Shown: in pieces, positions 1 to 64,000 of the stretch
How positions within the stretch are numbered: the stretch's first letter is position 1
Layout: every line of letters starts with the position of its first letter
DNA from: Geosiphon pyriformis uo1
Taxonomy: Eukaryota; Fungi; Glomeromycota
NCBI GenBank assembly: GCA_016748015.1
Contig: JAAOMT010000512.1
Location: 1,374,893-1,438,892, forward strand
Direction of reading: 5' to 3'
Length of the DNA stretch: 64,000 bases
Notes under the pieces: model-generated
The model's input: only the letters and a program-made list of their open reading frames with translations
Databases searched by the model: none
What the model was told of the DNA's origin: nothing
Made by a program: the position numbers and the translations under genes

Positions 1-394
1 TGAAACAACTGGAACAAATGCTCGTTAAAGAGGAGTTAATGGTAGAAGGGGCTCTGCCTCTTGCAAGTGTCAATGACAATGGTGAAGAGTTTTTACATTT
101 TAAATTACAGAGTAAAGATGGTTCCATTGAAAAACTTAGGGTCAAAAAGGTAAATTAAAGATCTCGATATTCAATAATTTCTTTTCAAACACTTGTATTT
201 TGCTCACAATTTCCATCGTTATTTAGACGACAACAGTGCAAGCCATAATCAATAGGTATCGTGAAATAAAACACATTTCGGAAACAGCATTAGTACGACT
301 AATCTTTGAGGGAGAAAGCTTAGATCCTAGTGATATTCTGGAAAACACAGAGCTAGAGGATGGGGATATGTTATCTGTTAAGGTTGGTCAGTAA
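1..394 (+). CDS. 3' end of a SUMO-like-domain protein (Rad60/Esc2/NIP45 type); exons <1-149 and 227-394
   Basis: Manual translation gives ...FLHFKLQSKDGSIEKLRVKK | intron 150-226 (GTAAAT...TTTAG) | TTTVQAIINRY...VRLIFEGESLDPSDILENTELEDGDMLSVKVGQ*. This is a ubiquitin-like fold with an LxFEG..L.P...LEDGD motif and no terminal di-Gly. Confidence 0.75.
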
Positions 395-964
395 TGCATA
401 AAAGTGATTAGTTTCTAAATTTCATGATCTTCAAGGCTCAGGGTCCTGATTGAAAGGGTTGGTGGTACATGTCATATTGGGATTCATCTTATATTGGATA
501 TAGCAACTATGGTCGATAATCGCGAGATGATCATACTGAACAATAATTTCCCACTTGTACATATATTTTCTCGGGATCGAAAATTTTGTTATTATTTATT
601 GGTTCTTAATGAAATCAAAGGTAAGAATCCTTGTTAAAGATTTTTATTCGCTACAAATATCTCGATGTTTTCATTCCCTGAGCTGTAACTCGGAATAGAT
701 TAGATTTTAATTTGTTCCAAGTCTTCATTTTACAGTTCAATTTTTGAATTAGGGTGAAACAGCTATGTTTTAAAAAGTCAAACAAAACTGTAATTCCAAA
801 AGGATTTCTAATCAACATGAGTGTTCAAAATACATTTGTTTATTCAAGTCCTTGAGTACCTTTCGAATATTCGCCTTTCTAAAAGAATTCTCGTTTAATT
901 TATGATTGAAAATATGCTATGTAACTTGGCAAGCTTGTTTCAATCCTGCCACATTATTGTAAAA

Positions 965-1389
965 TCACCATAAAGACCACCCACCACCACCACCTCCCTG
1001 CTGTGCTTGTTGCTGCTGTTGTACTGATAACTGTTGTTGTTGCGTTTTCTGAGCCAACGCCTCCCCAACCTTGGTGCTCACCTCGAAAAATTTAGCAGTA
1101 CATCGATCAATGCATACGGATTCACCCTTGTTTAAATCAGCCTCGATGTATTTTGGCGGGATACATTTCTTGTAGCATGAGTCAACGATGCTTGAAATTG
1201 CAATATTCAATTTTCCCAGTGGATGATATGATTTAAGATTGTTTGAATCAGAACCAAATGAGATTCTTTTTGATTTTACCGTTGAAAGGTCTCTGTGACC
1301 ATTTCCAGTTCTTGTTCGGCCATTGCTACTGTTTGTGGATTCACCGTCTGTTGTTGCCCGACACTGCCATATGGTAGAAAATGTGTCAT
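965..1389 (-). CDS. TIM10: Mitochondrial intermembrane-space chaperone Tim10; exons 1389-1280 and 1190-965
   Basis: Spliced product MTHFLPYG...[16 protein letters not shown]|[35 protein letters not shown]. It has the twin CX3C motif and the Tim10 signature AExELEM/[12 protein letters not shown]. Intron 1279-1191 is GT...AAG. Confidence 0.93.
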
Positions 1390-2116
1390 TTTTATAGAAG
1401 ATAATAGAAGAAAGGGGATTCTAAGAGGGGGTTTTTGTGACTGTTGTTTTTAAGGATCTATGATCGTCACAGCATAAACCTATTTATCAAATGCTTATTT
1501 GGATATTCTCAATTAATAAATTTGATGCCCTAAATCTTATTATTATTAAAATAATTTTACTTGCCAATAAAGTTCAGAAATTTCAAATCCCAAACATTAT
1601 AACGCCAATTTCCTAAAATTGTGAATTATAAAAAAAGGCACATTTTTTAATAGTAACCAAATTTCTTAAGTAGCTTTTTAAAGAATCAATACAAATGATC
1701 CTCCAGGCCCAAGAAAAATAAAATAACTTTTTGGTTAAAATACTTTGTATTTCACTTAAATAATCCGAGAGAATAATAAATTTACTTAATGTCACGCGGA
1801 CTTGGAAAAAAAATAAAACTATACTGCCTCACTTACGTTGAAAAGCATTGTCTACTTTTTTTATAATTAAATGGGCAATTTTAAATGTGAAGTATGAGAC
1901 AGTGAAACTAATTTGCTTTAGTACAATTAAAGCGAATTTCGCATAATTTTTATTCAAATTAGTAGTGGCAGGAGTCTCGATCCATGTTATCGATGCCATC
2001 ACCTCACAGATATCATGAATTTTATCACCCTCTGATTACTCATCCTCAAGGATGATAAATATCCTTGTAAACTTGCCCTTTTAGCCCATATTTCCAATCA
2101 GAATATTACTTAAGAA

Positions 2117-3363
2117 ATGACAGCTACCTTAATATTTTTCAGCGTAATTTACTATTTCAAGGAAATTTGGCTTTCCTCTTCCTCCTACTACGCCGAAAAT
2201 ATTCACACAATCCCAGATCGTCTAATCATCACCTTTATAAACCTGTTAGCTCTCTTTGCTTACTATTCACCCAGATTTCCAAAATGGCTTGGTGGTGCAT
2301 ATAAAGCTCGATATGATCTCGATAACGTAATTCCTTTTGAACCTACCTTCCAGTTGACACCTACCAATACTCCGTCTAGGATTCCTCAATCTTTTACAGG
2401 AGATATTATGGGTTTCTTAAAAGTTACTGTTGCCGTGATTGTGCCGACGTTGTTAAACACGGAAAAGGATATGAGCCAGTTGAAAAGGTTGTTAGAAAGT
2501 TTAGCATGGCAATCTAGAGTTCCAAATATTGTTATTGTGGTAGATGATGGATCAAAACTAATATATAAAGAGAGCGAAATCAGGCCTGATGGATATGATC
2601 TTTCAATTGAGGTATTAAGATTAAAAATCAATATGGGTCCGGCTGCTGCGAGGAATCGAGGTGTTCGGTAAGTTACACCCATCATGCCATCTCGATTTAT
2701 TCAAGATTTTCTCCAACTGAAAAATTTTTGGATCATTGAAGTCTTGCCACCAAATACAATCCACTGCTGGTAATGTTTACAGACCACGATTGTATTCCAG
2801 AGTCAGACTGGATTCAAGTTGGAATTAACGCCTTTTGTCAGTCCAAGCAAACTTTTGGAAACGAAAACTTTATTCTATCAGGGCAAACACGCTCATACGA
2901 AAACACATGGTTCGATTTTTATCACAATATTTTTGGGACATTAAATGGCCGTTACCTTCCACATGATAATAATTCATTACTATATGGGACCACCTGCAAC
3001 CTAGCGATTCCATTTTGTCTCGCCCTTCGTGTTCCGTTTGAAGAAGATTTTAAGAATGCGGGATTTGAGGACATTGACCTCTGTGTTCGTGCCAGAAAAA
3101 TGGGTGCTAGGACTTGGTTTGTTGTTGACATGAAAGTTATACATGATTTCGGATATTTAGGTCCTCCGAAAGTGGAAAAAGATGATGGTGAGTTAATTAC
3201 TGCCCAGGAAGGAAATTGGGAACAATTTAAGAGGTTTTTTCACAATTTACGCAGGTTTTGGCTGCAATTTTGCCGTTATGGTGAGTGGGAACCTTTAATG
3301 AATGCCAAGCATCCAGAATATATAGATTGGTTCAACGTTTCGAAAGAAATACACTCGATATAG
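2117..3363 (+). CDS. Glycosyltransferase family 2 (GT-A fold) with N-terminal hydrophobic segments; exons 2117-2667 and 2742-3363
   Basis: Two ORFs join in frame through intron 2668-2741 (GTAAGT...AAG). Motifs: VAVIVPT, VIVVDDGS, NMGPAAARNRG, FTDHDC (DxD) and GFEDIDLCVRA. Confidence 0.88.
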
Positions 3364-6300
3364 TCGATGGAAACGGATGAAATAATTGCAAGGGTGATAG
3401 GATCAAATTCACAGAAGCCTTTATTGAACTCTAACTAGACTGGAAAGTTCCAAATTTTTTCAATTAAGTAAATTTGTGACATCTTTATTGAGATAACTAA
3501 TTTCATATTGAAAATTTCTTGAGAAATCAAAACCTTGTTTTAACTTTAAAAGATGAAATGCGAGTTTATAAAAAAGGTGTTATTCATTATATGAATTTGA
3601 ATTTATTTTAAAAGTTTATTTTGACTTCAGGGCAAAATAACAATATTTAATAGCTTAAATATGCAAAATTTGGTTTTATTACTTAATAAAAATTCTTGAG
3701 CAAAACTATGCTAAAATAGAAATTTGAATGCTTAACTGTTTTTTAATTTTTAAATGATATATTTACCAATCTGAATTAACTCATCATTGACCACATGAGC
3801 GTACTGAACATTTGCTTGGTAGCTGGGAAAGCATTGGTTCTCTCGCTTTTCTTTATGTTGGTTTATGTAGCATTCTTTTTCTCCTTAGCACAAAAAATGC
3901 TATCGCTATTACCCCTATGGTCGCCAGAATTATTGGGATTAATCAACACAGTTGGTATTAGACTCGAATTTCTTTCTTCTCTTTTGCTAATTCTTATTTA
4001 GTTTCCGAGTTCTTTGGTTTGATTTACTGATTGGGTCTTTTGCTCTCTTAGCTGCATTATTTACTTTTTGGAAGTCTATGAAGTAATTATTAGAGCAGCT
4101 TTAACCAAATTTTAATCGTTCAAATTAGCATGTTTTATTCAGTCCCCTCTTTCTAGTTTTGATTTGAGAAGCAAAACTTTACCATTAAGAAATTTTTATT
4201 AACCTTTTTTTCATACTCCTGTTTTTTTCTCGTCAAACATGGTCATATCTTTCTTATTACCATAATTAAAATAGTAAAAGTTGTCTTGTTTTTTCATATG
4301 CATTAAGACCTGTTATAAAGATTAACAGTTGTTTTGTACTATTCATTAAAACTGTGTATTGGTTTTAGACAAGTAATATTTTGAATGTATATTTCATAGA
4401 AAAAGAAATTAATACTGAAAATTATAAAGCTTCTAATTTATTAATTTAATAGTTAATTATTTTATTATTATAATGTTAAATCTTATTGATTTTGTAATAT
4501 TTGATTTTTTTACAATTTCAATTACAATTCATTGCGGTTTTGCAATAAAATCAAATAATAGTATTGTGTTTGTTTTGTTTTGATTATTAATATTGTTACA
4601 TATGTTTTTGTCGCTATTTAAAATTTTAATTACATCAAAAACCAACTTAAAATGTTATTTTGGTTTTTGTAATAAGTTTATTTTTATTAAAATATAGCTA
4701 ATTTGCTTTTACACAGTTCTATTTTAAATGTCAAAATATTTTTTATTTACTTATTTATGCAAATTTGTGTTCAATTATAATTATAATGAACTATAAAATT
4801 AACATTACAAAATTAAATATCGTTATTATTATTTTTATTAGAACAATTTTTTTATTTTATTATAATTTTAGCAGTAAATATTTTTTGTTAATACAAAACT
4901 GGTTTTGAAATATTAACTAATGTTTAATATTTTCCATTTATGGATTTGAACTATATATTATATACATATTTTCATGTTTAAAAATATATAAATATGAAAC
5001 TAAGACTGAAAATTAAATAAAAAATAGAAGGATAAAGAATTGTAGGTTATCTATTTAAGTATTCATATTATTACATAAGCGTGATTATACGTATGTTTAC
5101 TATCACTGCTTTTTGATTGCGTTTGATGAGAAAAGCGACCTTGGTGTCGTTCATTTTGCCGAGGCTAAGGAAGATAAAAGAGGCCTTTATACTACACGTT
5201 TTTGCCATAAAAATAACATCATAGACACAAAATATGTGATACGAAACCCAGACAGCAGCTACAACATCATCTGAAATCCGCGCTGCAGGGTTTATAATCT
5301 GGTGAGTCTGGCGATTCTATAGTGGCATTCCCAATGTAGATGAGGAGGTAGTATTTCGATGTTAAAAAATTTTTTTTAAGCTTTTCGCTCTCGGTAACTC
5401 GGTTCTTCCAGAGAAAAACAAATATCAGTTGGAATGAAATCACCGAGGTCCCCATGGCTTTCTCTTCAAAATGTCCTCATTTTGGCCTCATGGTCGATTT
5501 GACGCAAATTAGTTATATTTTATATAGGGATAGATATACGCCACTTCAGATATCAAAGCAGTGTAATCACTTTTTCTTTTCTGGCTTGCAAGATAGTCAT
5601 ATTTATAAATGCTGTTTGTGTAGATATGCCGATTGTCTTGGAGCAACCCAGGTTAAGGGCTAATACTTATTATGATTCACGCAAAGTTGAAAAAAAATTA
5701 ATGTCCTTTTCGTTGAACCGCTGTTCTCGAAATTCTTCTTTAATGCCTTTACTTCATTTGGCAGAACAGAGAATTTTCCACTTCATAGGGATATCAGAAA
5801 GACAGAGTGACGTTAGTTTCCTAAGTACACAGATAGCAAAATTCTCTTGTGAAACAGAGAATAAAACTTACGCTCAAAGGTGGAACCTTCATTGGAGTAT
5901 GAAAAGAAGTCATCGTATGACGAGATGATGTTTTGGGAGGCCAGTTATGTACAGAACCAAGCGAGCGGCGTTCGGCCGATCACCTGAGAATAACCTATTA
6001 ATAATATGCTTGTAAATACTTCAGACTTTGAATTTAGGCACTGTAATTGTGAACAGAATATTAAGTATTAACCCGTGCCCGGAGAAGAACCTCAAACGCA
6101 ACGGGAAAAACGCAAAAGTTGTGCCGGTCTCGGGAAAAGTGAAAACACCCAGTTGGATCATTTGAAATCTCCCATAATCGCTGGAGATGCTACTTACCTT
6201 TGACTTAAAGCGACATCTTCGTCAACGCCGTTGTGAATAATATTGTCCGTTGCATCCCACATTTCGTTTCCAAGTTTCGAAAGATCATGTCTGCTCCCCG

Positions 6301-7155
6301 ATTTATTTCTGTGACAAGGAAATGTCATCATGCACGTTGAAGATGTATATTAAAAAATTTGGTTTCGTAAGTTACCATGTTAAATTTATATATCCAAAAT
6401 CGCCTCGTCGGCTGGCGCTTGTTACCATCTGATTACAATTTATGCAAGCGTTATCTATAATGCATTTTTAATTGAATGCTAGTTAATTTGCATTTGCAGC
6501 TTGTATACCAAGATAATTTTCCTTAACTTTAAGAGAATCTTTTAAATTTTTGGATTAATATAGATGATCGATTAAACCTAAATATTAACATTTATGTAGC
6601 TAATTTAACTTTTATGCAAATAGCATAAATAAATAAATAACATTTCATTTTAGAATTAAAGATTCAACATATCTTTTCAAAGTTCCTATTGGCTTAACAA
6701 TCAATGTTAAAGCATAAATTCGATTATCGGTCATTGACACAGATTCCATAACTTAGATATCTCGAAATTTGCAATATTATAGTTAAACGCTTAAGTTTTT
6801 TATTCGCTTTCCCTTTTAAACCAATTCAGATTTTTAACTATATGCATTTATTTTCAATCATAAGATATTTGCTATGTGAGCTTTATTAAAGACCAAAAAA
6901 AGAAAACTTGGAAATATAGGAAATAAGTAACTTTTATAAAATAGTTCTCTTTATTGTTTTCACGTTACAATTAATGATATCTAAGGATGAAAAAATGATG
7001 TTTCTTTAATTTATATTAGTAGTTTCTATCTTAGAAACATGTTTAGCCTTCGTTTTTTTTCAATAACGGCTTTCTTTATCCTTTTTGTTAAGTGCTTTTA
7101 ACCCAATGGAGAACTCATTTTATATGTTAGCTATATCTCTTCGATATTTTAGAAA

Positions 7156-7564
7156 TTAGAAATTAGTTGGAGAAGAAGTTGTGGTTGTAGTTGTAGTTGT
7201 GGTAATACCCAAGGCTTTTTTGGCTTCGTCCGATAATCCTTCAGGATTAGCAGTTCCATTTTTAATACCAACGGCTTTTCCATGACCTTCTACAATCCCA
7301 TTAGCTTTGACCATACCCACGTTTCTGAGGAGTTGTGCTCGTAGTTTGAGTGGTGTGCTTTTTCCCTTGATTGTGATGATGGTAATGATGATTATGAGAT
7401 TTTTTGTGACCGAGAGCAAGGCCGTTATTAGTATGAGTTTTCTTTTCATGTCCTTTAGCTAAATGAAGACCTGGGTTATTAGCGTTTTCACTTTCAACTG
7501 GTGCTGCAATAGCTAACGAAGCGGTAGCGAGCAAGAAAAGAGCGGAGATAAGGCTGGCCTTCAT
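7156..7564 (-). CDS. Small secreted His/Gly/Thr-rich protein, copy 1 (87-aa ORF; about 135 aa if the +1 frameshift at about 7309 is bypassed)
   Basis: Signal peptide MKASLISALFLLATASLAIA|AP follows an A-rich start context. Internal repeats are NNPGLHLAKGH and NNGLALGH. The overlapping +1 frame ends in a poly-Thr tract with varied synonymous codons. Confidence 0.75.
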
Positions 7565-9172
7565 TTTTTTTTAGCAGAGATAACGGTTAGGTAGGGTATT
7601 ATAAGTGTATTAAAGTTTTAATGAATGTATAAGATTCACCGATCAACGGGATTTTTTCAAAGAGGATTAGAAAGATGGTTAAAGAGGGAAAGAAAATGGG
7701 ATGATGAAATAGATTTACAAAGAGGGTGAATTTATATAAGTATCTGAATAAAAAGATTTGATGTTATGACCTCCATCATTATGAAATGCATTTTTATTAT
7801 GCCGCTATACATCTAATCTAATTCATATAATATGCATTTCATACATAGTTTTTTGACTCTTAACCAGTTAGTTTAAGAATAAAATGGTACAAAAGCCTTT
7901 AACCATATAGATTTTAATGATTATAATTACAAGAGAAATGGATCTATCCGTGCAACAGATTCACAATTTAATTAGAAAACGGTATAAATGCTTCTCTGCC
8001 TCTAATATGAAAAGATTAAATTATAAAAATTCTTTAACACCTGTTATCCTATAATTGGATAACTACACTTGGGAAATATATTTGAAAAATTCAATTTCGA
8101 CTGTAATCATACTACTTTCATTATCGTGCTGGTTGTGGTTATTACGAAAAAAGCTACACAGATAAGCGACTTTATGAAACTTACAATATTAAATGATATT
8201 TATTTTTTATAATCTAATCTTTTTTGCATATTTTTATGTTATTTAAAAGTGCATATTAAACTTTTTATCAAATTTAATAATATCACATCTAACAAAAAAC
8301 AACAATAAACATTAAGATAATTTTTAAAATTAATTTTTGCTTAAAATAATACTAAATTTGTTATTTATTTGGGTTAAAATTTTCGTCTAAACAAATGACA
8401 ATTGAATAATATTATCTTTTTAGAAATTTTAAAATCTGATTAAATTGATTTATTATAAAGTTCTAAATTTTGTATTTACCTATTATCATAAAAAATATAA
8501 TAGTATCATTTATTGGTATTTGATGAATATACTAATTTCTTATTTATATTTACAGTTATTTATAAAATTGCTTATCTGTGTAGCTTTTTTCGTAATAACC
8601 ACAACCAGCACGATAATGAAAGTAGTATGATTACAGTCGAAATTGAATTTTTCAAATATATTTCCCAAGTGTAGTTATCCAATTATAGGATAACAGGTGT
8701 TAAAGAATTTTTATAATTTAATCTTTTCATATTAGAGGCAGAGAAGCATTTATACCGTTTTCTAATTAAATTGTGAATCTGTTGCACGGATAGATCCATT
8801 TCTCTTGTAATTATAATCATTAAAATCTATATGGTTAAAGGCTTTTGTACCATTTTATTCTTAAACTAACTGGTTAAGAGTCAAAAAACTATGTATGAAA
8901 TGCATATTATATGAATTAGATTAGATGTATAGCGGCATAATAAAAATGCATTTCATAATGATGGAGGTCATAACATCAAATCTTTTTATTCAGATACTTA
9001 TATAAATTCACCCTCTTTGTAAATCTATTTCATCATCCCATTTTCTTTCCCTCTTTAACCATCTTTCTAATCCTCTTTGAAAAAATCCCGTTGATCGGTG
9101 AATCTTATACATTCATTAAAACTTTAATACACTTATAATACCCTACCTAACCGTTATCTCTGCTAAAAAAAA

Positions 9173-9581
9173 ATGAAGGCCAGCCTTATCTCCGCTCTTT
9201 TCTTGCTCGCTACCGCTTCGTTAGCTATTGCAGCACCAGTTGAAAGTGAAAACGCTAATAACCCAGGTCTTCATTTAGCTAAAGGACATGAAAAGAAAAC
9301 TCATACTAATAACGGCCTTGCTCTCGGTCACAAAAAATCTCATAATCATCATTACCATCATCACAATCAAGGGAAAAAGCACACCACTCAAACTACGAGC
9401 ACAACTCCTCAGAAACGTGGGTATGGTCAAAGCTAATGGGATTGTAGAAGGTCATGGAAAAGCCGTTGGTATTAAAAATGGAACTGCTAATCCTGAAGGA
9501 TTATCGGACGAAGCCAAAAAAGCCTTGGGTATTACCACAACTACAACTACAACCACAACTTCTTCTCCAACTAATTTCTAA
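9173..9581 (+). CDS. Small secreted His/Gly/Thr-rich protein, copy 2 (identical to copy 1; frameshift at about 9428)
   Basis: Same evidence as copy 1. ORFs 9173-9436 and 9288-9581 overlap in adjacent frames. Confidence 0.75.
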
Positions 9582-12500
9582 TTTCTAAAATATCGAAGAG
9601 ATATAGCTAACATATAAAATGAGTTCTCCATTGGGTTAAAAGCACTTAACAAAAAGGATAAAGAAAGCCGTTATTGAAAAAAAACGAAGGCTAAACATGT
9701 TTCTAAGATAGAAACTACTAATATAAATTAAAGAAACATCATTTTTTCATCCTTAGATATCATTAATTGTAACGTGAAAACAATAAAGAGAACTATTTTA
9801 TAAAAGTTACTTATTTCCTATATTTCCAAGTTTTCTTTTTTTGGTCTTTAATAAAGCTCACATAGCAAATATCTTATGATTGAAAATAAATGCATATAGT
9901 TAAAAATCTGAATTGGTTTAAAAGGGAAAGCGAATAAAAAACTTAAGCGTTTAACTATAATATTGCAAATTTCGAGATATCTAAGTTATGGAATCTGTGT
10001 CAATGACCGATAATCGAATTTATGCTTTAACATTGATTGTTAAGCCAATAGGAACTTTGAAAAGATATGTTGAATCTTTAATTCTAAAATGAAATGTTAT
10101 TTATTTATTTATGCTATTTGCATAAAAGTTAAATTAGCTACATAAATGTTAATATTTAGGTTTAATCGATCATCTATATTAATCCAAAAATTTAAAAGAT
10201 TCTCTAAAGTTAAGGAAAATTATCTTGGTATACAAGCTGCAAATGCAAATTAAACGACATAAACGCCGGGTATAAGCTGTGCCCCTTTAACATTGCAATT
10301 GAAAATCAGGCTTCAAACGAAAGCAGAAATACCAACTAGCATTCAGGTTACAATACCAAGGGCAACGAGGCAACGGCTAACTTTCTCCTAAATAAAGATA
10401 GTTTTTTCGGGGTTATAAACTCAATTATTCTTTTGCTAATAAAAACTTAAACCTTTAATATAGAATTTAAGTTAAATTTTAAATGTCTTCTTTTGTCTAT
10501 TAGCATTTAATTTTAACTCATCTTTTAAAAAAGACTCTAATTTATTTCATGCAAAAAGATTCTCAACTTATGGGTCTTGGATAAAATTCAGGTTAGATTT
10601 AAATTGAACTTGAAAAGTTATAATTAATTACTTCAAATAACTTTTTTCAAATACCATTAAATAAATTGAGTTTTTTATTGAAGATTTTGAATATTTATAT
10701 TTCAGATTTTATCTTATTGACAAGATTTTCTATTTAATGATTATTTTATAAAAAAATGTAATAAACAGATAGAACAATTAGATTCTTTTCTCAAATACAA
10801 AAAAATACTCAAAATTTATTTAAACAACATATTTAACTAAAATCGCAAAATCAAAATATTAAAGCAGACTTTCCACCAATAAATTAGACACACTTTAAAA
10901 CAATATTAATTACACCTTCTCCTAATTATATTAATCTCAAAATTTTTAGTTATATCATTAATATTTTTCTAATTGTTTATTTTTTGATTATTTATTGCCT
11001 TTCAGTTAATCATTTTTTAAATTAGTATTATATCTTCTTATTTAAATTATAGATTACATAAATTATCAATAATACGATTCTCAGTGTAAATTCTGATAAT
11101 TTATCTACTTTGTAATAGTTATTAACCTAATAATTAATTTTTAACAAAAAATTTGTATTAAAATTAATTACCCATTTTTTAATTGTGTTATTGTGTTTTT
11201 AAAAAATTAATTAATGTAATTAATAAATTAATGTTGAAACTTAATATTTAATAAAGATAAATAATGTTGGCACCGTTTTTGGTGCGAGTTTTCTAGATAT
11301 GGTAGCCAATAGGAAATTCGTCAGGTAGTTTTGATCGGCACGGGTGGCTGGTCACGGAAATAATTAATATGCATTTTTATATCAATGTAAAAAACAAAAA
11401 TGTAAATTTTTCCATTTTTAATTAAAGCTTTACATATTTTTAAAGCTGAAATTGATATTTAATTAAATTAACTAAATTCAAAAAACATTAAATAATAAAT
11501 GTTTAAAACAAAAAATGAGTTTTTAAATATTAAATATGCAATTTGAGTATAATTAAATTTTAATAATTAGAAATTGTTTCTGAAAAATTTAATACCATAA
11601 ATTCTATACTTTAAATATTTTGAATTAAAATCAACATATTACAAAATTTAATAAGTTGAAAATTTCAAAAAATTCAATAACAGTATACAAATATTACATT
11701 TAAAAAATAATTAACATAAATATTATAAAATACTTATAAAATAAAATTATATATTGAGAAAAATAATATTTTATTATTTAAAATTTTATTTTCAACACAA
11801 TTTTTAATTAAATATATTTTTGAGCTATTATTATTTAAAGAAAAATTTTAAATATGCAACTAATACACACATAATAATAATACTTATCAATTAAAAATGC
11901 AAAACATTCGAAGATTTTGTATTAAATAGTTTAAAAACAATAACATAATAAATTAAATTAGTTTTAAATTTTGATTTTAGTAAATGAAATAAAAAATATA
12001 TAATATATAATATATAAATTTAAATAATAAAACTTTAAATTTAATAACTTAAAATATTTATTTATGCTTTGTTAAGTATAATTGAACTATTATTTACTAA
12101 AATTACTAATAATATGCATAAATTTAGTACTATTATAAATTGAAATTTGAACCAAAAATTAACATAAAATTTTAATATTAATTAGTTAATTATTGCTTAT
12201 TCAAATTGTTTATAATATTTATTTTATTAATAATTTGATTTATATAATATATCAATGTAATTAATTTTATAATTAGATTATTTATTAAACCAAATATATA
12301 TATATTAAAAATATTTAATAGTTTTTTAAAATTTACATTAATTTGCTAAATTTTTCACAAAGTAATAGAATTCAAAATTTTATTATTTAAAAATATATTA
12401 AAAATTATTTTTTTCAAAAATCTATTTTATTATATTATAAACTTTAAAATTAATTAAATATTAACTTTACAAATATTAATTAATTTACAATATGTTAGAT

Positions 12501-13784
12501 CTAAAAAAAATTTAAAAATACATATAAATATTTTGCAAAATTTATTTTTAATTTTTTTGAAATTAAACATAATATTATTACAATTTAAACACTTATTAAA
12601 AAAAATATAAATTATTTAACCTAAAAATTATTTAATTTGAAAATTAAAATTCTACATAAAACATTATTTTTAATTTTAAATTATTTAAATTAATTGCAAC
12701 TTTTTAAAAGTTTGAATTTTAAAAAAAACTAATGCTATTTTGCGTTAATTATTGTTTACAAAAATAAAAAATTGTTAATATACATATATACACAATAGAG
12801 TTAAGAAAGTTTGTAGTATATAAATCATAATAAAAATATTAAAACGCAATTAAAAAACAAAGTTAATATTTTTATTAACAACAATCTACAATAAAATCAA
12901 TATTTTAACAATTTAAATTTTGTATTTTAAATAATTATATTAAAATATAATAATTTATGAATGTATTTTTTAAATAAAATAAATAAATTATAAACCAATA
13001 AATTAATAGTAATTATAATTTAATTCTTTTGTATAATTAAGTATTTTTTTATTTTTTTTACATTTTTTGCTATTATTATCTTTTTTATCTTTTTTGGTTT
13101 GAAATTTATATATTATAATCTGAACTTTACAAGCCATTTTTATTCCTTAGAAATCATGTAAATAAAAGCTAATTACTATTTCTTTGACTAATAACAATCT
13201 ACAAATCAAAAGCTTAAACAGTTTGATCTCATTGGTTTGTATTTTTTTTGATCCCTAAAAAAAATTTTTGTATTCAAAATATTTGATTTGACGATGATTA
13301 TTGCATTTAGGCTATAAACTTTGTAGGTACTCAATTTGAGAATTTATCATTTTTTGGAATTTAAGCCTTGGTTGATGGCATGACCTCCATATATTATACA
13401 AAAATTTTTGATTGACAAATCTATTTATTGTAGATTTTTTTCACGATAAAGTAACTCCCTGCCTGGTGATAGTATTAATTATCTACTACTACAAAGCTCA
13501 AAAATAAGACCCCTGATAGTACTAAATGATCTTTTTCATCATAAAACCCGTAATCACTCGTCCCCAAACTTGGATTAAATAATCTCGAGAAACCCACCAG
13601 GAAATCGTCGAGATCTCAAAAAATATTTACAAAAAATTACAAAGATAACAACATTAAAAAGATTAAAAGAATGAAAAACCTCACCGCCATAATACTACCC
13701 AAACTCCCATCTCATATGAGTATAGAAATATAAAAATTCCTGGATTTAAGAGACCCTTCTTGAATTTACACCAAGTTTCAAGAA

Positions 13785-16120
13785 TCATAATCCTACTCCA
13801 ACATCTACCGTTTCTTTTTTCGTTATCGGTATATGACCTTTTACATACCAATCACTTTCCGTTTTGTTCAAACCAATTTCTTTAGTCTCCCAATTAGCAA
13901 AGACATCCCGGTTATCATTATAGTGTTCGGGTGTCGGGGCATTAAAGGGAGAAATTGTATAGAATTGTCTCAGTTCTGGGTTACTAGATGAACGAATATT
14001 GACCCGTCGCCGTGGCCTGAGACAGATTTTAGATGATTTCAAATCAGCAGACGTTTCGATTGGGTTTGATGCTGATAATATGATTCCATCCTCTTCAGTT
14101 GAAGTAGCTTTGTCACATTTAGTAGGTAATGGTTCAGAAGGACCATAGAATGCCATCCCACTTAATTTATTGTTTAATTCTTCACAGCAACCATCTTTAA
14201 TTACAAAAGATTCTTCCTCTGAAGAACTTTCGTCCTCATAGCTCACGGTATCTTCGGCTACGGCAAATGAAGGCGTTGATTGTGAAGATCGCGAATCGGC
14301 GTATGAGCATCCGGCATTATAAAGTTCTATAGACTGGCTGGTGTTTGGCACCGAATATGCACGAGCGCATTGTTGTGCACGAATAAGATTGATATTTCGG
14401 TGATGTAGTGGAAGAACATTTTTAACCCAATAACCGGCGGCGTCAACAGCCTTTTGAGCAGGCTCAAGGAAACCGAAAGTTTGGAACACGTGGATCATAT
14501 CTGTTTAAGAACAAAGTACATGTCCCAATAAATTAAAATTTTCGCTTTTTGATGAGTAATTACAAGGATAAAAAATAAATTTTATATTTAATTTTAAAAG
14601 GTACCTTCGTAAATCTCGCATTGCACAAAGGTTGTCCCAGTTTTTTCAATTTTATCGGCCAGAAGTAAAATCTCGTCTCTGAGAACCTCAGAATCTCCAC
14701 ATTGTATTAGTATAGGAGGAAGATGATTCATGTCACCAAACAGTGGTGAAACATATGGATGAGTGATCAGATGAGAGCGTTCTTCGAAAGGGCTAAGGTA
14801 AAGACGAACAGGATGAATTGCATCTTCATCTTTGGGTTTAATGAGAATATCGAATTCCTGATTTGATTCCCAGCTGGAACAGGACATTGTCAAGTCAACC
14901 CATGGCTAAATGAAATTAGGAATATTATTTCACTAAATTTTATTTATTGAGCAAGATTCTTGTGAAAGAGACTCCCTACCGAAATTAATAAGACACCACC
15001 AGGAAGAGGCATACCCTGGTCACGCAGATAGAATATTAAGGCTAAAGCTATTAACCAAAAAAAGTAAAATTATATATCATTATATGATAGATCACGTTAC
15101 ACATCTAATAAATGAAGACAACAACTTAAATTAAAATTACTTACTTAAGCCACCGCCAGCACTGTCACCTGATACAACAATATTTTGGGGCTGTATTGCT
15201 AAGCCATTAGGGTCAGTTAAATATAAATAGGAATGAATAACGTCATGAAGACCACAAGGAAATGGACCTTCTGGCGCGAGCCTATAATTTGTGGCTAATT
15301 TTAAAGATCAAAAAAAATCAATAGAGGCTTTATCCATCGATCATATTAACAATCGATAAAAAATTATTAGATGAATACCAAATACTCTTCTTCCAGTGGC
15401 TTTTGATAACCGATAGTGCAAATCTCGATGAGTTCTGGTTGACATTACATAGTAAGCACCACCATGTATCGCCAATATTACTTTCTCATTAGACCATTTA
15501 ACATTGTTTTCGTCAATCCAAAAATGTTGCTTATTTGCCACAGAGACTTGATATTCGGTATTAATCTTACTCCACAATGATTTTTGTACTACCCATTCAC
15601 CGTCGATTTCACGAATCCCATTCTCTCTTTGATCAAGCTCTTTTAAAATCCCATTCAAACCACGATTGTAAACTTTAAAAGAAACGGGAGTAACCAAAAT
15701 ATCCGAAGGTAACAAAGGATTAGGGAAATCACATAAACGACGTATTAGTTTTACATCAGCGAGGTGGGTGTGATTAGAAAGGTTTCTCATAAAGCTGGAC
15801 ATTATTGTGACTTGGACAGGCCAAGAAGGTCGCCTTGGACCGGTCAAGTGATGAGCTAAGAAGTTTGCGGTTAGACGAGTAGCTTGCGAAGTAACTAAAC
15901 CGGCATGTTCCAGCAAGCCCCAAGTTTTATTGCCTAACCATCCTCTTGAAGTTGACTTTCGAACTACTACTTTATTATCTATTAATTTTTGTTTGAGATC
16001 ATTGACATTTGAGGAAGAGGACGAAGAATTAATAAGGTATTTTTGTTGCTTCCCAAGTTTCTCCAAGACATAATTATGAAAAGCGGTAAAATCATCAAAA
16101 TTTTGGAGTGACATTATCAT
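13785..16120 (-). CDS. Alpha/beta-hydrolase, HSL/GDXG lipase-esterase family, with a long low-complexity C-terminus; exons 16120-15379, 15294-15145, 15047-14980, 14905-14605, 14500-13785
   Basis: Motifs HGGAY (oxyanion hole), NYRLAPE, GDSAGG (nucleophile), SPWVDL, SPLFGD, EVLRDE and DMIHVFQ (catalytic His). All four introns are GT-AG and keep the frame. Confidence 0.9.
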
Positions 16121-18699
16121 TTCTTTTCAAACAGGATAGTTCATAAAATTTGAATAGAGTTTTTATTCAAGAGTTTTAGTGATTAATCTCGAAGACTTGA
16201 AGCCCAGGAAAAAGTTTGAGGAAGGTTGGGTTTTGTATGATTTATTCAAACCTGATTACAATCATTGTAAGTGATGAAAATATTTTAAATCATATCAGCC
16301 GATGTGCCATTTGGAAGCCACACATTACAACATACTTTACGACATTATGATCACAAACTGATCACATGGAAATTAAGGATTACATATCTATCTCTCGAAA
16401 ATAACGAGCGAGACTTGATTTGAAAATCATCTAATCCCGCGTTTACTCCTTTACCTTATTAGTGATATTCATTCAAACTCGGCGTTTCCCCCGCTTTCAA
16501 AAAGAGAAAATCTTTGTTCATTGAATATCGTTGTCGTTGTTTGTTTGAAGATTTTATCTTTGGAAACGATAAACATTGTTATTTACGTTTAACACAATTT
16601 TTGAATGCCCCAACGAATTACATTAACTTAATATGTACATCTTTGGTAGTATTGTATTACACTCGTGAGTCAAAATTTGGTAAATAAAACTTTTGTTACG
16701 AGATTTGGGAACTCCTTATATGTGGGGAAAAGATTAGATTGACCAATAATTTCATCTATTGATTTGCGTCTGGAATAATTTCGAGAATAATCGATGTGAC
16801 GCATATTTTTTATGGTAACAATTTGGTCCCCCAATAAAAGATAATCCAATTTTTAAGGCGCAGCATAAATGCAATGCAGATTCAAGAATAATGATCTATT
16901 CAAACCACCATGTGAACAATGGTTCTCAAAAAACGACATAAAACTCACAAAGTATCTATTTGAAAAAGTATTCGAGACAGTTTCCTTTTGAAGAGAACTA
17001 TTTCTCAGGCGATGTACCCAGGTAAATGGTTTATGGTTGAAAAGCTAAAATATATTGTTTTGACCATTCTGCTTAGTCATTGATATTTCAAAGAGGCTCT
17101 TAATAATACGCCAATTTCTCTCAAATTGTTAACGGCCACATTTTTCAATCCTGTTTTCCTCAATTGTTTACTTTCGCCTATTTTTTTTAGTCAAATTACA
17201 TGTTGGATTTTCCAAATTTGCCGAATATTTTTAAGGGGCAGCTGTTTTCATGTGGGAATTTTATGATAAGTCGATAATCAGCATACCGAATATACAGAGA
17301 GGCTGAGACTTTGAAATTTCATAAGTTCTGAGGAGGCTGAAAGAATGCATTCATGTGTCATTTTCTCGAAATATTGGATATGCTTATTTATAAAAAATAC
17401 ATTTTTCGCTTTCCCACGAATTTGATTTCCAAGGGGTAACTAATGTACGACTTTATTACATGTATGCAAGTCAAAGAGTCTAGAGTGAAAAACGACTTTT
17501 TTTAAGACCTATATTATAGAAAAAAAACTACTCGACGCTTAAAAAACTACATATTTACTGAAAGTCCAAAAAAAGACAGATCCTCGTAAACCTAGAAGAT
17601 TCAAGAAATAACAAGAATAAAGTATCAGCTGTGGTAAAATCATAAAGTTTTGGATCAAATTTATTACAAAAGTATTTTTGTTATCACAAATTAAAAGCCT
17701 ATTTCACTTTTTTAAAGTCATTAAGTTTTTGCATTTTAATTTTTTAAAATTTTTTATGGATTAAGAAATATCAGAATAAATGAATAAAGTCAAATTTTAT
17801 TTAAAATGTAAATTTATTTAAGTTTTTGGTTTTAACAAAATAATATAATATTATATATAAAATTCTAAAATAAAATAGCTGAACTTATTATTTATCAGTT
17901 CTACAAATTAATATACAGAAATAAATTAATCAAACGGAATTTTTAATAATTAAATGTGAAAAAATTTTATTGTAAATCTAATATGTTAAATTAAAATGAA
18001 TAGATAGAAATACAAAATTTTATAATTAAATTACAAATAAAACTTTAAAACTAATATTAATTACAACAACACAAAAACAAATTTTTAAATACAAATATTA
18101 ATTTGCTTAGTTATAAATTTTATTTTTTATTAATATATTTAAAATTAAGCAATAAAAAATAATTTTTTTACTTTAATTTAAATAAACAAATATCAATTAT
18201 TATTTTTATTCTTATTTTCAATAAGTTTTTGTTTATTTGTTATATTATTATAATTATTAAAAATATAATTATTAGTATTTTAATCTTTAATAAAATTATA
18301 TTTTAATATTAATATTCAATATTTATTAATTATATTTTTAAAATTAATTAATTAAAATTTTTTTTTAATATTTCAATATTTTATATATAATATTTAACTC
18401 GAATTTTTTTAATATTATAATTGTTAATAAATACCAATTTAATTATAAATTTTTTTATAAATAAACTTTAAATGTCTTGTAAAAAAAATTAGCAATTAAA
18501 ATAACAAGTAATATAACTTAAAAAAATTATTTAATAAATAATTAAATCATAAACATTTACTTGAATTATTAATTTTATATATTTTTATAAAAATTTTTAT
18601 TTTAAAGTGTTTTATAATCATAAATACATAATTTTTTAAGTTTTAATTATTAATATTTATTATTATTGTTTAATAAGTACAATTCAACTACTATTTAAC

Positions 18700-21600
18700 A
18701 TATAAAAACGAACTAAGTAATTTTAACTAAATATAGTTTATGTACTTACTATATGTAACCAACCACTTAAACCAATCAAGATAATACTATATACTTATAC
18801 AAACACTTATATTATTATTTAAATTTAAAAATAACAAACAAGTTTTATGTAAACTAAAATCAACATCAAATAATTCAACAACAATAAGCAAATAAATTAT
18901 TTTTTCTGATAAAACATTAAACAATTTATGTATATTATTTAACAAAATTTCTATATTACCAATTAAATTATTTTTTTTTATATTTATCTTAAATTTAGAT
19001 CTAAATATACTATAATACTTTTTAGTTAAATAGCAGACAAAATTAATTATCATCAAAACTATATTTTTTTTTATTAAAAACCAATACAATCTTATTAATT
19101 TAATTTTTAAGAACAAACTTTTATATAAGATTATATAGATGTTTATATTTAATATATATTATAAAAAAATCCAAAGCACTAAAAACATTAAAAGAAAACA
19201 AACTCTTATCAAAAACTTCTATAATTCAATACAATTCAACAAAATCTCAGAACATATAGAAGTATCTTTCAAGCAAATAAAAACATAGTCTAATAGTTTA
19301 ATATTACTATATAATAAACAGAAAATGTTTGAATAATTTTTATTATATAGTTTTTTTTTAACTATAACCAGCAATTTTTTATAGATTATTTTCATTAAAT
19401 ATGTATATAGAGTTGTTAAAATCTTTATAAACTCAGAAAACATATAAAAATTTAGATGCTAAATTTTATCAGTATAAATCCAATTTATTTTACAAATAAA
19501 CAATTTATCAATAATATTTGAATCTGAATTTACTTTCTATTAAGCATAATAAACAGTTTAATAAATATTATAAACAAAATAACAAGCATTATTTAAAATA
19601 ATCAAACTATTAATCACAATAATTTAGTCATTATTAATATTTCTTAAATTTTTTTGATTTTTACTTATTATACCAAAATATTTTTAGACTTAATTAGATT
19701 TATTTTTTTACTTAATATTTGTTCTGAAAATTCAATAAATACTACTTAAATTTCAAATTATATGTGTCTATAACAGTTTGACTGTCTGTTTGCAAAACTA
19801 CTAAATAAATTAAAAAAACATATTTCAAAGTCAAGACAATTGTCTGCAATTCTGTTATTATTAAAAACAGTAATTTGTAAACTTTAGCACTTATTTTTAT
19901 TCTAACATTAAAAAAATAAACCATTGTTTTATTAGTTATCATTGTCATTTTCAATTTTTTCAATAAATTATTAATATAAATATTAATTACTTTAGTTTAC
20001 AATTTGTGCAAATTTTCTTAAATATTCAAAAATTTTCTTGAACACAAGAAATTTAAACAACCAAAACTAAGAACAATCTTATTAGTTCTAATAAAAAAAT
20101 TGTTTATATAAGTTGAAGTTTTTATAAATCACAATAATACTAAGTCTTTAGAACTCAATTTTTTCTAACAATAAAAAATCTTTCAATCTATTATTAATTC
20201 ATGTATGTCTAATAATCTGTCTCTAAAAGCAACTTTAAAGTGCTTTAAAAAACAAACTATATTAAAGTAATAAAAATTATCTAAAATTTTAGACATTAAA
20301 AAGTAGTTAAAAGAATAAAAAACATTAAGCAAGTTATTTATTAAAAAAATCTTGTTGTCCAAAAAAATTTTCACCATATCTGCCAAAAAATTATTTACAA
20401 GACTGATTTTTAATCTGACTGAATATTACAATAGATTTATTAACATCCAATTTGTAATTTGTAAATTTAAAAAACAGTATTTGAACAGATAACTGAAAAT
20501 TTTTATTATATTAGAAAATCCAATTATTAAAGCCATTTTGTTTTTTATTTGCACTTGCTTAAAAAATTTTAATCTATATAAGAATAAATAAAATAAAGCT
20601 TTATTAAGAAAGTTTTTTAGCAAATTAGTCTTAGATTAAAGTTTTTTTTAATCATAATATTTTATTTCTAACACATATTTTTAGCTACAAAACTAAATTG
20701 TATTTAATAATTAATTATAAATTATAAGATTACTAAAACCAAATAAGAAGATTGTTTGTTTGACAATATTTTTTTGAGCATTATATTCAAAAAAAACTTA
20801 ATATCTAAATATGTTTTAGAAAAATTTAGCTTATATGTATTTTTTATTAACAAAAAAATTCTTAAGTATTTGCGAAATTTATTATTCTTAACAATAAAAA
20901 TTGGTTAACTATTAATATATAAAGAAGCATCTATAACTTTTTGGTTAATAGAAATAGCTACTGTCTTATTAATTATAAAAAATTCACTAATAATATTCAA
21001 AATATATTGTGTTAAAGTCTGATTATTTCTTACTCAAATTATATTATCTACAAAAATACTAACTGCAAAAAAAAGATCTTTTCTTACTGATTTTTGCTCT
21101 GCTTATTTTTGTTACAAAGTTTGTAATTAATTTATATTTACATAAGTATTTATGTTTTTTTATTTTATATAAAAGATAATTATAAAAAATTCTTTAAAAA
21201 ACAATAAAAAAACTTTGCTTTAGTCCAGTTTATTAAGCATTTTATATTTATTAAATAAACCAAAATCAGTTATAATTTGATTAATTTTATTTATATGTAT
21301 GTTTTCAAAAAATCTAATAAATTTGTTATATATTTTAATATGCTTTAAACTAACCTTCAAATAATACCACCTAATTAACTTATAAGTTTTACACATATTC
21401 TATAGAACCAACTAAATCTCACAGTCTTTTTTCAAAACATTCTCTATTATTAAACCAATAGTAAATACAAAAAATTGAATTAAAGTATTTTTTAAAACCA
21501 AAAAATTGTTATTCTAAAAAACATTGAACTTATTATAAGCAAATAAAATATAATTTAACAGAATCTTAAACAAAATTTTTTTTACTATTTTAATTAGTAC

Positions 21601-23320
21601 AATAGACTACATATTTGTAAAAATATTATTTTAATTATAAGATTTAAAGATTATTAAAACTTATATTTTTTTTCAAAAAGCTAAAATATTATTGAAAATT
21701 AAATAAAAATTTAATAAATTCAAAAAACATTCTATTAATATATCATTACAATGTTTTTATAGTTTATTAAATATATTAAACAGATTAATAATCTTGTTAT
21801 TAGACAAATTATCAATTACCAAATCCAATTTATTCATACAGATTTTACTCATTACACCAAAAAAAATATTTTCTTTTATATAACTTAATAATACTTATTA
21901 GTAAGACTAAAAATCAGACAACATTAAAAACATTCTATGTTTTTTTGTTTATCTTATCATGATTTATCAATTTTATATCTTATTTTATCTGATTTCAAAA
22001 CCAATTTTTCTTCAATTACTAAATAATTCAAAACCACTTTATAAAAAACTACTTAAAAACACTTTTTATTATGCTTTTTTTATTAAAACAAAAATTTTCT
22101 ATCTGTTTTTTAATTATCTTTTTAATAAATACACTTTTGGTTACTTTTAATTTATAGTACTTAGATTTTTAATAGCTTTTCTTAACTTTTAATAAGTATT
22201 TAACAATTTTAAGATACTTTATACTATTATAATTATATTATTAATCTTAAAAGTTTTAATATTATCTAGTATTGACCAAATTTTAAAAAAACAATCAAAC
22301 TTAAACTTATTATCTAACTTTAACTTTTTTTATTAACTTAGCAATTAACAATTTCAGCCTAAAAAATTTTGAAGATTGTTTGTTTCTAAAATAATTATAC
22401 TTACTAAACTAATATCTGAAAAAAATTTTATTAGCTAAATTTATTATTATTTTTCTTAATATTTTCTATATTGCATCCAAATTTCCAAAATTTTTTGTAT
22501 TTACAAATTTATGCAGCATTTTTGATAGCTTAGCAAAAAGTATTTCTTAAAATATGTTTATTTAATTTTATTTACATTTTTTGTCTTAAATTTTTAGTAA
22601 TTTTTATTAATCTATTTGTGAATATTATTTAGATAAATATTCAAAAAACCTCTTAAATTAATCAAAACCATAACTGTTTTGTAATTTGTATTAAAAAATT
22701 TGAATATAAAATCTATTTAATAACTTGTAATTATTGACAACAAACTTTTATTTAAAAAAATATAATTAATAACTTTTTTAACTCTTTTGAAGTTGTTTTA
22801 GGTAGAAACTTTAACCAAAAAATGTTTATTAAACAAATTAACCAAACTCAATTCCAAACATTTCTTAAGATTTGCACTTTTTTAGATCTATCTTTATTGA
22901 AATTATTTTTTAATATTATAAAAAAACTAAAATATTTATTTTAACAATAAAAAAATTAATTTTAAAGACCTAATTAAATCTAATACTTACAAATATTCTA
23001 GCATACAAACCAAAAACCAGAACTAAAAGTTTATCTTTAAATAAAACATAAATTGATAAAATCTAATTAGATATTTTATTAATCTTTAAAACATACCAAA
23101 CCAAAAAATTGTTCATAATAACAACTACATTAGCATTAAAAAAGTTTTTATTTACACTAAATATAAAGATTCAGACTTTATCAAATTTATTTATAATTTA
23201 TGACTTAGTATTAAACTTTAATTTTGTTTTTATTATAATAAATATTATATTTTCAGACTTTATATATCAAAAAAAATATTATTTTGCTTAGCCAAATTGT
23301 TTATTTTTTTAATATTGCAT
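18700..23320 (-). mobile_element. Non-LTR retrotransposon (LINE) relic with an essentially complete ORF2 (APE endonuclease-RT-RNase H-C-terminal Cys motif), hypermutated
   Basis: Minus-strand translations keep the domain order once G>A/C>T changes are reversed. CNIKKIN (~TCNVRGIN) near 23310; ILKNNFN and INYIF (~GGDFN, IDYIF) at 22730-22920; LTNM*SIVLIK (~NTRPIALIE) near 21600; LVL*NMCKTY (~QDMRKAY) near 21400; IFVDN (~FVDD) near 21050; ITELQTIVLTL...TDSQTVI (RNase H) in ORF 19742-19963; FCLLYSNIKLLDYVFIC (zinc finger) in ORF 19219-19443. Confidence 0.82.
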
Positions 23321-24316
23321 TGTTACAGATGATTATTTGAGATTTTAAATCAAATAACAAACTCATAATTTGGTGCTTAATAACTGATATGATTGGTATT
23401 ATCTAAAGGTTTTAGTAATCCAAAGGTTTTAGTTGAGTCTTTTGTATAATAAACAGAGATTTAATAGAGTGCAATTCTTTTGTGATAAGTTTCCCAATTT
23501 TTTTTTTCAGCTTGGTGGCCAGTTTATTCTGGCAGTTGTGCCTTTCTGGTAAGCTATCCAATTCTTATTCTGTACTCTTCTATTTAGGTCTTTTACCAGG
23601 CTATCTGTGATGTCAATAACTCAGTGCTTAATTTTTTAATCAATTAGTAAACAAGAAACAAATAAAGAAAATAAAAATAAAGAAAAGAAAATAAAGAAAA
23701 TTAAGCCAAGACAATAAAGTTAGTATCTTGTCAATAGCTATGATCAAGAACTATTGTTTCAGTGTGATCAAATATTTAATATTATCAACATAAAGTATTG
23801 ATAGTGGGAAGAGTAATTTAGATGGTGAATAATTATTTATTAATTCTGAAAATTCTAATAGAAATATAGTAATAGTGTTATAATTGAAACCCATAGTTTT
23901 TATTAGTTATCACATGTATTAGCCATTGATGTCATATAATTAGCCACCCTATTTTTAGATAGTGATTGTTGACCTAATCAATGACCTGACCATTAACCTG
24001 ATCATTAACCTGATCGTTGACCTGGTCATTGATCACTTTAGATAGCTATATAAGCAATGATTCTCTTAGCTGTAGAAAGACATGATCAAAGTAACGAAAT
24101 AAACAATATCAATTACTTCTTCTCATAATTGTTTATTCCCCTTTCCTTACCTTCAAGTATCTACTTGTTGGCATTCACATATCTTATCTTTTTCCCTTCT
24201 TGATTTGTATTTGTTAAAATTAGCCTGAGAAGCAATTGGCTTGCTCTTGTAATTCATTGAATAAAGAAACGATTGAAAAGCACAATGATACCTGTTATTG
24301 ATTCTAAGAATTGTTT

Positions 24317-24797
24317 NNNNNNNNNNNNNNNNNNNNNNNNNNNNNNNNNNNNNNNNNNNNNNNNNNNNNNNNNNNNNNNNNNNNNNNNNNNNNNNNNNNN
24401 NNNNNNNNNNNNNNNNNNNNNNNNNNNNNNNNNNNNNNNNNNNNNNNNNNNNNNNNNNNNNNNNNNNNNNNNNNNNNNNNNNNNNNNNNNNNNNNNNNNN
24501 NNNNNNNNNNNNNNNNNNNNNNNNNNNNNNNNNNNNNNNNNNNNNNNNNNNNNNNNNNNNNNNNNNNNNNNNNNNNNNNNNNNNNNNNNNNNNNNNNNNN
24601 NNNNNNNNNNNNNNNNNNNNNNNNNNNNNNNNNNNNNNNNNNNNNNNNNNNNNNNNNNNNNNNNNNNNNNNNNNNNNNNNNNNNNNNNNNNNNNNNNNNN
24701 NNNNNNNNNNNNNNNNNNNNNNNNNNNNNNNNNNNNNNNNNNNNNNNNNNNNNNNNNNNNNNNNNNNNNNNNNNNNNNNNNNNNNNNNNNNNNNNNN
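24317..24797. other. Assembly gap (N run)
   Basis: Run of N covering the end of the B 5' LTR and its PBS. Confidence 1.
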
Positions 24798-27700
24798 GAA
24801 TCATCAAATCCACATTTGGATTGCTGCCCATCAAGCAACTGAAACTCCCTTTGAAACAGAAGAAAAAAGTTACCAAACTGCCCCTGTTTTTGACCTTTTA
24901 TTAAGTGAATCAGACTCATCTACACAAACAGTTACCTCTGAACCAATGGCTAATGACCCCATGCAAGCAAACATTCTGGCCGCCCTCCAAGGTATACAAA
25001 CTGCTCTAGGAAGAAGAAACAATACCCCACTACTACTATTTAGAGGTGATGCACAAGATCCAATTGAATGGTTGGATGATTTTGAGAGAGCTGCCACAGC
25101 CAACCAGTATAATGAAGAATACAAGTTCCAAATCGTTGGTGGCTACCTCCAAGGCTCTCCTGCTATCTGGTTCTCACAAGAAACAGATGCCAATGCTCAA
25201 CACAGAATAATCAGATGGACACCAATCAATGCTGGAGAAGAAAATACCTCTTTCACTACCTGATTTGAGGCCAAGTTCAGAACTCCAATATTAATATCCA
25301 AATGGCGCATGAAATTAAAAAGAAGAACCCAAGGTCCTGGAAAAGTAGTGACTGAATATGCCAAGGCTATTAGAAAACTAATCAAATGTGTAAACTCTGG
25401 GAGAAATTGAACAGAAGAGCAGAAAATTCACTCCTTTACAAAAGGATTAAGAACTGATCTATCATATGCTCTTTGGCCCCTCCTGGCCCTGAAAGATAAC
25501 TCTACCATGGATATGGCCATTGAATTAGCACAAAGAATTGAAGATAACCAAAGGATGCACTTGAGATCCACACTACCAGTTTTTGCTCCTGCTCCTGTCA
25601 TGGCTCCTGTCCCTCAAATGGCTGCTACTTTTTTTGCCACTCACACTCAAGATCCAAATAAACAGTTAATAGACAGACTCACAGCAAATCTTGCCTGGTT
25701 ATTAGAACTCTTAGCCCAAGCAGTCAGAGAAAATCAACAACCACAAAGACCCAAATTTGAATCACACTTCAATTAGTCCCAGCAACCACCTTATCAAAGA
25801 CAACAAAATCATAGCCCACCTGTATGCTATCACTGTGGATTAACTGGACACTTTTCAAGAGATTGCAACAATCCTCCACTGCCTCCACCAGTTCCCAGAA
25901 ACAATGATGCTCAGAACAACAGACCCAACAACAACAATGTACCCAACCAAAGACCCAATCATGCCAACATCAATTTCTTTGGAGAGAATCCCCTAGTTGA
26001 AGCCACTGTTTATCAGCCTTTAAACTGATAGGCGCACCTTCAAAGAGTAAGAGTGCAAGCCAACCAGAAGAAAACCTCTTTTACACTTTTAACTTAACTG
26101 ATGATGACCATGACATGGATGAATTAATAATCAACCCCTCTGAATTCACAAGAAAGAAGAAGAAAGCCAAAGTTGATTTTGTTCTGGACCCCAATAAAGC
26201 TTCTACATTAACTGCTGACAAACAATGAGCCCCCAAAAGCCAAAGTTTTTAAGAACCCTTCAAAGCTGGAATCCCCAGAAATAGTACAAAAATCCGGTTC
26301 CTATTCTGTTGTCAAAGACCTTATAGAAACCCCAGCACATATAATCTTTGGCCAATTGATGACCCATCCACAATTCAGAAAAGATTTTTGCAAATCCCTA
26401 ATTCCAAAGAAAAAGACACCCAAAACCAACAAATGCTCTCGCCAAGTTGGACTTGCTGACAATAGCAATGTTACTCCTCTAATTTGTAAAGCCCAAGTGG
26501 TTGGCTACTTCATTGATTTGATCCTAGACAGTGGATCATCTGTTAGTGTTATTGCCAAACACTTTCTTGAAGCAATTGGCAGAAAAATTGATGAACCATC
26601 CACATGACCAATGACCAATGTGCATGGTGATAAGAAGAAAGGACTCAGCATAGCCAAAGCTATTCCTGTCTGCATCAATGGCATTAGCATTGAAACTGAC
26701 ATGGAAGTGTCTGAAGCAAAAGAATATACCATCATTGTTGGCAATGAATGGCTCAAGAAAGCAAAGGCTTTGCTTGATTATAAACTCTGTGAACTAACCA
26801 TCAGATGTGGTGAGAAACCCATTGTGGTTAAGTGTTACCATTAGACAACTCCCTCAGTACCCAAGCAGAGCCCAGAAGAAAATGAATCAGATGAATCAGA
26901 TGATGAAGAAAATAAGGAAGAAGAAGAACAAAAAGAACAAGAAAAAACTGCTGAACTCACCTATATCATCTTCACTAGCAATGGCAAACCACTGGATAAT
27001 GTCAAGACAAATAAAGAAGAAATCATTGTCAATGGCAAGCTAATCTGCTGGCCTTATTATGACATGCTCAGAAGAATCTTTGACAGAAAGCCAGGCAAGA
27101 AAGCCAAATACAGTTATTGGTGACATGGTCCTTGTGCCTGGTGCTGGTGCAACAAACCATTGTATTCTCCTAGTGATGAATGCATGTCCTGCCTGATTCA
27201 TTACAAAGATTGGGAACCAATCAGCTTGATACTCCATGAGAAAATAAAAGAAGTCCAAAAGTCCTTTAAAAACAAACCACCTGAAATCCAATCACTGGTT
27301 GTAGAACAAAGAAAATCCTCTCCAGAAAAAAGAAAAATAGACATTGAAAACCTGCTGGCTAGAAACAGCCCAGTTGTCTCAAAAAAAGGTAAACCTCCTG
27401 GATGTATGCATGTGATACAACACACTATCATCACCAGAGAAACTCACCCCATCCATTTGAAACCCTATCAATCCAACTGACGTAATGATAAGTTTATCAA
27501 AAAGGAAATAACCCGAATGAAAACCCTTGGATTCATACAGGAAACCAAGAGTGAATGGGCATTTCTGGTTGTAGTGGTATCCAAGAAAGGAGGAACCTTA
27601 CACTTTTGTGTTGACTATTGCCAATTAAATGCCATTACTGAAAGAGACATGTACCCACTTCCCAAGATTGATGCAATGCTAGACCAATTCCATGGTGCCA

Positions 27701-28713
27701 CTTTCTTCTCAATCATTGACTTAACTGCTGGATTCTGGCAAATAGAAATGGATCCAGAAAGCAGAAAGAAAACTGCCTTTATCACCAAGTATGGCACCTA
27801 CGAATTCACAGTCATGTCTTTTGGTCTCACAAATGCTCCTCTCATCTTTCAACGCTTAATGGACAAAGTATTTGAATCAGTAAAAGAAAACTTTGTTCTA
27901 GTCTATTTGGATGACATAATGATATACTCAAAAACCTGGGATGAACACCTTGAACATTTGCAAAAGGTTTTTGACCTCCTTAGAAATGCTGGCCTCAAGA
28001 TCAATCCAATTAAATCATTCTTTGGACGTCAATCCACCCAGTTTCTTGGCCATCTTATTACAAAAGATGGAATTTTCTCTGATCCAGCCAAAATTGAAAA
28101 AGTTCAAAACATTAGACAACCAATAAATGTTTATAAACTACGCTCTTTTCTTGGTTTGGCCTCTTATTACCATAAGTTTGTCAAGAATTTTTCCAAAATT
28201 GCCACTCCTTTTAATCAGCTACTTAGAAAAAACATCAATTATCACTGGGGCACTCATCAACAAAAAGCATTTGAAATTCTGAAGGAAAAACTGGTTACAG
28301 AATCCATTCTCATGCAACCTAATCTGGATTAACCTTTTATCCTCCATACTGATACATCTGGCTATGAACTTGGTGCTGTTCTTTCCTAGAAAGATGAAGA
28401 TGGCAAGGAACATGTTGTAGCATATGTTAGTAGAACTCTCACACCAGCAGAAAGGAACTACTCAGTCACTGAGCAAGAATGCTTAGCAGTAGTTTGGGCT
28501 ACCAGCTACTGGGACAAATATCATAAGAGTGTAAAATTTTTGGTGGTAACAGATCACCAAGCTTTGGTTTGGCTATACAATAAAAAAAACCTGGAACATA
28601 AACGGATAACTTGCTGGATACTCCACTTGGATGAATTTGACTATGACATTCAACACCACAAAGAAGCTAATTATCAAAATGCCAACATTCTCTCCAGACT
28701 TACCATCCAGTAA
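24798..28713 (+). pseudogene. Element B gag (to 26028) and pol (26019-28713: PR, short Cys motif, RT, RNase H); no dUTPase seen
   Basis: ORF-track fragments 24298-28332. RNase H ends ...NANILSRLTIQ followed by TAA TAG. Confidence 0.88.
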
Positions 28714-28778
28714 TAGCAAAACCCTCTCAAACCAAACCAACTTAATTATTTGTAACTCCCCCACAAACAAACACGATA

Positions 28779-30091
28779 ATGGACTTAGACAACTACTCTG
28801 CCTTAATGGAATTTTTGGATAAAGAACAATACCTGCCGGATTATACTCAACAGCAAAGAGAACATTTGTGTAAACAATCAAATTTCTATTTAATTCGCCA
28901 AAACCAGTTATATAAAAGAAATAAAAAAGATCCTGACTGTTCCCAGAGAGTCATTAGATTTGAAGAAAGAGAAATTGTGATCTACAATATGCACACTGAT
29001 CCATTAGCTGGACACTTTGGAAAAACAAAAACGATTCAGAAAACTTTAGCTTGCTATTATTGGCCTACCTTGAGAAAAGACATTGCTGAATACATTAAAA
29101 CCTGTGATACCTGCCAAAGAAGAGGAAAACCCAATCGCAAGGAAGATATCCATTCAATCTTTGTTGATCAACTATTTGACAAAATTGGTATAGATGTTGT
29201 TGGACTTTTAACAGTAATTCCTGATGGCAACAGATACATTATTACAGTTACCGACTATCTTACAAAGTGGGTAGAAGCAAGAGCCACCCCAGATCAAATA
29301 GCATTTTCAATTGCCAATTTCATTTATGAAGATATTATCTGTCACCATGGCTGCCCCAAAAAACTTTTATCTTATAAAGGAAGAGCTTTTCTCAGTACAT
29401 TGGTTGAAGAACTTTGCAAAAAAATGGGAATATGTCATAAACTCTCTTCTTCTTATCACTCTCAAACAAATGGCCTAGTAGAATGTTTCAATAGAACACT
29501 ATGTGAAACTCTAGCCAAAACCAGTGAAGAAACCAACCTATAGGACAAAGTATTGCCTTCAGCTTTGTTCACCTACAGAACTGTGAATCATGACATAACA
29601 AGTTATGAACTCTTTTATCTGCTCTATGGACGAATGGCAACTCTACTAATAGAAATGGATATAGAAACAATACCTTTTGAAAAAATAACAATAGGAGATT
29701 ACAAGAACATTTTGCAAAGAAGACTTGGTATTATTCTTGATTCATTGGTAGAAGCATGGATAATTGCCTTTGAAAAGATAAAACAGTTCCAAGAGAAGCT
29801 CAAAAAAAAAAGATCTATAAAACACTTTCCTTAAGTGTTGGTGACTTAGTTTTGGAATACCATTCAGACAGAAACAATGTCTATGGTGATAAATTCTCCA
29901 GCCGCTGGAAAAGACCTTTTATAGTTAACAAAGTTTTGAATAATGGTTCATATATCCTACAAGATCAATATGGAACAATATTCAGTAATCACCCTGTTCA
30001 TGGCACATGACTCAAAAAATATCACAAATGACCTGATTGGTTACCTGTTGTGGTAATACCAACCCAAATGATCAGCAAAAATCAGATATAA
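28779..30091 (+). pseudogene. Element B stand-alone integrase ORF (HHCC, DDE, GPY/F-like tail, no chromodomain seen)
   Basis: MDLDNY...HTDPLAGHFG...CDTCQ...IGIDVVG...DYLTKW...QTNGLVE. Confidence 0.88.
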
Positions 30092-30132
30092 ATAAATGCA
30101 CCATTCCCAAAACAGAGGTATCTTCAATCGAC

Positions 30133-30786
30133 ATGAACAATTATTTCTTGGATCAAAACATTCAAAATGCTTTCTATACTTTCCATGAGTACTGAATCAA
30201 AAACTATCCAAATGTTACTCTGACTATCAGAAAACAAACCACCATAACAGATAACAGTGGAACTCACACTGTTATCAGACCAAAGAAAACAACTACCAGA
30301 AGAGAAAGAATTGGTGGCAAAATGGATAAATACCTGCTGGAAAGCATAACAGCAGCGATACTTTCATCTTCCAGCACAATTGGAAAAATGATACAAGAAA
30401 TCTTGCCCATAGACAAAAACTTGTCATATGGAAGACAACTAAAACTCTATGGTCGTCTTGGTGAAATCATAGAAGACATGAAGTTTATGAAGAAAACAAC
30501 TTCAGAGATACAAGGGGAAATTTTGATTATATGATTGGATGTCCCAAGAGTTTTGATCATTGCTAAAAGAGCCAGAACTCTTATACAAAGATTTGGTCTC
30601 TTGGATACAAAACTTATTTCACCTCAAGTATTATATACCCTATCCACAAAAGACTTCAACAAACTAGTTAGTTTTGAGTTAGACAAAACCCTTTACATAG
30701 ACTATCCCATAAATAGCTTGATTTCACTGGAGCTCAATCTCTTTGGAGAGGATAATGTTATGGTTGAAACTCATAGTTTTTATTAG
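30133..30786 (+). pseudogene. Element B ORF3, unknown function, runs through the PPT into the 3' LTR
   Basis: A single frame MNNYFLDQNIQNAF...KLYGRLGE...AKRARTLI...ISPQVLYTLSTKDFNKLV with two TGA stops compatible with CGA>TGA. Confidence 0.7.
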
Positions 30787-32784
30787 TTATCACATGTATT
30801 AGCCACTGATGTTATATAATTAGCCACCCTATTTTTAGATAGTGATTGTTGACCTGATCAATGACCTGATCATTGACCTGATCATTAACCTGATCGTTGA
30901 CCTGGTCATTAATCACTTTAGATAGCTATATAAGCAATGATTCCCTTAGCTATAGAAAAACATGATCAAAGTAATGAAATAAACAATATTAATTACTTCC
31001 TCTCATAATCGCTTATTCCCCTTTCCTTACCTTTAAGTATCTACTTGTTGGTATTTACATACCTTATCTTTTCCCTTTCTTGATTTGTATTTGTTAGAAT
31101 TAGTCTGAAAAACAATTGGCTTGCTCTTGTAATTCATTGAATAAAGAAACGATTGAAAAGCACAACAATACCTGTTATTGATTCTAAGAATTGCCAAGTT
31201 GAGGCATAAAATAATAGCAATAGTGTTATCTTGTTGACAATTATGGACTATTTTTCTACCTTCAAATTTAAGAAAAGATTAGTGATTGTGATTTTTATGA
31301 GACTGATCACACACATTGAATTCCTACTTATTCAATTTGCTCTCTTATTGTAATTCCCTCTTTGTTTATTTCCATTACCATACAATACTGTTCTCCCTTG
31401 CTATCCATTAGCTTGTTACTCCAACCCATAACAATAGGAAGGTCTTGGTTATTAATTTTGTTTTTTTGCTTCTAATGCTCTTGCTATATATACATAATTT
31501 AGGTTCTATGAAATCACTTACATTCTTAAGCAATGTGTTATAATTTTTTAAGCAATATGCTCACATGCTAACTACTACTTTCCTATTGGTCTATTTGTTT
31601 TTCTACTATTTTCTTTTATATATTTTTTTTATGAATAACATTATCTTCTCCTTTTAATATTAAGCTTTGTCAAAATCTTCACTTTAAATTAAGTCTAATA
31701 CTTCTTTTTTTAATACTGTTTGTTTAACTTTGTTTTTTATATTTTCAATTTGTACATTGTTTATTCTTCCCTATTGGTTAATGTTGATTGTCTCCATGTT
31801 GGGATGTAACAATATTTCTGGATAATTTTAAAATATCATGTATAATCAATAGATTTGTTTTCTTTCTAATAATATTTTCAATATTTTGTATTATTTCTTG
31901 ATTGAATATTCTTTTGGTTTTATCAAAATATAATTTCTGAATGTTCAACTTTTGTCCTAACTGATAGTAACAATATAGTATTAGAAGTTGTTCTGTTCAT
32001 TGTTTCTAATTATCTTTTGAAAGTTTTTTTGTTAGAATTATAATGGGTATTTTCCCAAATGTGTTCTTTACTTTTTCTACTATTTTATCTGACCAGTTTT
32101 TTAATTGTTTTTGTAGTCACTGGTATGGTATACTTTTTCTTTTTGTTTGGTGTTTTGATAGCAGATTGTTAGGTGGTTGATATTAATTTTCATGTTTAAT
32201 TACTGTTAACCTAAGGTCTGAAACAATTGTTGAACTAAGGTGTGAATATAATCTGGTATTTCCATTTTCTTTGTTGCTTTTGTCACATATACTGTGTTTT
32301 TATATACTTTTTTAGTTGTTCAATTTGACATGTTTGGTTCAATAATTATGATTGGTTTTAGATCTTATGGAATCTCATTTGGTTTGACTAGTATTTGTTG
32401 TACTCCCAGTTGTGGAATATTATTGGTACAGTGAACTCTCTTTATAATTACACATTTTGGTCAGCACATTTATGATGATTATAGAGAGATGAGATTATAA
32501 AAAATAATTAATATCTTATCACATGATTTATATATTACATATATAATATAATAACCAATTATAAATATTTTATTTAAAAAAGCTATCTATTTGCAACTGT
32601 TTTTTCTCTTCTTGAACTTTGAGAACAGTATTATGAATTAATGTTCTCAAAGTTTTAAAAAACTCTGAATCAACTTTTTTACTATATTGCTCTTCACAAT
32701 AGCACAATATATCTTCAAGTGCAGTTTTATCTTAATGTGTAGATAGCAAAGACAAAAATTCATTTTCATTTTCACTTTCTAAAT

Positions 32785-33246
32785 CTAATTCATTGCCCCA
32801 GAATCTTCCATATTAGCCACCTTTTAATACAATTTGACAGCTTGATCCATGTTCTGATTAACACATTTGCCATTAAAGTAGCAATGTCCTAATCAAGTCA
32901 TTGCTTCAAAATTTCTTACATCACTTGCTTTTTGATACAATTTGACAGCTTGATTCATGTTTTAATTGACACTTTTACCATATTGATAGCAACAACTTAA
33001 TTGAGTTATTGCTTCAGAATTCTCTGCATTAACAGCCTTTTGATATAATTCAACCTCTTGACTTTTGTTCTAATCAATACCTTTATCATGCTAATAGCAA
33101 TAACTTAAATTGTTCATTGTAGTAAAATTCTCTACATCATTTGTCTTTTAATATAATTTAACAGCTTAATCCATGTTCTGATTAACATCTTTGCTGTGAA
33201 AGTAGCAATTTCCTAATTTATCTATTGCTACAGAGTTTCCAGCATT
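32785..33246 (-). pseudogene. Sel1-like repeat (SLR) protein pseudogene, four 36-aa repeats
   Basis: One frame: NAGNSVAIDKLGNCYFHSKDVNQNMD*AVKLY*K...LSYCY*HDKGID*N...ELYQKA...LSCCYQYGKSVN*NMNQAVKLYQKA...LGHCYFNGKCVNQNMDQAVKLY*K. The 108-bp periodicity matches the Sel1 consensus (A...LG.CY..G.GV..D...A..LY.KA). Confidence 0.88.
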
Positions 33247-35585
33247 TAAACAGAATGGATGATGAAAATCTTATTCGAGATTTTTACATTTTTAAAAAAT
33301 ACCTCCAAACAGCCACAACAATTAACATGACAATAATAATTCAGTTTGCTGTTACTCATATAAAAAAAACAGATATAGAAAAATAGTAGACCAATAAAAA
33401 AGTAGTAGTTAGCATATAAGCATATCACTCAGCAATGTAGAACAATGTCAAGAAAATATGGCATATTGCTCAGCAATGTGAGCATTGCTTAAGAAATTAT
33501 AGCACATCACTCAAGAATGTGAGCAATCTCATAGAACCCAAATTATGTATATATAGTGATAGCATTAGAAGTAAAAAAAGACAGATCTTTCTATGTAGAT
33601 TTCATCTAAGTGACCTTCTACTTCACAAATATCAATAAATAATTATTCTCTATCTCAAATTTACTCTCCACTATCAACACTTTATGTTGATAATAATTGA
33701 TACTTAAACATACTGAAACAACAGCTCTTAATCATGGCTATTGATGGAATACTAACTTGCAATTGCTTTTACTTACTTCTTTTATTTTCTTTTATTTTAT
33801 TATTTCTTTGTTTGACTAATCAATTAAAGATTAAGCACTGAGTTATTGACATCAAGAATAGCCTGGTAAAAGACCCTAAAAAAAGGGTATAAAAATTATA
33901 TATATTAACAGATAGCTTACCAAAAGAGCATCTCTGCCAAGATTACTGGCCACTATGCTAAGAAAGAAACTTGACAGAATTGCAATTCTGAGAGACTATT
34001 GAAAAGACAGCAATTAAATCTTTCTATTATACAAAAGATTCAACTAAAATCTTCAGACACAAACAACACTTTCTAATATCTCCAAGCAGAACAATCAATT
34101 GAGCACCAAGTTACAGGTTTGTTATTTGATTTAAGACCCCAAATAATCACTTGTAACATTTGGTGTTTCCTGTAAGATATAATCCTATTGAGAATGGCAC
34201 CACTAACAATCATTCAAAAGTGGCAGAATCAGAAATTATAGAGACAAATCATTTAGGATTTGCCAAATTCTTATTTCAATAGTACAGCTAACAATTAGGA
34301 CTAACCAACAACCATTATTCAGCAGAATCCACTTTTAACTTTTACATCAACAAAAAGATCACAAACTGTTTAAGAGGAATAGTTGACATTGAATTAGCAA
34401 GAAAAAACTTTTACACAAAATTATTTCAACACACCAACTTACCAAGAAACTACAGTTTCACACAAATTATCAGGGAAATCAATCAAACTATTAAAAGGTA
34501 CACCCAACAACAATTTTCTATCACATACACAGACAAAGGCAAAGAAAGATTGCAAACCCCAGCAGTAACACCCAAAACAATACAACCACCCACTTGAAAG
34601 AAAAACAGAGTTGAATCACCAACAAACCCATTATACCACTATACACTCGGAAGCACAATCAACATCATATCAACAGGCATGTCCACATTAACCACGACAT
34701 CCACATTTAGATGATTTTCATTTCAGAGTAAACAAAGGAAAAAAAATCTTCTAGGACTATATGGCACATATTTTGAAGAATTTAAGTTATGGTTGCCAAT
34801 GCCATCAGGACTTTGATCCCTGCCACCCCAACCAGATTTCAAAACCACAAGTCTCTGAAAAGTAACAAAATTGGAGAAAAAACAGAAAGAAGAGAAAGAA
34901 AAATCTGAATATCAAGAATTTACTTACCAAAACCTGATTCCAGAAAACCTGGAAATTAAAACCCCAAACTTTCAAACTCAGCAAAATCTAAACTTAGAAA
35001 ATCCAGAAATCGGAACTCCGAATATTCAAATACTGCCAAATTAAGACAATCCAAACCCTGAGTTAATTAATCAGCAAAACTTATCTTCAGTAATTATCAT
35101 TGATTAGCCACTAGTTAAACCAATCCAACTGCAACAAATACTACTACAACAATTACAACAGCTGCTTCAACAGCCGCAACAACAACTTTAACAACCAAAC
35201 TTGGATCCAAAAGCCTATGTTCTAATAGCAAAACTTGAGAAATTCACTGGTGAAAAAGACAATGCCCAAATATGGCTTAACGACGTTGAAAAAGCCATTG
35301 TGGCCAACAGATAGAATGACCCAAGAGCACTCCAAGCCATTTTTTATTTCTTATAGGATACCGCCAACTTATGATATCAAAGTTTAGTTGCCAAACTCCA
35401 AACATTCCAGGAATTTAAAATCACATTCTTAGGATACTTCAGTAATAATAATAGCATTAACCAATTGGCAAACACTTTCACCACCATTAAACAAGAAGAA
35501 AATGAAGCAGTCACTACTTACTTAAGACACTTTCACAAAAATTTGTGCCAAATTCAGACCATATAGGCTGATTATTTCACAGTGC

Positions 35586-36572
35586 TGTTACCAGATAAAA
35601 TTAGAGATATTATTTAGCATAAAATTACTCTTATAATTTCTATTATTAATTAGCACATATTATCATTTCAATTTACCATTTATTATATTATCAAAATATT
35701 CGAAATTATTATTTAATTAATAAATCAACTTGTACAGAACACAAATGTAACTTAATTGCGATGATCAATTATGCAATACCCCAAACTATGTAACATTTAA
35801 GAATTCGCTGAAATTTGTAGAAATTCCCCGAAATAATTGATAGTTTACTGAAATATTCAATAGTTCGCAGAAATAACTTGTAGTTCACCAAAATGTAGCT
35901 TTAGTTCAGTGAAATTGTAGAAAAAAAACAAAGTTCAAGTTCATAGAATAGAGTTATGACAAGTTGTATAAAAAAAGAGCTTCTCTCTTTGAGAAAATGT
36001 ATCTTACTTTTAGATTTAGTAATTAGAATCATTTCTATACACACAAAAACAAAATAAATATTAAATAAATTTGAAAAATCAAATTCTCAATTATTTTCCT
36101 TGAAATTAACCAATTTCTACCAACAGTTTGAAATTGACTAGCTACCAATTTCAGTAAACTGTTAAAGCACTTCCAGGCCTAGATCTGAAACAACTTCCAT
36201 AAATTATTTCACTTTGCTTTTACATTTTTTTTATTTTTATTTTTTTATTTTTCTTTTTATAAATCATTAGAGTAGCCTACAGACGAGAATTCCTGTAGAA
36301 GAGTTGACTTTCACAGTAAAATAACTACACATTTTAGTGAGCTTCCAGACAAGCAATTTCTGGAAAAGAGTTGATGTTTACTACAATGTAACTACACAAG
36401 TAACTGGCATGGAATTGGCCATTCCACTTATAAGCCCAGTAGTTCAAATTATAGAAGATAATTTGAAGATAAATTCAGTTACTGGAGGTTCAACCACATC
36501 CAAAAAATGTGAATTCATAACAAACAGGCATCAACAACATTTAAAAAAAGAGACCAAAAATCTCCGGTAACA
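35586..36572 (+). mobile_element. Solo LTR (family Y) inserted in the gag of element C; TSD GTGC
   Basis: TGTTACCAG...GGTAACA, with GTGC at 35582-85 and 36573-76. Homologous to the LTRs of E and F. Confidence 0.95.
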
Positions 36573-38573
36573 GTGCCACAAATTCTAAATCAATTCATTA
36601 AAGACCTGTGTAGTAGCATCCTCCAACACATGCACCCAATGCATTCAATAGACCTTTAAGCCACAGTTACAAATGTTAAAAATTTTGAAGCCACTGAACT
36701 CAAAGCTAACCATGCTCAAGCCATTAATCTGGTAATAAATAGATCATCTAAATTGGATTCCAAATTGAAACAATTTAGTGATTCTATCAATCAGAAATTA
36801 GAGGAATACTTAGCTAACAATTGCACAATTTATCAACCACCACAATGATGCAACAATTCCGGAAATGCAAATCATTTCCAGAATCAATTGCATTCAACAT
36901 CTTTAATCAATCAACAATGACAGCAGGAGATGCATGCTTGCCACTATTGTGGTAAACAAGAATATTTACAGTTTGAATGCTGTAAATGGCTAAATGAACA
37001 AAGATCAGGCCATCAGTATTGAAACTCTGATTGCCAACTACAAACTCAGAATTATGTCAGTAATCAATTACCAAAAATATATTAACCAAATTATCTACCT
37101 ATGACACCACAGCCAATCTATCAACCACCAATTTATCAGCCAACAACACTCATCATTTATCAGCCACAGTCTCAGATAATTTATTAGCTCCAACAAATTC
37201 AAGCACTACCACAGAACTTACCTTAAAATAGAACCCAAAGACCAAGACTGACACAATAAAGCTGGAGATTGTTGATGATCATCTATCAACCAATTCTCAG
37301 TTCCTCGAACCAGCCATCAAGATCTCGACAATAGAATCCAGGCACTGGGAACTCTCAAAACCCAAATTCCCAACACTATTTAAGTCTTCTGGTCTTCCCA
37401 GAAAACACCCAACCCAATAACCTAGAAACCAATTAACAACTAACCTTTACCAGTAACATTCCACTAGCTACCATCACCAAGAACAAATTACTGAATGCCA
37501 TCTTCCCATTTGAACTCAAAAAACTGTCGATCATACCGTTATTTAGTGGAGCCACTCTAGAAGAAAAACTTATTATCACCATGTACACTGATGCCAAAGT
37601 TAATGGCCACTTTATCAAACAGATCCTAGACAGTGGATCAGCTGGTAACATCATTACAAAACAACTTATGAACCAATTAGGTTATCAAGTTGATCACACT
37701 GCTAGTGCCAGGATTATAACCACTGTTACTCATAAAAATATAGGGAATATATATTAGCATAGTTATTAACCAATCAGAAGTAGACATAGTAAAATGTGGA
37801 ATTTCAGAATTCCTTTCAAGAATTGCAAGATTTCAGGAATTACAAGATTTTCACAAGGAATCACAGGATTTCAGAATTCCAAGATTTTTTTCAAAGAAAT
37901 TGCAAGATTCCAGAAATCTCAGGATTCTTGTTGTGAAGAATTGAGGAATTGAGGAATCTTATAGCAGTAGAATTAGAAGCTAAAAAGACAGACCTCTAAG
38001 TTTAGATTTCATTTAGACAACCTTCCAAACACAATAAATAACTATTTGGTATCTCAAACTTAATTCCACTATTAACACTCTATGTTGATAGTAATTGATA
38101 ATTAAACACATTGGAACAATAGCTCTTGATCATGACTATTGACAAGATACTGACTTGCAAAATCATCTTGGCTTATTTATGATTTTCTTTTATTTCTTTT
38201 CTTTATTTTATTTTGATTTTATTGTTGTGCACTAATTGGTTGAATAAAGTGCTAGATTACTGATGTCAGAAATTGCTTGGTAAAAAACCCCTGCGAGAGG
38301 GTAGGACATGTACAAAAGATACAGAATACTTACCAGAGGATTGCTGGCCATTACGCTGAGAAAAGAATTGACAGAATTGTGATTCTGGGAAGCTACAGAT
38401 AAAACAACTATTGAATCTCTGTCCATTATACAAAAAACTTAATCTGAAACCTTCAGATACAAAACCTTTAGATACAAAACCTTCAAATTAATAATATCAA
38501 TGCAAATAACTTTTAGCACCAAGTTACAGGTTTGTTATTTAATTTAACACCCTAAATAATCACTTGTAACATT

Positions 38574-38590
38574 TGGTGCTCCCTGTGAGG
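38574..38590 (+). promoter_or_regulatory. Primer-binding site of element D, probably for elongator tRNA-Met
   Basis: TGGTGCTCCCTGTGAGG lies 2 nt after the LTR and is complementary to a tRNA 3' end ...CCUCACAGGGAGCACCA. A decayed copy, TGGTGTTTCCTGTAAGA, is at 34161 in element C. Confidence 0.7.
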
Positions 38591-41500
38591 TATAATCCTA
38601 CAGAGAACCAGCACCAACAACCCCATCCAAAAGTGGCAAAATCAGAAAACATTGGAGCAAACTATCTAGGATTCACAAAATTCTTATTTCAACATTACTG
38701 TCAACATTTGGGATTAATCCATAATTACATATTAGCAGAATCAGCTTTCAATTTCTACGTTAATGAAAGAATTGCCTATCTATTAAGAACATTTGTGAAT
38801 ATTGAATCAGTAAGAGAAACTTTTTACAATGAATTAATTCAAAACACCAGCCTATCCACAAATCATAATTTCACATCTATCATTACTGAGATCAACAAAG
38901 AAATTGAACACCATATACAACAAAGATACCCAATTACTTACACAAGTAAAAGCAAAGAAAAACTACAAACACCAGCAGTAACATCTCAAAGGATACAACC
39001 ATCCACTTGGAAAAAAACTAGAGTTGAGTCTTCAAACAATCCATCTTACCACTATACTCCTGGAAGTGCCATCAATATATCATCAACAGACGCATCTACA
39101 TCAAACACAACATTAGCATTTGAACGTTTCTTATTTTAAAATAAACAAAGAAAAGAGGATCTACTAGAACCATACAGTGAGTATTTTAAAGGATTTAAAT
39201 CTTGATTACCGATGTTATCAGGATTTCAATCACTGTCATCTCAACCAAATTTTGTAATCGCGAGTCCTTGGGAAATTACTGAATTGGAAGGAGAACAAGA
39301 AGTAGAAAAGAAAGAAAAATCTGAGGATCAAGAATTTACTTACCAAAACCCAATCTTAGAAAACCCAGAAATTGAAACCCTAAACTTTTAAACCCAGCCC
39401 AATTTAGACAATTCAGAAAATAACACTCTAAATATTCAAACCCCACCAAATCAGAACAATCCAAACCCCAAAGTAATTAATCAACACTTACTTCCAGTTA
39501 TCGTCATCGACCAATCACTCATTGAACCAATTGGCCAGCCCATTCAACTACCGAATCAACAAAATCAACAACCATCACCAGTACTGTCCCAACAACAACA
39601 ATAACTTCTACTACCACAGCAACAACAAATAGCTTATGCACCCATTGCAAAACTCAACAAATTCAATAGTAAAGAAGATGACGTCCAAGTCTGGTTAAAT
39701 GACATGGCCAAAGCCATTACAGCCAATAATTGGGATGATGCTAGAGCAATGCAAGCAATCTCTTATTTTCTCCAGAATACCACTAATGCATGGTATCAAA
39801 GCCTTGCTATCAAACCCCAAAATTTTAATGGATTCAAAACTGAATTCTTGCAGTACTTTAGTAACAATAATAGTATCAACAAATTAGCCAACACCTTTAC
39901 AACTATCAGACAAGGAGACACTGAAGCAGTCACTACCTACTTGGGATGCTTCCATAGAAATCTATGCCAAATACAAGCCATTCAAGCTGACTATTTTACA
40001 GTGCCACAGATTTTAAATCAATTTATTAGAGGATTGCGCAGTAGCATCCTACAACGAGTACGTTTAATGCACCCAGTGGACCTTCCAATTACAGTCACAT
40101 ACATCAGAGATTTTGAAGCAGCTGAACTAGAAGCTAATCATGCTCAAGCTGTGAATCTAGCAATGAATGGATCATCTGAATTGGATTCCAAATTGAAGTA
40201 ATTTAGTAATTCAATTAATCAGAAATTAGAGGGATACTTAGCTGACAATCACATGATTTATCAACCTCCTCAACAGTGTAACAATTAGGAAAACGCAAAT
40301 TGTTTCCAAAATCAGTCACGTTTATTGTTATCATCCAATTAGTCATGGCAGCCAGAGATGCATATCTGCCACAACTGTGGTAAACAAGGACACATCAGAG
40401 CCAACTGCCATACTTATAGCAATCTATGACTGGAAAATCAATATAAAAACCCCAATCGCAGGTTCCAGACTCCGAACCATCACCTAAATCAAGACCAATA
40501 CCAATCCACTTACCTGCCTATAATGCACCAACTAATTTATCAACTGCCAGTTTATCAACTGCCATCACAAGCAATTTATCAGGTGCAGTCACAAGTAATA
40601 TATTAACCACAGCTACCAGCAATCTATCAAACACTCACCATTTAAATGTCATCAGTAAACCCAGCTCAAATGACATTAGGGAACCCAAAATTGAGGATCA
40701 CCCAAAACTGGAGATTGGTGATGGTTGTCCACCAACTAATCCCCAGCTCATCAACCTCACCATCAGGGTTGCAATCTCAGAATTCAGGCACCAGTCACAC
40801 CCAGAACCCAAATTTCCAGAACTATTTAAGTCTTATAGTGACCCCAAAAGACACCAAACCCAATCATCCAGAAAACAACCAACAACCACCACTCATCAGC
40901 AACATTCTATCAGCAATATTTACCAAAAACAAAACTCTTGCTGCCATCTTTCCTTTTGAATTAGAGGAAACTGTCAACCCACTGTTGTTCAGTGGAGCAG
41001 CACTTGAGAAAAAACCCATTACTGTGATGTACACTGATGCGAAAGTTAATGGGCACTCCATCAAACTGATCCTAGATAGTGGATCAGCTGGCAGCATCAT
41101 CACAAAACAACTCATGAACCAATTAGGTTGCCAAGTTGATTGCGCTGCCAGTGCAAGAATTATCATTGCTGATAGAGCTACCAAAACTCCAATTGGCAAA
41201 ATAGATGACTTCCCCATCGAAATCAATGGTATCACAATACCCATCAAAGTTCTGGTGATGAAAGCCACTTAGTATCAAGCACTTATTGGCAATGATTGGT
41301 TATCCAAAACCAATACAATACTCAACAAGACCACCCAAGAACTCCAACTCAGCCAAAATGACTGACACACACGAGTCTCAGCAACATGTGGCTATTTCAA
41401 ACTCAGCAATGTCAGAACAACAACACCACTTATTGAATTTGAGAAGGAAGAAAACAAACCAATATGGGAAGTGTATTAAGTATTATGGGCCGATGTCGAC

Positions 41501-44500
41501 CACAATGAACTGCTATCAATACTTTCCTGAGACAATAATGACAACGAGAAAAAAAAACAAAGAGCAGAACTTATCTGGAAAACAGATAACCTGACTTGGA
41601 CCAATAATGACAAACTGACATCAAGCTAAAAATGGGAAGAAAGCAAAGAAAACAATAAAGGGAAGGGAAAAGAAGAAGAAACAACACTTACTGACACCTC
41701 TATTCATAACTTACACACCTATCCATCACCACCAACTAATTATCATTGACCAAAGCTAATATGTGTCGATTGCGGCAAGAAATTGTTGTCAATTGGCGCA
41801 TGCTGTGGTGACAATGAAGAATATTCAATGGCCACCAGATTCTACTGCCACACATGCATCATAGAGTGCTTTGGATGACCGAAACAACAAGAAAAGTGGA
41901 ACAATCAACCATGTCTCACATGTAGAACTATTTTATCTGATGAAGAAATATAGAATGACATTTTGGGCAGGGAGGAACATGTGATGAGACATACCAGTAC
42001 ACTATCTTGATAAACAACTGGGTATGCAAGAGAACACTAATTGATGACACATGGAAAAGAGCACTATAACAATTGAAAAAATATCCCCATGATGAACATG
42101 AACTTTGGAGAATGGCATATGCAAAAGTAGAAGGCATGACAACCAGCGAATTACTGGAAATAAAAAACAATCTTTTATCTTTTTCTGAAACCGAATACAT
42201 CCAAACTTCCAACATCTTTGGTAACATTGAGGATGACCTAAAAAAATTCCACAAACATTACCAGCAATTAGCATCCACAATAGAAAAGCAAAAACAATGC
42301 TTGGAAAAAATAAACACTCAATTATGTGACCACTGTTTAATTCCATGTGACTTCCAATATTGTAATGAGTGTGACCTTATTTACAATCCATCACCACACA
42401 TGATCTACATAATCTCAGAGAAAGAGAAACCAATCAGCAGCTGTGCATTAGAATCAGAATTGATTTTTAATCCCAATTCAAACTCCGACAATAATAACAA
42501 CAAAAACACTGGTTTCAGTTTCATCCAATATGGTGATAACAATGACAACAATTCCAACTCAGATTTAAATCCTGATCCAGACTATGAACAATATATTGCA
42601 CTCCCTGATCTCGCCAAGAAACAGGAACTTAAATGGTTCAGTAATAATAATAAAGGTATTATGCCAGAATAGGCACATGATACCGATGTTAGGTTTGATC
42701 TGAGATATCCAAGAAAAGAGGCCATCCAATTGGAACCACATTCACATATCTGCTGTTACCAGAGGTTTTTGGTCTCTTTTCTGTAATGTTGTTGATACTT
42801 ATTTGCTGTGAATTCATGTTTTCTGGATGTGGTTGAACCTCCAGTAACTGAATTTATCTTCAAATTATCTCCTATAATTTGAACTGCTGGACTTATAAGT
42901 GGAATGGCCAATTCTTTGCCAGTTACTTTATGTAGTTACATTGTAGTAAATGTCAACTCTTTCCCAGGAATTGCTCATCTAGAAGCTTACTAAAAATGTG
43001 TAGTTACTTTGCTGTGAAAGTCAATTCTTCTACAGGAATCTCATCTGCAAGCTATCTTAATGATTGTAATAAGAAAAATAAAAGAAAATAAAAGAAATGT
43101 AAAAGAAATAGAATTTTGTCAAGGGAAACGTTTTCTATTTAGGCCTGGAGTTACTAACAGTTTACTGAAATTGGTAGCTAATCAATTTCGAAATGTTAGT
43201 TGGGTTTTGGGGATTTTCTAAGTACAATAATTAAAGAATTTGGTTTTTCGAATTATTTGATATTTATTTTTTTTTGTGTGTATAGCAACAGTTTTAAGAG
43301 ATAAATCTAAAGTAAGATACATTTTCTCGAAGAGAGAAGCTCTTTTTTTATACAACTTGTCATAACACTATTCTATGAACTTGAACTTTGCTATTTTCTA
43401 CAATTTTGCTGAACTAAAGATACATTTCGGCGAACTACAAGTTATTTCTGCAAACTATTAGATATTTCAGTGAACTATCAATTATTTCGGCAAATTTCTA
43501 TAAATTTCGGCAAACTTTTGAATATTACATAGTTTGGGGTATTGCATGATTGATTATCACAATTAAGTTACATTTGTGTTGTGTACAATTTGGGTTATTA
43601 ATTAAATGATAATTTCGGACATTCTTTGCTAATATATGCTAATTAATAATAGGAATTATGAGATAGTTTCATGCTAAATGATATCTCTAATTTCGTCTGG
43701 TAACATAACCTCCTCCTCAAGACTGAGCTCCATCAATGTCCAAGTACTGTTTGTTATTTCCAGATAATAATCCAAAATTATTGAAGAAATTTGGTCTGAA
43801 AATTGTTGAAATTTCAGTTCTGTGAGCTTTCCAATGTATTGAATCTTCAAAGGTTGAAAAATTGGGTTTTGTAGTACATTTTCACAGGTGTGAAATAAGT
43901 CATAAAGTCTAAGAGCAGCTCTAAGCCTATAGCGACTGTTTGTTAATCCAGTTGTTGTCTTGAATTCGTTGTGGAGTTGTTTCTGAATAGCTTCTTTTAT
44001 GAGGTTTGCTGTTGTAAGTTCCAGTTTCCGTTCGTAGAGTGTTTTTCCAATGTGAAAATATCTATAGATTGGAGGATATTCAATGTTTTTCTCATTGAGA
44101 CGCAGTTGAAGTTTTTGTTAACTTGTAACATTTGGTGGAATACTAATTGGAGTGAGCATTAGGTTTTCTCTTAAAGCAAGCTTTAAAAGTTCTGGCAGGT
44201 GAATTCCAGTATAACTTCTTGTGTTCTTTTTATACGGGTGATATTTTCGTGAATTTGGGGCTAAATTTGTAACTACTTCTGTTTGGGTATAATTTATGTG
44301 GTTTCCAGTAACAGTAATGGATAATTCGGGTATTGTTTTTAAAGCTAACATTAGTTTTTGGAATAATTGTTGAATGTTTTAAGGAATAGTCATTATAAGC
44401 ACTTGAAAAAATAAAAATTTATTTTTGGTTTATGGGTTTTTATGTTATTTTTGTTTTGTTTTTGTGAGATTGTTCTAAATTATAAGAGAATAACTAGTAA

Positions 44501-47500
44501 AATTAAATTAAGTGTTCAGGTTGGAAGATTGTTCAATGACAACTATTGGTTCTAAGTTTCGGAGAATATCTTCGGGACTGATTAAAGAGGAATGTGTACC
44601 AATTTGTGGAATTAATAATTCAGGATTGTTTCTGGAATGATAGTGTTTCAAACGATCTTTATGTGCAACTTTTGCTAAGATTTTGTCATCAAGTCTTAGC
44701 TTGTATGATCCATTGCCTAGGACTTTATGGATAAAGAATGGTCTATCCCATTTATTTTCAAATTTTCCACTCCATTGTTTTTCAGCTTTAGTTCTGTGTA
44801 AGAGAACTTTGTTTCCAATTTTGAATTTATTAATGACTGAAGGCAATTTGTCATCATGCCGTTCTTTTTGTTGAGCTTGGGAGTGTTCAATATGGGTGGC
44901 TGCTATTTGTCATTTTCCTTCCAATGTGTTAAGCAGAGTGTAGGCTCTTCGCTGAAGCATTTTTTGGAAATTGTTTTAATCGATCGGTTGTGCTGGATAT
45001 GTTTCCACTGTGAAACTAATTGGTAATATTGTCATCCTTCCATAAGTTAAATCAAATGGTGTGTGTTTCGTGGTATTTTGTTTTAATGTCCTATATGCTA
45101 GTAACACTGATGGAATAAAGAGATCCCATTCTTGCCCAAAATTGGTTGAGACTTTGGCTAATGACTCACACAATGTTCTGTTAAAACGTTCCACAAATCC
45201 GTTTGTTTGTGGATGGTAGGGCAAAGACAGAGGTCTTTTGACACTGAATCATTCACAAATTTTTTGTATCAGGTTGTTCACAAAGTATGTTCCCTGATCA
45301 GATAAAAGTTCAATTGAACATCCATGTCTACAAATGATGTCTTTATAGATGAAATTTGCTACTGATTTTGCATCTGCTCATTGAATGGCTCTGGCTTCAG
45401 GCCATTTAGTAAGATAGTCTACAGCTACTGCAATATAACAGTTTTCTTAAGTGGTAATAGATAGTGGTCCGACTAAATTGATACCAACTCTGTCAAAAGG
45501 CTGTCCAACTTTGATTGGATTTAAAAGTTCTGTAGGGCAAGTTTCTCCTCTTCTTTGACAACTATCACAAGATTCGACATATTTGTGAATGTCTTTTCTC
45601 ATTCAAGGCCAAAAGTAGTATTCTAGTGTTCTTTGGGTGGTGCTATCTTTTCCAAAGTGTGCTGATAAAGGATCTGAATGCATATTGTATAAAATAGTCT
45701 CTTTTTTCTGTTTTTGTATTAATCTGAGTAGTTTGGTTGGGTTTTTGAAATTTCGATAATAGATAATGTTGTTGTGTAGAAAATATTGTTTGGCTTGTTG
45801 TTGTAACTGATGTTTTTTGTTTGGAGACCAATCTGTTGGGATTGTTAATGTCTCCAAATATTGTTTGAGATTGTTGTAGTTTTCAGGGTTTATTGTTTGT
45901 TGTTTTGATGCTGTTAATTCAAATGGATGTTGGTTTTGTTTTCTAATTTTGCCTTATTCTTGAGAGACAATCAATGTTGGTGTGGAGTTTTTCTAGTTTG
46001 TGGTGTATGATGTATTGGTAATTAGCTAAAAATCCTGTCCATCAGGTTTGTTTTGTGTTCAGCTGGGTGTTTTTGTTTTGCAGCCATTTAAGTCCAATAT
46101 TATCAGTGATAATATCGAATTCTTTGGGTCTGAAGTAAAGGTTGAAGTGATGTAGGGCCCAGATTACTGCTGCGGTTTCTAATTCTGTTGTGGAGTAGTT
46201 CTTTTCGGCTGGCTTTAATGTTCTACTAGCATAAGCAATTACTCGCTCATTTCTATTGTCATCTAACTGTGATAGAATGGCACCAAAGGCAGTATAAGAG
46301 GCGTCAGTTGCTAATCGGAATCGGTTGCTGAAATCTGGGTAGGCGAGGATTGGAGCTGTTGTGAGTTTTTTCTTAAGTATCTCAAAGGCATTTTGGTGTT
46401 TTTCTGTCTATTTGTATTCAACATTTTTAGTAGTGAGCTGGTTGAGGGGTTTTGCAATTTCTGAGAATCTTTTGATGAATTTTTGGTAATAGGATGCTAA
46501 TCCAATAAATCCTCTTAATTCTGTGGTATTTTGTGGAGTCTTGAAGTTCTTGACAGTACTGATTTTTCCAGGGTCTGGTTTAATTCCATCTTTGCTAACA
46601 ATGTGACCAAGAAAAGCTAAACTTGTTTTTCCGAAGTAGCATTTTTCAATGTTCAGTTTCAATCCTGCTTTCCGTAATCGTTGAAAAACTTCTCGCAGGT
46701 GGATTAAATGTAGCTCGAAAGATGGTGAATAAACATCAGTGTCATCGAGATAAACTACTACTGATTTCCAAAGGAGGTCTTTGTAAACAACATCTATGAG
46801 TCTTTGGAATATTGCTGATGCATTGCATAATCCAAAAAGCATTACATTGAATTCGTAATTTCCTCCTTGAGTGGTAAATGCTGTTTTGGGGCAGTCTTTG
46901 GGATTCATAGCAACTTGCCAGTATCCACTCTCTAAATCTAGTGTTGAAAAGTATTTGGACTTTCCAAGGGCATCCAACATGTCATCAATTCGGAGAAGAG
47001 GGTAGGCATCCCCAATGGTGACACTGTTGAGTTGTCGGTAATCAACACAAAATCGTATCTTTCCATTTTTCTTTTTAACTAGGACCACAGGTGAGGCTCA
47101 TGGGCTCATTGATGATTGAATAAGCCTATTGTTAAGCATCTGTTGTACTTCTTCTCAGATAAATTGGTGACTTTTTGGGACAACTCGGTAGGCTTGTTGT
47201 CGCCTTGGTTTGGCATCTTCTGTATAGATTTGGTGTTGAACCAAATCAGTTCTTCCTAAGTCATTGTTGTTTTTGGTGAAAATGTCAGCAAATTCTGCAA
47301 TTAGCTCTTTAAGCTGGGTCTGTTGTTGTGGTTCAAGTTGTTCCATGTTGATTCGAGATAGTTTTTCCATGACAACATGGTAGTTTTCGGAGCTGGGGTT
47401 TGGATTGGTTTTTGGTATTGAATGTCCAATAATTTCAGAGAAATCGGGAACTATTTGGGGTAATTCTTGTTGAAATATATTACTGTTAATAAAATTATGG

Positions 47501-50500
47501 GGTAATTATTGGGGTTGTAAAAAGCAACTCGGATTTTCTTTGTTCTTTCTGAAATATAAATGTTTGGGATCAAAATATTATGTTCCAAGCAGACTTGTTC
47601 ATTGGACTCAAAAATTTGTTGTGTGGTTGTTGACTTTGGGCAGGTGTAGATTTCCGGATGTTCTCCAAAGGGTGAGATAGTAATCGGTTGTAGAAGTCTG
47701 AGAATTTGGTGGGATTCGTTCTGTGTGTTAAGAGCTATATTAACTGGAACTGTGAATCGTCCAGTTGAACCAAAACCTTGGGTTCCTCTATTGCTTTTTC
47801 CTAATTGTTCTCTTTGATTGACTAGTTGTAAACCCGAAATGTTGATTAAGGGTAGGTAAATAGCTTGGACAATTTTTTTAGCATGTTCAATTTTGAATGG
47901 TTTGTCAGTTTCATTTTGAAGCATCACTGTTATGTCTCCAGTATATCCAGCATCGATTATTCCTCCTCTGACATTGATTCTTTTGCTTGCCAGAGAGGAC
48001 TGGGAGGCAATTTGAACTATTGCTCCTGGCAGGATTTTGAGTGCAATTTTGAGGTTGATTTTTGTAAGAGATTTGGGTTTGAGAACAAGAGTATCCTTGC
48101 CTGGATATCTTAGATCATATTTAGCATCAATTTCGTGTGCTTTTTCAGGTTTTATTTCTTGTCTGTTGTTGTTGAAGTATTTAAGTTATAAGGCAGGCTG
48201 ATTTTTGATAAGGTAGATGGGTGTTGTTTCAATTTCTTCTGTTTCTTCAGGTTCTCCGAATTCAATTTCATTCTCATTATTTTCGCTGGGCAAGGGGATA
48301 CTAAGAGCATAGCATTTAGAACACCATTGTTTATCACAAGGCATAATGTATTCTTCACATAGCCTAATGTTCATTTGCTCTAATTGTTGAATTTGAGCTT
48401 CTTGGATCGGGTAGGTGTGACTTGCAATTTGGTGGTAGACTTCTACTTCATCTTTGTAATCGAATCCAGCTAATTCCATAGTGTATTCAATGTATTCTGC
48501 TTCTTTCATTTGACGAACATCTTCTTTGGTAGCTCTATTAATTAATGTCATTGCTAAGTCGAAAATCATCTCAGCATCATGAAGGTAGTAATAAAGTTTG
48601 TTGAAAGCACTATTGTATGCTGCATTAAAGAGTGTTCCTCTTTTTACTTTTTCTGAAATTAATAAAGCATATTGGCAAGTCTGATTACAGACACCTCCTC
48701 TCATTGTTACATCAATCTAATTGCATTCTTCGGGTAGCATCTCTCCACAAGTCAAACAAGGGGTGTTGTCCCATTTTCTGCTCCTTTTTATTAAATGGCC
48801 CCATCGCTCTCTGTGGCAAGCCTTGCAGTAATAACAAGTATGATTCTCATATTCTTCTTTAGGCAAAATGCAGGCTCCCATTGATGATAGTTTCTTGTGA
48901 CAGTCCTTACATTTAAGGGGAATATAGGGGCGTTGTTTCCTTGGTTCGGGTTTTGAGTAAGGTATATTCTATCCAGAGGTTTCGGGTTTAGTGTGTGGGG
49001 TGAAATGTTCTTGTTCTGTTTTATCGGCCCAGTTGGACATTGATCCAAGAGCCATAAATGTTTCGATTATTGGTTTTTCTTTTTCCAGTTCAAATTCAAA
49101 AGCTGGGGCTTTTTCAGAGCATTTGTTGAATGTACCACAAATGGCAGGTACTCGGGCGTGTTGTCCTTGGTAGGAGATTGTTAACTCTTGTGTTTCCCAA
49201 TTCAGATTAGCATTGGCTTCTTGAAGCCAATCATTTCTGACAAGAGCTTGATACTGGGGTGTGTCCATTATAAGAACTTTGACTGGAATGGTGATTCCAT
49301 CAAGAGTGAATGGAAAATTGTCAATTTCTCCTACTGGGGTCTTTTTCATGCCATTGGCAGTAATGATTACTGTTTGAGCTGGTTGGTCGACATTTCTTTT
49401 CAACTGTTGCATTAACTGGTAGGTAATAATGCTTCCAGCGGATCCACTGTCTAGGATCAAGCGAATTGGCTTTCCTTCTACTTCAGCTTCTGTGTACATT
49501 GCAGTGATGGCTTTTTGCTCATCAGCCGCTGCATTGCTAAGCAAGAATGGTGATTCATTTGCTTCAAATTCAAAAGGAAAGATATCAAAGAGATTGGCGT
49601 TTTCAGTAATTCAGGCTGGTAGAATAGTGGTGTGGTTATGAGAAGAGTTTTGTTGTTGTTGTGCTGCAGTTCTACCTTCCAAGAGTGCAGTATGGTGAAA
49701 ATCCTGTTCTTTCAGCATTGTTAAATAACTGGGTTGAGTGTGGTAATAGTTGGGTCTTGTTTGAGTGGTATTTCAGAGAACCAATTGGTTGTTCGAACTG
49801 ATTCTACTGTTGTTTACTTGGTATCAGTTTTGTGGTGTAAATTGATTTTGTGTAATCAGTCTTCGAGCAGGTACTTGATAATGTTGGGTGGGTGGTTGTT
49901 GGTATTGCTGTTGGATTGGTTGTGGGGCGGGCTGATAATAGTTATTTTGGTATTGGGGTCTTGGTGGATAGTAAGCTGGTGGTGATGGTTGATAATAAGA
50001 TTGCTGTGGTGGAGAGTAACATTGATTACCCCTATTTTGTTGGTCTCATTGCAGCTTTTTGCAATCTCTTTTCCAGTGGCCAGAGATTCCACAGTAATGG
50101 CAATTCTGGGGCTGGTTATTGGAAAGTGGTGCAAAGTTATTTTGATTTCGTCTTTGTGGTGGTTGATATTTTTGGGGTTGTTGTTGTTGGTTGGTAAAAT
50201 AGTTTTCAATCTTCTTTGTAAGTTGGTCAATTTTTTTTTCAGCTGCTGAGCTGGTTTCTCCAATTGCCAAATTTACAAGTTTTGTATGATTGGCTTCTTC
50301 CATGGCCATTTCATATCTTTTCGCATACTGTATGGCAGAGTTTAAATCTTCTGGCACATGTAGGCAAACCTTTTTAATTAGTTTATTTTTTAGACCAGTG
50401 ATAAATTGATCCAAGATTTGAGCATCAGAATAATAATTGTTTGTCTCAAGTTGGCGAATCCATCTGAGAAGTTTGTTGAATTTCCCAATATAAGTCATAA

Positions 50501-51100
50501 CAGATTTGGAGGGTTCTTGTTTGATATTTCAAAAACGATTGCGAAGAGTAATGGAAATATTATTGTCGGTAAACTGTTCAAAAAAGGCTGCTTTGAAAGC
50601 ATTCCAATCATTGAATGAGGTGGCAAGGTTTTCAAACCATTCTCCTGCTGTTCCTTTGAGAAAGTAGGGTATTGTTCTTAACATTCTGGCAGCATTCCAT
50701 CCATTTGCATCTCCAGCTTTAGTAACTTGGTCGAGCCATTTTTGGGGACTGGTCTCAATATCTTCTCTATTGAATTCAGGGATTTTTGCAATGTATGTTG
50801 TCATTTTGTCTTCTTTGTTTTCACTGTCTATTGATTCTTCTTCGGTTTTTTCAGAGTTGTTTTCTTCATTTGCTGCTGTCTCAAAGTGTTCACTTTGATT
50901 TTCAGCTAGAAAATCAAGGAGATTGGAACTAGTTTGAAGGAGTTCTTGTTGTCTGGTGGGACTTCTGAGTGATGTAAAATTTTCTGGTCTTGCAAATCGA
51001 TTCAAGGGTGAATTAGGTGTTTGTGCTTGTGCAAGTGAAGCTGGAAAAGGTGTGATAGTAAGTAGAAGTTTTGAACTGGTTCCCTGTTCAGGTGTTTGTA

Positions 51101-51886
51101 NNNNNNNNNNNNNNNNNNNNNNNNNNNNNNNNNNNNNNNNNNNNNNNNNNNNNNNNNNNNNNNNNNNNNNNNNNNNNNNNNNNNNNNNNNNNNNNNNNNN
51201 NNNNNNNNNNNNNNNNNNNNNNNNNNNNNNNNNNNNNNNNNNNNNNNNNNNNNNNNNNNNNNNNNNNNNNNNNNNNNNNNNNNNNNNNNNNNNNNNNNNN
51301 NNNNNNNNNNNNNNNNNNNNNNNNNNNNNNNNNNNNNNNNNNNNNNNNNNNNNNNNNNNNNNNNNNNNNNNNNNNNNNNNNNNNNNNNNNNNNNNNNNNN
51401 NNNNNNNNNNNNNNNNNNNNNNNNNNNNNNNNNNNNNNNNNNNNNNNNNNNNNNNNNNNNNNNNNNNNNNNNNNNNNNNNNNNNNNNNNNNNNNNNNNNN
51501 NNNNNNNNNNNNNNNNNNNNNNNNNNNNNNNNNNNNNNNNNNNNNNNNNNNNNNNNNNNNNNNNNNNNNNNNNNNNNNNNNNNNNNNNNNNNNNNNNNNN
51601 NNNNNNNNNNNNNNNNNNNNNNNNNNNNNNNNNNNNNNNNNNNNNNNNNNNNNNNNNNNNNNNNNNNNNNNNNNNNNNNNNNNNNNNNNNNNNNNNNNNN
51701 NNNNNNNNNNNNNNNNNNNNNNNNNNNNNNNNNNNNNNNNNNNNNNNNNNNNNNNNNNNNNNNNNNNNNNNNNNNNNNNNNNNNNNNNNNNNNNNNNNNN
51801 NNNNNNNNNNNNNNNNNNNNNNNNNNNNNNNNNNNNNNNNNNNNNNNNNNNNNNNNNNNNNNNNNNNNNNNNNNNNNNNNNNNNNN
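51101..51886. other. Assembly gap (N run)
   Basis: Run of N covering the end of the E 5' LTR, its PBS and the start of gag. Confidence 1.
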
Positions 51887-52066
51887 ACAATAATTAAAGA
51901 ATTTGGTTTTTCGAATTATTTGATATTTATTTCTTTTTGTGTGTATAGGAACGGTTTTAAGAGATAAATCTAAAGTAAGATATATTTTCTCGAAGAGAGA
52001 AGCTTTTCTTTTATACAACTTGTCATAACACTATTCTATGAACTTGAACTTTGCTATTTTCTACAA

Positions 52067-52186
52067 TTTCGCTGAACTAAAGATACATTTCGGCGAACTA
52101 CAAGTTATTTCTGCGAACTATTAGATATTTCGGTGAACTATCAATTATTTTGGCAAATTTCTATAAATTTCGGCGAACTTTTGAAT
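52067..52186. repeat. About 20-bp tandem array in the family Y LTR (core ATTTCGGCGAACT)
   Basis: Five to six consecutive units. Also present at ~43405-43520, ~35800-35915 (reverse) and ~63270-63370. Confidence 0.85.
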
Positions 52187-54593
52187 GTTACATAGTTTGG
52201 GGTATTGCATGATTAATCATCGCAATTAGGTTACATTTGTGTTGTGTACAATTTGGATTATTAATTAAATGATAATTTCGGACATTCTTTGCTAATGTAA
52301 TAAGTGATAATTTGAAACAATAATATATGCTAATTAATGATAGAAATTATGAGATAGTTTCATGCTAAATGATATTTCTAATTTCGTCTGGTAACACTGC
52401 ATTGATTTGAAAATAGCACTGGAAATTTTGGCAACAACAATGGTTCAATTAGTATCTAGGAGTAGTTTAGCAAAAAGAGGGATAAATATAAGAGGAGGAA
52501 TAATTAATATGAGATATATAAGAAATATCATCACCATGCTACAAAATAACTTAGAAAAGGCCTATATCATAGAGCCAAACAAAAAGATAGCACAAGCAAT
52601 CTTCCTGCCTCTGGTTAAAGTAGCTCAATTAGTATCAGTGGGAAACAAAAAAGAACTAGGGATAACAGCAAGAGGGATACAGGGATTTGGATCCACAAGT
52701 AGAATAGATATACCAGTCAATATGGTGAAGGAAAAAATTATTGGCCAAGGAGAAATTATCTCAACCAGTCAAACAATTTCTATTTCACCATATAGCAGAT
52801 ATATGTTAGCAATAAAAAGGAGAGAGAAGATGCAAGAACAGATTTTTGAAGCAAAAACAACCCTTTGTGAATCAGGAGAAATTGGACTTATCAATTTACA
52901 CATACCAGCCAAGAGCCATAACCATATCAAAATTCCCATCTACAACAACACTGGAAATGTTGTAGAGATACTGGAAAGAACTACTCTCGGATATTAACCA
53001 CGGAAATTGAAGATCAAGTACCAAGCAGCATTCCAGATTTTCCACAGCTTTGTGGATATGTAGACATTACATCACAAACTATCTATAGACAAAACGAGTG
53101 TTATCTGTTACAGCCAGAACAATTGAAACAGATAAACATAGAAAATCTAGACTCACTTCAACAGATGCAACTAAAGATGTTACTCAATAATTTCAATGAC
53201 ATCTTCACCAGTGAAAACAAATTTGGCAGAACTGATATTATCCAGCATCAGATCAAGACTGAAGATACAATGCCAATTAAACAGTAAGCATATAGGGTAC
53301 CACCAGCCAGCTATAAAATCATTTGTTAAGAGATCAACCGAATACTTGACAATGGGTTAATTTAGCCATCAATGAGCCCATGATCATTACCAATAGTACT
53401 TATCTGTAAAAAGAATAGAAAAATCCGATTTTGTGTAGACTACAGGAAACTCAATGGTGTAACTCATGGAGACAACTATCCAACTCCATGGATACAAGAA
53501 CTATTCAATACTTTCGGTGGAAACAAATGGTTCTCAATGTTAGACTTGGATAGTGGTTACTGGCAAGTAGCCATGAATCCAGCCAACAAAAAAAAAATGG
53601 CATTCACTACAAGAGAGGGAAACTTTGAGTTTGAAGTTATGCTATTCAGCTTAATCAACACTCCAGTTACATTTCAATAGCTAATGAAAATTGTGTACCC
53701 CAGCTTATTGTGAAAATCAGTAGTTGTATACTTGGATGACACCAATATGTTCTCAAAAACATTTGATAATTATCTACATTATCTCCAACAAGTGTTCGAA
53801 AGACTACGATGAGCAGGATTAAAATTGAATGCAACAAAGTGTTTTTTCAGCAAAACAGAACTAAAATTCTTGGGACACATAGTTAGCAAAGATGGCATAA
53901 AAACAGATTCAGAGAAAATAGAGATAGTAAAGAACTTTCCAATACCAACCAACGTAACCGAACTGAAATCATTTTTGGGATTCATGAGTTATTATAGATG
54001 CTTCATAAAGAATTTTTCAAAGATAGCACAACCACTTAATGATCTTCAAACCAAAAATGCAAAGTATAAATGGACTGAAACCCAGCAAGAAGCATTTGAC
54101 ATCTTAAGAAAAAAGCTTATTCAAGCTTCAGTATTGATCTATCCAGATCATAGTAAACTATTCATTATTACCACTGATGCATTAGATCAAGTATTGGGAG
54201 CAGTACTATCTCAGAAAAGATTGGATGAAAGAGAACATCCAGTCACATATGCCAACCAAGGTTTGACTCCAGCCAAAAAGAACTATGGAACACCAGAATT
54301 AGAACATCTAGCAATTTATTGGGCAGTTATGAAATGGAAAAAATACTTGAGCCAAAAGTTTGAGGTGTACACAGATCACAAAAGATTGACATCACTCCAA
54401 AAACAAAAATTTGGAAATGGAAGACAGTTAAGATGGAAAATGGCTTTTTCGACATATACTTATACCATATATTATAAAAAGGGAAAAGACAACGGAAATG
54501 CCAATGGTTTGTTGCGAATGAAACAAATCTAAGAATATTTCAACCCAAAAATATAACAAAACCAAAACAATACTTATGAAAATATAACAAAAG

Positions 54594-55977
54594 ATGAACA
54601 CACAAAAATATTAACAACTTCAACATTATATAGATACTCAACAGTTCAAGAAGAAATTATCTCAACCAGAACAAAAGAGAATCAAACAACAATCCAAATA
54701 TTTTATCACTCACCAAAATATACTTTATCAGAAAAATAGAAAAGATTCAGATCAACCAACCAGAGTAATTACAGAACCAGAAAAGAAGACAATACTGTTC
54801 AATATGCACTCAGATTTAACTGCAGGACATTTTCATAAAGAAGCAACCATAGAAAGAACCAGAAAAAGATACTATTGGCCATCAATGTATTCAGACATCA
54901 TCCAATATGTGCAAAATTATAATGCTTGTCAAAGAAGAGAAAAAACAAAACCCAGCAAACCATTGAGACCAATCAAAGTGAGACAACCATTTGACCGTAT
55001 TGGAATTGATTTAGTTAGATTATTGACAATTACCAGCAGAGGCAACAGATATATTGCAGTAGTCATAGACTATCTTATTAAATGGCCAGAAGCCAAAGCA
55101 ATTCAAAGAGCAGATACAGAATCTATTGCCAAATTCGTCCATCAAGATCTGATTTGTCAACATGGATGTCCAAAAGAATTATTATCAGACCAAGGAATCC
55201 ATTTTGTAAATAGAACATTAGCAGAACTAAGCCAAAGATTCGGAATTAAGAGACCACTATTATTATCATATCATCCACAAACCAATGGATTAGTTGAAAG
55301 ATTTAATAGAACATAGTGTGAAGCAATAACAAAACTCAGCCAAGAAAATCAGGATGAATAGAATTTGTTCATACCATCAGTATTATTTGCTTATTGGACA
55401 ATGAAGCAAGACACCACACAAGCAACACTATTTAAATTGATATATAATAGAACAGCAACATTACCAGTTGAGATAGAGGTTAATACATATCCAACTGAAC
55501 CAATAACAGAAGAGAATTTCCAAAAAACATTGTTAAGAAGAACATATGACTTAATGGAAACATTGGAAAACAAACAAAAAAGAACAGCTGATAACATACA
55601 AAAGTCACAAAAGAAACAGAAAGAAAGACATAATAATCAACTACCAGACAAACCAGTTGAATTCAAGAATTGGAGACAAAGTACTCTTATATCGTACCAA
55701 AGTGGAAAAACAATGAAGTGGAAAATTTGACCCCAAATGGGATGGACCATTTCACATAGAAAAAATTCTAGGAAATGGAGCTTACAAATTAAGACTGGAT
55801 AACAAAATCTTAACCAAAACAGCACATAAAGATCGACTAAAACCATACCACAACATCACACCATCATCTACCAGTAATATTCCACAATTAGGAGTACAGA
55901 AGATACTAGTCCAACCAGAGGAGATTCCATGAAATTTGAAACCAATCATTATCATTAACAATAACATGTTAAATTAA
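54594..55977 (+). pseudogene. Element D stand-alone integrase ORF
   Basis: ATG lies 61 nt after the pol stop and in a different frame. HSDLTAGHF...ACQ...IGIDLV...DYLIKW...SDQG...YHPQTNGLVERFN...KWDGPF. Confidence 0.88.
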
Positions 55978-56001
55978 TCCATCAAAAAAATATATAAAGA
56001 C

Positions 56002-56661
56002 ATGGTAAATGTAACAAGAAATATTAGAAAAATAGAAATTACAGACAACATCTACTCACTAGCACAACAACTTTTTCAATTAATTCAATACCAAGAGATA
56101 GAAATTACAATTAATCAACAAACCATCTAATATCAAGACACTAGAAAGACATTGCCACATAAAACACAGAAGAAAACAGAAAATACTATTGACAAAATTA
56201 TTGTGAAAGTAAAATTAGCAATAAAAAAGTTGACAAAAGAGTCACTATACCAAGAGTTAACTAAAGAAACTTGGAATTGGTGGATATAACAATTTCCAAG
56301 AAACTATTGTTATTTTTACTTGGGACAACATGTGAATATCCAGAATCTATATACAGATAAAACAAAGCAATAATTCGACACAAAAATACTACAACAATTA
56401 GAACATTTTTTGGGAAAAAACAACTTATCTACACAGGCCTGAGCCATATACCGAATACACACAGCATTTCAGGATCAACCAGAAATCTTACTCAACAAAG
56501 CAATGAATACAGTTATCAGTAATAAATTAGAAAAAATCACCAACACTCAATTTGAAGAATTACAGACTTAAATAACACAAGTAATTCTCAAAAATGAAAT
56601 TCAGAAAATACTTTAAGAAGGAGAATTAACAGAGTTAGATTTCAATGGAGCTCAATATTAA
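56002..56661 (+). pseudogene. Element D ORF3, about 220 aa, unknown function
   Basis: A single frame from ATG 56002 to ELDFNGAQY* just before the PPT. Internal stops are all TAA/TGA compatible with CAA/CGA deamination. Confidence 0.72.
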
Positions 56662-59600
56662 AAGGAGGGAATAATATTACTCATAGAAATATAAGAAATA
56701 TATATTAGCATAGTTATTAACCAATCAAAAGTAGACATAGTAAAATATGGAATTCCAGGATTCCTTTCAGGAATTGCAGGATTCCAGGAATTCCAAAATT
56801 CCTGTTGTGAAGAATTGAGGAATTGAGGAATCTTAATTATGTATATATAACAGTAGGATTAGAAGCTAAAAAGACAGACCTTCAAGTTTAGATTTTATCT
56901 AGACAATCTTTCAAACACAATAAATAACTATTTAGTATCTCAAACTTAATTCCACTATTAACACTCCATGTTGATAGTAATTGATACTTAAACACACTAA
57001 AACAATAGCTCTTGATCATGGCTATTGATGGGATACTGACTTGCAAAATTGCCTTGGCTTATTTATGATTTTTTTTTATTTCTTTTCTTTATTTTATTTT
57101 GATTTTATTGTTGTACACTAATTGGTTGAATAAAGCACTAGATTACTGACATCAAAAATTGCCTGGTAAAAGACCCCTGTGAGAGGGTAAGACATGTACA
57201 AAAGATATGGAATACTTACCAGAGGATTGCCAGCCATTACACCAAGAGAAGAATTGACAGAATTGTAATTCTGGGAAGCTATGGATAAAACAACTATTGA
57301 ATCTCTGTCCATTATACAAAAAACTCAACCCAAAACCTTCAGATACAAAACCTTCAGATACAAAATCTTCAGATTAATAACATCAACGCAAAAAACTTTT
57401 AGCACCAAATTACAGGTTTGTTATTTGATTCAACACCCTAAATAATCACTCGTAATACTGCTGATGGAGCAACCAAAACTCTTATTAGTGAAATTGACGA
57501 CTTTTCTATCAAAGCCAATAGTATTATTGTCCCAATCAAAGTATTAGTCATGGAAGCCACCCAATACCAAGCACTCGTTGGTAATAATTGGCTATTCAAA
57601 ATCAATGCATTGCTTGATTAGAATACGCAGGAGCTTCAAATTAGCCAGAATGGCCAACACACACATGTACCAACTACATGTGGCCATTTCAAGACCACCA
57701 ACTCAACAACACCACTCATCAAGTTTGAGGAAAAAAAGAAGAAACCTACCTGAGAAGCCTATCAAGTGTTATGAACTGAAGAAGACCACAACAAGTTACC
57801 ACTAATACTCTCTTGGGACGATAATGGAAATGGAAAAAAAAAGGAAAAACTTATTTGGAACACCAACCAAGACTGAGAAACTAACAATGACTCAAACAAA
57901 CTACCAAACTGAGAATAAGAAGAAACTGACAAAAAAAAAGAAGGAAGAAGATCTAACCAAAGAAACAACTGCTACAGAAGAAATAACTAGTAACTGAGAA
58001 AAAAACTACTCATAGGAACTGATAAAAGAGCCACCATATATATTCCTTAAATATAAAGACTGTGGAAAAAAACTTTCTTTCATGAGAGCTTGGGTCATGC
58101 CAGATGAAGATTACTAAATGCAAACCCATTATTATTGCAAGCCATGCCACTGCAAATGCTATGGCTATCCAAAAAGACAAGACAAGTAGGACAATGAACT
58201 ATGTCTCGCTTGCAGTAAACAACTACTGGATGAAGGAATGTGGAACAACATTCCTGGACGAGGAGGAACATGCAATGCTTTATGCCAATATACAATCTTC
58301 ATCAGTAATTGGATGAGTTATGATATGCCAATAACTGCTGTCTGGCACTGTGTGATATCTCACTTGGACAGTTACCCACATAATAAAGACAAAATCTGGT
58401 GGATGACAAATGCCAAAGTAGAAAGTACCACACTTAGCAAAATATTAGAAATCAAGAATAACTTTCCAAAACCAGTCAATATTGTTTTGATTCCCAATCT
58501 AAATGCTTTCCTGAACCTGGAAACAGACCCAGAAGAATTTCATAAGCACTACCAAAATTTGGCACCAACAAGAAAGGAACAAGAGCAGCATTTAGCCCAA
58601 ATAAACACCTGACTATGTGACCATTGTTTGATCCCATGTGACTTTCAATATTGTAATGAGTGTAACCTTATTTACAATTTACCACCATGCATAATCTACA
58701 CAATTTCAGAGGAAGAACCAATTAGCAGCTGCACATTAGAATTAGAACCAACTTTTAATCCTGATTCAAACTTTGACAACGATGACAACAAAAATAACAG
58801 TTTTAGCTCTGTTCAATGTGGCAATGAAAAATATAACAATTTGAACTCCGATTCAAACCCCAAAACATATATCACACTCCCTAATCTTACCAAGGAACAG
58901 GAACTTAAATGGTTCAGCAATAATAATGAAAGTATTATGCCAGAACGTGCACACAATACTAATGCAGGGTTTGATCTAAGATATCCAGGGAAAAATGCCA
59001 TCAAATTGGAATCACATTTACACACATGCATTGATCTCAAAGTAACACTAGAAATTCCAGCAACAACAATGGTTCAATTAGCATCTAGGAGTAGTTTGGC
59101 AAAAAAGGGAATCAATATTAGAGAAGGAATAATTGACACAAGATATATAAGAAATATTATTACTATGCTACAAAATGATTCAGAAAAAACCTATATCATA
59201 AAGCTAAGTGAAAAGATAGCACAGGCAATATTCCTGCCTCTGGTAAAAGTAGCTCAATTAGTATCAGTAGGAAACAGAGAAAAATTAGGGATTACAGATA
59301 GAGAGATACAGAGTTTTAGATCAATGAGTAGAATAGATATACTAGTTAATATGGCAGAGGAAGAAATTATTAACAAAGGAGAAATTATCTCAACTCATCA
59401 ATCAATTTCTATTCCACCATATGACCAGTATATGTTAGCCATAAAAAAAGAAATAAAGAATCAAGCTCAGTTGTTTAAAACAGAAGCTACTATTTGTGAA
59501 TCAGGAGAAATTGGACTCACTAATCTCTACCTATTAGCCAAAAGCCCTAAAAACATCAAAATTCTCATCTACATCACAACTGGAAATGTTATTGAGATAC

Positions 59601-62600
59601 CAAAAGAATTCATCATCGGATATTTAACCACCAAAGGGAAGAATCAACCACCAAACCACATTTCAGATTTCCCACAGCTTTGCAGATATGTGGATATTAC
59701 ATCACAAACCATTTATGGACAAAGCAAATGTTATCTGCTCCAATTAGAACAATTGGAACAAATAAATTTGGGAAACTTAGACCCACTTCAATGAATGCAA
59801 CTCAAGATGTTGCTCAACAATTTCAATGACATCTTTGCCAGTGAAAATAAATTTGGCAGAACTAACATAATCCAGCACCAGATCAAGACTAAAAATACAA
59901 TGCCAATAAAACAAAAAGCATATAGAGTATTACCAGCCAGCCATGAAATCATTCGTCAAGAAATTAATTAGATGCTTGACAATGGGCTAATTCAGTCATC
60001 AATAAGTCCATGGTTATCACCAGTGGTATTAGTCTGGAAGAAGAATAGAAAAATCTATTTCTGTGTAAATTATTGAAAACTGAATGGAGTAATCAAAGGT
60101 GATAGTTATTCAACTCTAAAGATCCAAGAACTATTTGATGCTTTTGGAGGAAATAAATGGTTCTCGACACTAGATTTAGATAGTGGTTACTAACAAGTAG
60201 CCATGAATTCAGCCGACAAAAAGAAAACAGTATTTACCACAAAAGAGAGAAATTTTGAGTTTGAAGTCATGCCATTTGGCTTGATAAACACCCCAGCAAC
60301 ATTTCAACAGCTTATGGAAATTGTCTATACTGGATTACTATAGAAATTAGTAGTCGTATACTTGAATGACACCAATGTGTTCTCAAAAACATTTAATGAT
60401 CATCTGCATCATCTTCAACAAATGTTTAAAAGATTAAGAAGAGCCGGATTGAAACTAAATGCAACTAAATGTTTCTTTGAAAAAACTGAACTCAAGTTTT
60501 TGGAACATGTGGTAAGCAAAGATGGAATCAAAACGAATCCAAACAAAATTGAAATTGTTAAAAACTTTCCAGTACCAAATAATCTCACAAAATTGAGAGC
60601 ATTTTTGGGATTTGCTAAATACTACCACCACTTCATTAAAGACTTTTCCAAAATAGCTCAACCACTACATCAGCTTAAAACAAAAAACACCAAATATGAA
60701 TGGACAGAAACCCAACAAAAAGCTTTTGATACATTAAGAAGAAAGCTTATTCAAGCCCCAGTACTGATCTATCCAAATTATAGTAAGTCATTCATAATTA
60801 CAACTGATGCATCTGATCAAGCATTGGGAGCAGTACTATCACAGAAAGAATCAGATGGAGAGAACATTTAGTAGCTTACATCAGTAGAAGCTTAAGTTCA
60901 GTAGAAAAAAACTATAGAACTCCAGCACTAAAACACTTAGCTATCTATTGGGCTGTCATCAAATGAAAAAAATACTTGAGTCAAAAGTTTGATGTATATA
61001 CTGATCACAAAGGATTAACTTTAATTCAGAAACAAAAATTTGGAGATGATCGCCATGTCAGATAGAAAATAGAACTTTCATCATTTAATTATACAGTACA
61101 TTACAAAAAAGAAAAAAACAATGAAAATGCTGACAGATTGTCATAAATGAGACAAATTTAAAAACATTTCAACCCAAAAATATAACAAAAGATGAATATA
61201 CAAAAATACCAACAACTCTAATATTATATAAATACCCAATTGTTCAAGAAAAAATTATCTCAAAAAGAATAAAACAACATAAAACAGCAATCAAAACATT
61301 TTATCAACCATCAAAATATACTTTATTGGAAAAACAAAAAAAATCCAGACCAACCAACCAGAGTAATTACAGAACCAGAAAAAGAGACAATATTATTTAA
61401 CATATACTCAGACCCAACAGCAAAACATTTTTATAAAGAAGCAATCATGAAAAGAACCAGAAAAAAATACTATTGGCTATCAATATATCCAGACATCATT
61501 CAGTATATTCAAAATTGTGATGTTTGTTAGAGAAGAGGAGGAACAACACCCAGTAAATCATTAAGACTAATCAAAGTGGGACAACTATTCGATCATGTTA
61601 GAATTGACTTAATCAAACCATTAACAATCACCAGCAGAGGCAACAGATATATTGCAGTAGCCATGGACTATCTCACTAAATGGCCAGAGGCAAAAGCTAT
61701 TCAAAGAGCAGATGCAGAATCCGTTGCCAAATTTGTTCATCAAGATTTGATCTGTCAGCATGGATGTCCAAAAGAACTACTATCAGATCAAGGAACCCAC
61801 TTTGTGAACAGAACATTGACAGAATTAAGTCAAAGATTTGGAATTAAAAGACCATTATTATTATTATACCATCTACAAATGAATGGCTTAGTTAAAAGAT
61901 TTAATAGAACACTGTGTGAAACAATCACAAAAATCAGCCAAAAAAATCAAGAGGAATGAGATTTGTTTATACCATCAGTATTATTTGCTTATTGGACAAT
62001 AAAGCAAGATACCACACAAACAACACCATTTAAATTGGTATACGGTAGAACAGCAACATTACTAGTTGAGATAAAAGTCAATATATATCCAACTGAACAA
62101 TAACAGAAGATAATTTCCAAGAAACATTGTTGAGAAAAACATATAACTTAATGGAAACACTAGAAAACAGATAACGAAAAGCAGCTGATAACATCTAAAA
62201 GTCACAAAAAAAGCAAAAAGAATGATATGATAATCAACTACCAAATAAACTGGTTAAATTCAAGATTGAAGACAAAGTACTATTATATTATACCAAAGTG
62301 GAAAAACAATGGAGTGGAAAATTTGACCCCAAATGGGATAGACCATTTTACATAGAAGAAATTCTAAGAAATGGAGCTTATAAATTAAGATAAAACAACA
62401 AAATTTTAGCCAAAGCAGCATATAGTAATTGACTGAAACCATATTACCAGATAGTATCATCATCCACCAATAACATTCCACAATTAGAAGTACAAAGAAT
62501 ATTAGTTCAACCAGATGAGATTCCACAAGATCTGGAACTAATCATAGTTATTGAACCAAACACATCAAATTGAACAACCAAAAGAGTATATAAAGACACA

Positions 62601-62610
62601 TTACATGTGA

Positions 62611-64000
62611 TGTTATCAGAGGTTTTTGGTCTCTTTTCTTGAATATTGTAACTGTCTGTTGGTTGCAAATTCACGTTTTCTAGAAGTAGTTGAACCTCCA
62701 ATAACTGAATTTATCTTCAAATTATCCCTTATAATTTGAACTGCTGGACTTATGAGTGGAATGGCCAATTCTCTGTCAGTTACTTTATGTAGTTACTTTG
62801 TAGTAAACATCAACTCTTTCCCAGAAATTGCTCGTCTGGAAGCTCACTAAAAATGTGTAGTTACTTTGCTGTGAAAGTCAACTCTTCTACAGGAATCTTA
62901 TCTGTAGGCTATCCTAATGATTGTAATAAAAAAAGAAAATAAAATAAAAAAAATGTAAAAGAAATAGGATTTTATCAAGGAAAACGTTTTCTATTCAGGC
63001 CTGGAGTCACTAACAGATTACTGAAATTGGTAGCTAATCAATTTCAAAATGTTAGTTGTGTTGAGGGAATTTCAAGTGTAATAATTTTAAAGATTTGGTT
63101 TTTGAATATTTTAATTTTTATTTGATTTTGTAAAAAAAGGTGATTTGTTCTAATTAAGATATTTTAAGTAAGTTACTATGGTAAGATACATTTTCTTAAA
63201 GAGAAAAGCTCTTCTTTTATACAACTTGTTGTAGTACTAGTCTATGAACTTGCACTTTTTCTCTTTGCTCAAATTTCAGCAAACTAAAGATATATTTTGA
63301 TAGACTACAAGTTATTTCACTGAACTATTGATTAATTTGGGTGAGCTATTCATAATTTCGGCAAATTTTAGAATGTTACAAAGTTCAGGGTATTGTGTAA
63401 TTTGATCATCTTACTTTCTGTTATACTAATTGAATTATTTAATTGAATTATGATATGTGATAATTGATTAAATAATAAATGATAATTTGAAATGATATTA
63501 ATATACTAATTAATTATAGGAATTATAAGAGTAATTTTTATGCCAATTAATAGCTAAAATTCTACTGGTAATATAATCTTCTCTCCAGACTGAGCTTTGT
63601 CAAAGTCCAAGCACTATCTGTAATATTGAGATAGTGATCCAAAATAATTGAAGTAACCTGGTCTGAAAATTGTTGAAATTTCAGTTCTGTGAGTTTGCTA
63701 ATATATTGGACTTTCATTGGTTGCAGTATTGGATTTTGTAGAACATTTTCACAAGTATTAAACAAATCATAGAGTCTAAAAGCTGTTCTAAGTTTGTAGT
63801 AAGTGTTTGTTGGTCCAGCTGCTGTTTTGAATTGATTGTGAATTTGCTTTTGTATAGCTTTAGGAGTGAGATTTGTTGCTTCAAGTTCCAGTTTTCGTTC
63901 ATAAAGTGTGTTTCCAATGTGAAAGTATTTATATATAGAGGTGTGTTCATTGTTCTGTTCATTGAAAAGTAATAGAAGTTTTTGTTGTATTGTAGCATTT
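62611..64000 (-). mobile_element. Gypsy element F (family Y): 3' LTR 62611-63573, PPT and part of ORF3; inserted just after the integrase of C; continues beyond the window
   Basis: The LTR is homologous to 42754-43705. ORF 63562-63765 (CENVLQNPILQPMKVQYISKLTELKFQQFSDQ) matches ORF3 of element E. Confidence 0.9.

Follow-up and report, generated by a model that had tools for sequence, protein, structure and literature searches.

By all indications, the retrotransposons nested in the window, i.e. the whole 64,000-nt stretch of DNA analysed here, are decayed copies of a Ty3/Gypsy group in which Pol ends after RNase H and the integrase (IN) is a separate gene. The split is established and does not result from decay, the same being true of the conserved Met that opens IN, of the completeness of the IN domains and of the conservation of a third ORF (ORF3), and the Gag-Pol, IN, ORF3 layout put forward in the initial annotation is confirmed. 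The window elements belong to a large Gypsy-type group with a separate integrase gene, whose members likely all come from mycorrhizal-type fungi; relatives that carry names are all Glomeromycotina, and the literature searched yielded no description of such a layout.

Four elements, B to E, carry a Pol/IN junction (Table 1). LTR pairs in the window are 88-93% alike, with the two LTR matches of B (23872-24313 and 30752-31193) at 93%. Element C is split by a solo LTR (35586-36573) as well as by D and is cut at 62608 by an insertion of the E family, and a dUTPase lies between protease (PR) and reverse transcriptase (RT) in C, D and E. The TGT ends and 4-bp target site duplications (TSDs) described at the outset were borne out, with TGT..ACA termini and the TSDs CTGC for E and GTGC for the solo LTR; D is flanked by CCAC and CTGC, and the GC-rich 4-bp TSDs (n=3) are blurred by CpG decay. 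By self-BLAST, C and D are 79.5% identical over 3.6 kb. They are therefore one family, so that the four junctions represent three independent families, the number originally claimed for the split.

Table 1. Coordinates of the elements and of their Pol, spacer, integrase and ORF3 regions in the window
Feature	Positions	Strand	Remarks
Element B, decayed Ty3/Gypsy LTR retrotransposon	23872..31193	+	self-BLAST; N gap inside
B RT-RNase H end of Pol	27481..28713	+	stop TAA 28711-28713, then TAG
B spacer, 65 nt, A/C-rich, unstructured, AUG-free	28714..28778	+	IN-frame stop 33 nt before ATG
B free-standing integrase ORF	28779..30070	+	ATG 28779; one stop, one late frameshift; end approximate
Element C, same family as D	33350..62604	+	start approximate
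C Pol stop and 30-nt spacer	61159..61191	+	stop TAA 61159-61161; second in-frame TAA at 61183
C free-standing integrase ORF, decayed	61192..62560	+	ATG 61192; end approximate
Element D, inserted in C, interrupted by E	37726..57455	+	LTRs 88% alike
D RT-RNase H end of Pol	53291..54532	+	stop TAA 54530-54532
D spacer, 61 nt, C-like 30 nt plus partial duplication	54533..54593	+	one AUG at 54576
D free-standing integrase ORF, decayed	54594..55980	+	ATG 54594; end approximate
D ORF3 region, decayed	55990..56750	+	similar to E ORF3 and L018 ORF3; limits approximate
Element E, inserted in D	42754..52396	-	TGT..ACA ends, TSD CTGC
E RT-RNase H end of Pol	45943..47190	-	stop TAG 45945-45943
E spacer, 49 nt, A/C-rich, without AUG	45894..45942	-
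E integrase ORF, ATA at aligned Met position	44508..45893	-	several stops
E ORF3, helical ORF3 family of the clade	43677..44330	-	runs into 3' LTR; start approximate

At all four junctions, the stops, spacers and IN starts first read from the sequence match exactly, and Pol stops four codons downstream of the LSR-equivalent in 4/4 window elements. RNase H profile matches end at 28698 (B), 45958 (E), 54517 (D) and 61143 (C), and IN profile matches start at 28779, 45890, 54594 and 61192, respectively. The integrase of B comprises an N-terminal helical segment, HHCC, the DDE core and a C-terminal SH3-like part, and L018, the nearest intact relative of E, has an ATG at the IN start where E itself has ATA (45893). 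Premature stops in the decayed window ORFs occur at 26 per 2561 codons, a rate at which three further stops would fall on the same codon by chance with a probability of ~1e-6. The suggestion that C alone is compatible with read-through did not hold: its spacer contains a second in-frame TAA (61183), and the spacer of D has the equivalent Pol-frame TAA at 54554. The +1 offset of D stands as such but is due to a ~31-nt partial duplication, which also adds the AUG at 54576; contig joins of the same organism skip ~32 nt at this junction and give a C-like spacer, a comparison that covers the best-supported 40 of 121 differences and that minor alleles at the stop could escape.

The split is not confined to decayed copies. 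Integrase core motifs were the sole criterion for choosing 80 metagenomic loci, in 52 of which the RNase H end and the start of IN are both visible; related loci among these are not independent, yet none of the 52 fuses Pol to IN, and the split persists in intact relatives. Both an uninterrupted Pol (at least 400 aa) and IN (at least 405 aa) are present in 21 of the 52, with a median IN identity of 47%. Start and stop overlap by -4 to -14 nt in 14 junctions from several lineages, seven of them as AUGA, 30 have spacers of 15-98 nt in all frames (22 of these exceed 40 nt), and eight have longer ones. Spacer lengths also differ by non-multiples of three, as all three frame offsets occur (9, 21 and 22 of 52), and a stop blocks the IN frame within the spacer in 24 of the 32 non-overlapping, non-duplicate junctions. 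Searching from the Pol side gave the same picture, with IN carried by 0/61 of the closest Pol proteins (at least 55% identity). Alignments of relatives bear out that IN stands alone as an ORF and begins at a conserved Met: Met1, the HHCC residues and D-D-E are invariant in 58/58 hand-picked near-full-length IN rows. IN is ~420 aa long in the split clade, and the IN model of that clade aligns with the integrases of foamy virus and Ty3 across ~415 columns.

Downstream of IN, the ORF3 of E was recognised by a profile match (44072-43776, E 6e-7), and TATATAAA lies just upstream of the D ORF3 region. ORF3 is fused to IN in one relative. Across 76 members it has no consistent Pfam family, a Foldseek search of PDB and viral libraries at E 0.001 came back empty, the best VIA Z was 4.5 and Atlas matches stayed below 0.9; such nulls are not proof of a new fold. 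TATA-like words precede 24/33 ORF3 starts (8.3 in shuffled sequence) and show no enrichment before IN, where they precede 9/61 starts (shuffled 12.6). ORF3 is thus likely to have a short mRNA to itself, transcribed from an internal TATA promoter.

A free IN needs a separate expression route, as the initial annotation had recognised, listing several without choosing among them. For IN the sequence statistics point towards reinitiation, for ORF3 towards an internal TATA promoter. We consider it probable that IN is made by termination-reinitiation on the full-length RNA, the likeliest of the routes weighed here. The small subunit would stay on the RNA after the Pol stop and either restart at an overlapping AUG or scan a short AUG-free spacer, assisted in one subset by an RNA structure just past the stop; since restart follows Pol termination, IN output would remain tied to RT output. 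Across 29 spacers of 15-98 nt, two AUGs were observed versus 22.9 expected, and 0/2000 shuffles were as low. Two controls behaved as expected by chance, namely the DNA after ORF3 (126 versus 125.8) and out-of-frame AUGs in the last 90 nt of Pol (65 versus 67.0; 43 loci). The IN start context is strong, with A at -3 in 58/78 and G at +4 in 61/78. Four loci (L071, L077, L078 and L080) have spacers of 192-727 nt with 6-12 AUGs, which simple scanning, judged by these counts, cannot cross.

In one subset of relatives, to which the window elements do not belong, a covarying three-way-junction RNA structure adjoins the IN AUG. It begins 21-30 nt past the upstream stop in 14/16 loci, with a Pol tail of either 4 or ~300 aa. 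Searching the window with the RNA model returned nothing convincing (best E 0.018, partial), the viral contig collection held no exact match to the motif pattern, and likeness to hammerhead and other ribozymes was considered and dropped since the core motifs are absent. Elsewhere, no structure was predicted in the window spacers or, by RNAalifold, in Rhizophagus-type spacers, and one clade has conserved spacer words.

AUGA-type overlaps and short spacers are shared with SART1, LINE-1, hypovirus CHV1, caliciviruses and influenza B. The downstream structure of the motif subset is SART1-like, as coupling in SART1 depends on structure past the stop codon; the spacer that LINE-1 bridges measures 63 nt (PMC5972666 and PMC10275272, in part). 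In general, ribosomes seldom reinitiate once they have translated a long ORF, and viral cases need a close stop and start, at most 29 nt apart in the cases cited (PMC5972666, in part), a distance that the 22 short spacers of more than 40 nt found here exceed. Unlike in those systems, reinitiation is proposed here after Gag-Pol in an LTR element, and the spacers run from -14 to 98 nt and are of several types. A search for a TURBS-like motif upstream gave no conserved word at synonymous positions (third positions, 90 nt before LSR).

The strongest competitor, which we nevertheless regard as unlikely, is a subgenomic RNA for IN that begins within the spacer or shortly upstream of it and arises through RNA processing or from an internal promoter lacking TATA. 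A scanned leader of any kind would suit the strong start context and the AUG-free spacers, an internal promoter is apparently already in use for ORF3, and the long AUG-rich spacers of the four loci would be better explained. In the 60-100 nt spacer class, which is mostly one clade, AUG avoidance extends 30 nt into Pol (0 versus 6.7), and this is also compatible with a subgenomic 5' end there. The three-way-junction motif could then block 5'-3' decay like a viral xrRNA, given that some viral three-way junctions block exonucleases (PMC11499389, in part). However, TATA is not enriched before IN, and in 11 overlap loci the stretch 30-60 nt ahead of the IN AUG holds 20 AUGs, where a capped leader of ordinary length would be blocked. 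Neither a promoter nor an xrRNA explains the fixed distance from Pol stop to motif, and a search of Rfam with the 20 motif loci at E up to 5 found no xrRNA, nor any other match save one weak unrelated hit.

That ribosomes enter internally at the spacer, whether or not Pol translation has terminated, appears improbable. The unstructured A-rich spacers of the window could recruit ribosomes, as could the conserved spacer words of one clade or the structure by the AUG in another, and elongating ribosomes, which must stop ahead of such a site, do so; yet internal entry predicts neither the start/stop overlaps in several lineages nor the fixed stop-to-motif distance. Splicing of a 5' leader or a gag/pol part to the IN ORF, as for errantivirus env and foamy virus pol, seems very improbable. 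Foamy virus Pro/Pol does come from a separate spliced mRNA (PMC12789967, in part), and in fungi four gene models combine parts of Pol with parts of IN, but in these either the RNase H end or the start of IN is missing and they disagree with one another, as prediction artefacts would. Moreover, AG is depleted in the spacers (55 versus 76.9) and missing from many, and within the 90 nt that precede LSR, any one YAG position is shared by at most 38% of 40 loci. Finally, the view that the stops arose by decay, or that read-through or frameshifting carries ribosomes past them to yield an ordinary Pol-IN polyprotein, would suit the heavy C>T and G>A mutation of the window, the IN frame of E, which is open for 60 nt upstream, and two fused relatives inside the IN clade (P0124 and P0132; n=2), but is hardly credible and, as a general rule, largely refuted by the split in intact relatives, the three frame offsets, the IN-frame stops inside spacers and the invariant Met1.

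A separate packaging route for IN, also raised in the initial annotation, would follow logically. If reinitiation places IN synthesis on the genomic RNA, its simplest way into the particle would be to bind that RNA or Gag/Pol during assembly. An enzyme unfused to Gag needs separate recruitment to the particle, as in foamy virus (PMC12789967, in part). Foamy virus would resemble the present elements in this respect and, given the likely ORF3 promoter, in its internal promoter for 3' accessory ORFs. Foamy Pol, however, includes IN and comes from a spliced mRNA, whereas here RT is part of Gag-Pol and only IN is free.

Release of IN from the Pol polyprotein is typical of Metaviridae, a family defined by gene order and phylogeny rather than by fusion. 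The present elements share with Ty3/Gypsy the TGT..ACA LTRs, a Ty3-type capsid, RT and IN (matches to Ty3_capsid, RT_RNaseH, Integrase_H2C2 and rve), the order Gag-PR-RT-RH-IN and an IN fold matching Ty3 and also PFV integrases. They differ in having IN outside the Pol polyprotein, a third ORF without Pfam or fold match, the dUTPase of C, D and E between PR and RT, and a 4-bp TSD. The nearest IN relatives here are Athila/Tat-like. The viral contig collection gave four weak, unrelated IN matches and the phage collection no match. In the RT tree, RT rows of the elements mix with Gypsy Pols and the base is unresolved, so that a single origin is neither supported nor rejected.

Ginger1 elements carry TIRs 40-270 bp long, lack RT and RNase H and have C-terminal OTU, Ulp1 or PHD domains (Bao 2010, PMC2836005); their ends are TGTNR and their TSD is CCGG or CCGT (PMC2836005). 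Like them, the present elements have a free IN-type protein with an N-terminal YPYY-type segment before the zinc finger, and TGTNR ends. The few TSDs seen are 4 bp long and GC-rich but read CTGC or GTGC rather than CCGG or CCGT. Unlike them, the window elements have LTRs and RT-RH without TIRs, and no OTU, Ulp1 or PHD Pfam match was found in the IN of L037 or among the 120 matches listed. The N-terminal profile picks up Ginger1-like P0191, P0212 and P0163 with 24-30 bits, and fused Gypsy INs as well; two of the three Ginger1-like proteins start with Met-Asp at the same aligned position. On the proposed link to Ginger/GIN1 the evidence is divided: the N-terminal Met position is shared, but the Ginger1-like rows, three in number, fall outside the split clade in all four IN trees, while an AU test does not reject their grouping with it (p=0.36). 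As a tentative and rather doubtful wider scenario, a Glomeromycota-wide tricistronic LTR lineage may make IN by reinitiation, with a three-way-junction RNA recapturing terminating ribosomes in one branch and free IN reaching the cDNA without a polyprotein, possibly via ORF3; this would be the kind of intermediate that leads toward Ginger1 DNA transposons.

Ty elements and retroviruses bring IN into the particle within Pol, and compartmentalisation is believed to prevent IN from reaching DNA other than that of the element (PMC2939329, in part). That a successful lineage encodes IN separately implies that fusion is not required. Three questions become open to testing: by what means free IN locates its cDNA, how ribosomes of a fungus can restart past an ORF of 1,500 codons and what role a new structured RNA plays beside the AUG. 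Since gene models treat the stops as decay or bridge them with invented introns, intact elements of this kind may be overlooked in the genomes of mycorrhizal fungi.

The four junctions between Pol and integrase (IN) described in the initial annotation were borne out in position, stops and spacers. In elements B, E, D and C, Pol stops four codons past the LSR-equivalent of RNase H, and profiles made from relatives put the end of RNase H and position 1-2 of IN at these same junctions. The elements are nested (E within D, D within C) and decayed, with premature stops at about 1 per 100 codons. C and D belong to the same family, the longer spacer of D being a partial duplication. C alone had been thought compatible with read-through; it has, however, a second in-frame TAA, which is also found in D, and C is therefore no exception to the split. 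In 8799 contigs of one DNA run containing this stretch, contig joins omit ~32 nt at the D spacer, and the D stop and ATG both lie outside the 40 best-supported of 121 differences. E, D and C encode a dUTPase, placed between protease and RT, which is missing from B; the related proteins P0277, P0296 and P0298 have a NUDIX domain in its place.

Features of the window and of related loci (Pol stop, spacer and IN start are given for junctions)
Feature	Position	Strand	Remark
B junction	28711; 28779	+	spacer 65 nt
E junction	45945; 45893	-	spacer 49 nt; IN start ATA
D junction	54530; 54594	+	spacer 61 nt
C junction	61159; 61192	+	spacer 30 nt
ORF3 of E	43677-44330	-	profile match
ORF3 region of D	55990-56750	+	
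ORF3 in relative L036	1596-2042		
RNA motif	L057:4464-4501; L037:5193-5230		examples; plus 26 further loci
dUTPase, E	47451-48182	-	
dUTPase, D	52395-52994	+	
dUTPase, C	58613-59791	+	
Target sites flanking D	37722-37725; 57456-57459		CCAC/CTGC, 4 bp
Target site	42750-42753		CTGC, 4 bp
Target site	35582-35585		GTGC, 4 bp
Assembly gaps (N) adjoining 5' LTRs of B and E	24317-24797; 51101-51886		ORFs listed there are artefacts
Tim10/DDP zinc-finger protein	968-1420	-	host gene
Family 2 glycosyltransferase	2114-3360	+	host gene
1.7-kb inverted repeat	6483-8178; 8559-10253		arms 99.8% identical; no long ORF

Seen from both the IN and the Pol side, a free-standing IN is the normal state of this group. 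Among 120 listed IN homologues, 72 start exactly at the window's Met; this search was restricted to 139-445 aa and is no proof by itself. The decisive set is the best 80 of 424 metagenomic loci, chosen by IN core motifs regardless of length. The IN start is visible in 78 (the other two contigs begin inside IN), with an ATG at the aligned position in 74 and at most 3 nt away in the remaining four. In 52 of the 78 the RNase H end can be seen as well, and none is fused. Of these loci, 14 have spacers of -14 to -4 nt, 30 of 15-98 nt and eight of 192-943 nt; in four of the eight, a long Pol tail appears to be cut short by a premature stop. Frame offsets of 0, +1 and +2 occur in 9, 21 and 22 loci. 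Both ORFs are uninterrupted in 21 of the 52 (median IN identity 47%); the split first noticed in decayed copies is kept in intact relatives.

On the Pol side, where proteins of 529-1684 aa were permitted, IN was carried by 0/61 at >=55% identity, 5/40 at 52-55% and 12/19 below (contig ends could cut some). Two genuine fusions, P0124 and P0132, were present among the best 120 of 825 matches to a search aimed at long forms; four fungal gene models joining Pol and IN also came up there, but had no RNase H end or no IN start. Pol runs 200-400 aa beyond RNase H in L037:4350-5166, L056, L057 and L061, as well as in P0263, P0267, P0268 and others. This tail, for which no Pfam match was found, is acidic in one region and has a Cys/His-rich segment that is conserved and probably zinc-binding.

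All 58 hand-picked IN rows share Met1, the zinc-finger residues and D-D-E without exception, and the full length of the predicted IN model (pLDDT 87.7) can be matched to the integrases of foamy virus and Ty3. Downstream of IN lies a third ORF (ORF3) of ~140-240 aa; 35 of 45 candidate rows form one connected family, whose profile matches the ORF3 of E and 649 clusters at 50% identity. The protein is predicted to be all-helical (pLDDT 96.8) and matched no known family or fold. A TATA box lies 35-60 nt upstream of ORF3, and the ORF extends as far as the polypurine tract or into the 3' LTR. The downstream ORF differs in L034:6546-6944, where it contains an HTH; L072 and L075 have differing ORFs after IN, L075 with an additional 118-aa ORF ahead of ORF3. 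Among the matches listed, the nearest one with a species name is a protein of Geosiphon pyriformis (82% over 129 aa), whose genome contains 41.2% LTR sequence (PMC11952901). Named proteins closely related to IN, Pol or ORF3 come from Rhizophagus irregularis, R. clarus, Cetraspora, Entrophospora, Gigaspora and Glomus.

Judging from the junction sequences, IN is probably made by reinitiation after Pol termination. No triplet is as depleted in the 15-98 nt spacers as AUG (2 observed vs 22.9 expected in 29 spacers, one duplicate removed), whereas AUG is depleted neither in the final 90 nt of Pol (43 loci, 65 vs 67.0) nor after ORF3 (126 vs 125.8); scanning would therefore seem to begin at the Pol stop. 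Stop and start overlap at 14 junctions in more than one lineage, seven as AUGA, and the overlap loci often have AUGs 30-60 nt ahead of the IN AUG (20 in 11 loci). According to reviews, coupling occurs at UAAUG/AUGA in viruses, SART1 has a structure past the stop, and the LINE-1 spacer measures 63 nt (PMC10275272, PMC5972666). Against reinitiation, most spacers are longer than the 29 nt cited for viruses, the sequence upstream of the junctions showed no TURBS-like motif, and in the 60-100 nt spacer class the avoidance of AUG extends into the last 30 nt of Pol (0 vs 6.7). Furthermore, simple scanning does not fit L071:6705-7432, L077, L078:1664-2110 and L080, because their spacers are long (192-727 nt) and AUG-rich; that of L078 holds two copies of a GACCAGGACATGTC-type word.

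Synthesis of IN from a short-leader subgenomic RNA is a distinctly less likely route. TATA-like words precede 24/33 ORF3 starts (8.3 shuffled), an internal contrast to the IN starts, of which only 9/61 are so preceded (12.6 shuffled). Internal ribosome entry seems improbable. A spliced mRNA is very doubtful, as no splice acceptor common to the loci was seen before IN. That the stops reflect decay or are bypassed by recoding can hardly be maintained with no fused locus among the 52 and an IN-frame stop within the spacer at 24 of 32 junctions (left after removing four premature-stop loci, five near-duplicates and the overlap loci), which excludes read-through or frameshifting at those 24.

In some relatives the IN AUG is closely preceded by a ~38-nt RNA motif, which matched strongly in 28/80 loci and weakly in two more and is absent from the window, whose spacers are unstructured. 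Modelled on 25 of the 28 strong loci, it would form a three-way-junction-like structure of 12 pairs in which 95.6% of cells pair and seven pairs show changes on both sides; its covariation score was reached by 0/500 shuffles, and slid controls drop to 13-45% paired. With RNAalifold the outer and third helices were recovered and the two-pair middle helix was missed, and sequences folded singly did not outperform shuffles, so that the support for the structure comes from covariation, and this among sequences that are related. The motif has no Rfam match. It begins 21-30 nt past the upstream stop in 14 of 16 loci (in nine of the 16 the upstream ORF is assumed to be Pol, RNase H not being visible) and ends at most 14 nt from the AUG. 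In another clade, GAY-containing words are repeated in 74-98 nt spacers in all three frames; in L007, L008, L012, L016, L017 and L047, GAC/GAT-containing words stand ~13 nt apart in unstructured spacers of this length, and GGA is enriched (30 vs 10.9).

Split rows cluster in four IN trees with moderate support (86; 90; 80/95; 90). P0124, which joins RT-RH, IN and ORF3 in one chain, is nested among the split integrases at high support, P0132 falls inside in three of the four trees, and P0113, a row without DNA context, lies outside in one. The RT tree is unresolved. These IN trees are compatible with a single origin and rare re-fusion. The link to Ginger1 raised by the initial annotation fared less clearly: Ginger1-like proteins, which carry Ulp1/PHD domains, lie outside the split clade, yet their grouping with it is not rejected (p-AU 0.36). 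Two of the three have a Met-Asp start aligned to that of the free INs, which is weak evidence for a link because any free IN must start just ahead of that helix.

The separate IN is real, whereas its mode of expression is what we infer; full-text searches turned up no Gypsy element described as having a separate IN ORF, though a family note may exist in Repbase or GyDB. Once released from Pol, IN normally meets the cDNA within the particle (PMC2939329), and foamy viruses recruit separately made Pol via Gag (PMC12789967). If IN is reinitiated on genomic RNA, capture in cis would be the simplest packaging route. That P0124 fuses IN to ORF3 is a lead, no more, to a possible joint role of the two proteins. 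Ginger1 elements lie near Athila/Tat YPYY-type integrases and have 4-bp GC-rich TSDs (Bao 2010, PMC2836005), to be compared with the CTGC, GTGC and CCAC/CTGC flanks in the window. All of these, three cases only, could derive from a central CG by deamination, and if that CG is ancestral, the target sites of these elements would be like the CCGG preference of Ginger1.

Follow-up and report, generated by a model that had tools for sequence, protein, structure and literature searches.

The stretch of Geosiphon pyriformis DNA analysed here (64,000 nucleotides, hereafter the window) harbors LTR retrotransposons inserted inside each other. In three of these (B, D and E), Pfam matches were found in the order gag, protease, RT, RNase H and integrase, which is that of Ty3/Gypsy elements. 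PPTs were located in the carrier elements, their LTR pairs are 4-9% diverged, and 4-bp target-site duplications flank element E (GCAG) and a solo LTR, completing the combination of paired LTRs, PPT and target-site duplication by which Ty3/Gypsy elements are recognized. The X and Y families encode a dUTPase between protease and RT; B represents a family without dUTPase. Element E (Y-type, 52396-42754) lies on the minus strand, element D (X-type, 37724-57457) on the plus strand, element A is a truncated X-type element on the minus strand, and element F, also on the minus strand and Y-type, is inserted at 62610/62611 into an outer X-type element. The 3′ LTRs extend over 42754..43705 in E (minus), 56675..57457 in D (plus) and 63573-62611 in F (minus); the matched part of that of B spans 30756..31195 (plus), its 5′ LTR beginning at 23877, and in A the PPT (31653-31641, minus) is followed by the LTR from 31640. 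No chromodomain was detected in the integrases of these elements using Pfam.

Downstream of the integrase C-terminus, B, A, E, D and F each carry an additional open reading frame in the sense orientation (5/5 copies), as put forward in the original prediction. This frame, ORF3, occupies 30133..30786 in B (plus, 217 codons, two premature stops), 43674..44393 in E (minus, 239 codons, two premature stops) and 56002..56661 in D (plus, 219 codons, six premature stops). The copy of A (31654..32265, minus) is disrupted by frameshifts near 32150 and 31860 and by several stops, and that of F, of which the 3′ part (63562..64000, minus) is open at the window edge, is 68% identical to that of E. A sixth ORF3, belonging to the outer X-type element, had its start severed by the F insertion, which left a TATA-like box and the first bases of the ORF3 region at 62587..62610 (plus). 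Relative to the family residues, C>T or G>A changes can account for nine of the ten premature stops of B, E and D, consistent with the C>T origin attributed to them, and every motif quoted earlier was recovered in the ORF3 translations. The placement of the frame between integrase and PPT held for D, whose stop adjoins the PPT (56660-56674), and for A, which terminates just ahead of it. In B, E and F, in contrast, the frame crosses the PPT (at 43718-43706 in E), and its stop codon occupies nt 29-31, 30-32 and 10-12 of the 3′ LTR, respectively. A conserved RAGCTYART DNA motif ahead of the PPT (motif and PPT of B, 30729..30755, plus, within ORF3) is retained in all five copies in two different reading frames, which argues for a cis element at this position; a shared RNA hairpin was not found in the motif region in single folds of the five copies (5/5).

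The dN/dS ratio of ORF3 was 0.26 between E and F (confidence interval 0.16-0.42, 141 codons) and 0.46 between D and A (0.28-0.73), compared to 0.31 for integrase and 0.20 for RT/RH, and low values were seen in the ORF3 frame only. Both ratios are well under 1, and ORF3 is hence not neutral but under purifying selection similar to that acting on pol.

The ORF3 proteins are basic (pI 8.5-9.9) and contain 0-2 cysteines each. Their strongest 19-residue hydropathy ranged from 0.27 to 1.37 with no transmembrane stretch in any of the seven proteins, and the N-terminal 9-mer, assessed by hydropathy only as a proxy for a signal peptide, scored 0.2-1.6. The lack of a transmembrane stretch and the few cysteines support the earlier view that ORF3 is not an envelope protein, and ORF3 is a conserved non-envelope third gene of Geosiphon Ty3/Gypsy retrotransposons. 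A second AlphaFold model predicts an N-terminus made of a short helix-hairpin, followed by a basic linker that is disordered (residues 39-63) and contains the most basic 12-mer in 7/8 proteins, and by an all-helical core (residues 91-210; pLDDT 81-94, about 90). The core is the most conserved part of the protein and the linker the fastest-changing, 23/120 and 14/25 of their columns, respectively, differing between the E and F subfamilies; conserved basic residues in the core are few. Members of the D family have little or no acidic tail (net -2 and +1), and that of B, E and F may be a by-product, since it is encoded by the purine-rich PPT.

No Pfam family matched ORF3 at gathering score, in either the window or the database copies, and searches of the PDB by sequence returned importin-5 as the best match (E 0.015, rising to 0.52 with a deeper profile) and none for B. 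Fold comparisons, which bear mainly on the core, barely cover the N-terminal 60 residues and comprise proteins other than B, yielded no known DNA-binding fold (best VIA Z of 5.3; best Foldseek E values of 0.27 for PDB and 0.14 for BFVD); fold matches of a first AlphaFold model (pLDDT 45) were disregarded. DUF1016_N (PF17761) was considered and rejected: 7 of 51 members matched with a best E of 0.015, the first member scored 12.9 bits against a cut-off of 32.8, and hhalign gave 18.0 (0.8%) against a shuffled maximum of 18.2 using a narrow, YhcG-centred comparison profile of 80 sequences. Of the proposed helical and possibly HTH-like nature of the protein, the helical part agrees with the predicted core, but given the lack of a clear PDB or viral fold match, an HTH is not established. 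ORF3 thus appears to encode a soluble protein of 210-240 residues with a predicted all-helical core and no matching family or structure among those searched.

Relatives of ORF3 were found almost exclusively in Geosiphon. At E<=0.001, 433 gene-model clusters matched; all of the listed database matches (341/341) were from G. pyriformis, as were 17 of a set of 20 distant representatives, the other three being metagenomic proteins. Among the matches listed, AM fungi other than Geosiphon were not found by name, the only additions being three metagenomic clusters, and the idea of a widespread Glomeromycotina family is therefore unsupported at the sensitivity reached. The anticipated association with Gypsy 3′ regions, on the other hand, was recovered, in that 65 of the 341 gene models carry extra element sequence and integrase-region sequence lies in front of ORF3 in 46 of these 65. 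Scans of metagenome and viral contigs revealed no ORF3 relative, tblastn against phages gave a single weak match (E 0.4), the ESM Atlas returned a best value of 0.88 and none for D, and no description of the protein family was found in the literature searched.

By profile comparison, the E/F (Y) and D/A (X) proteins are homologous (hhalign 92%, E 5.8e-7, 184 columns; Z 17.8 relative to shuffles). Identity across ORF3 families is 18-29%, indicative of very rapid divergence. The claim that one protein is common to all three families consequently stands for X and Y; for B, local profile tests were negative, and the signal of kinship comes from forced global alignments (Z 1.6-5.5). Once its PPT-coded tail was left out, B aligned globally with Z 3.6 against E, 3.6 against a balanced profile, 5.5 against P0387 and 2.9 against P0386, compared to Z <=0.6 for 5/5 decoys; it is collinear with P0387 from end to end and agrees with X/Y in length, charge pattern and TATA spacing. 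B ORF3 is thus probably a far-diverged member of the X/Y protein family. The opposite reading, that B is unrelated and that the common motifs are chance amphipathic-helix patterns in the same slot, is a question independent of function and appears the less probable of the two while keeping real weight: hhalign of B against X/Y gave only 0.09-0.25%, HMM scores of B fell within the shuffled range, none of the 117 matches of an X+Y profile was a full-length B-family protein, and the global alignment of B with D reached only Z 1.6. P0346, whose matches to the D and B profiles fall in different regions, was taken to be a chimeric gene model and rejected as a B-D link; the chimeric-looking rows P0375, P0381, P0385, P0390 and P0394 were removed between alignments A5 and A6.

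TATA-like boxes were found 39-46 nt upstream of the ORF3 start in B, D and A, against a background of 2.3%. That of B (30087..30093, plus) lies 46 nt before the start and overlaps the integrase stop codon, that of A (32298..32306, minus) lies 39-41 nt before the start, and that of D (55991..55997, plus) is located in the integrase-ORF3 spacer, 41 nt upstream of where the second Met of the family is placed (56032). No such box was found upstream of ORF3 in E, where a T-rich acceptor-like stretch precedes the ATG. The boxes of B, D and A suggest a predicted internal promoter. Every family further bears its own U3 array: 12-bp tandem repeats ahead of the LTR TATA box in B (30849-30910, plus), 20-bp repeats in E (43424-43516, and 52087-52179 in the 5′ LTR, minus) and, in D, 17-bp repeats at 37814-37887 (5′ LTR, plus) and GGAATT-rich repeats in the U3 of the 3′ LTR. 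LTR pairs differ by 119 transitions versus 3 transversions, CpG being hit most.

We tentatively propose, with somewhat less than even confidence, that ORF3 is a candidate trans-acting transcription regulator of its own element's LTR. A short subgenomic RNA would start at the TATA-like box behind integrase, end in the 3′ LTR and give rise to the protein separately from Gag-Pol. By way of its basic linker, the protein would reach the nucleus and DNA, where it may bind the family-specific tandem arrays ahead of the LTR TATA box and increase LTR transcription, possibly counteracting cytosine methylation. Selection, X-Y homology, the basic pI, the charge of the linker, the TATA-like boxes, the family-specific arrays and the CpG-biased transitions all speak for such a role. 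Against it stand the failure to find a known DNA-binding fold, a linker that changes fastest and a core with few conserved basic residues, together with the missing box of E, the overlap of that of B with the integrase stop and the fit of that of D to the second Met only. The acidic tail, weak or absent in D and a possible PPT by-product elsewhere, the dependence of B kinship on forced alignments and the possibility that the LTR arrays serve host factors instead weigh in the same direction.

Other functions would account for part of these observations. ORF3 might bind the genomic RNA of its element for nuclear export, stability or packaging, much as CERV of C. elegans Cer1, produced from a spliced mRNA, exports genomic RNA (PMC10309623). 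A basic, helical and soluble protein, the acceptor-like stretch ahead of the ATG of E and the putative cis element before the PPT would suit this role, but no RNA-binding family or fold was matched and no common hairpin emerged from single folds of the motif region; this role appears unlikely overall. An action on host proteins, such as a small-RNA or chromatin silencing component, rather than on element sequences is less likely again: it would agree with a helical core lacking a known nucleic-acid-binding fold and with the very fast divergence between families, but no host-like domain was matched. Similarly doubtful, and if anything slightly more so, is a role of ORF3 as a cofactor of the particle or of integration, either through binding to Gag or integrase or by directing insertion. 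The constant adjacency of ORF3 to the integrase C-terminus, integrases without detected chromodomain and the nesting of the elements fit this role, yet ORF3 has a frame and a start of its own, preceded in B, D and A by a TATA-like box, and is not an integrase extension. The env slot that ORF3 occupies might finally suggest that it encodes an envelope-like protein or is carried along as a neutral passenger; the missing hydrophobic segment, the paucity of cysteines and the dN/dS ratios have largely refuted this reading, which we regard as highly improbable.

VANDALs are DNA transposons of plants. Like their VANC protein, ORF3 is an accessory protein encoded by the element and divergent from family to family, alongside family-specific tandem repeats in non-coding parts and heavily deaminated, CpG-poor copies (Hosaka et al. 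2017, PMC5735166), but no homology between VANC and ORF3 was found. Foamy-virus Tas, the other precedent for a regulator, resembles ORF3 as a small non-structural gene of about 250 residues beside the 3′ LTR, with an internal TATA-like box (predicted here) and an acidic C-terminus, the latter in two ORF3 families (PMC4929722); unlike foamy viruses, the Geosiphon elements have no env gene, and neither a sequence nor a fold match to Tas was found in Pfam or BFVD. ORF3 also recalls the class termed aORF-3S, additional ORFs in sense orientation that lie between pol and the 3′ LTR, in being located in sense behind pol, kept in many copies and about as conserved as pol (Vicient and Casacuberta 2020, PMC7264820). 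The aORF-3S described in the portion of that survey used here, however, are plant and insect env-like genes with transmembrane domains, whereas ORF3 is fungal, lacks such a domain and enters the LTR in three copies. Novikova et al. (2010, PMC2864245) reported dUTPase domains and additional ORFs without known function from Gypsy elements of fungi; by description, these share with X and Y an extra ORF and a dUTPase between protease and RT, but Geosiphon is not among the fungi met in the corresponding part of that work. Cer1 and bdelloid LTR elements, whose non-env ORF3s are esterases or exonucleases, likewise carry non-envelope accessory genes (PMC10309623, PMC5408684), but none of those families matched Geosiphon ORF3 in Pfam.

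LTR elements make up 41.2% of the G. pyriformis genome (PMC11952901). In its broadest form, which we consider rather unlikely, our proposal would be that fungal Gypsy elements independently evolved regulation in the style of complex retroviruses, by means of a sequence-specific transactivator or anti-silencing protein that has an internal promoter and an unclassified helical fold, is present in all three lineages and is matched in each to its own LTR array, aiding the LTR takeover of 41% of the genome. ORF3 is present in at least two, and probably three, LTR lineages under pol-like selection, and several hundred annotated Geosiphon 'hypothetical proteins' are transposon genes rather than host genes. 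With divergent proteins paired to divergent LTR arrays, cross-binding can be compared directly. If an early-diverging symbiotic fungus does harbor a regulator encoded by its retrotransposons, this would explain the spread of these elements under heavy cytosine deamination.

All five ORF3 frames of the original prediction, carried by the Ty3/Gypsy copies A, B, D, E and F, were recovered in the window together with every motif quoted for them, the frame of A, which carries two frameshifts, fitting best at 32265-31654. A sixth copy was found in the outer X element, its start severed by F. Pfam matches to gag, protease, RT, RNase H and integrase lie in Gypsy order 5′ of ORF3 in B, D and E, and a dUTPase match is present in D and E and absent from B. 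In RT, B is 46-50% identical to the other elements and E is 60-61% identical to the X elements, so the ORF3 frames are carried by three lineages, namely B, X (D, A and the outer element) and Y (E and F). The predicted location between integrase and polypurine tract (PPT) held for D and A, whose frames stop at the PPT, but not for B, E and F, whose frames cross it and terminate within the 3′ LTR. Between 33350 and 64000 the elements are nested, the outer X element harboring a solo Y LTR (35586-36572), D (37724-57457), which encloses E (52396-42754), and F, inserted at 62611. The 4-bp target duplication of D reads CCAC/CTGC, a mismatch attributable to a single CpG having decayed on opposite strands. 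X and Y elements carry their dUTPase between protease and RT, with a Cys-rich stretch ahead (47454-48185, 52395-52997 and 58613-59794), an arrangement missing from B; X elements also display an unassigned open frame after the PBS and ahead of the gag capsid match (38570-39139 and 34292-34597). At 32789-33239, a 108-bp tandem repeat reads on the minus strand as a decayed 36-residue repeat, which we take to be SEL1-like.

Counting estimates from single pairs, which include post-insertion neutral decay, placed dN/dS in the ORF3 frame at 0.26 for E vs F (bootstrap 0.16-0.42) and at 0.46 for D vs A (bootstrap 0.28-0.73), neither near 1; two X elements yielded 0.31 for integrase and 0.20 for RT/RH. 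Other sense frames gave 0.65-2.19 and contained more stops, and for E vs F one antisense frame, with 24 stops, gave 0.38, its RT counterpart giving 0.44. As predicted, no transmembrane stretch was found in the ORF3 proteins, the pI of which is 8.5-9.9. ORF3 is a selected, soluble third gene of the element.

The claim of one ORF3 family in all three lineages stood for E/F with D/A (hhalign 92%, E 5.8e-7 over 184 columns; Z 17.8); for B, every local alignment and profile test against X and Y ORF3 was negative. With end gaps penalised, B reached Z 3.7-4.7 vs E and 1.6 vs D. Upon removal of its PPT-coded tail, global Z was 3.6 vs both E and a balanced profile, 2.9 vs the metagenomic protein P0386 and 5.5 vs a second one, P0387, whose reversed control was likewise high (100 against 130); all five decoys remained at Z <=0.6. 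Because this global test was picked once local tests had come out negative, we regard the kinship of B, judged from sequence, as fairly likely rather than firm.

Protein searches at E<=0.001 retained 203 of 494 candidates for E, 129/258 for B and 101/397 for D, and all 341 matches listed were Geosiphon pyriformis hypothetical proteins. By length alone, 75/120 (E), 27/120 (B) and 9/101 (D) of those listed were full-size, which is not proof of intact copies because gene models may bypass stops via predicted introns. Extra residues matching other parts of the window occurred in 65 of the 341, and in 46 of these 65 integrase-region sequence preceded ORF3; the family thus follows integrase genome-wide. 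A joint E/F and D/A profile matched 117 representatives at E<=0.001, including further Geosiphon subfamilies at ~30-34% identity, and 27 of 101 new identifiers were less than 50% identical to five Geosiphon references. Twenty of the ~100 new representatives were looked up taxonomically, yielding 17 from Geosiphon and three metagenomic proteins. The suggestion of a widespread Glomeromycotina family found no backing, no named AM fungus except Geosiphon appearing among the 341 listed matches and these 20 representatives. P0386, P0387 and P0445, metagenomic relatives at 28-30% identity, retain the C-terminal peptide that E encodes in its PPT and LTR start, and hence probably reside in LTR elements of a different organism.

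AlphaFold (32 diverse alignment rows; mean pLDDT 73, pTM 0.62) predicted a low-confidence N-terminus (helix 5-19, hairpin 24-37), a linker predicted as disordered at 39-63 and, at 91-210, a helical core with pLDDT 81-94. No clear fold match was returned by VIA-align (best Z 5.3 over 48,161 chains) or Foldseek (best E 0.27 in PDB, 0.14 in BFVD), and a weak likeness to DUF1016_N was lost in the profile test. Conserved positions are chiefly hydrophobic, along with Y110, Y112, G116, N152, R162, F167 and N185, and no catalytic pattern is evident among them.

ORF3 has its own ATG and does not form a single in-frame run with integrase. TATAWAW lies 46 nt 5′ of this ATG in B, where it overlaps the integrase stop codon, 39-41 nt 5′ in A and, in D, 41 nt 5′ of the second Met position of the family. 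This box is also present in the outer X element, which is a relative of A and D. At 11,291 positions sampled in the element region, TATAWAW occurred 25-50 nt upstream of 2.3%, a distance range fixed after the boxes were seen. E lacks the box before ORF3 and instead shows a T-rich stretch ending in CAAG.

The U3 arrays are family-specific (12-bp in B, 20-bp in E, GGAATT-rich in D). Directly 5′ of the PPT, all five elements contain RAGCTYART (30730, 43730, 63597, 56648 and 31667), these accounting for five of its six matches in the window; it encodes E-L-N/S in B, E and F and G-A-Q-Y in D and A, and is likely a cis element. In B, D and E, the paired LTRs show 122 differences, 119 of them transitions; CpG sites are affected most often (33/51), but changes extend to other C contexts (14-25%), pointing to non-CG methylation or to a process resembling RIP. 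CpG observed/expected drops from 0.7-1.0 to 0.0-0.5 near 18 kb of the window. At 6518-10219, an inverted duplication with 1661-nt arms (99% identical) encloses a small gene that is rich in His and opens with a signal-peptide-like segment.

Additional sense ORFs located behind pol belong to a known kind, as portions of PMC7264820 indicate, and fungal Gypsy elements with a dUTPase and with an additional ORF of unknown function are on record in parts of PMC2864245, as are non-env accessory genes of animal elements in sections of PMC5408684 and PMC10309623. The accessible text of an AM-fungal transposon survey (PMC11952901) gives an LTR content of 41.2% for Geosiphon and makes no mention there of an ORF3-like frame. 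No description of the protein family appeared in the literature searches; the survey's repeat library and the PMC2864245 supplement may bear on its novelty.

We tentatively read ORF3 as a transcriptional trans-regulator, which would be expressed separately, via an internal promoter or splicing, would act in the nucleus and might bind the family-specific U3 arrays of strongly deaminated elements; Tas (PMC4929722) and VANC (PMC5735166), as portrayed in excerpts of these papers, are functional models for it, not relatives. A role in RNA export or packaging is rather unlikely, action on host proteins somewhat more so, and a particle or integrase cofactor slightly less probable again, while an env or a neutral frame is highly improbable. 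Beyond the trans-regulator reading, the accessory gene is real and selected, with a helical fold as yet unplaced, its presence being established for two lineages and probable for the remaining one.
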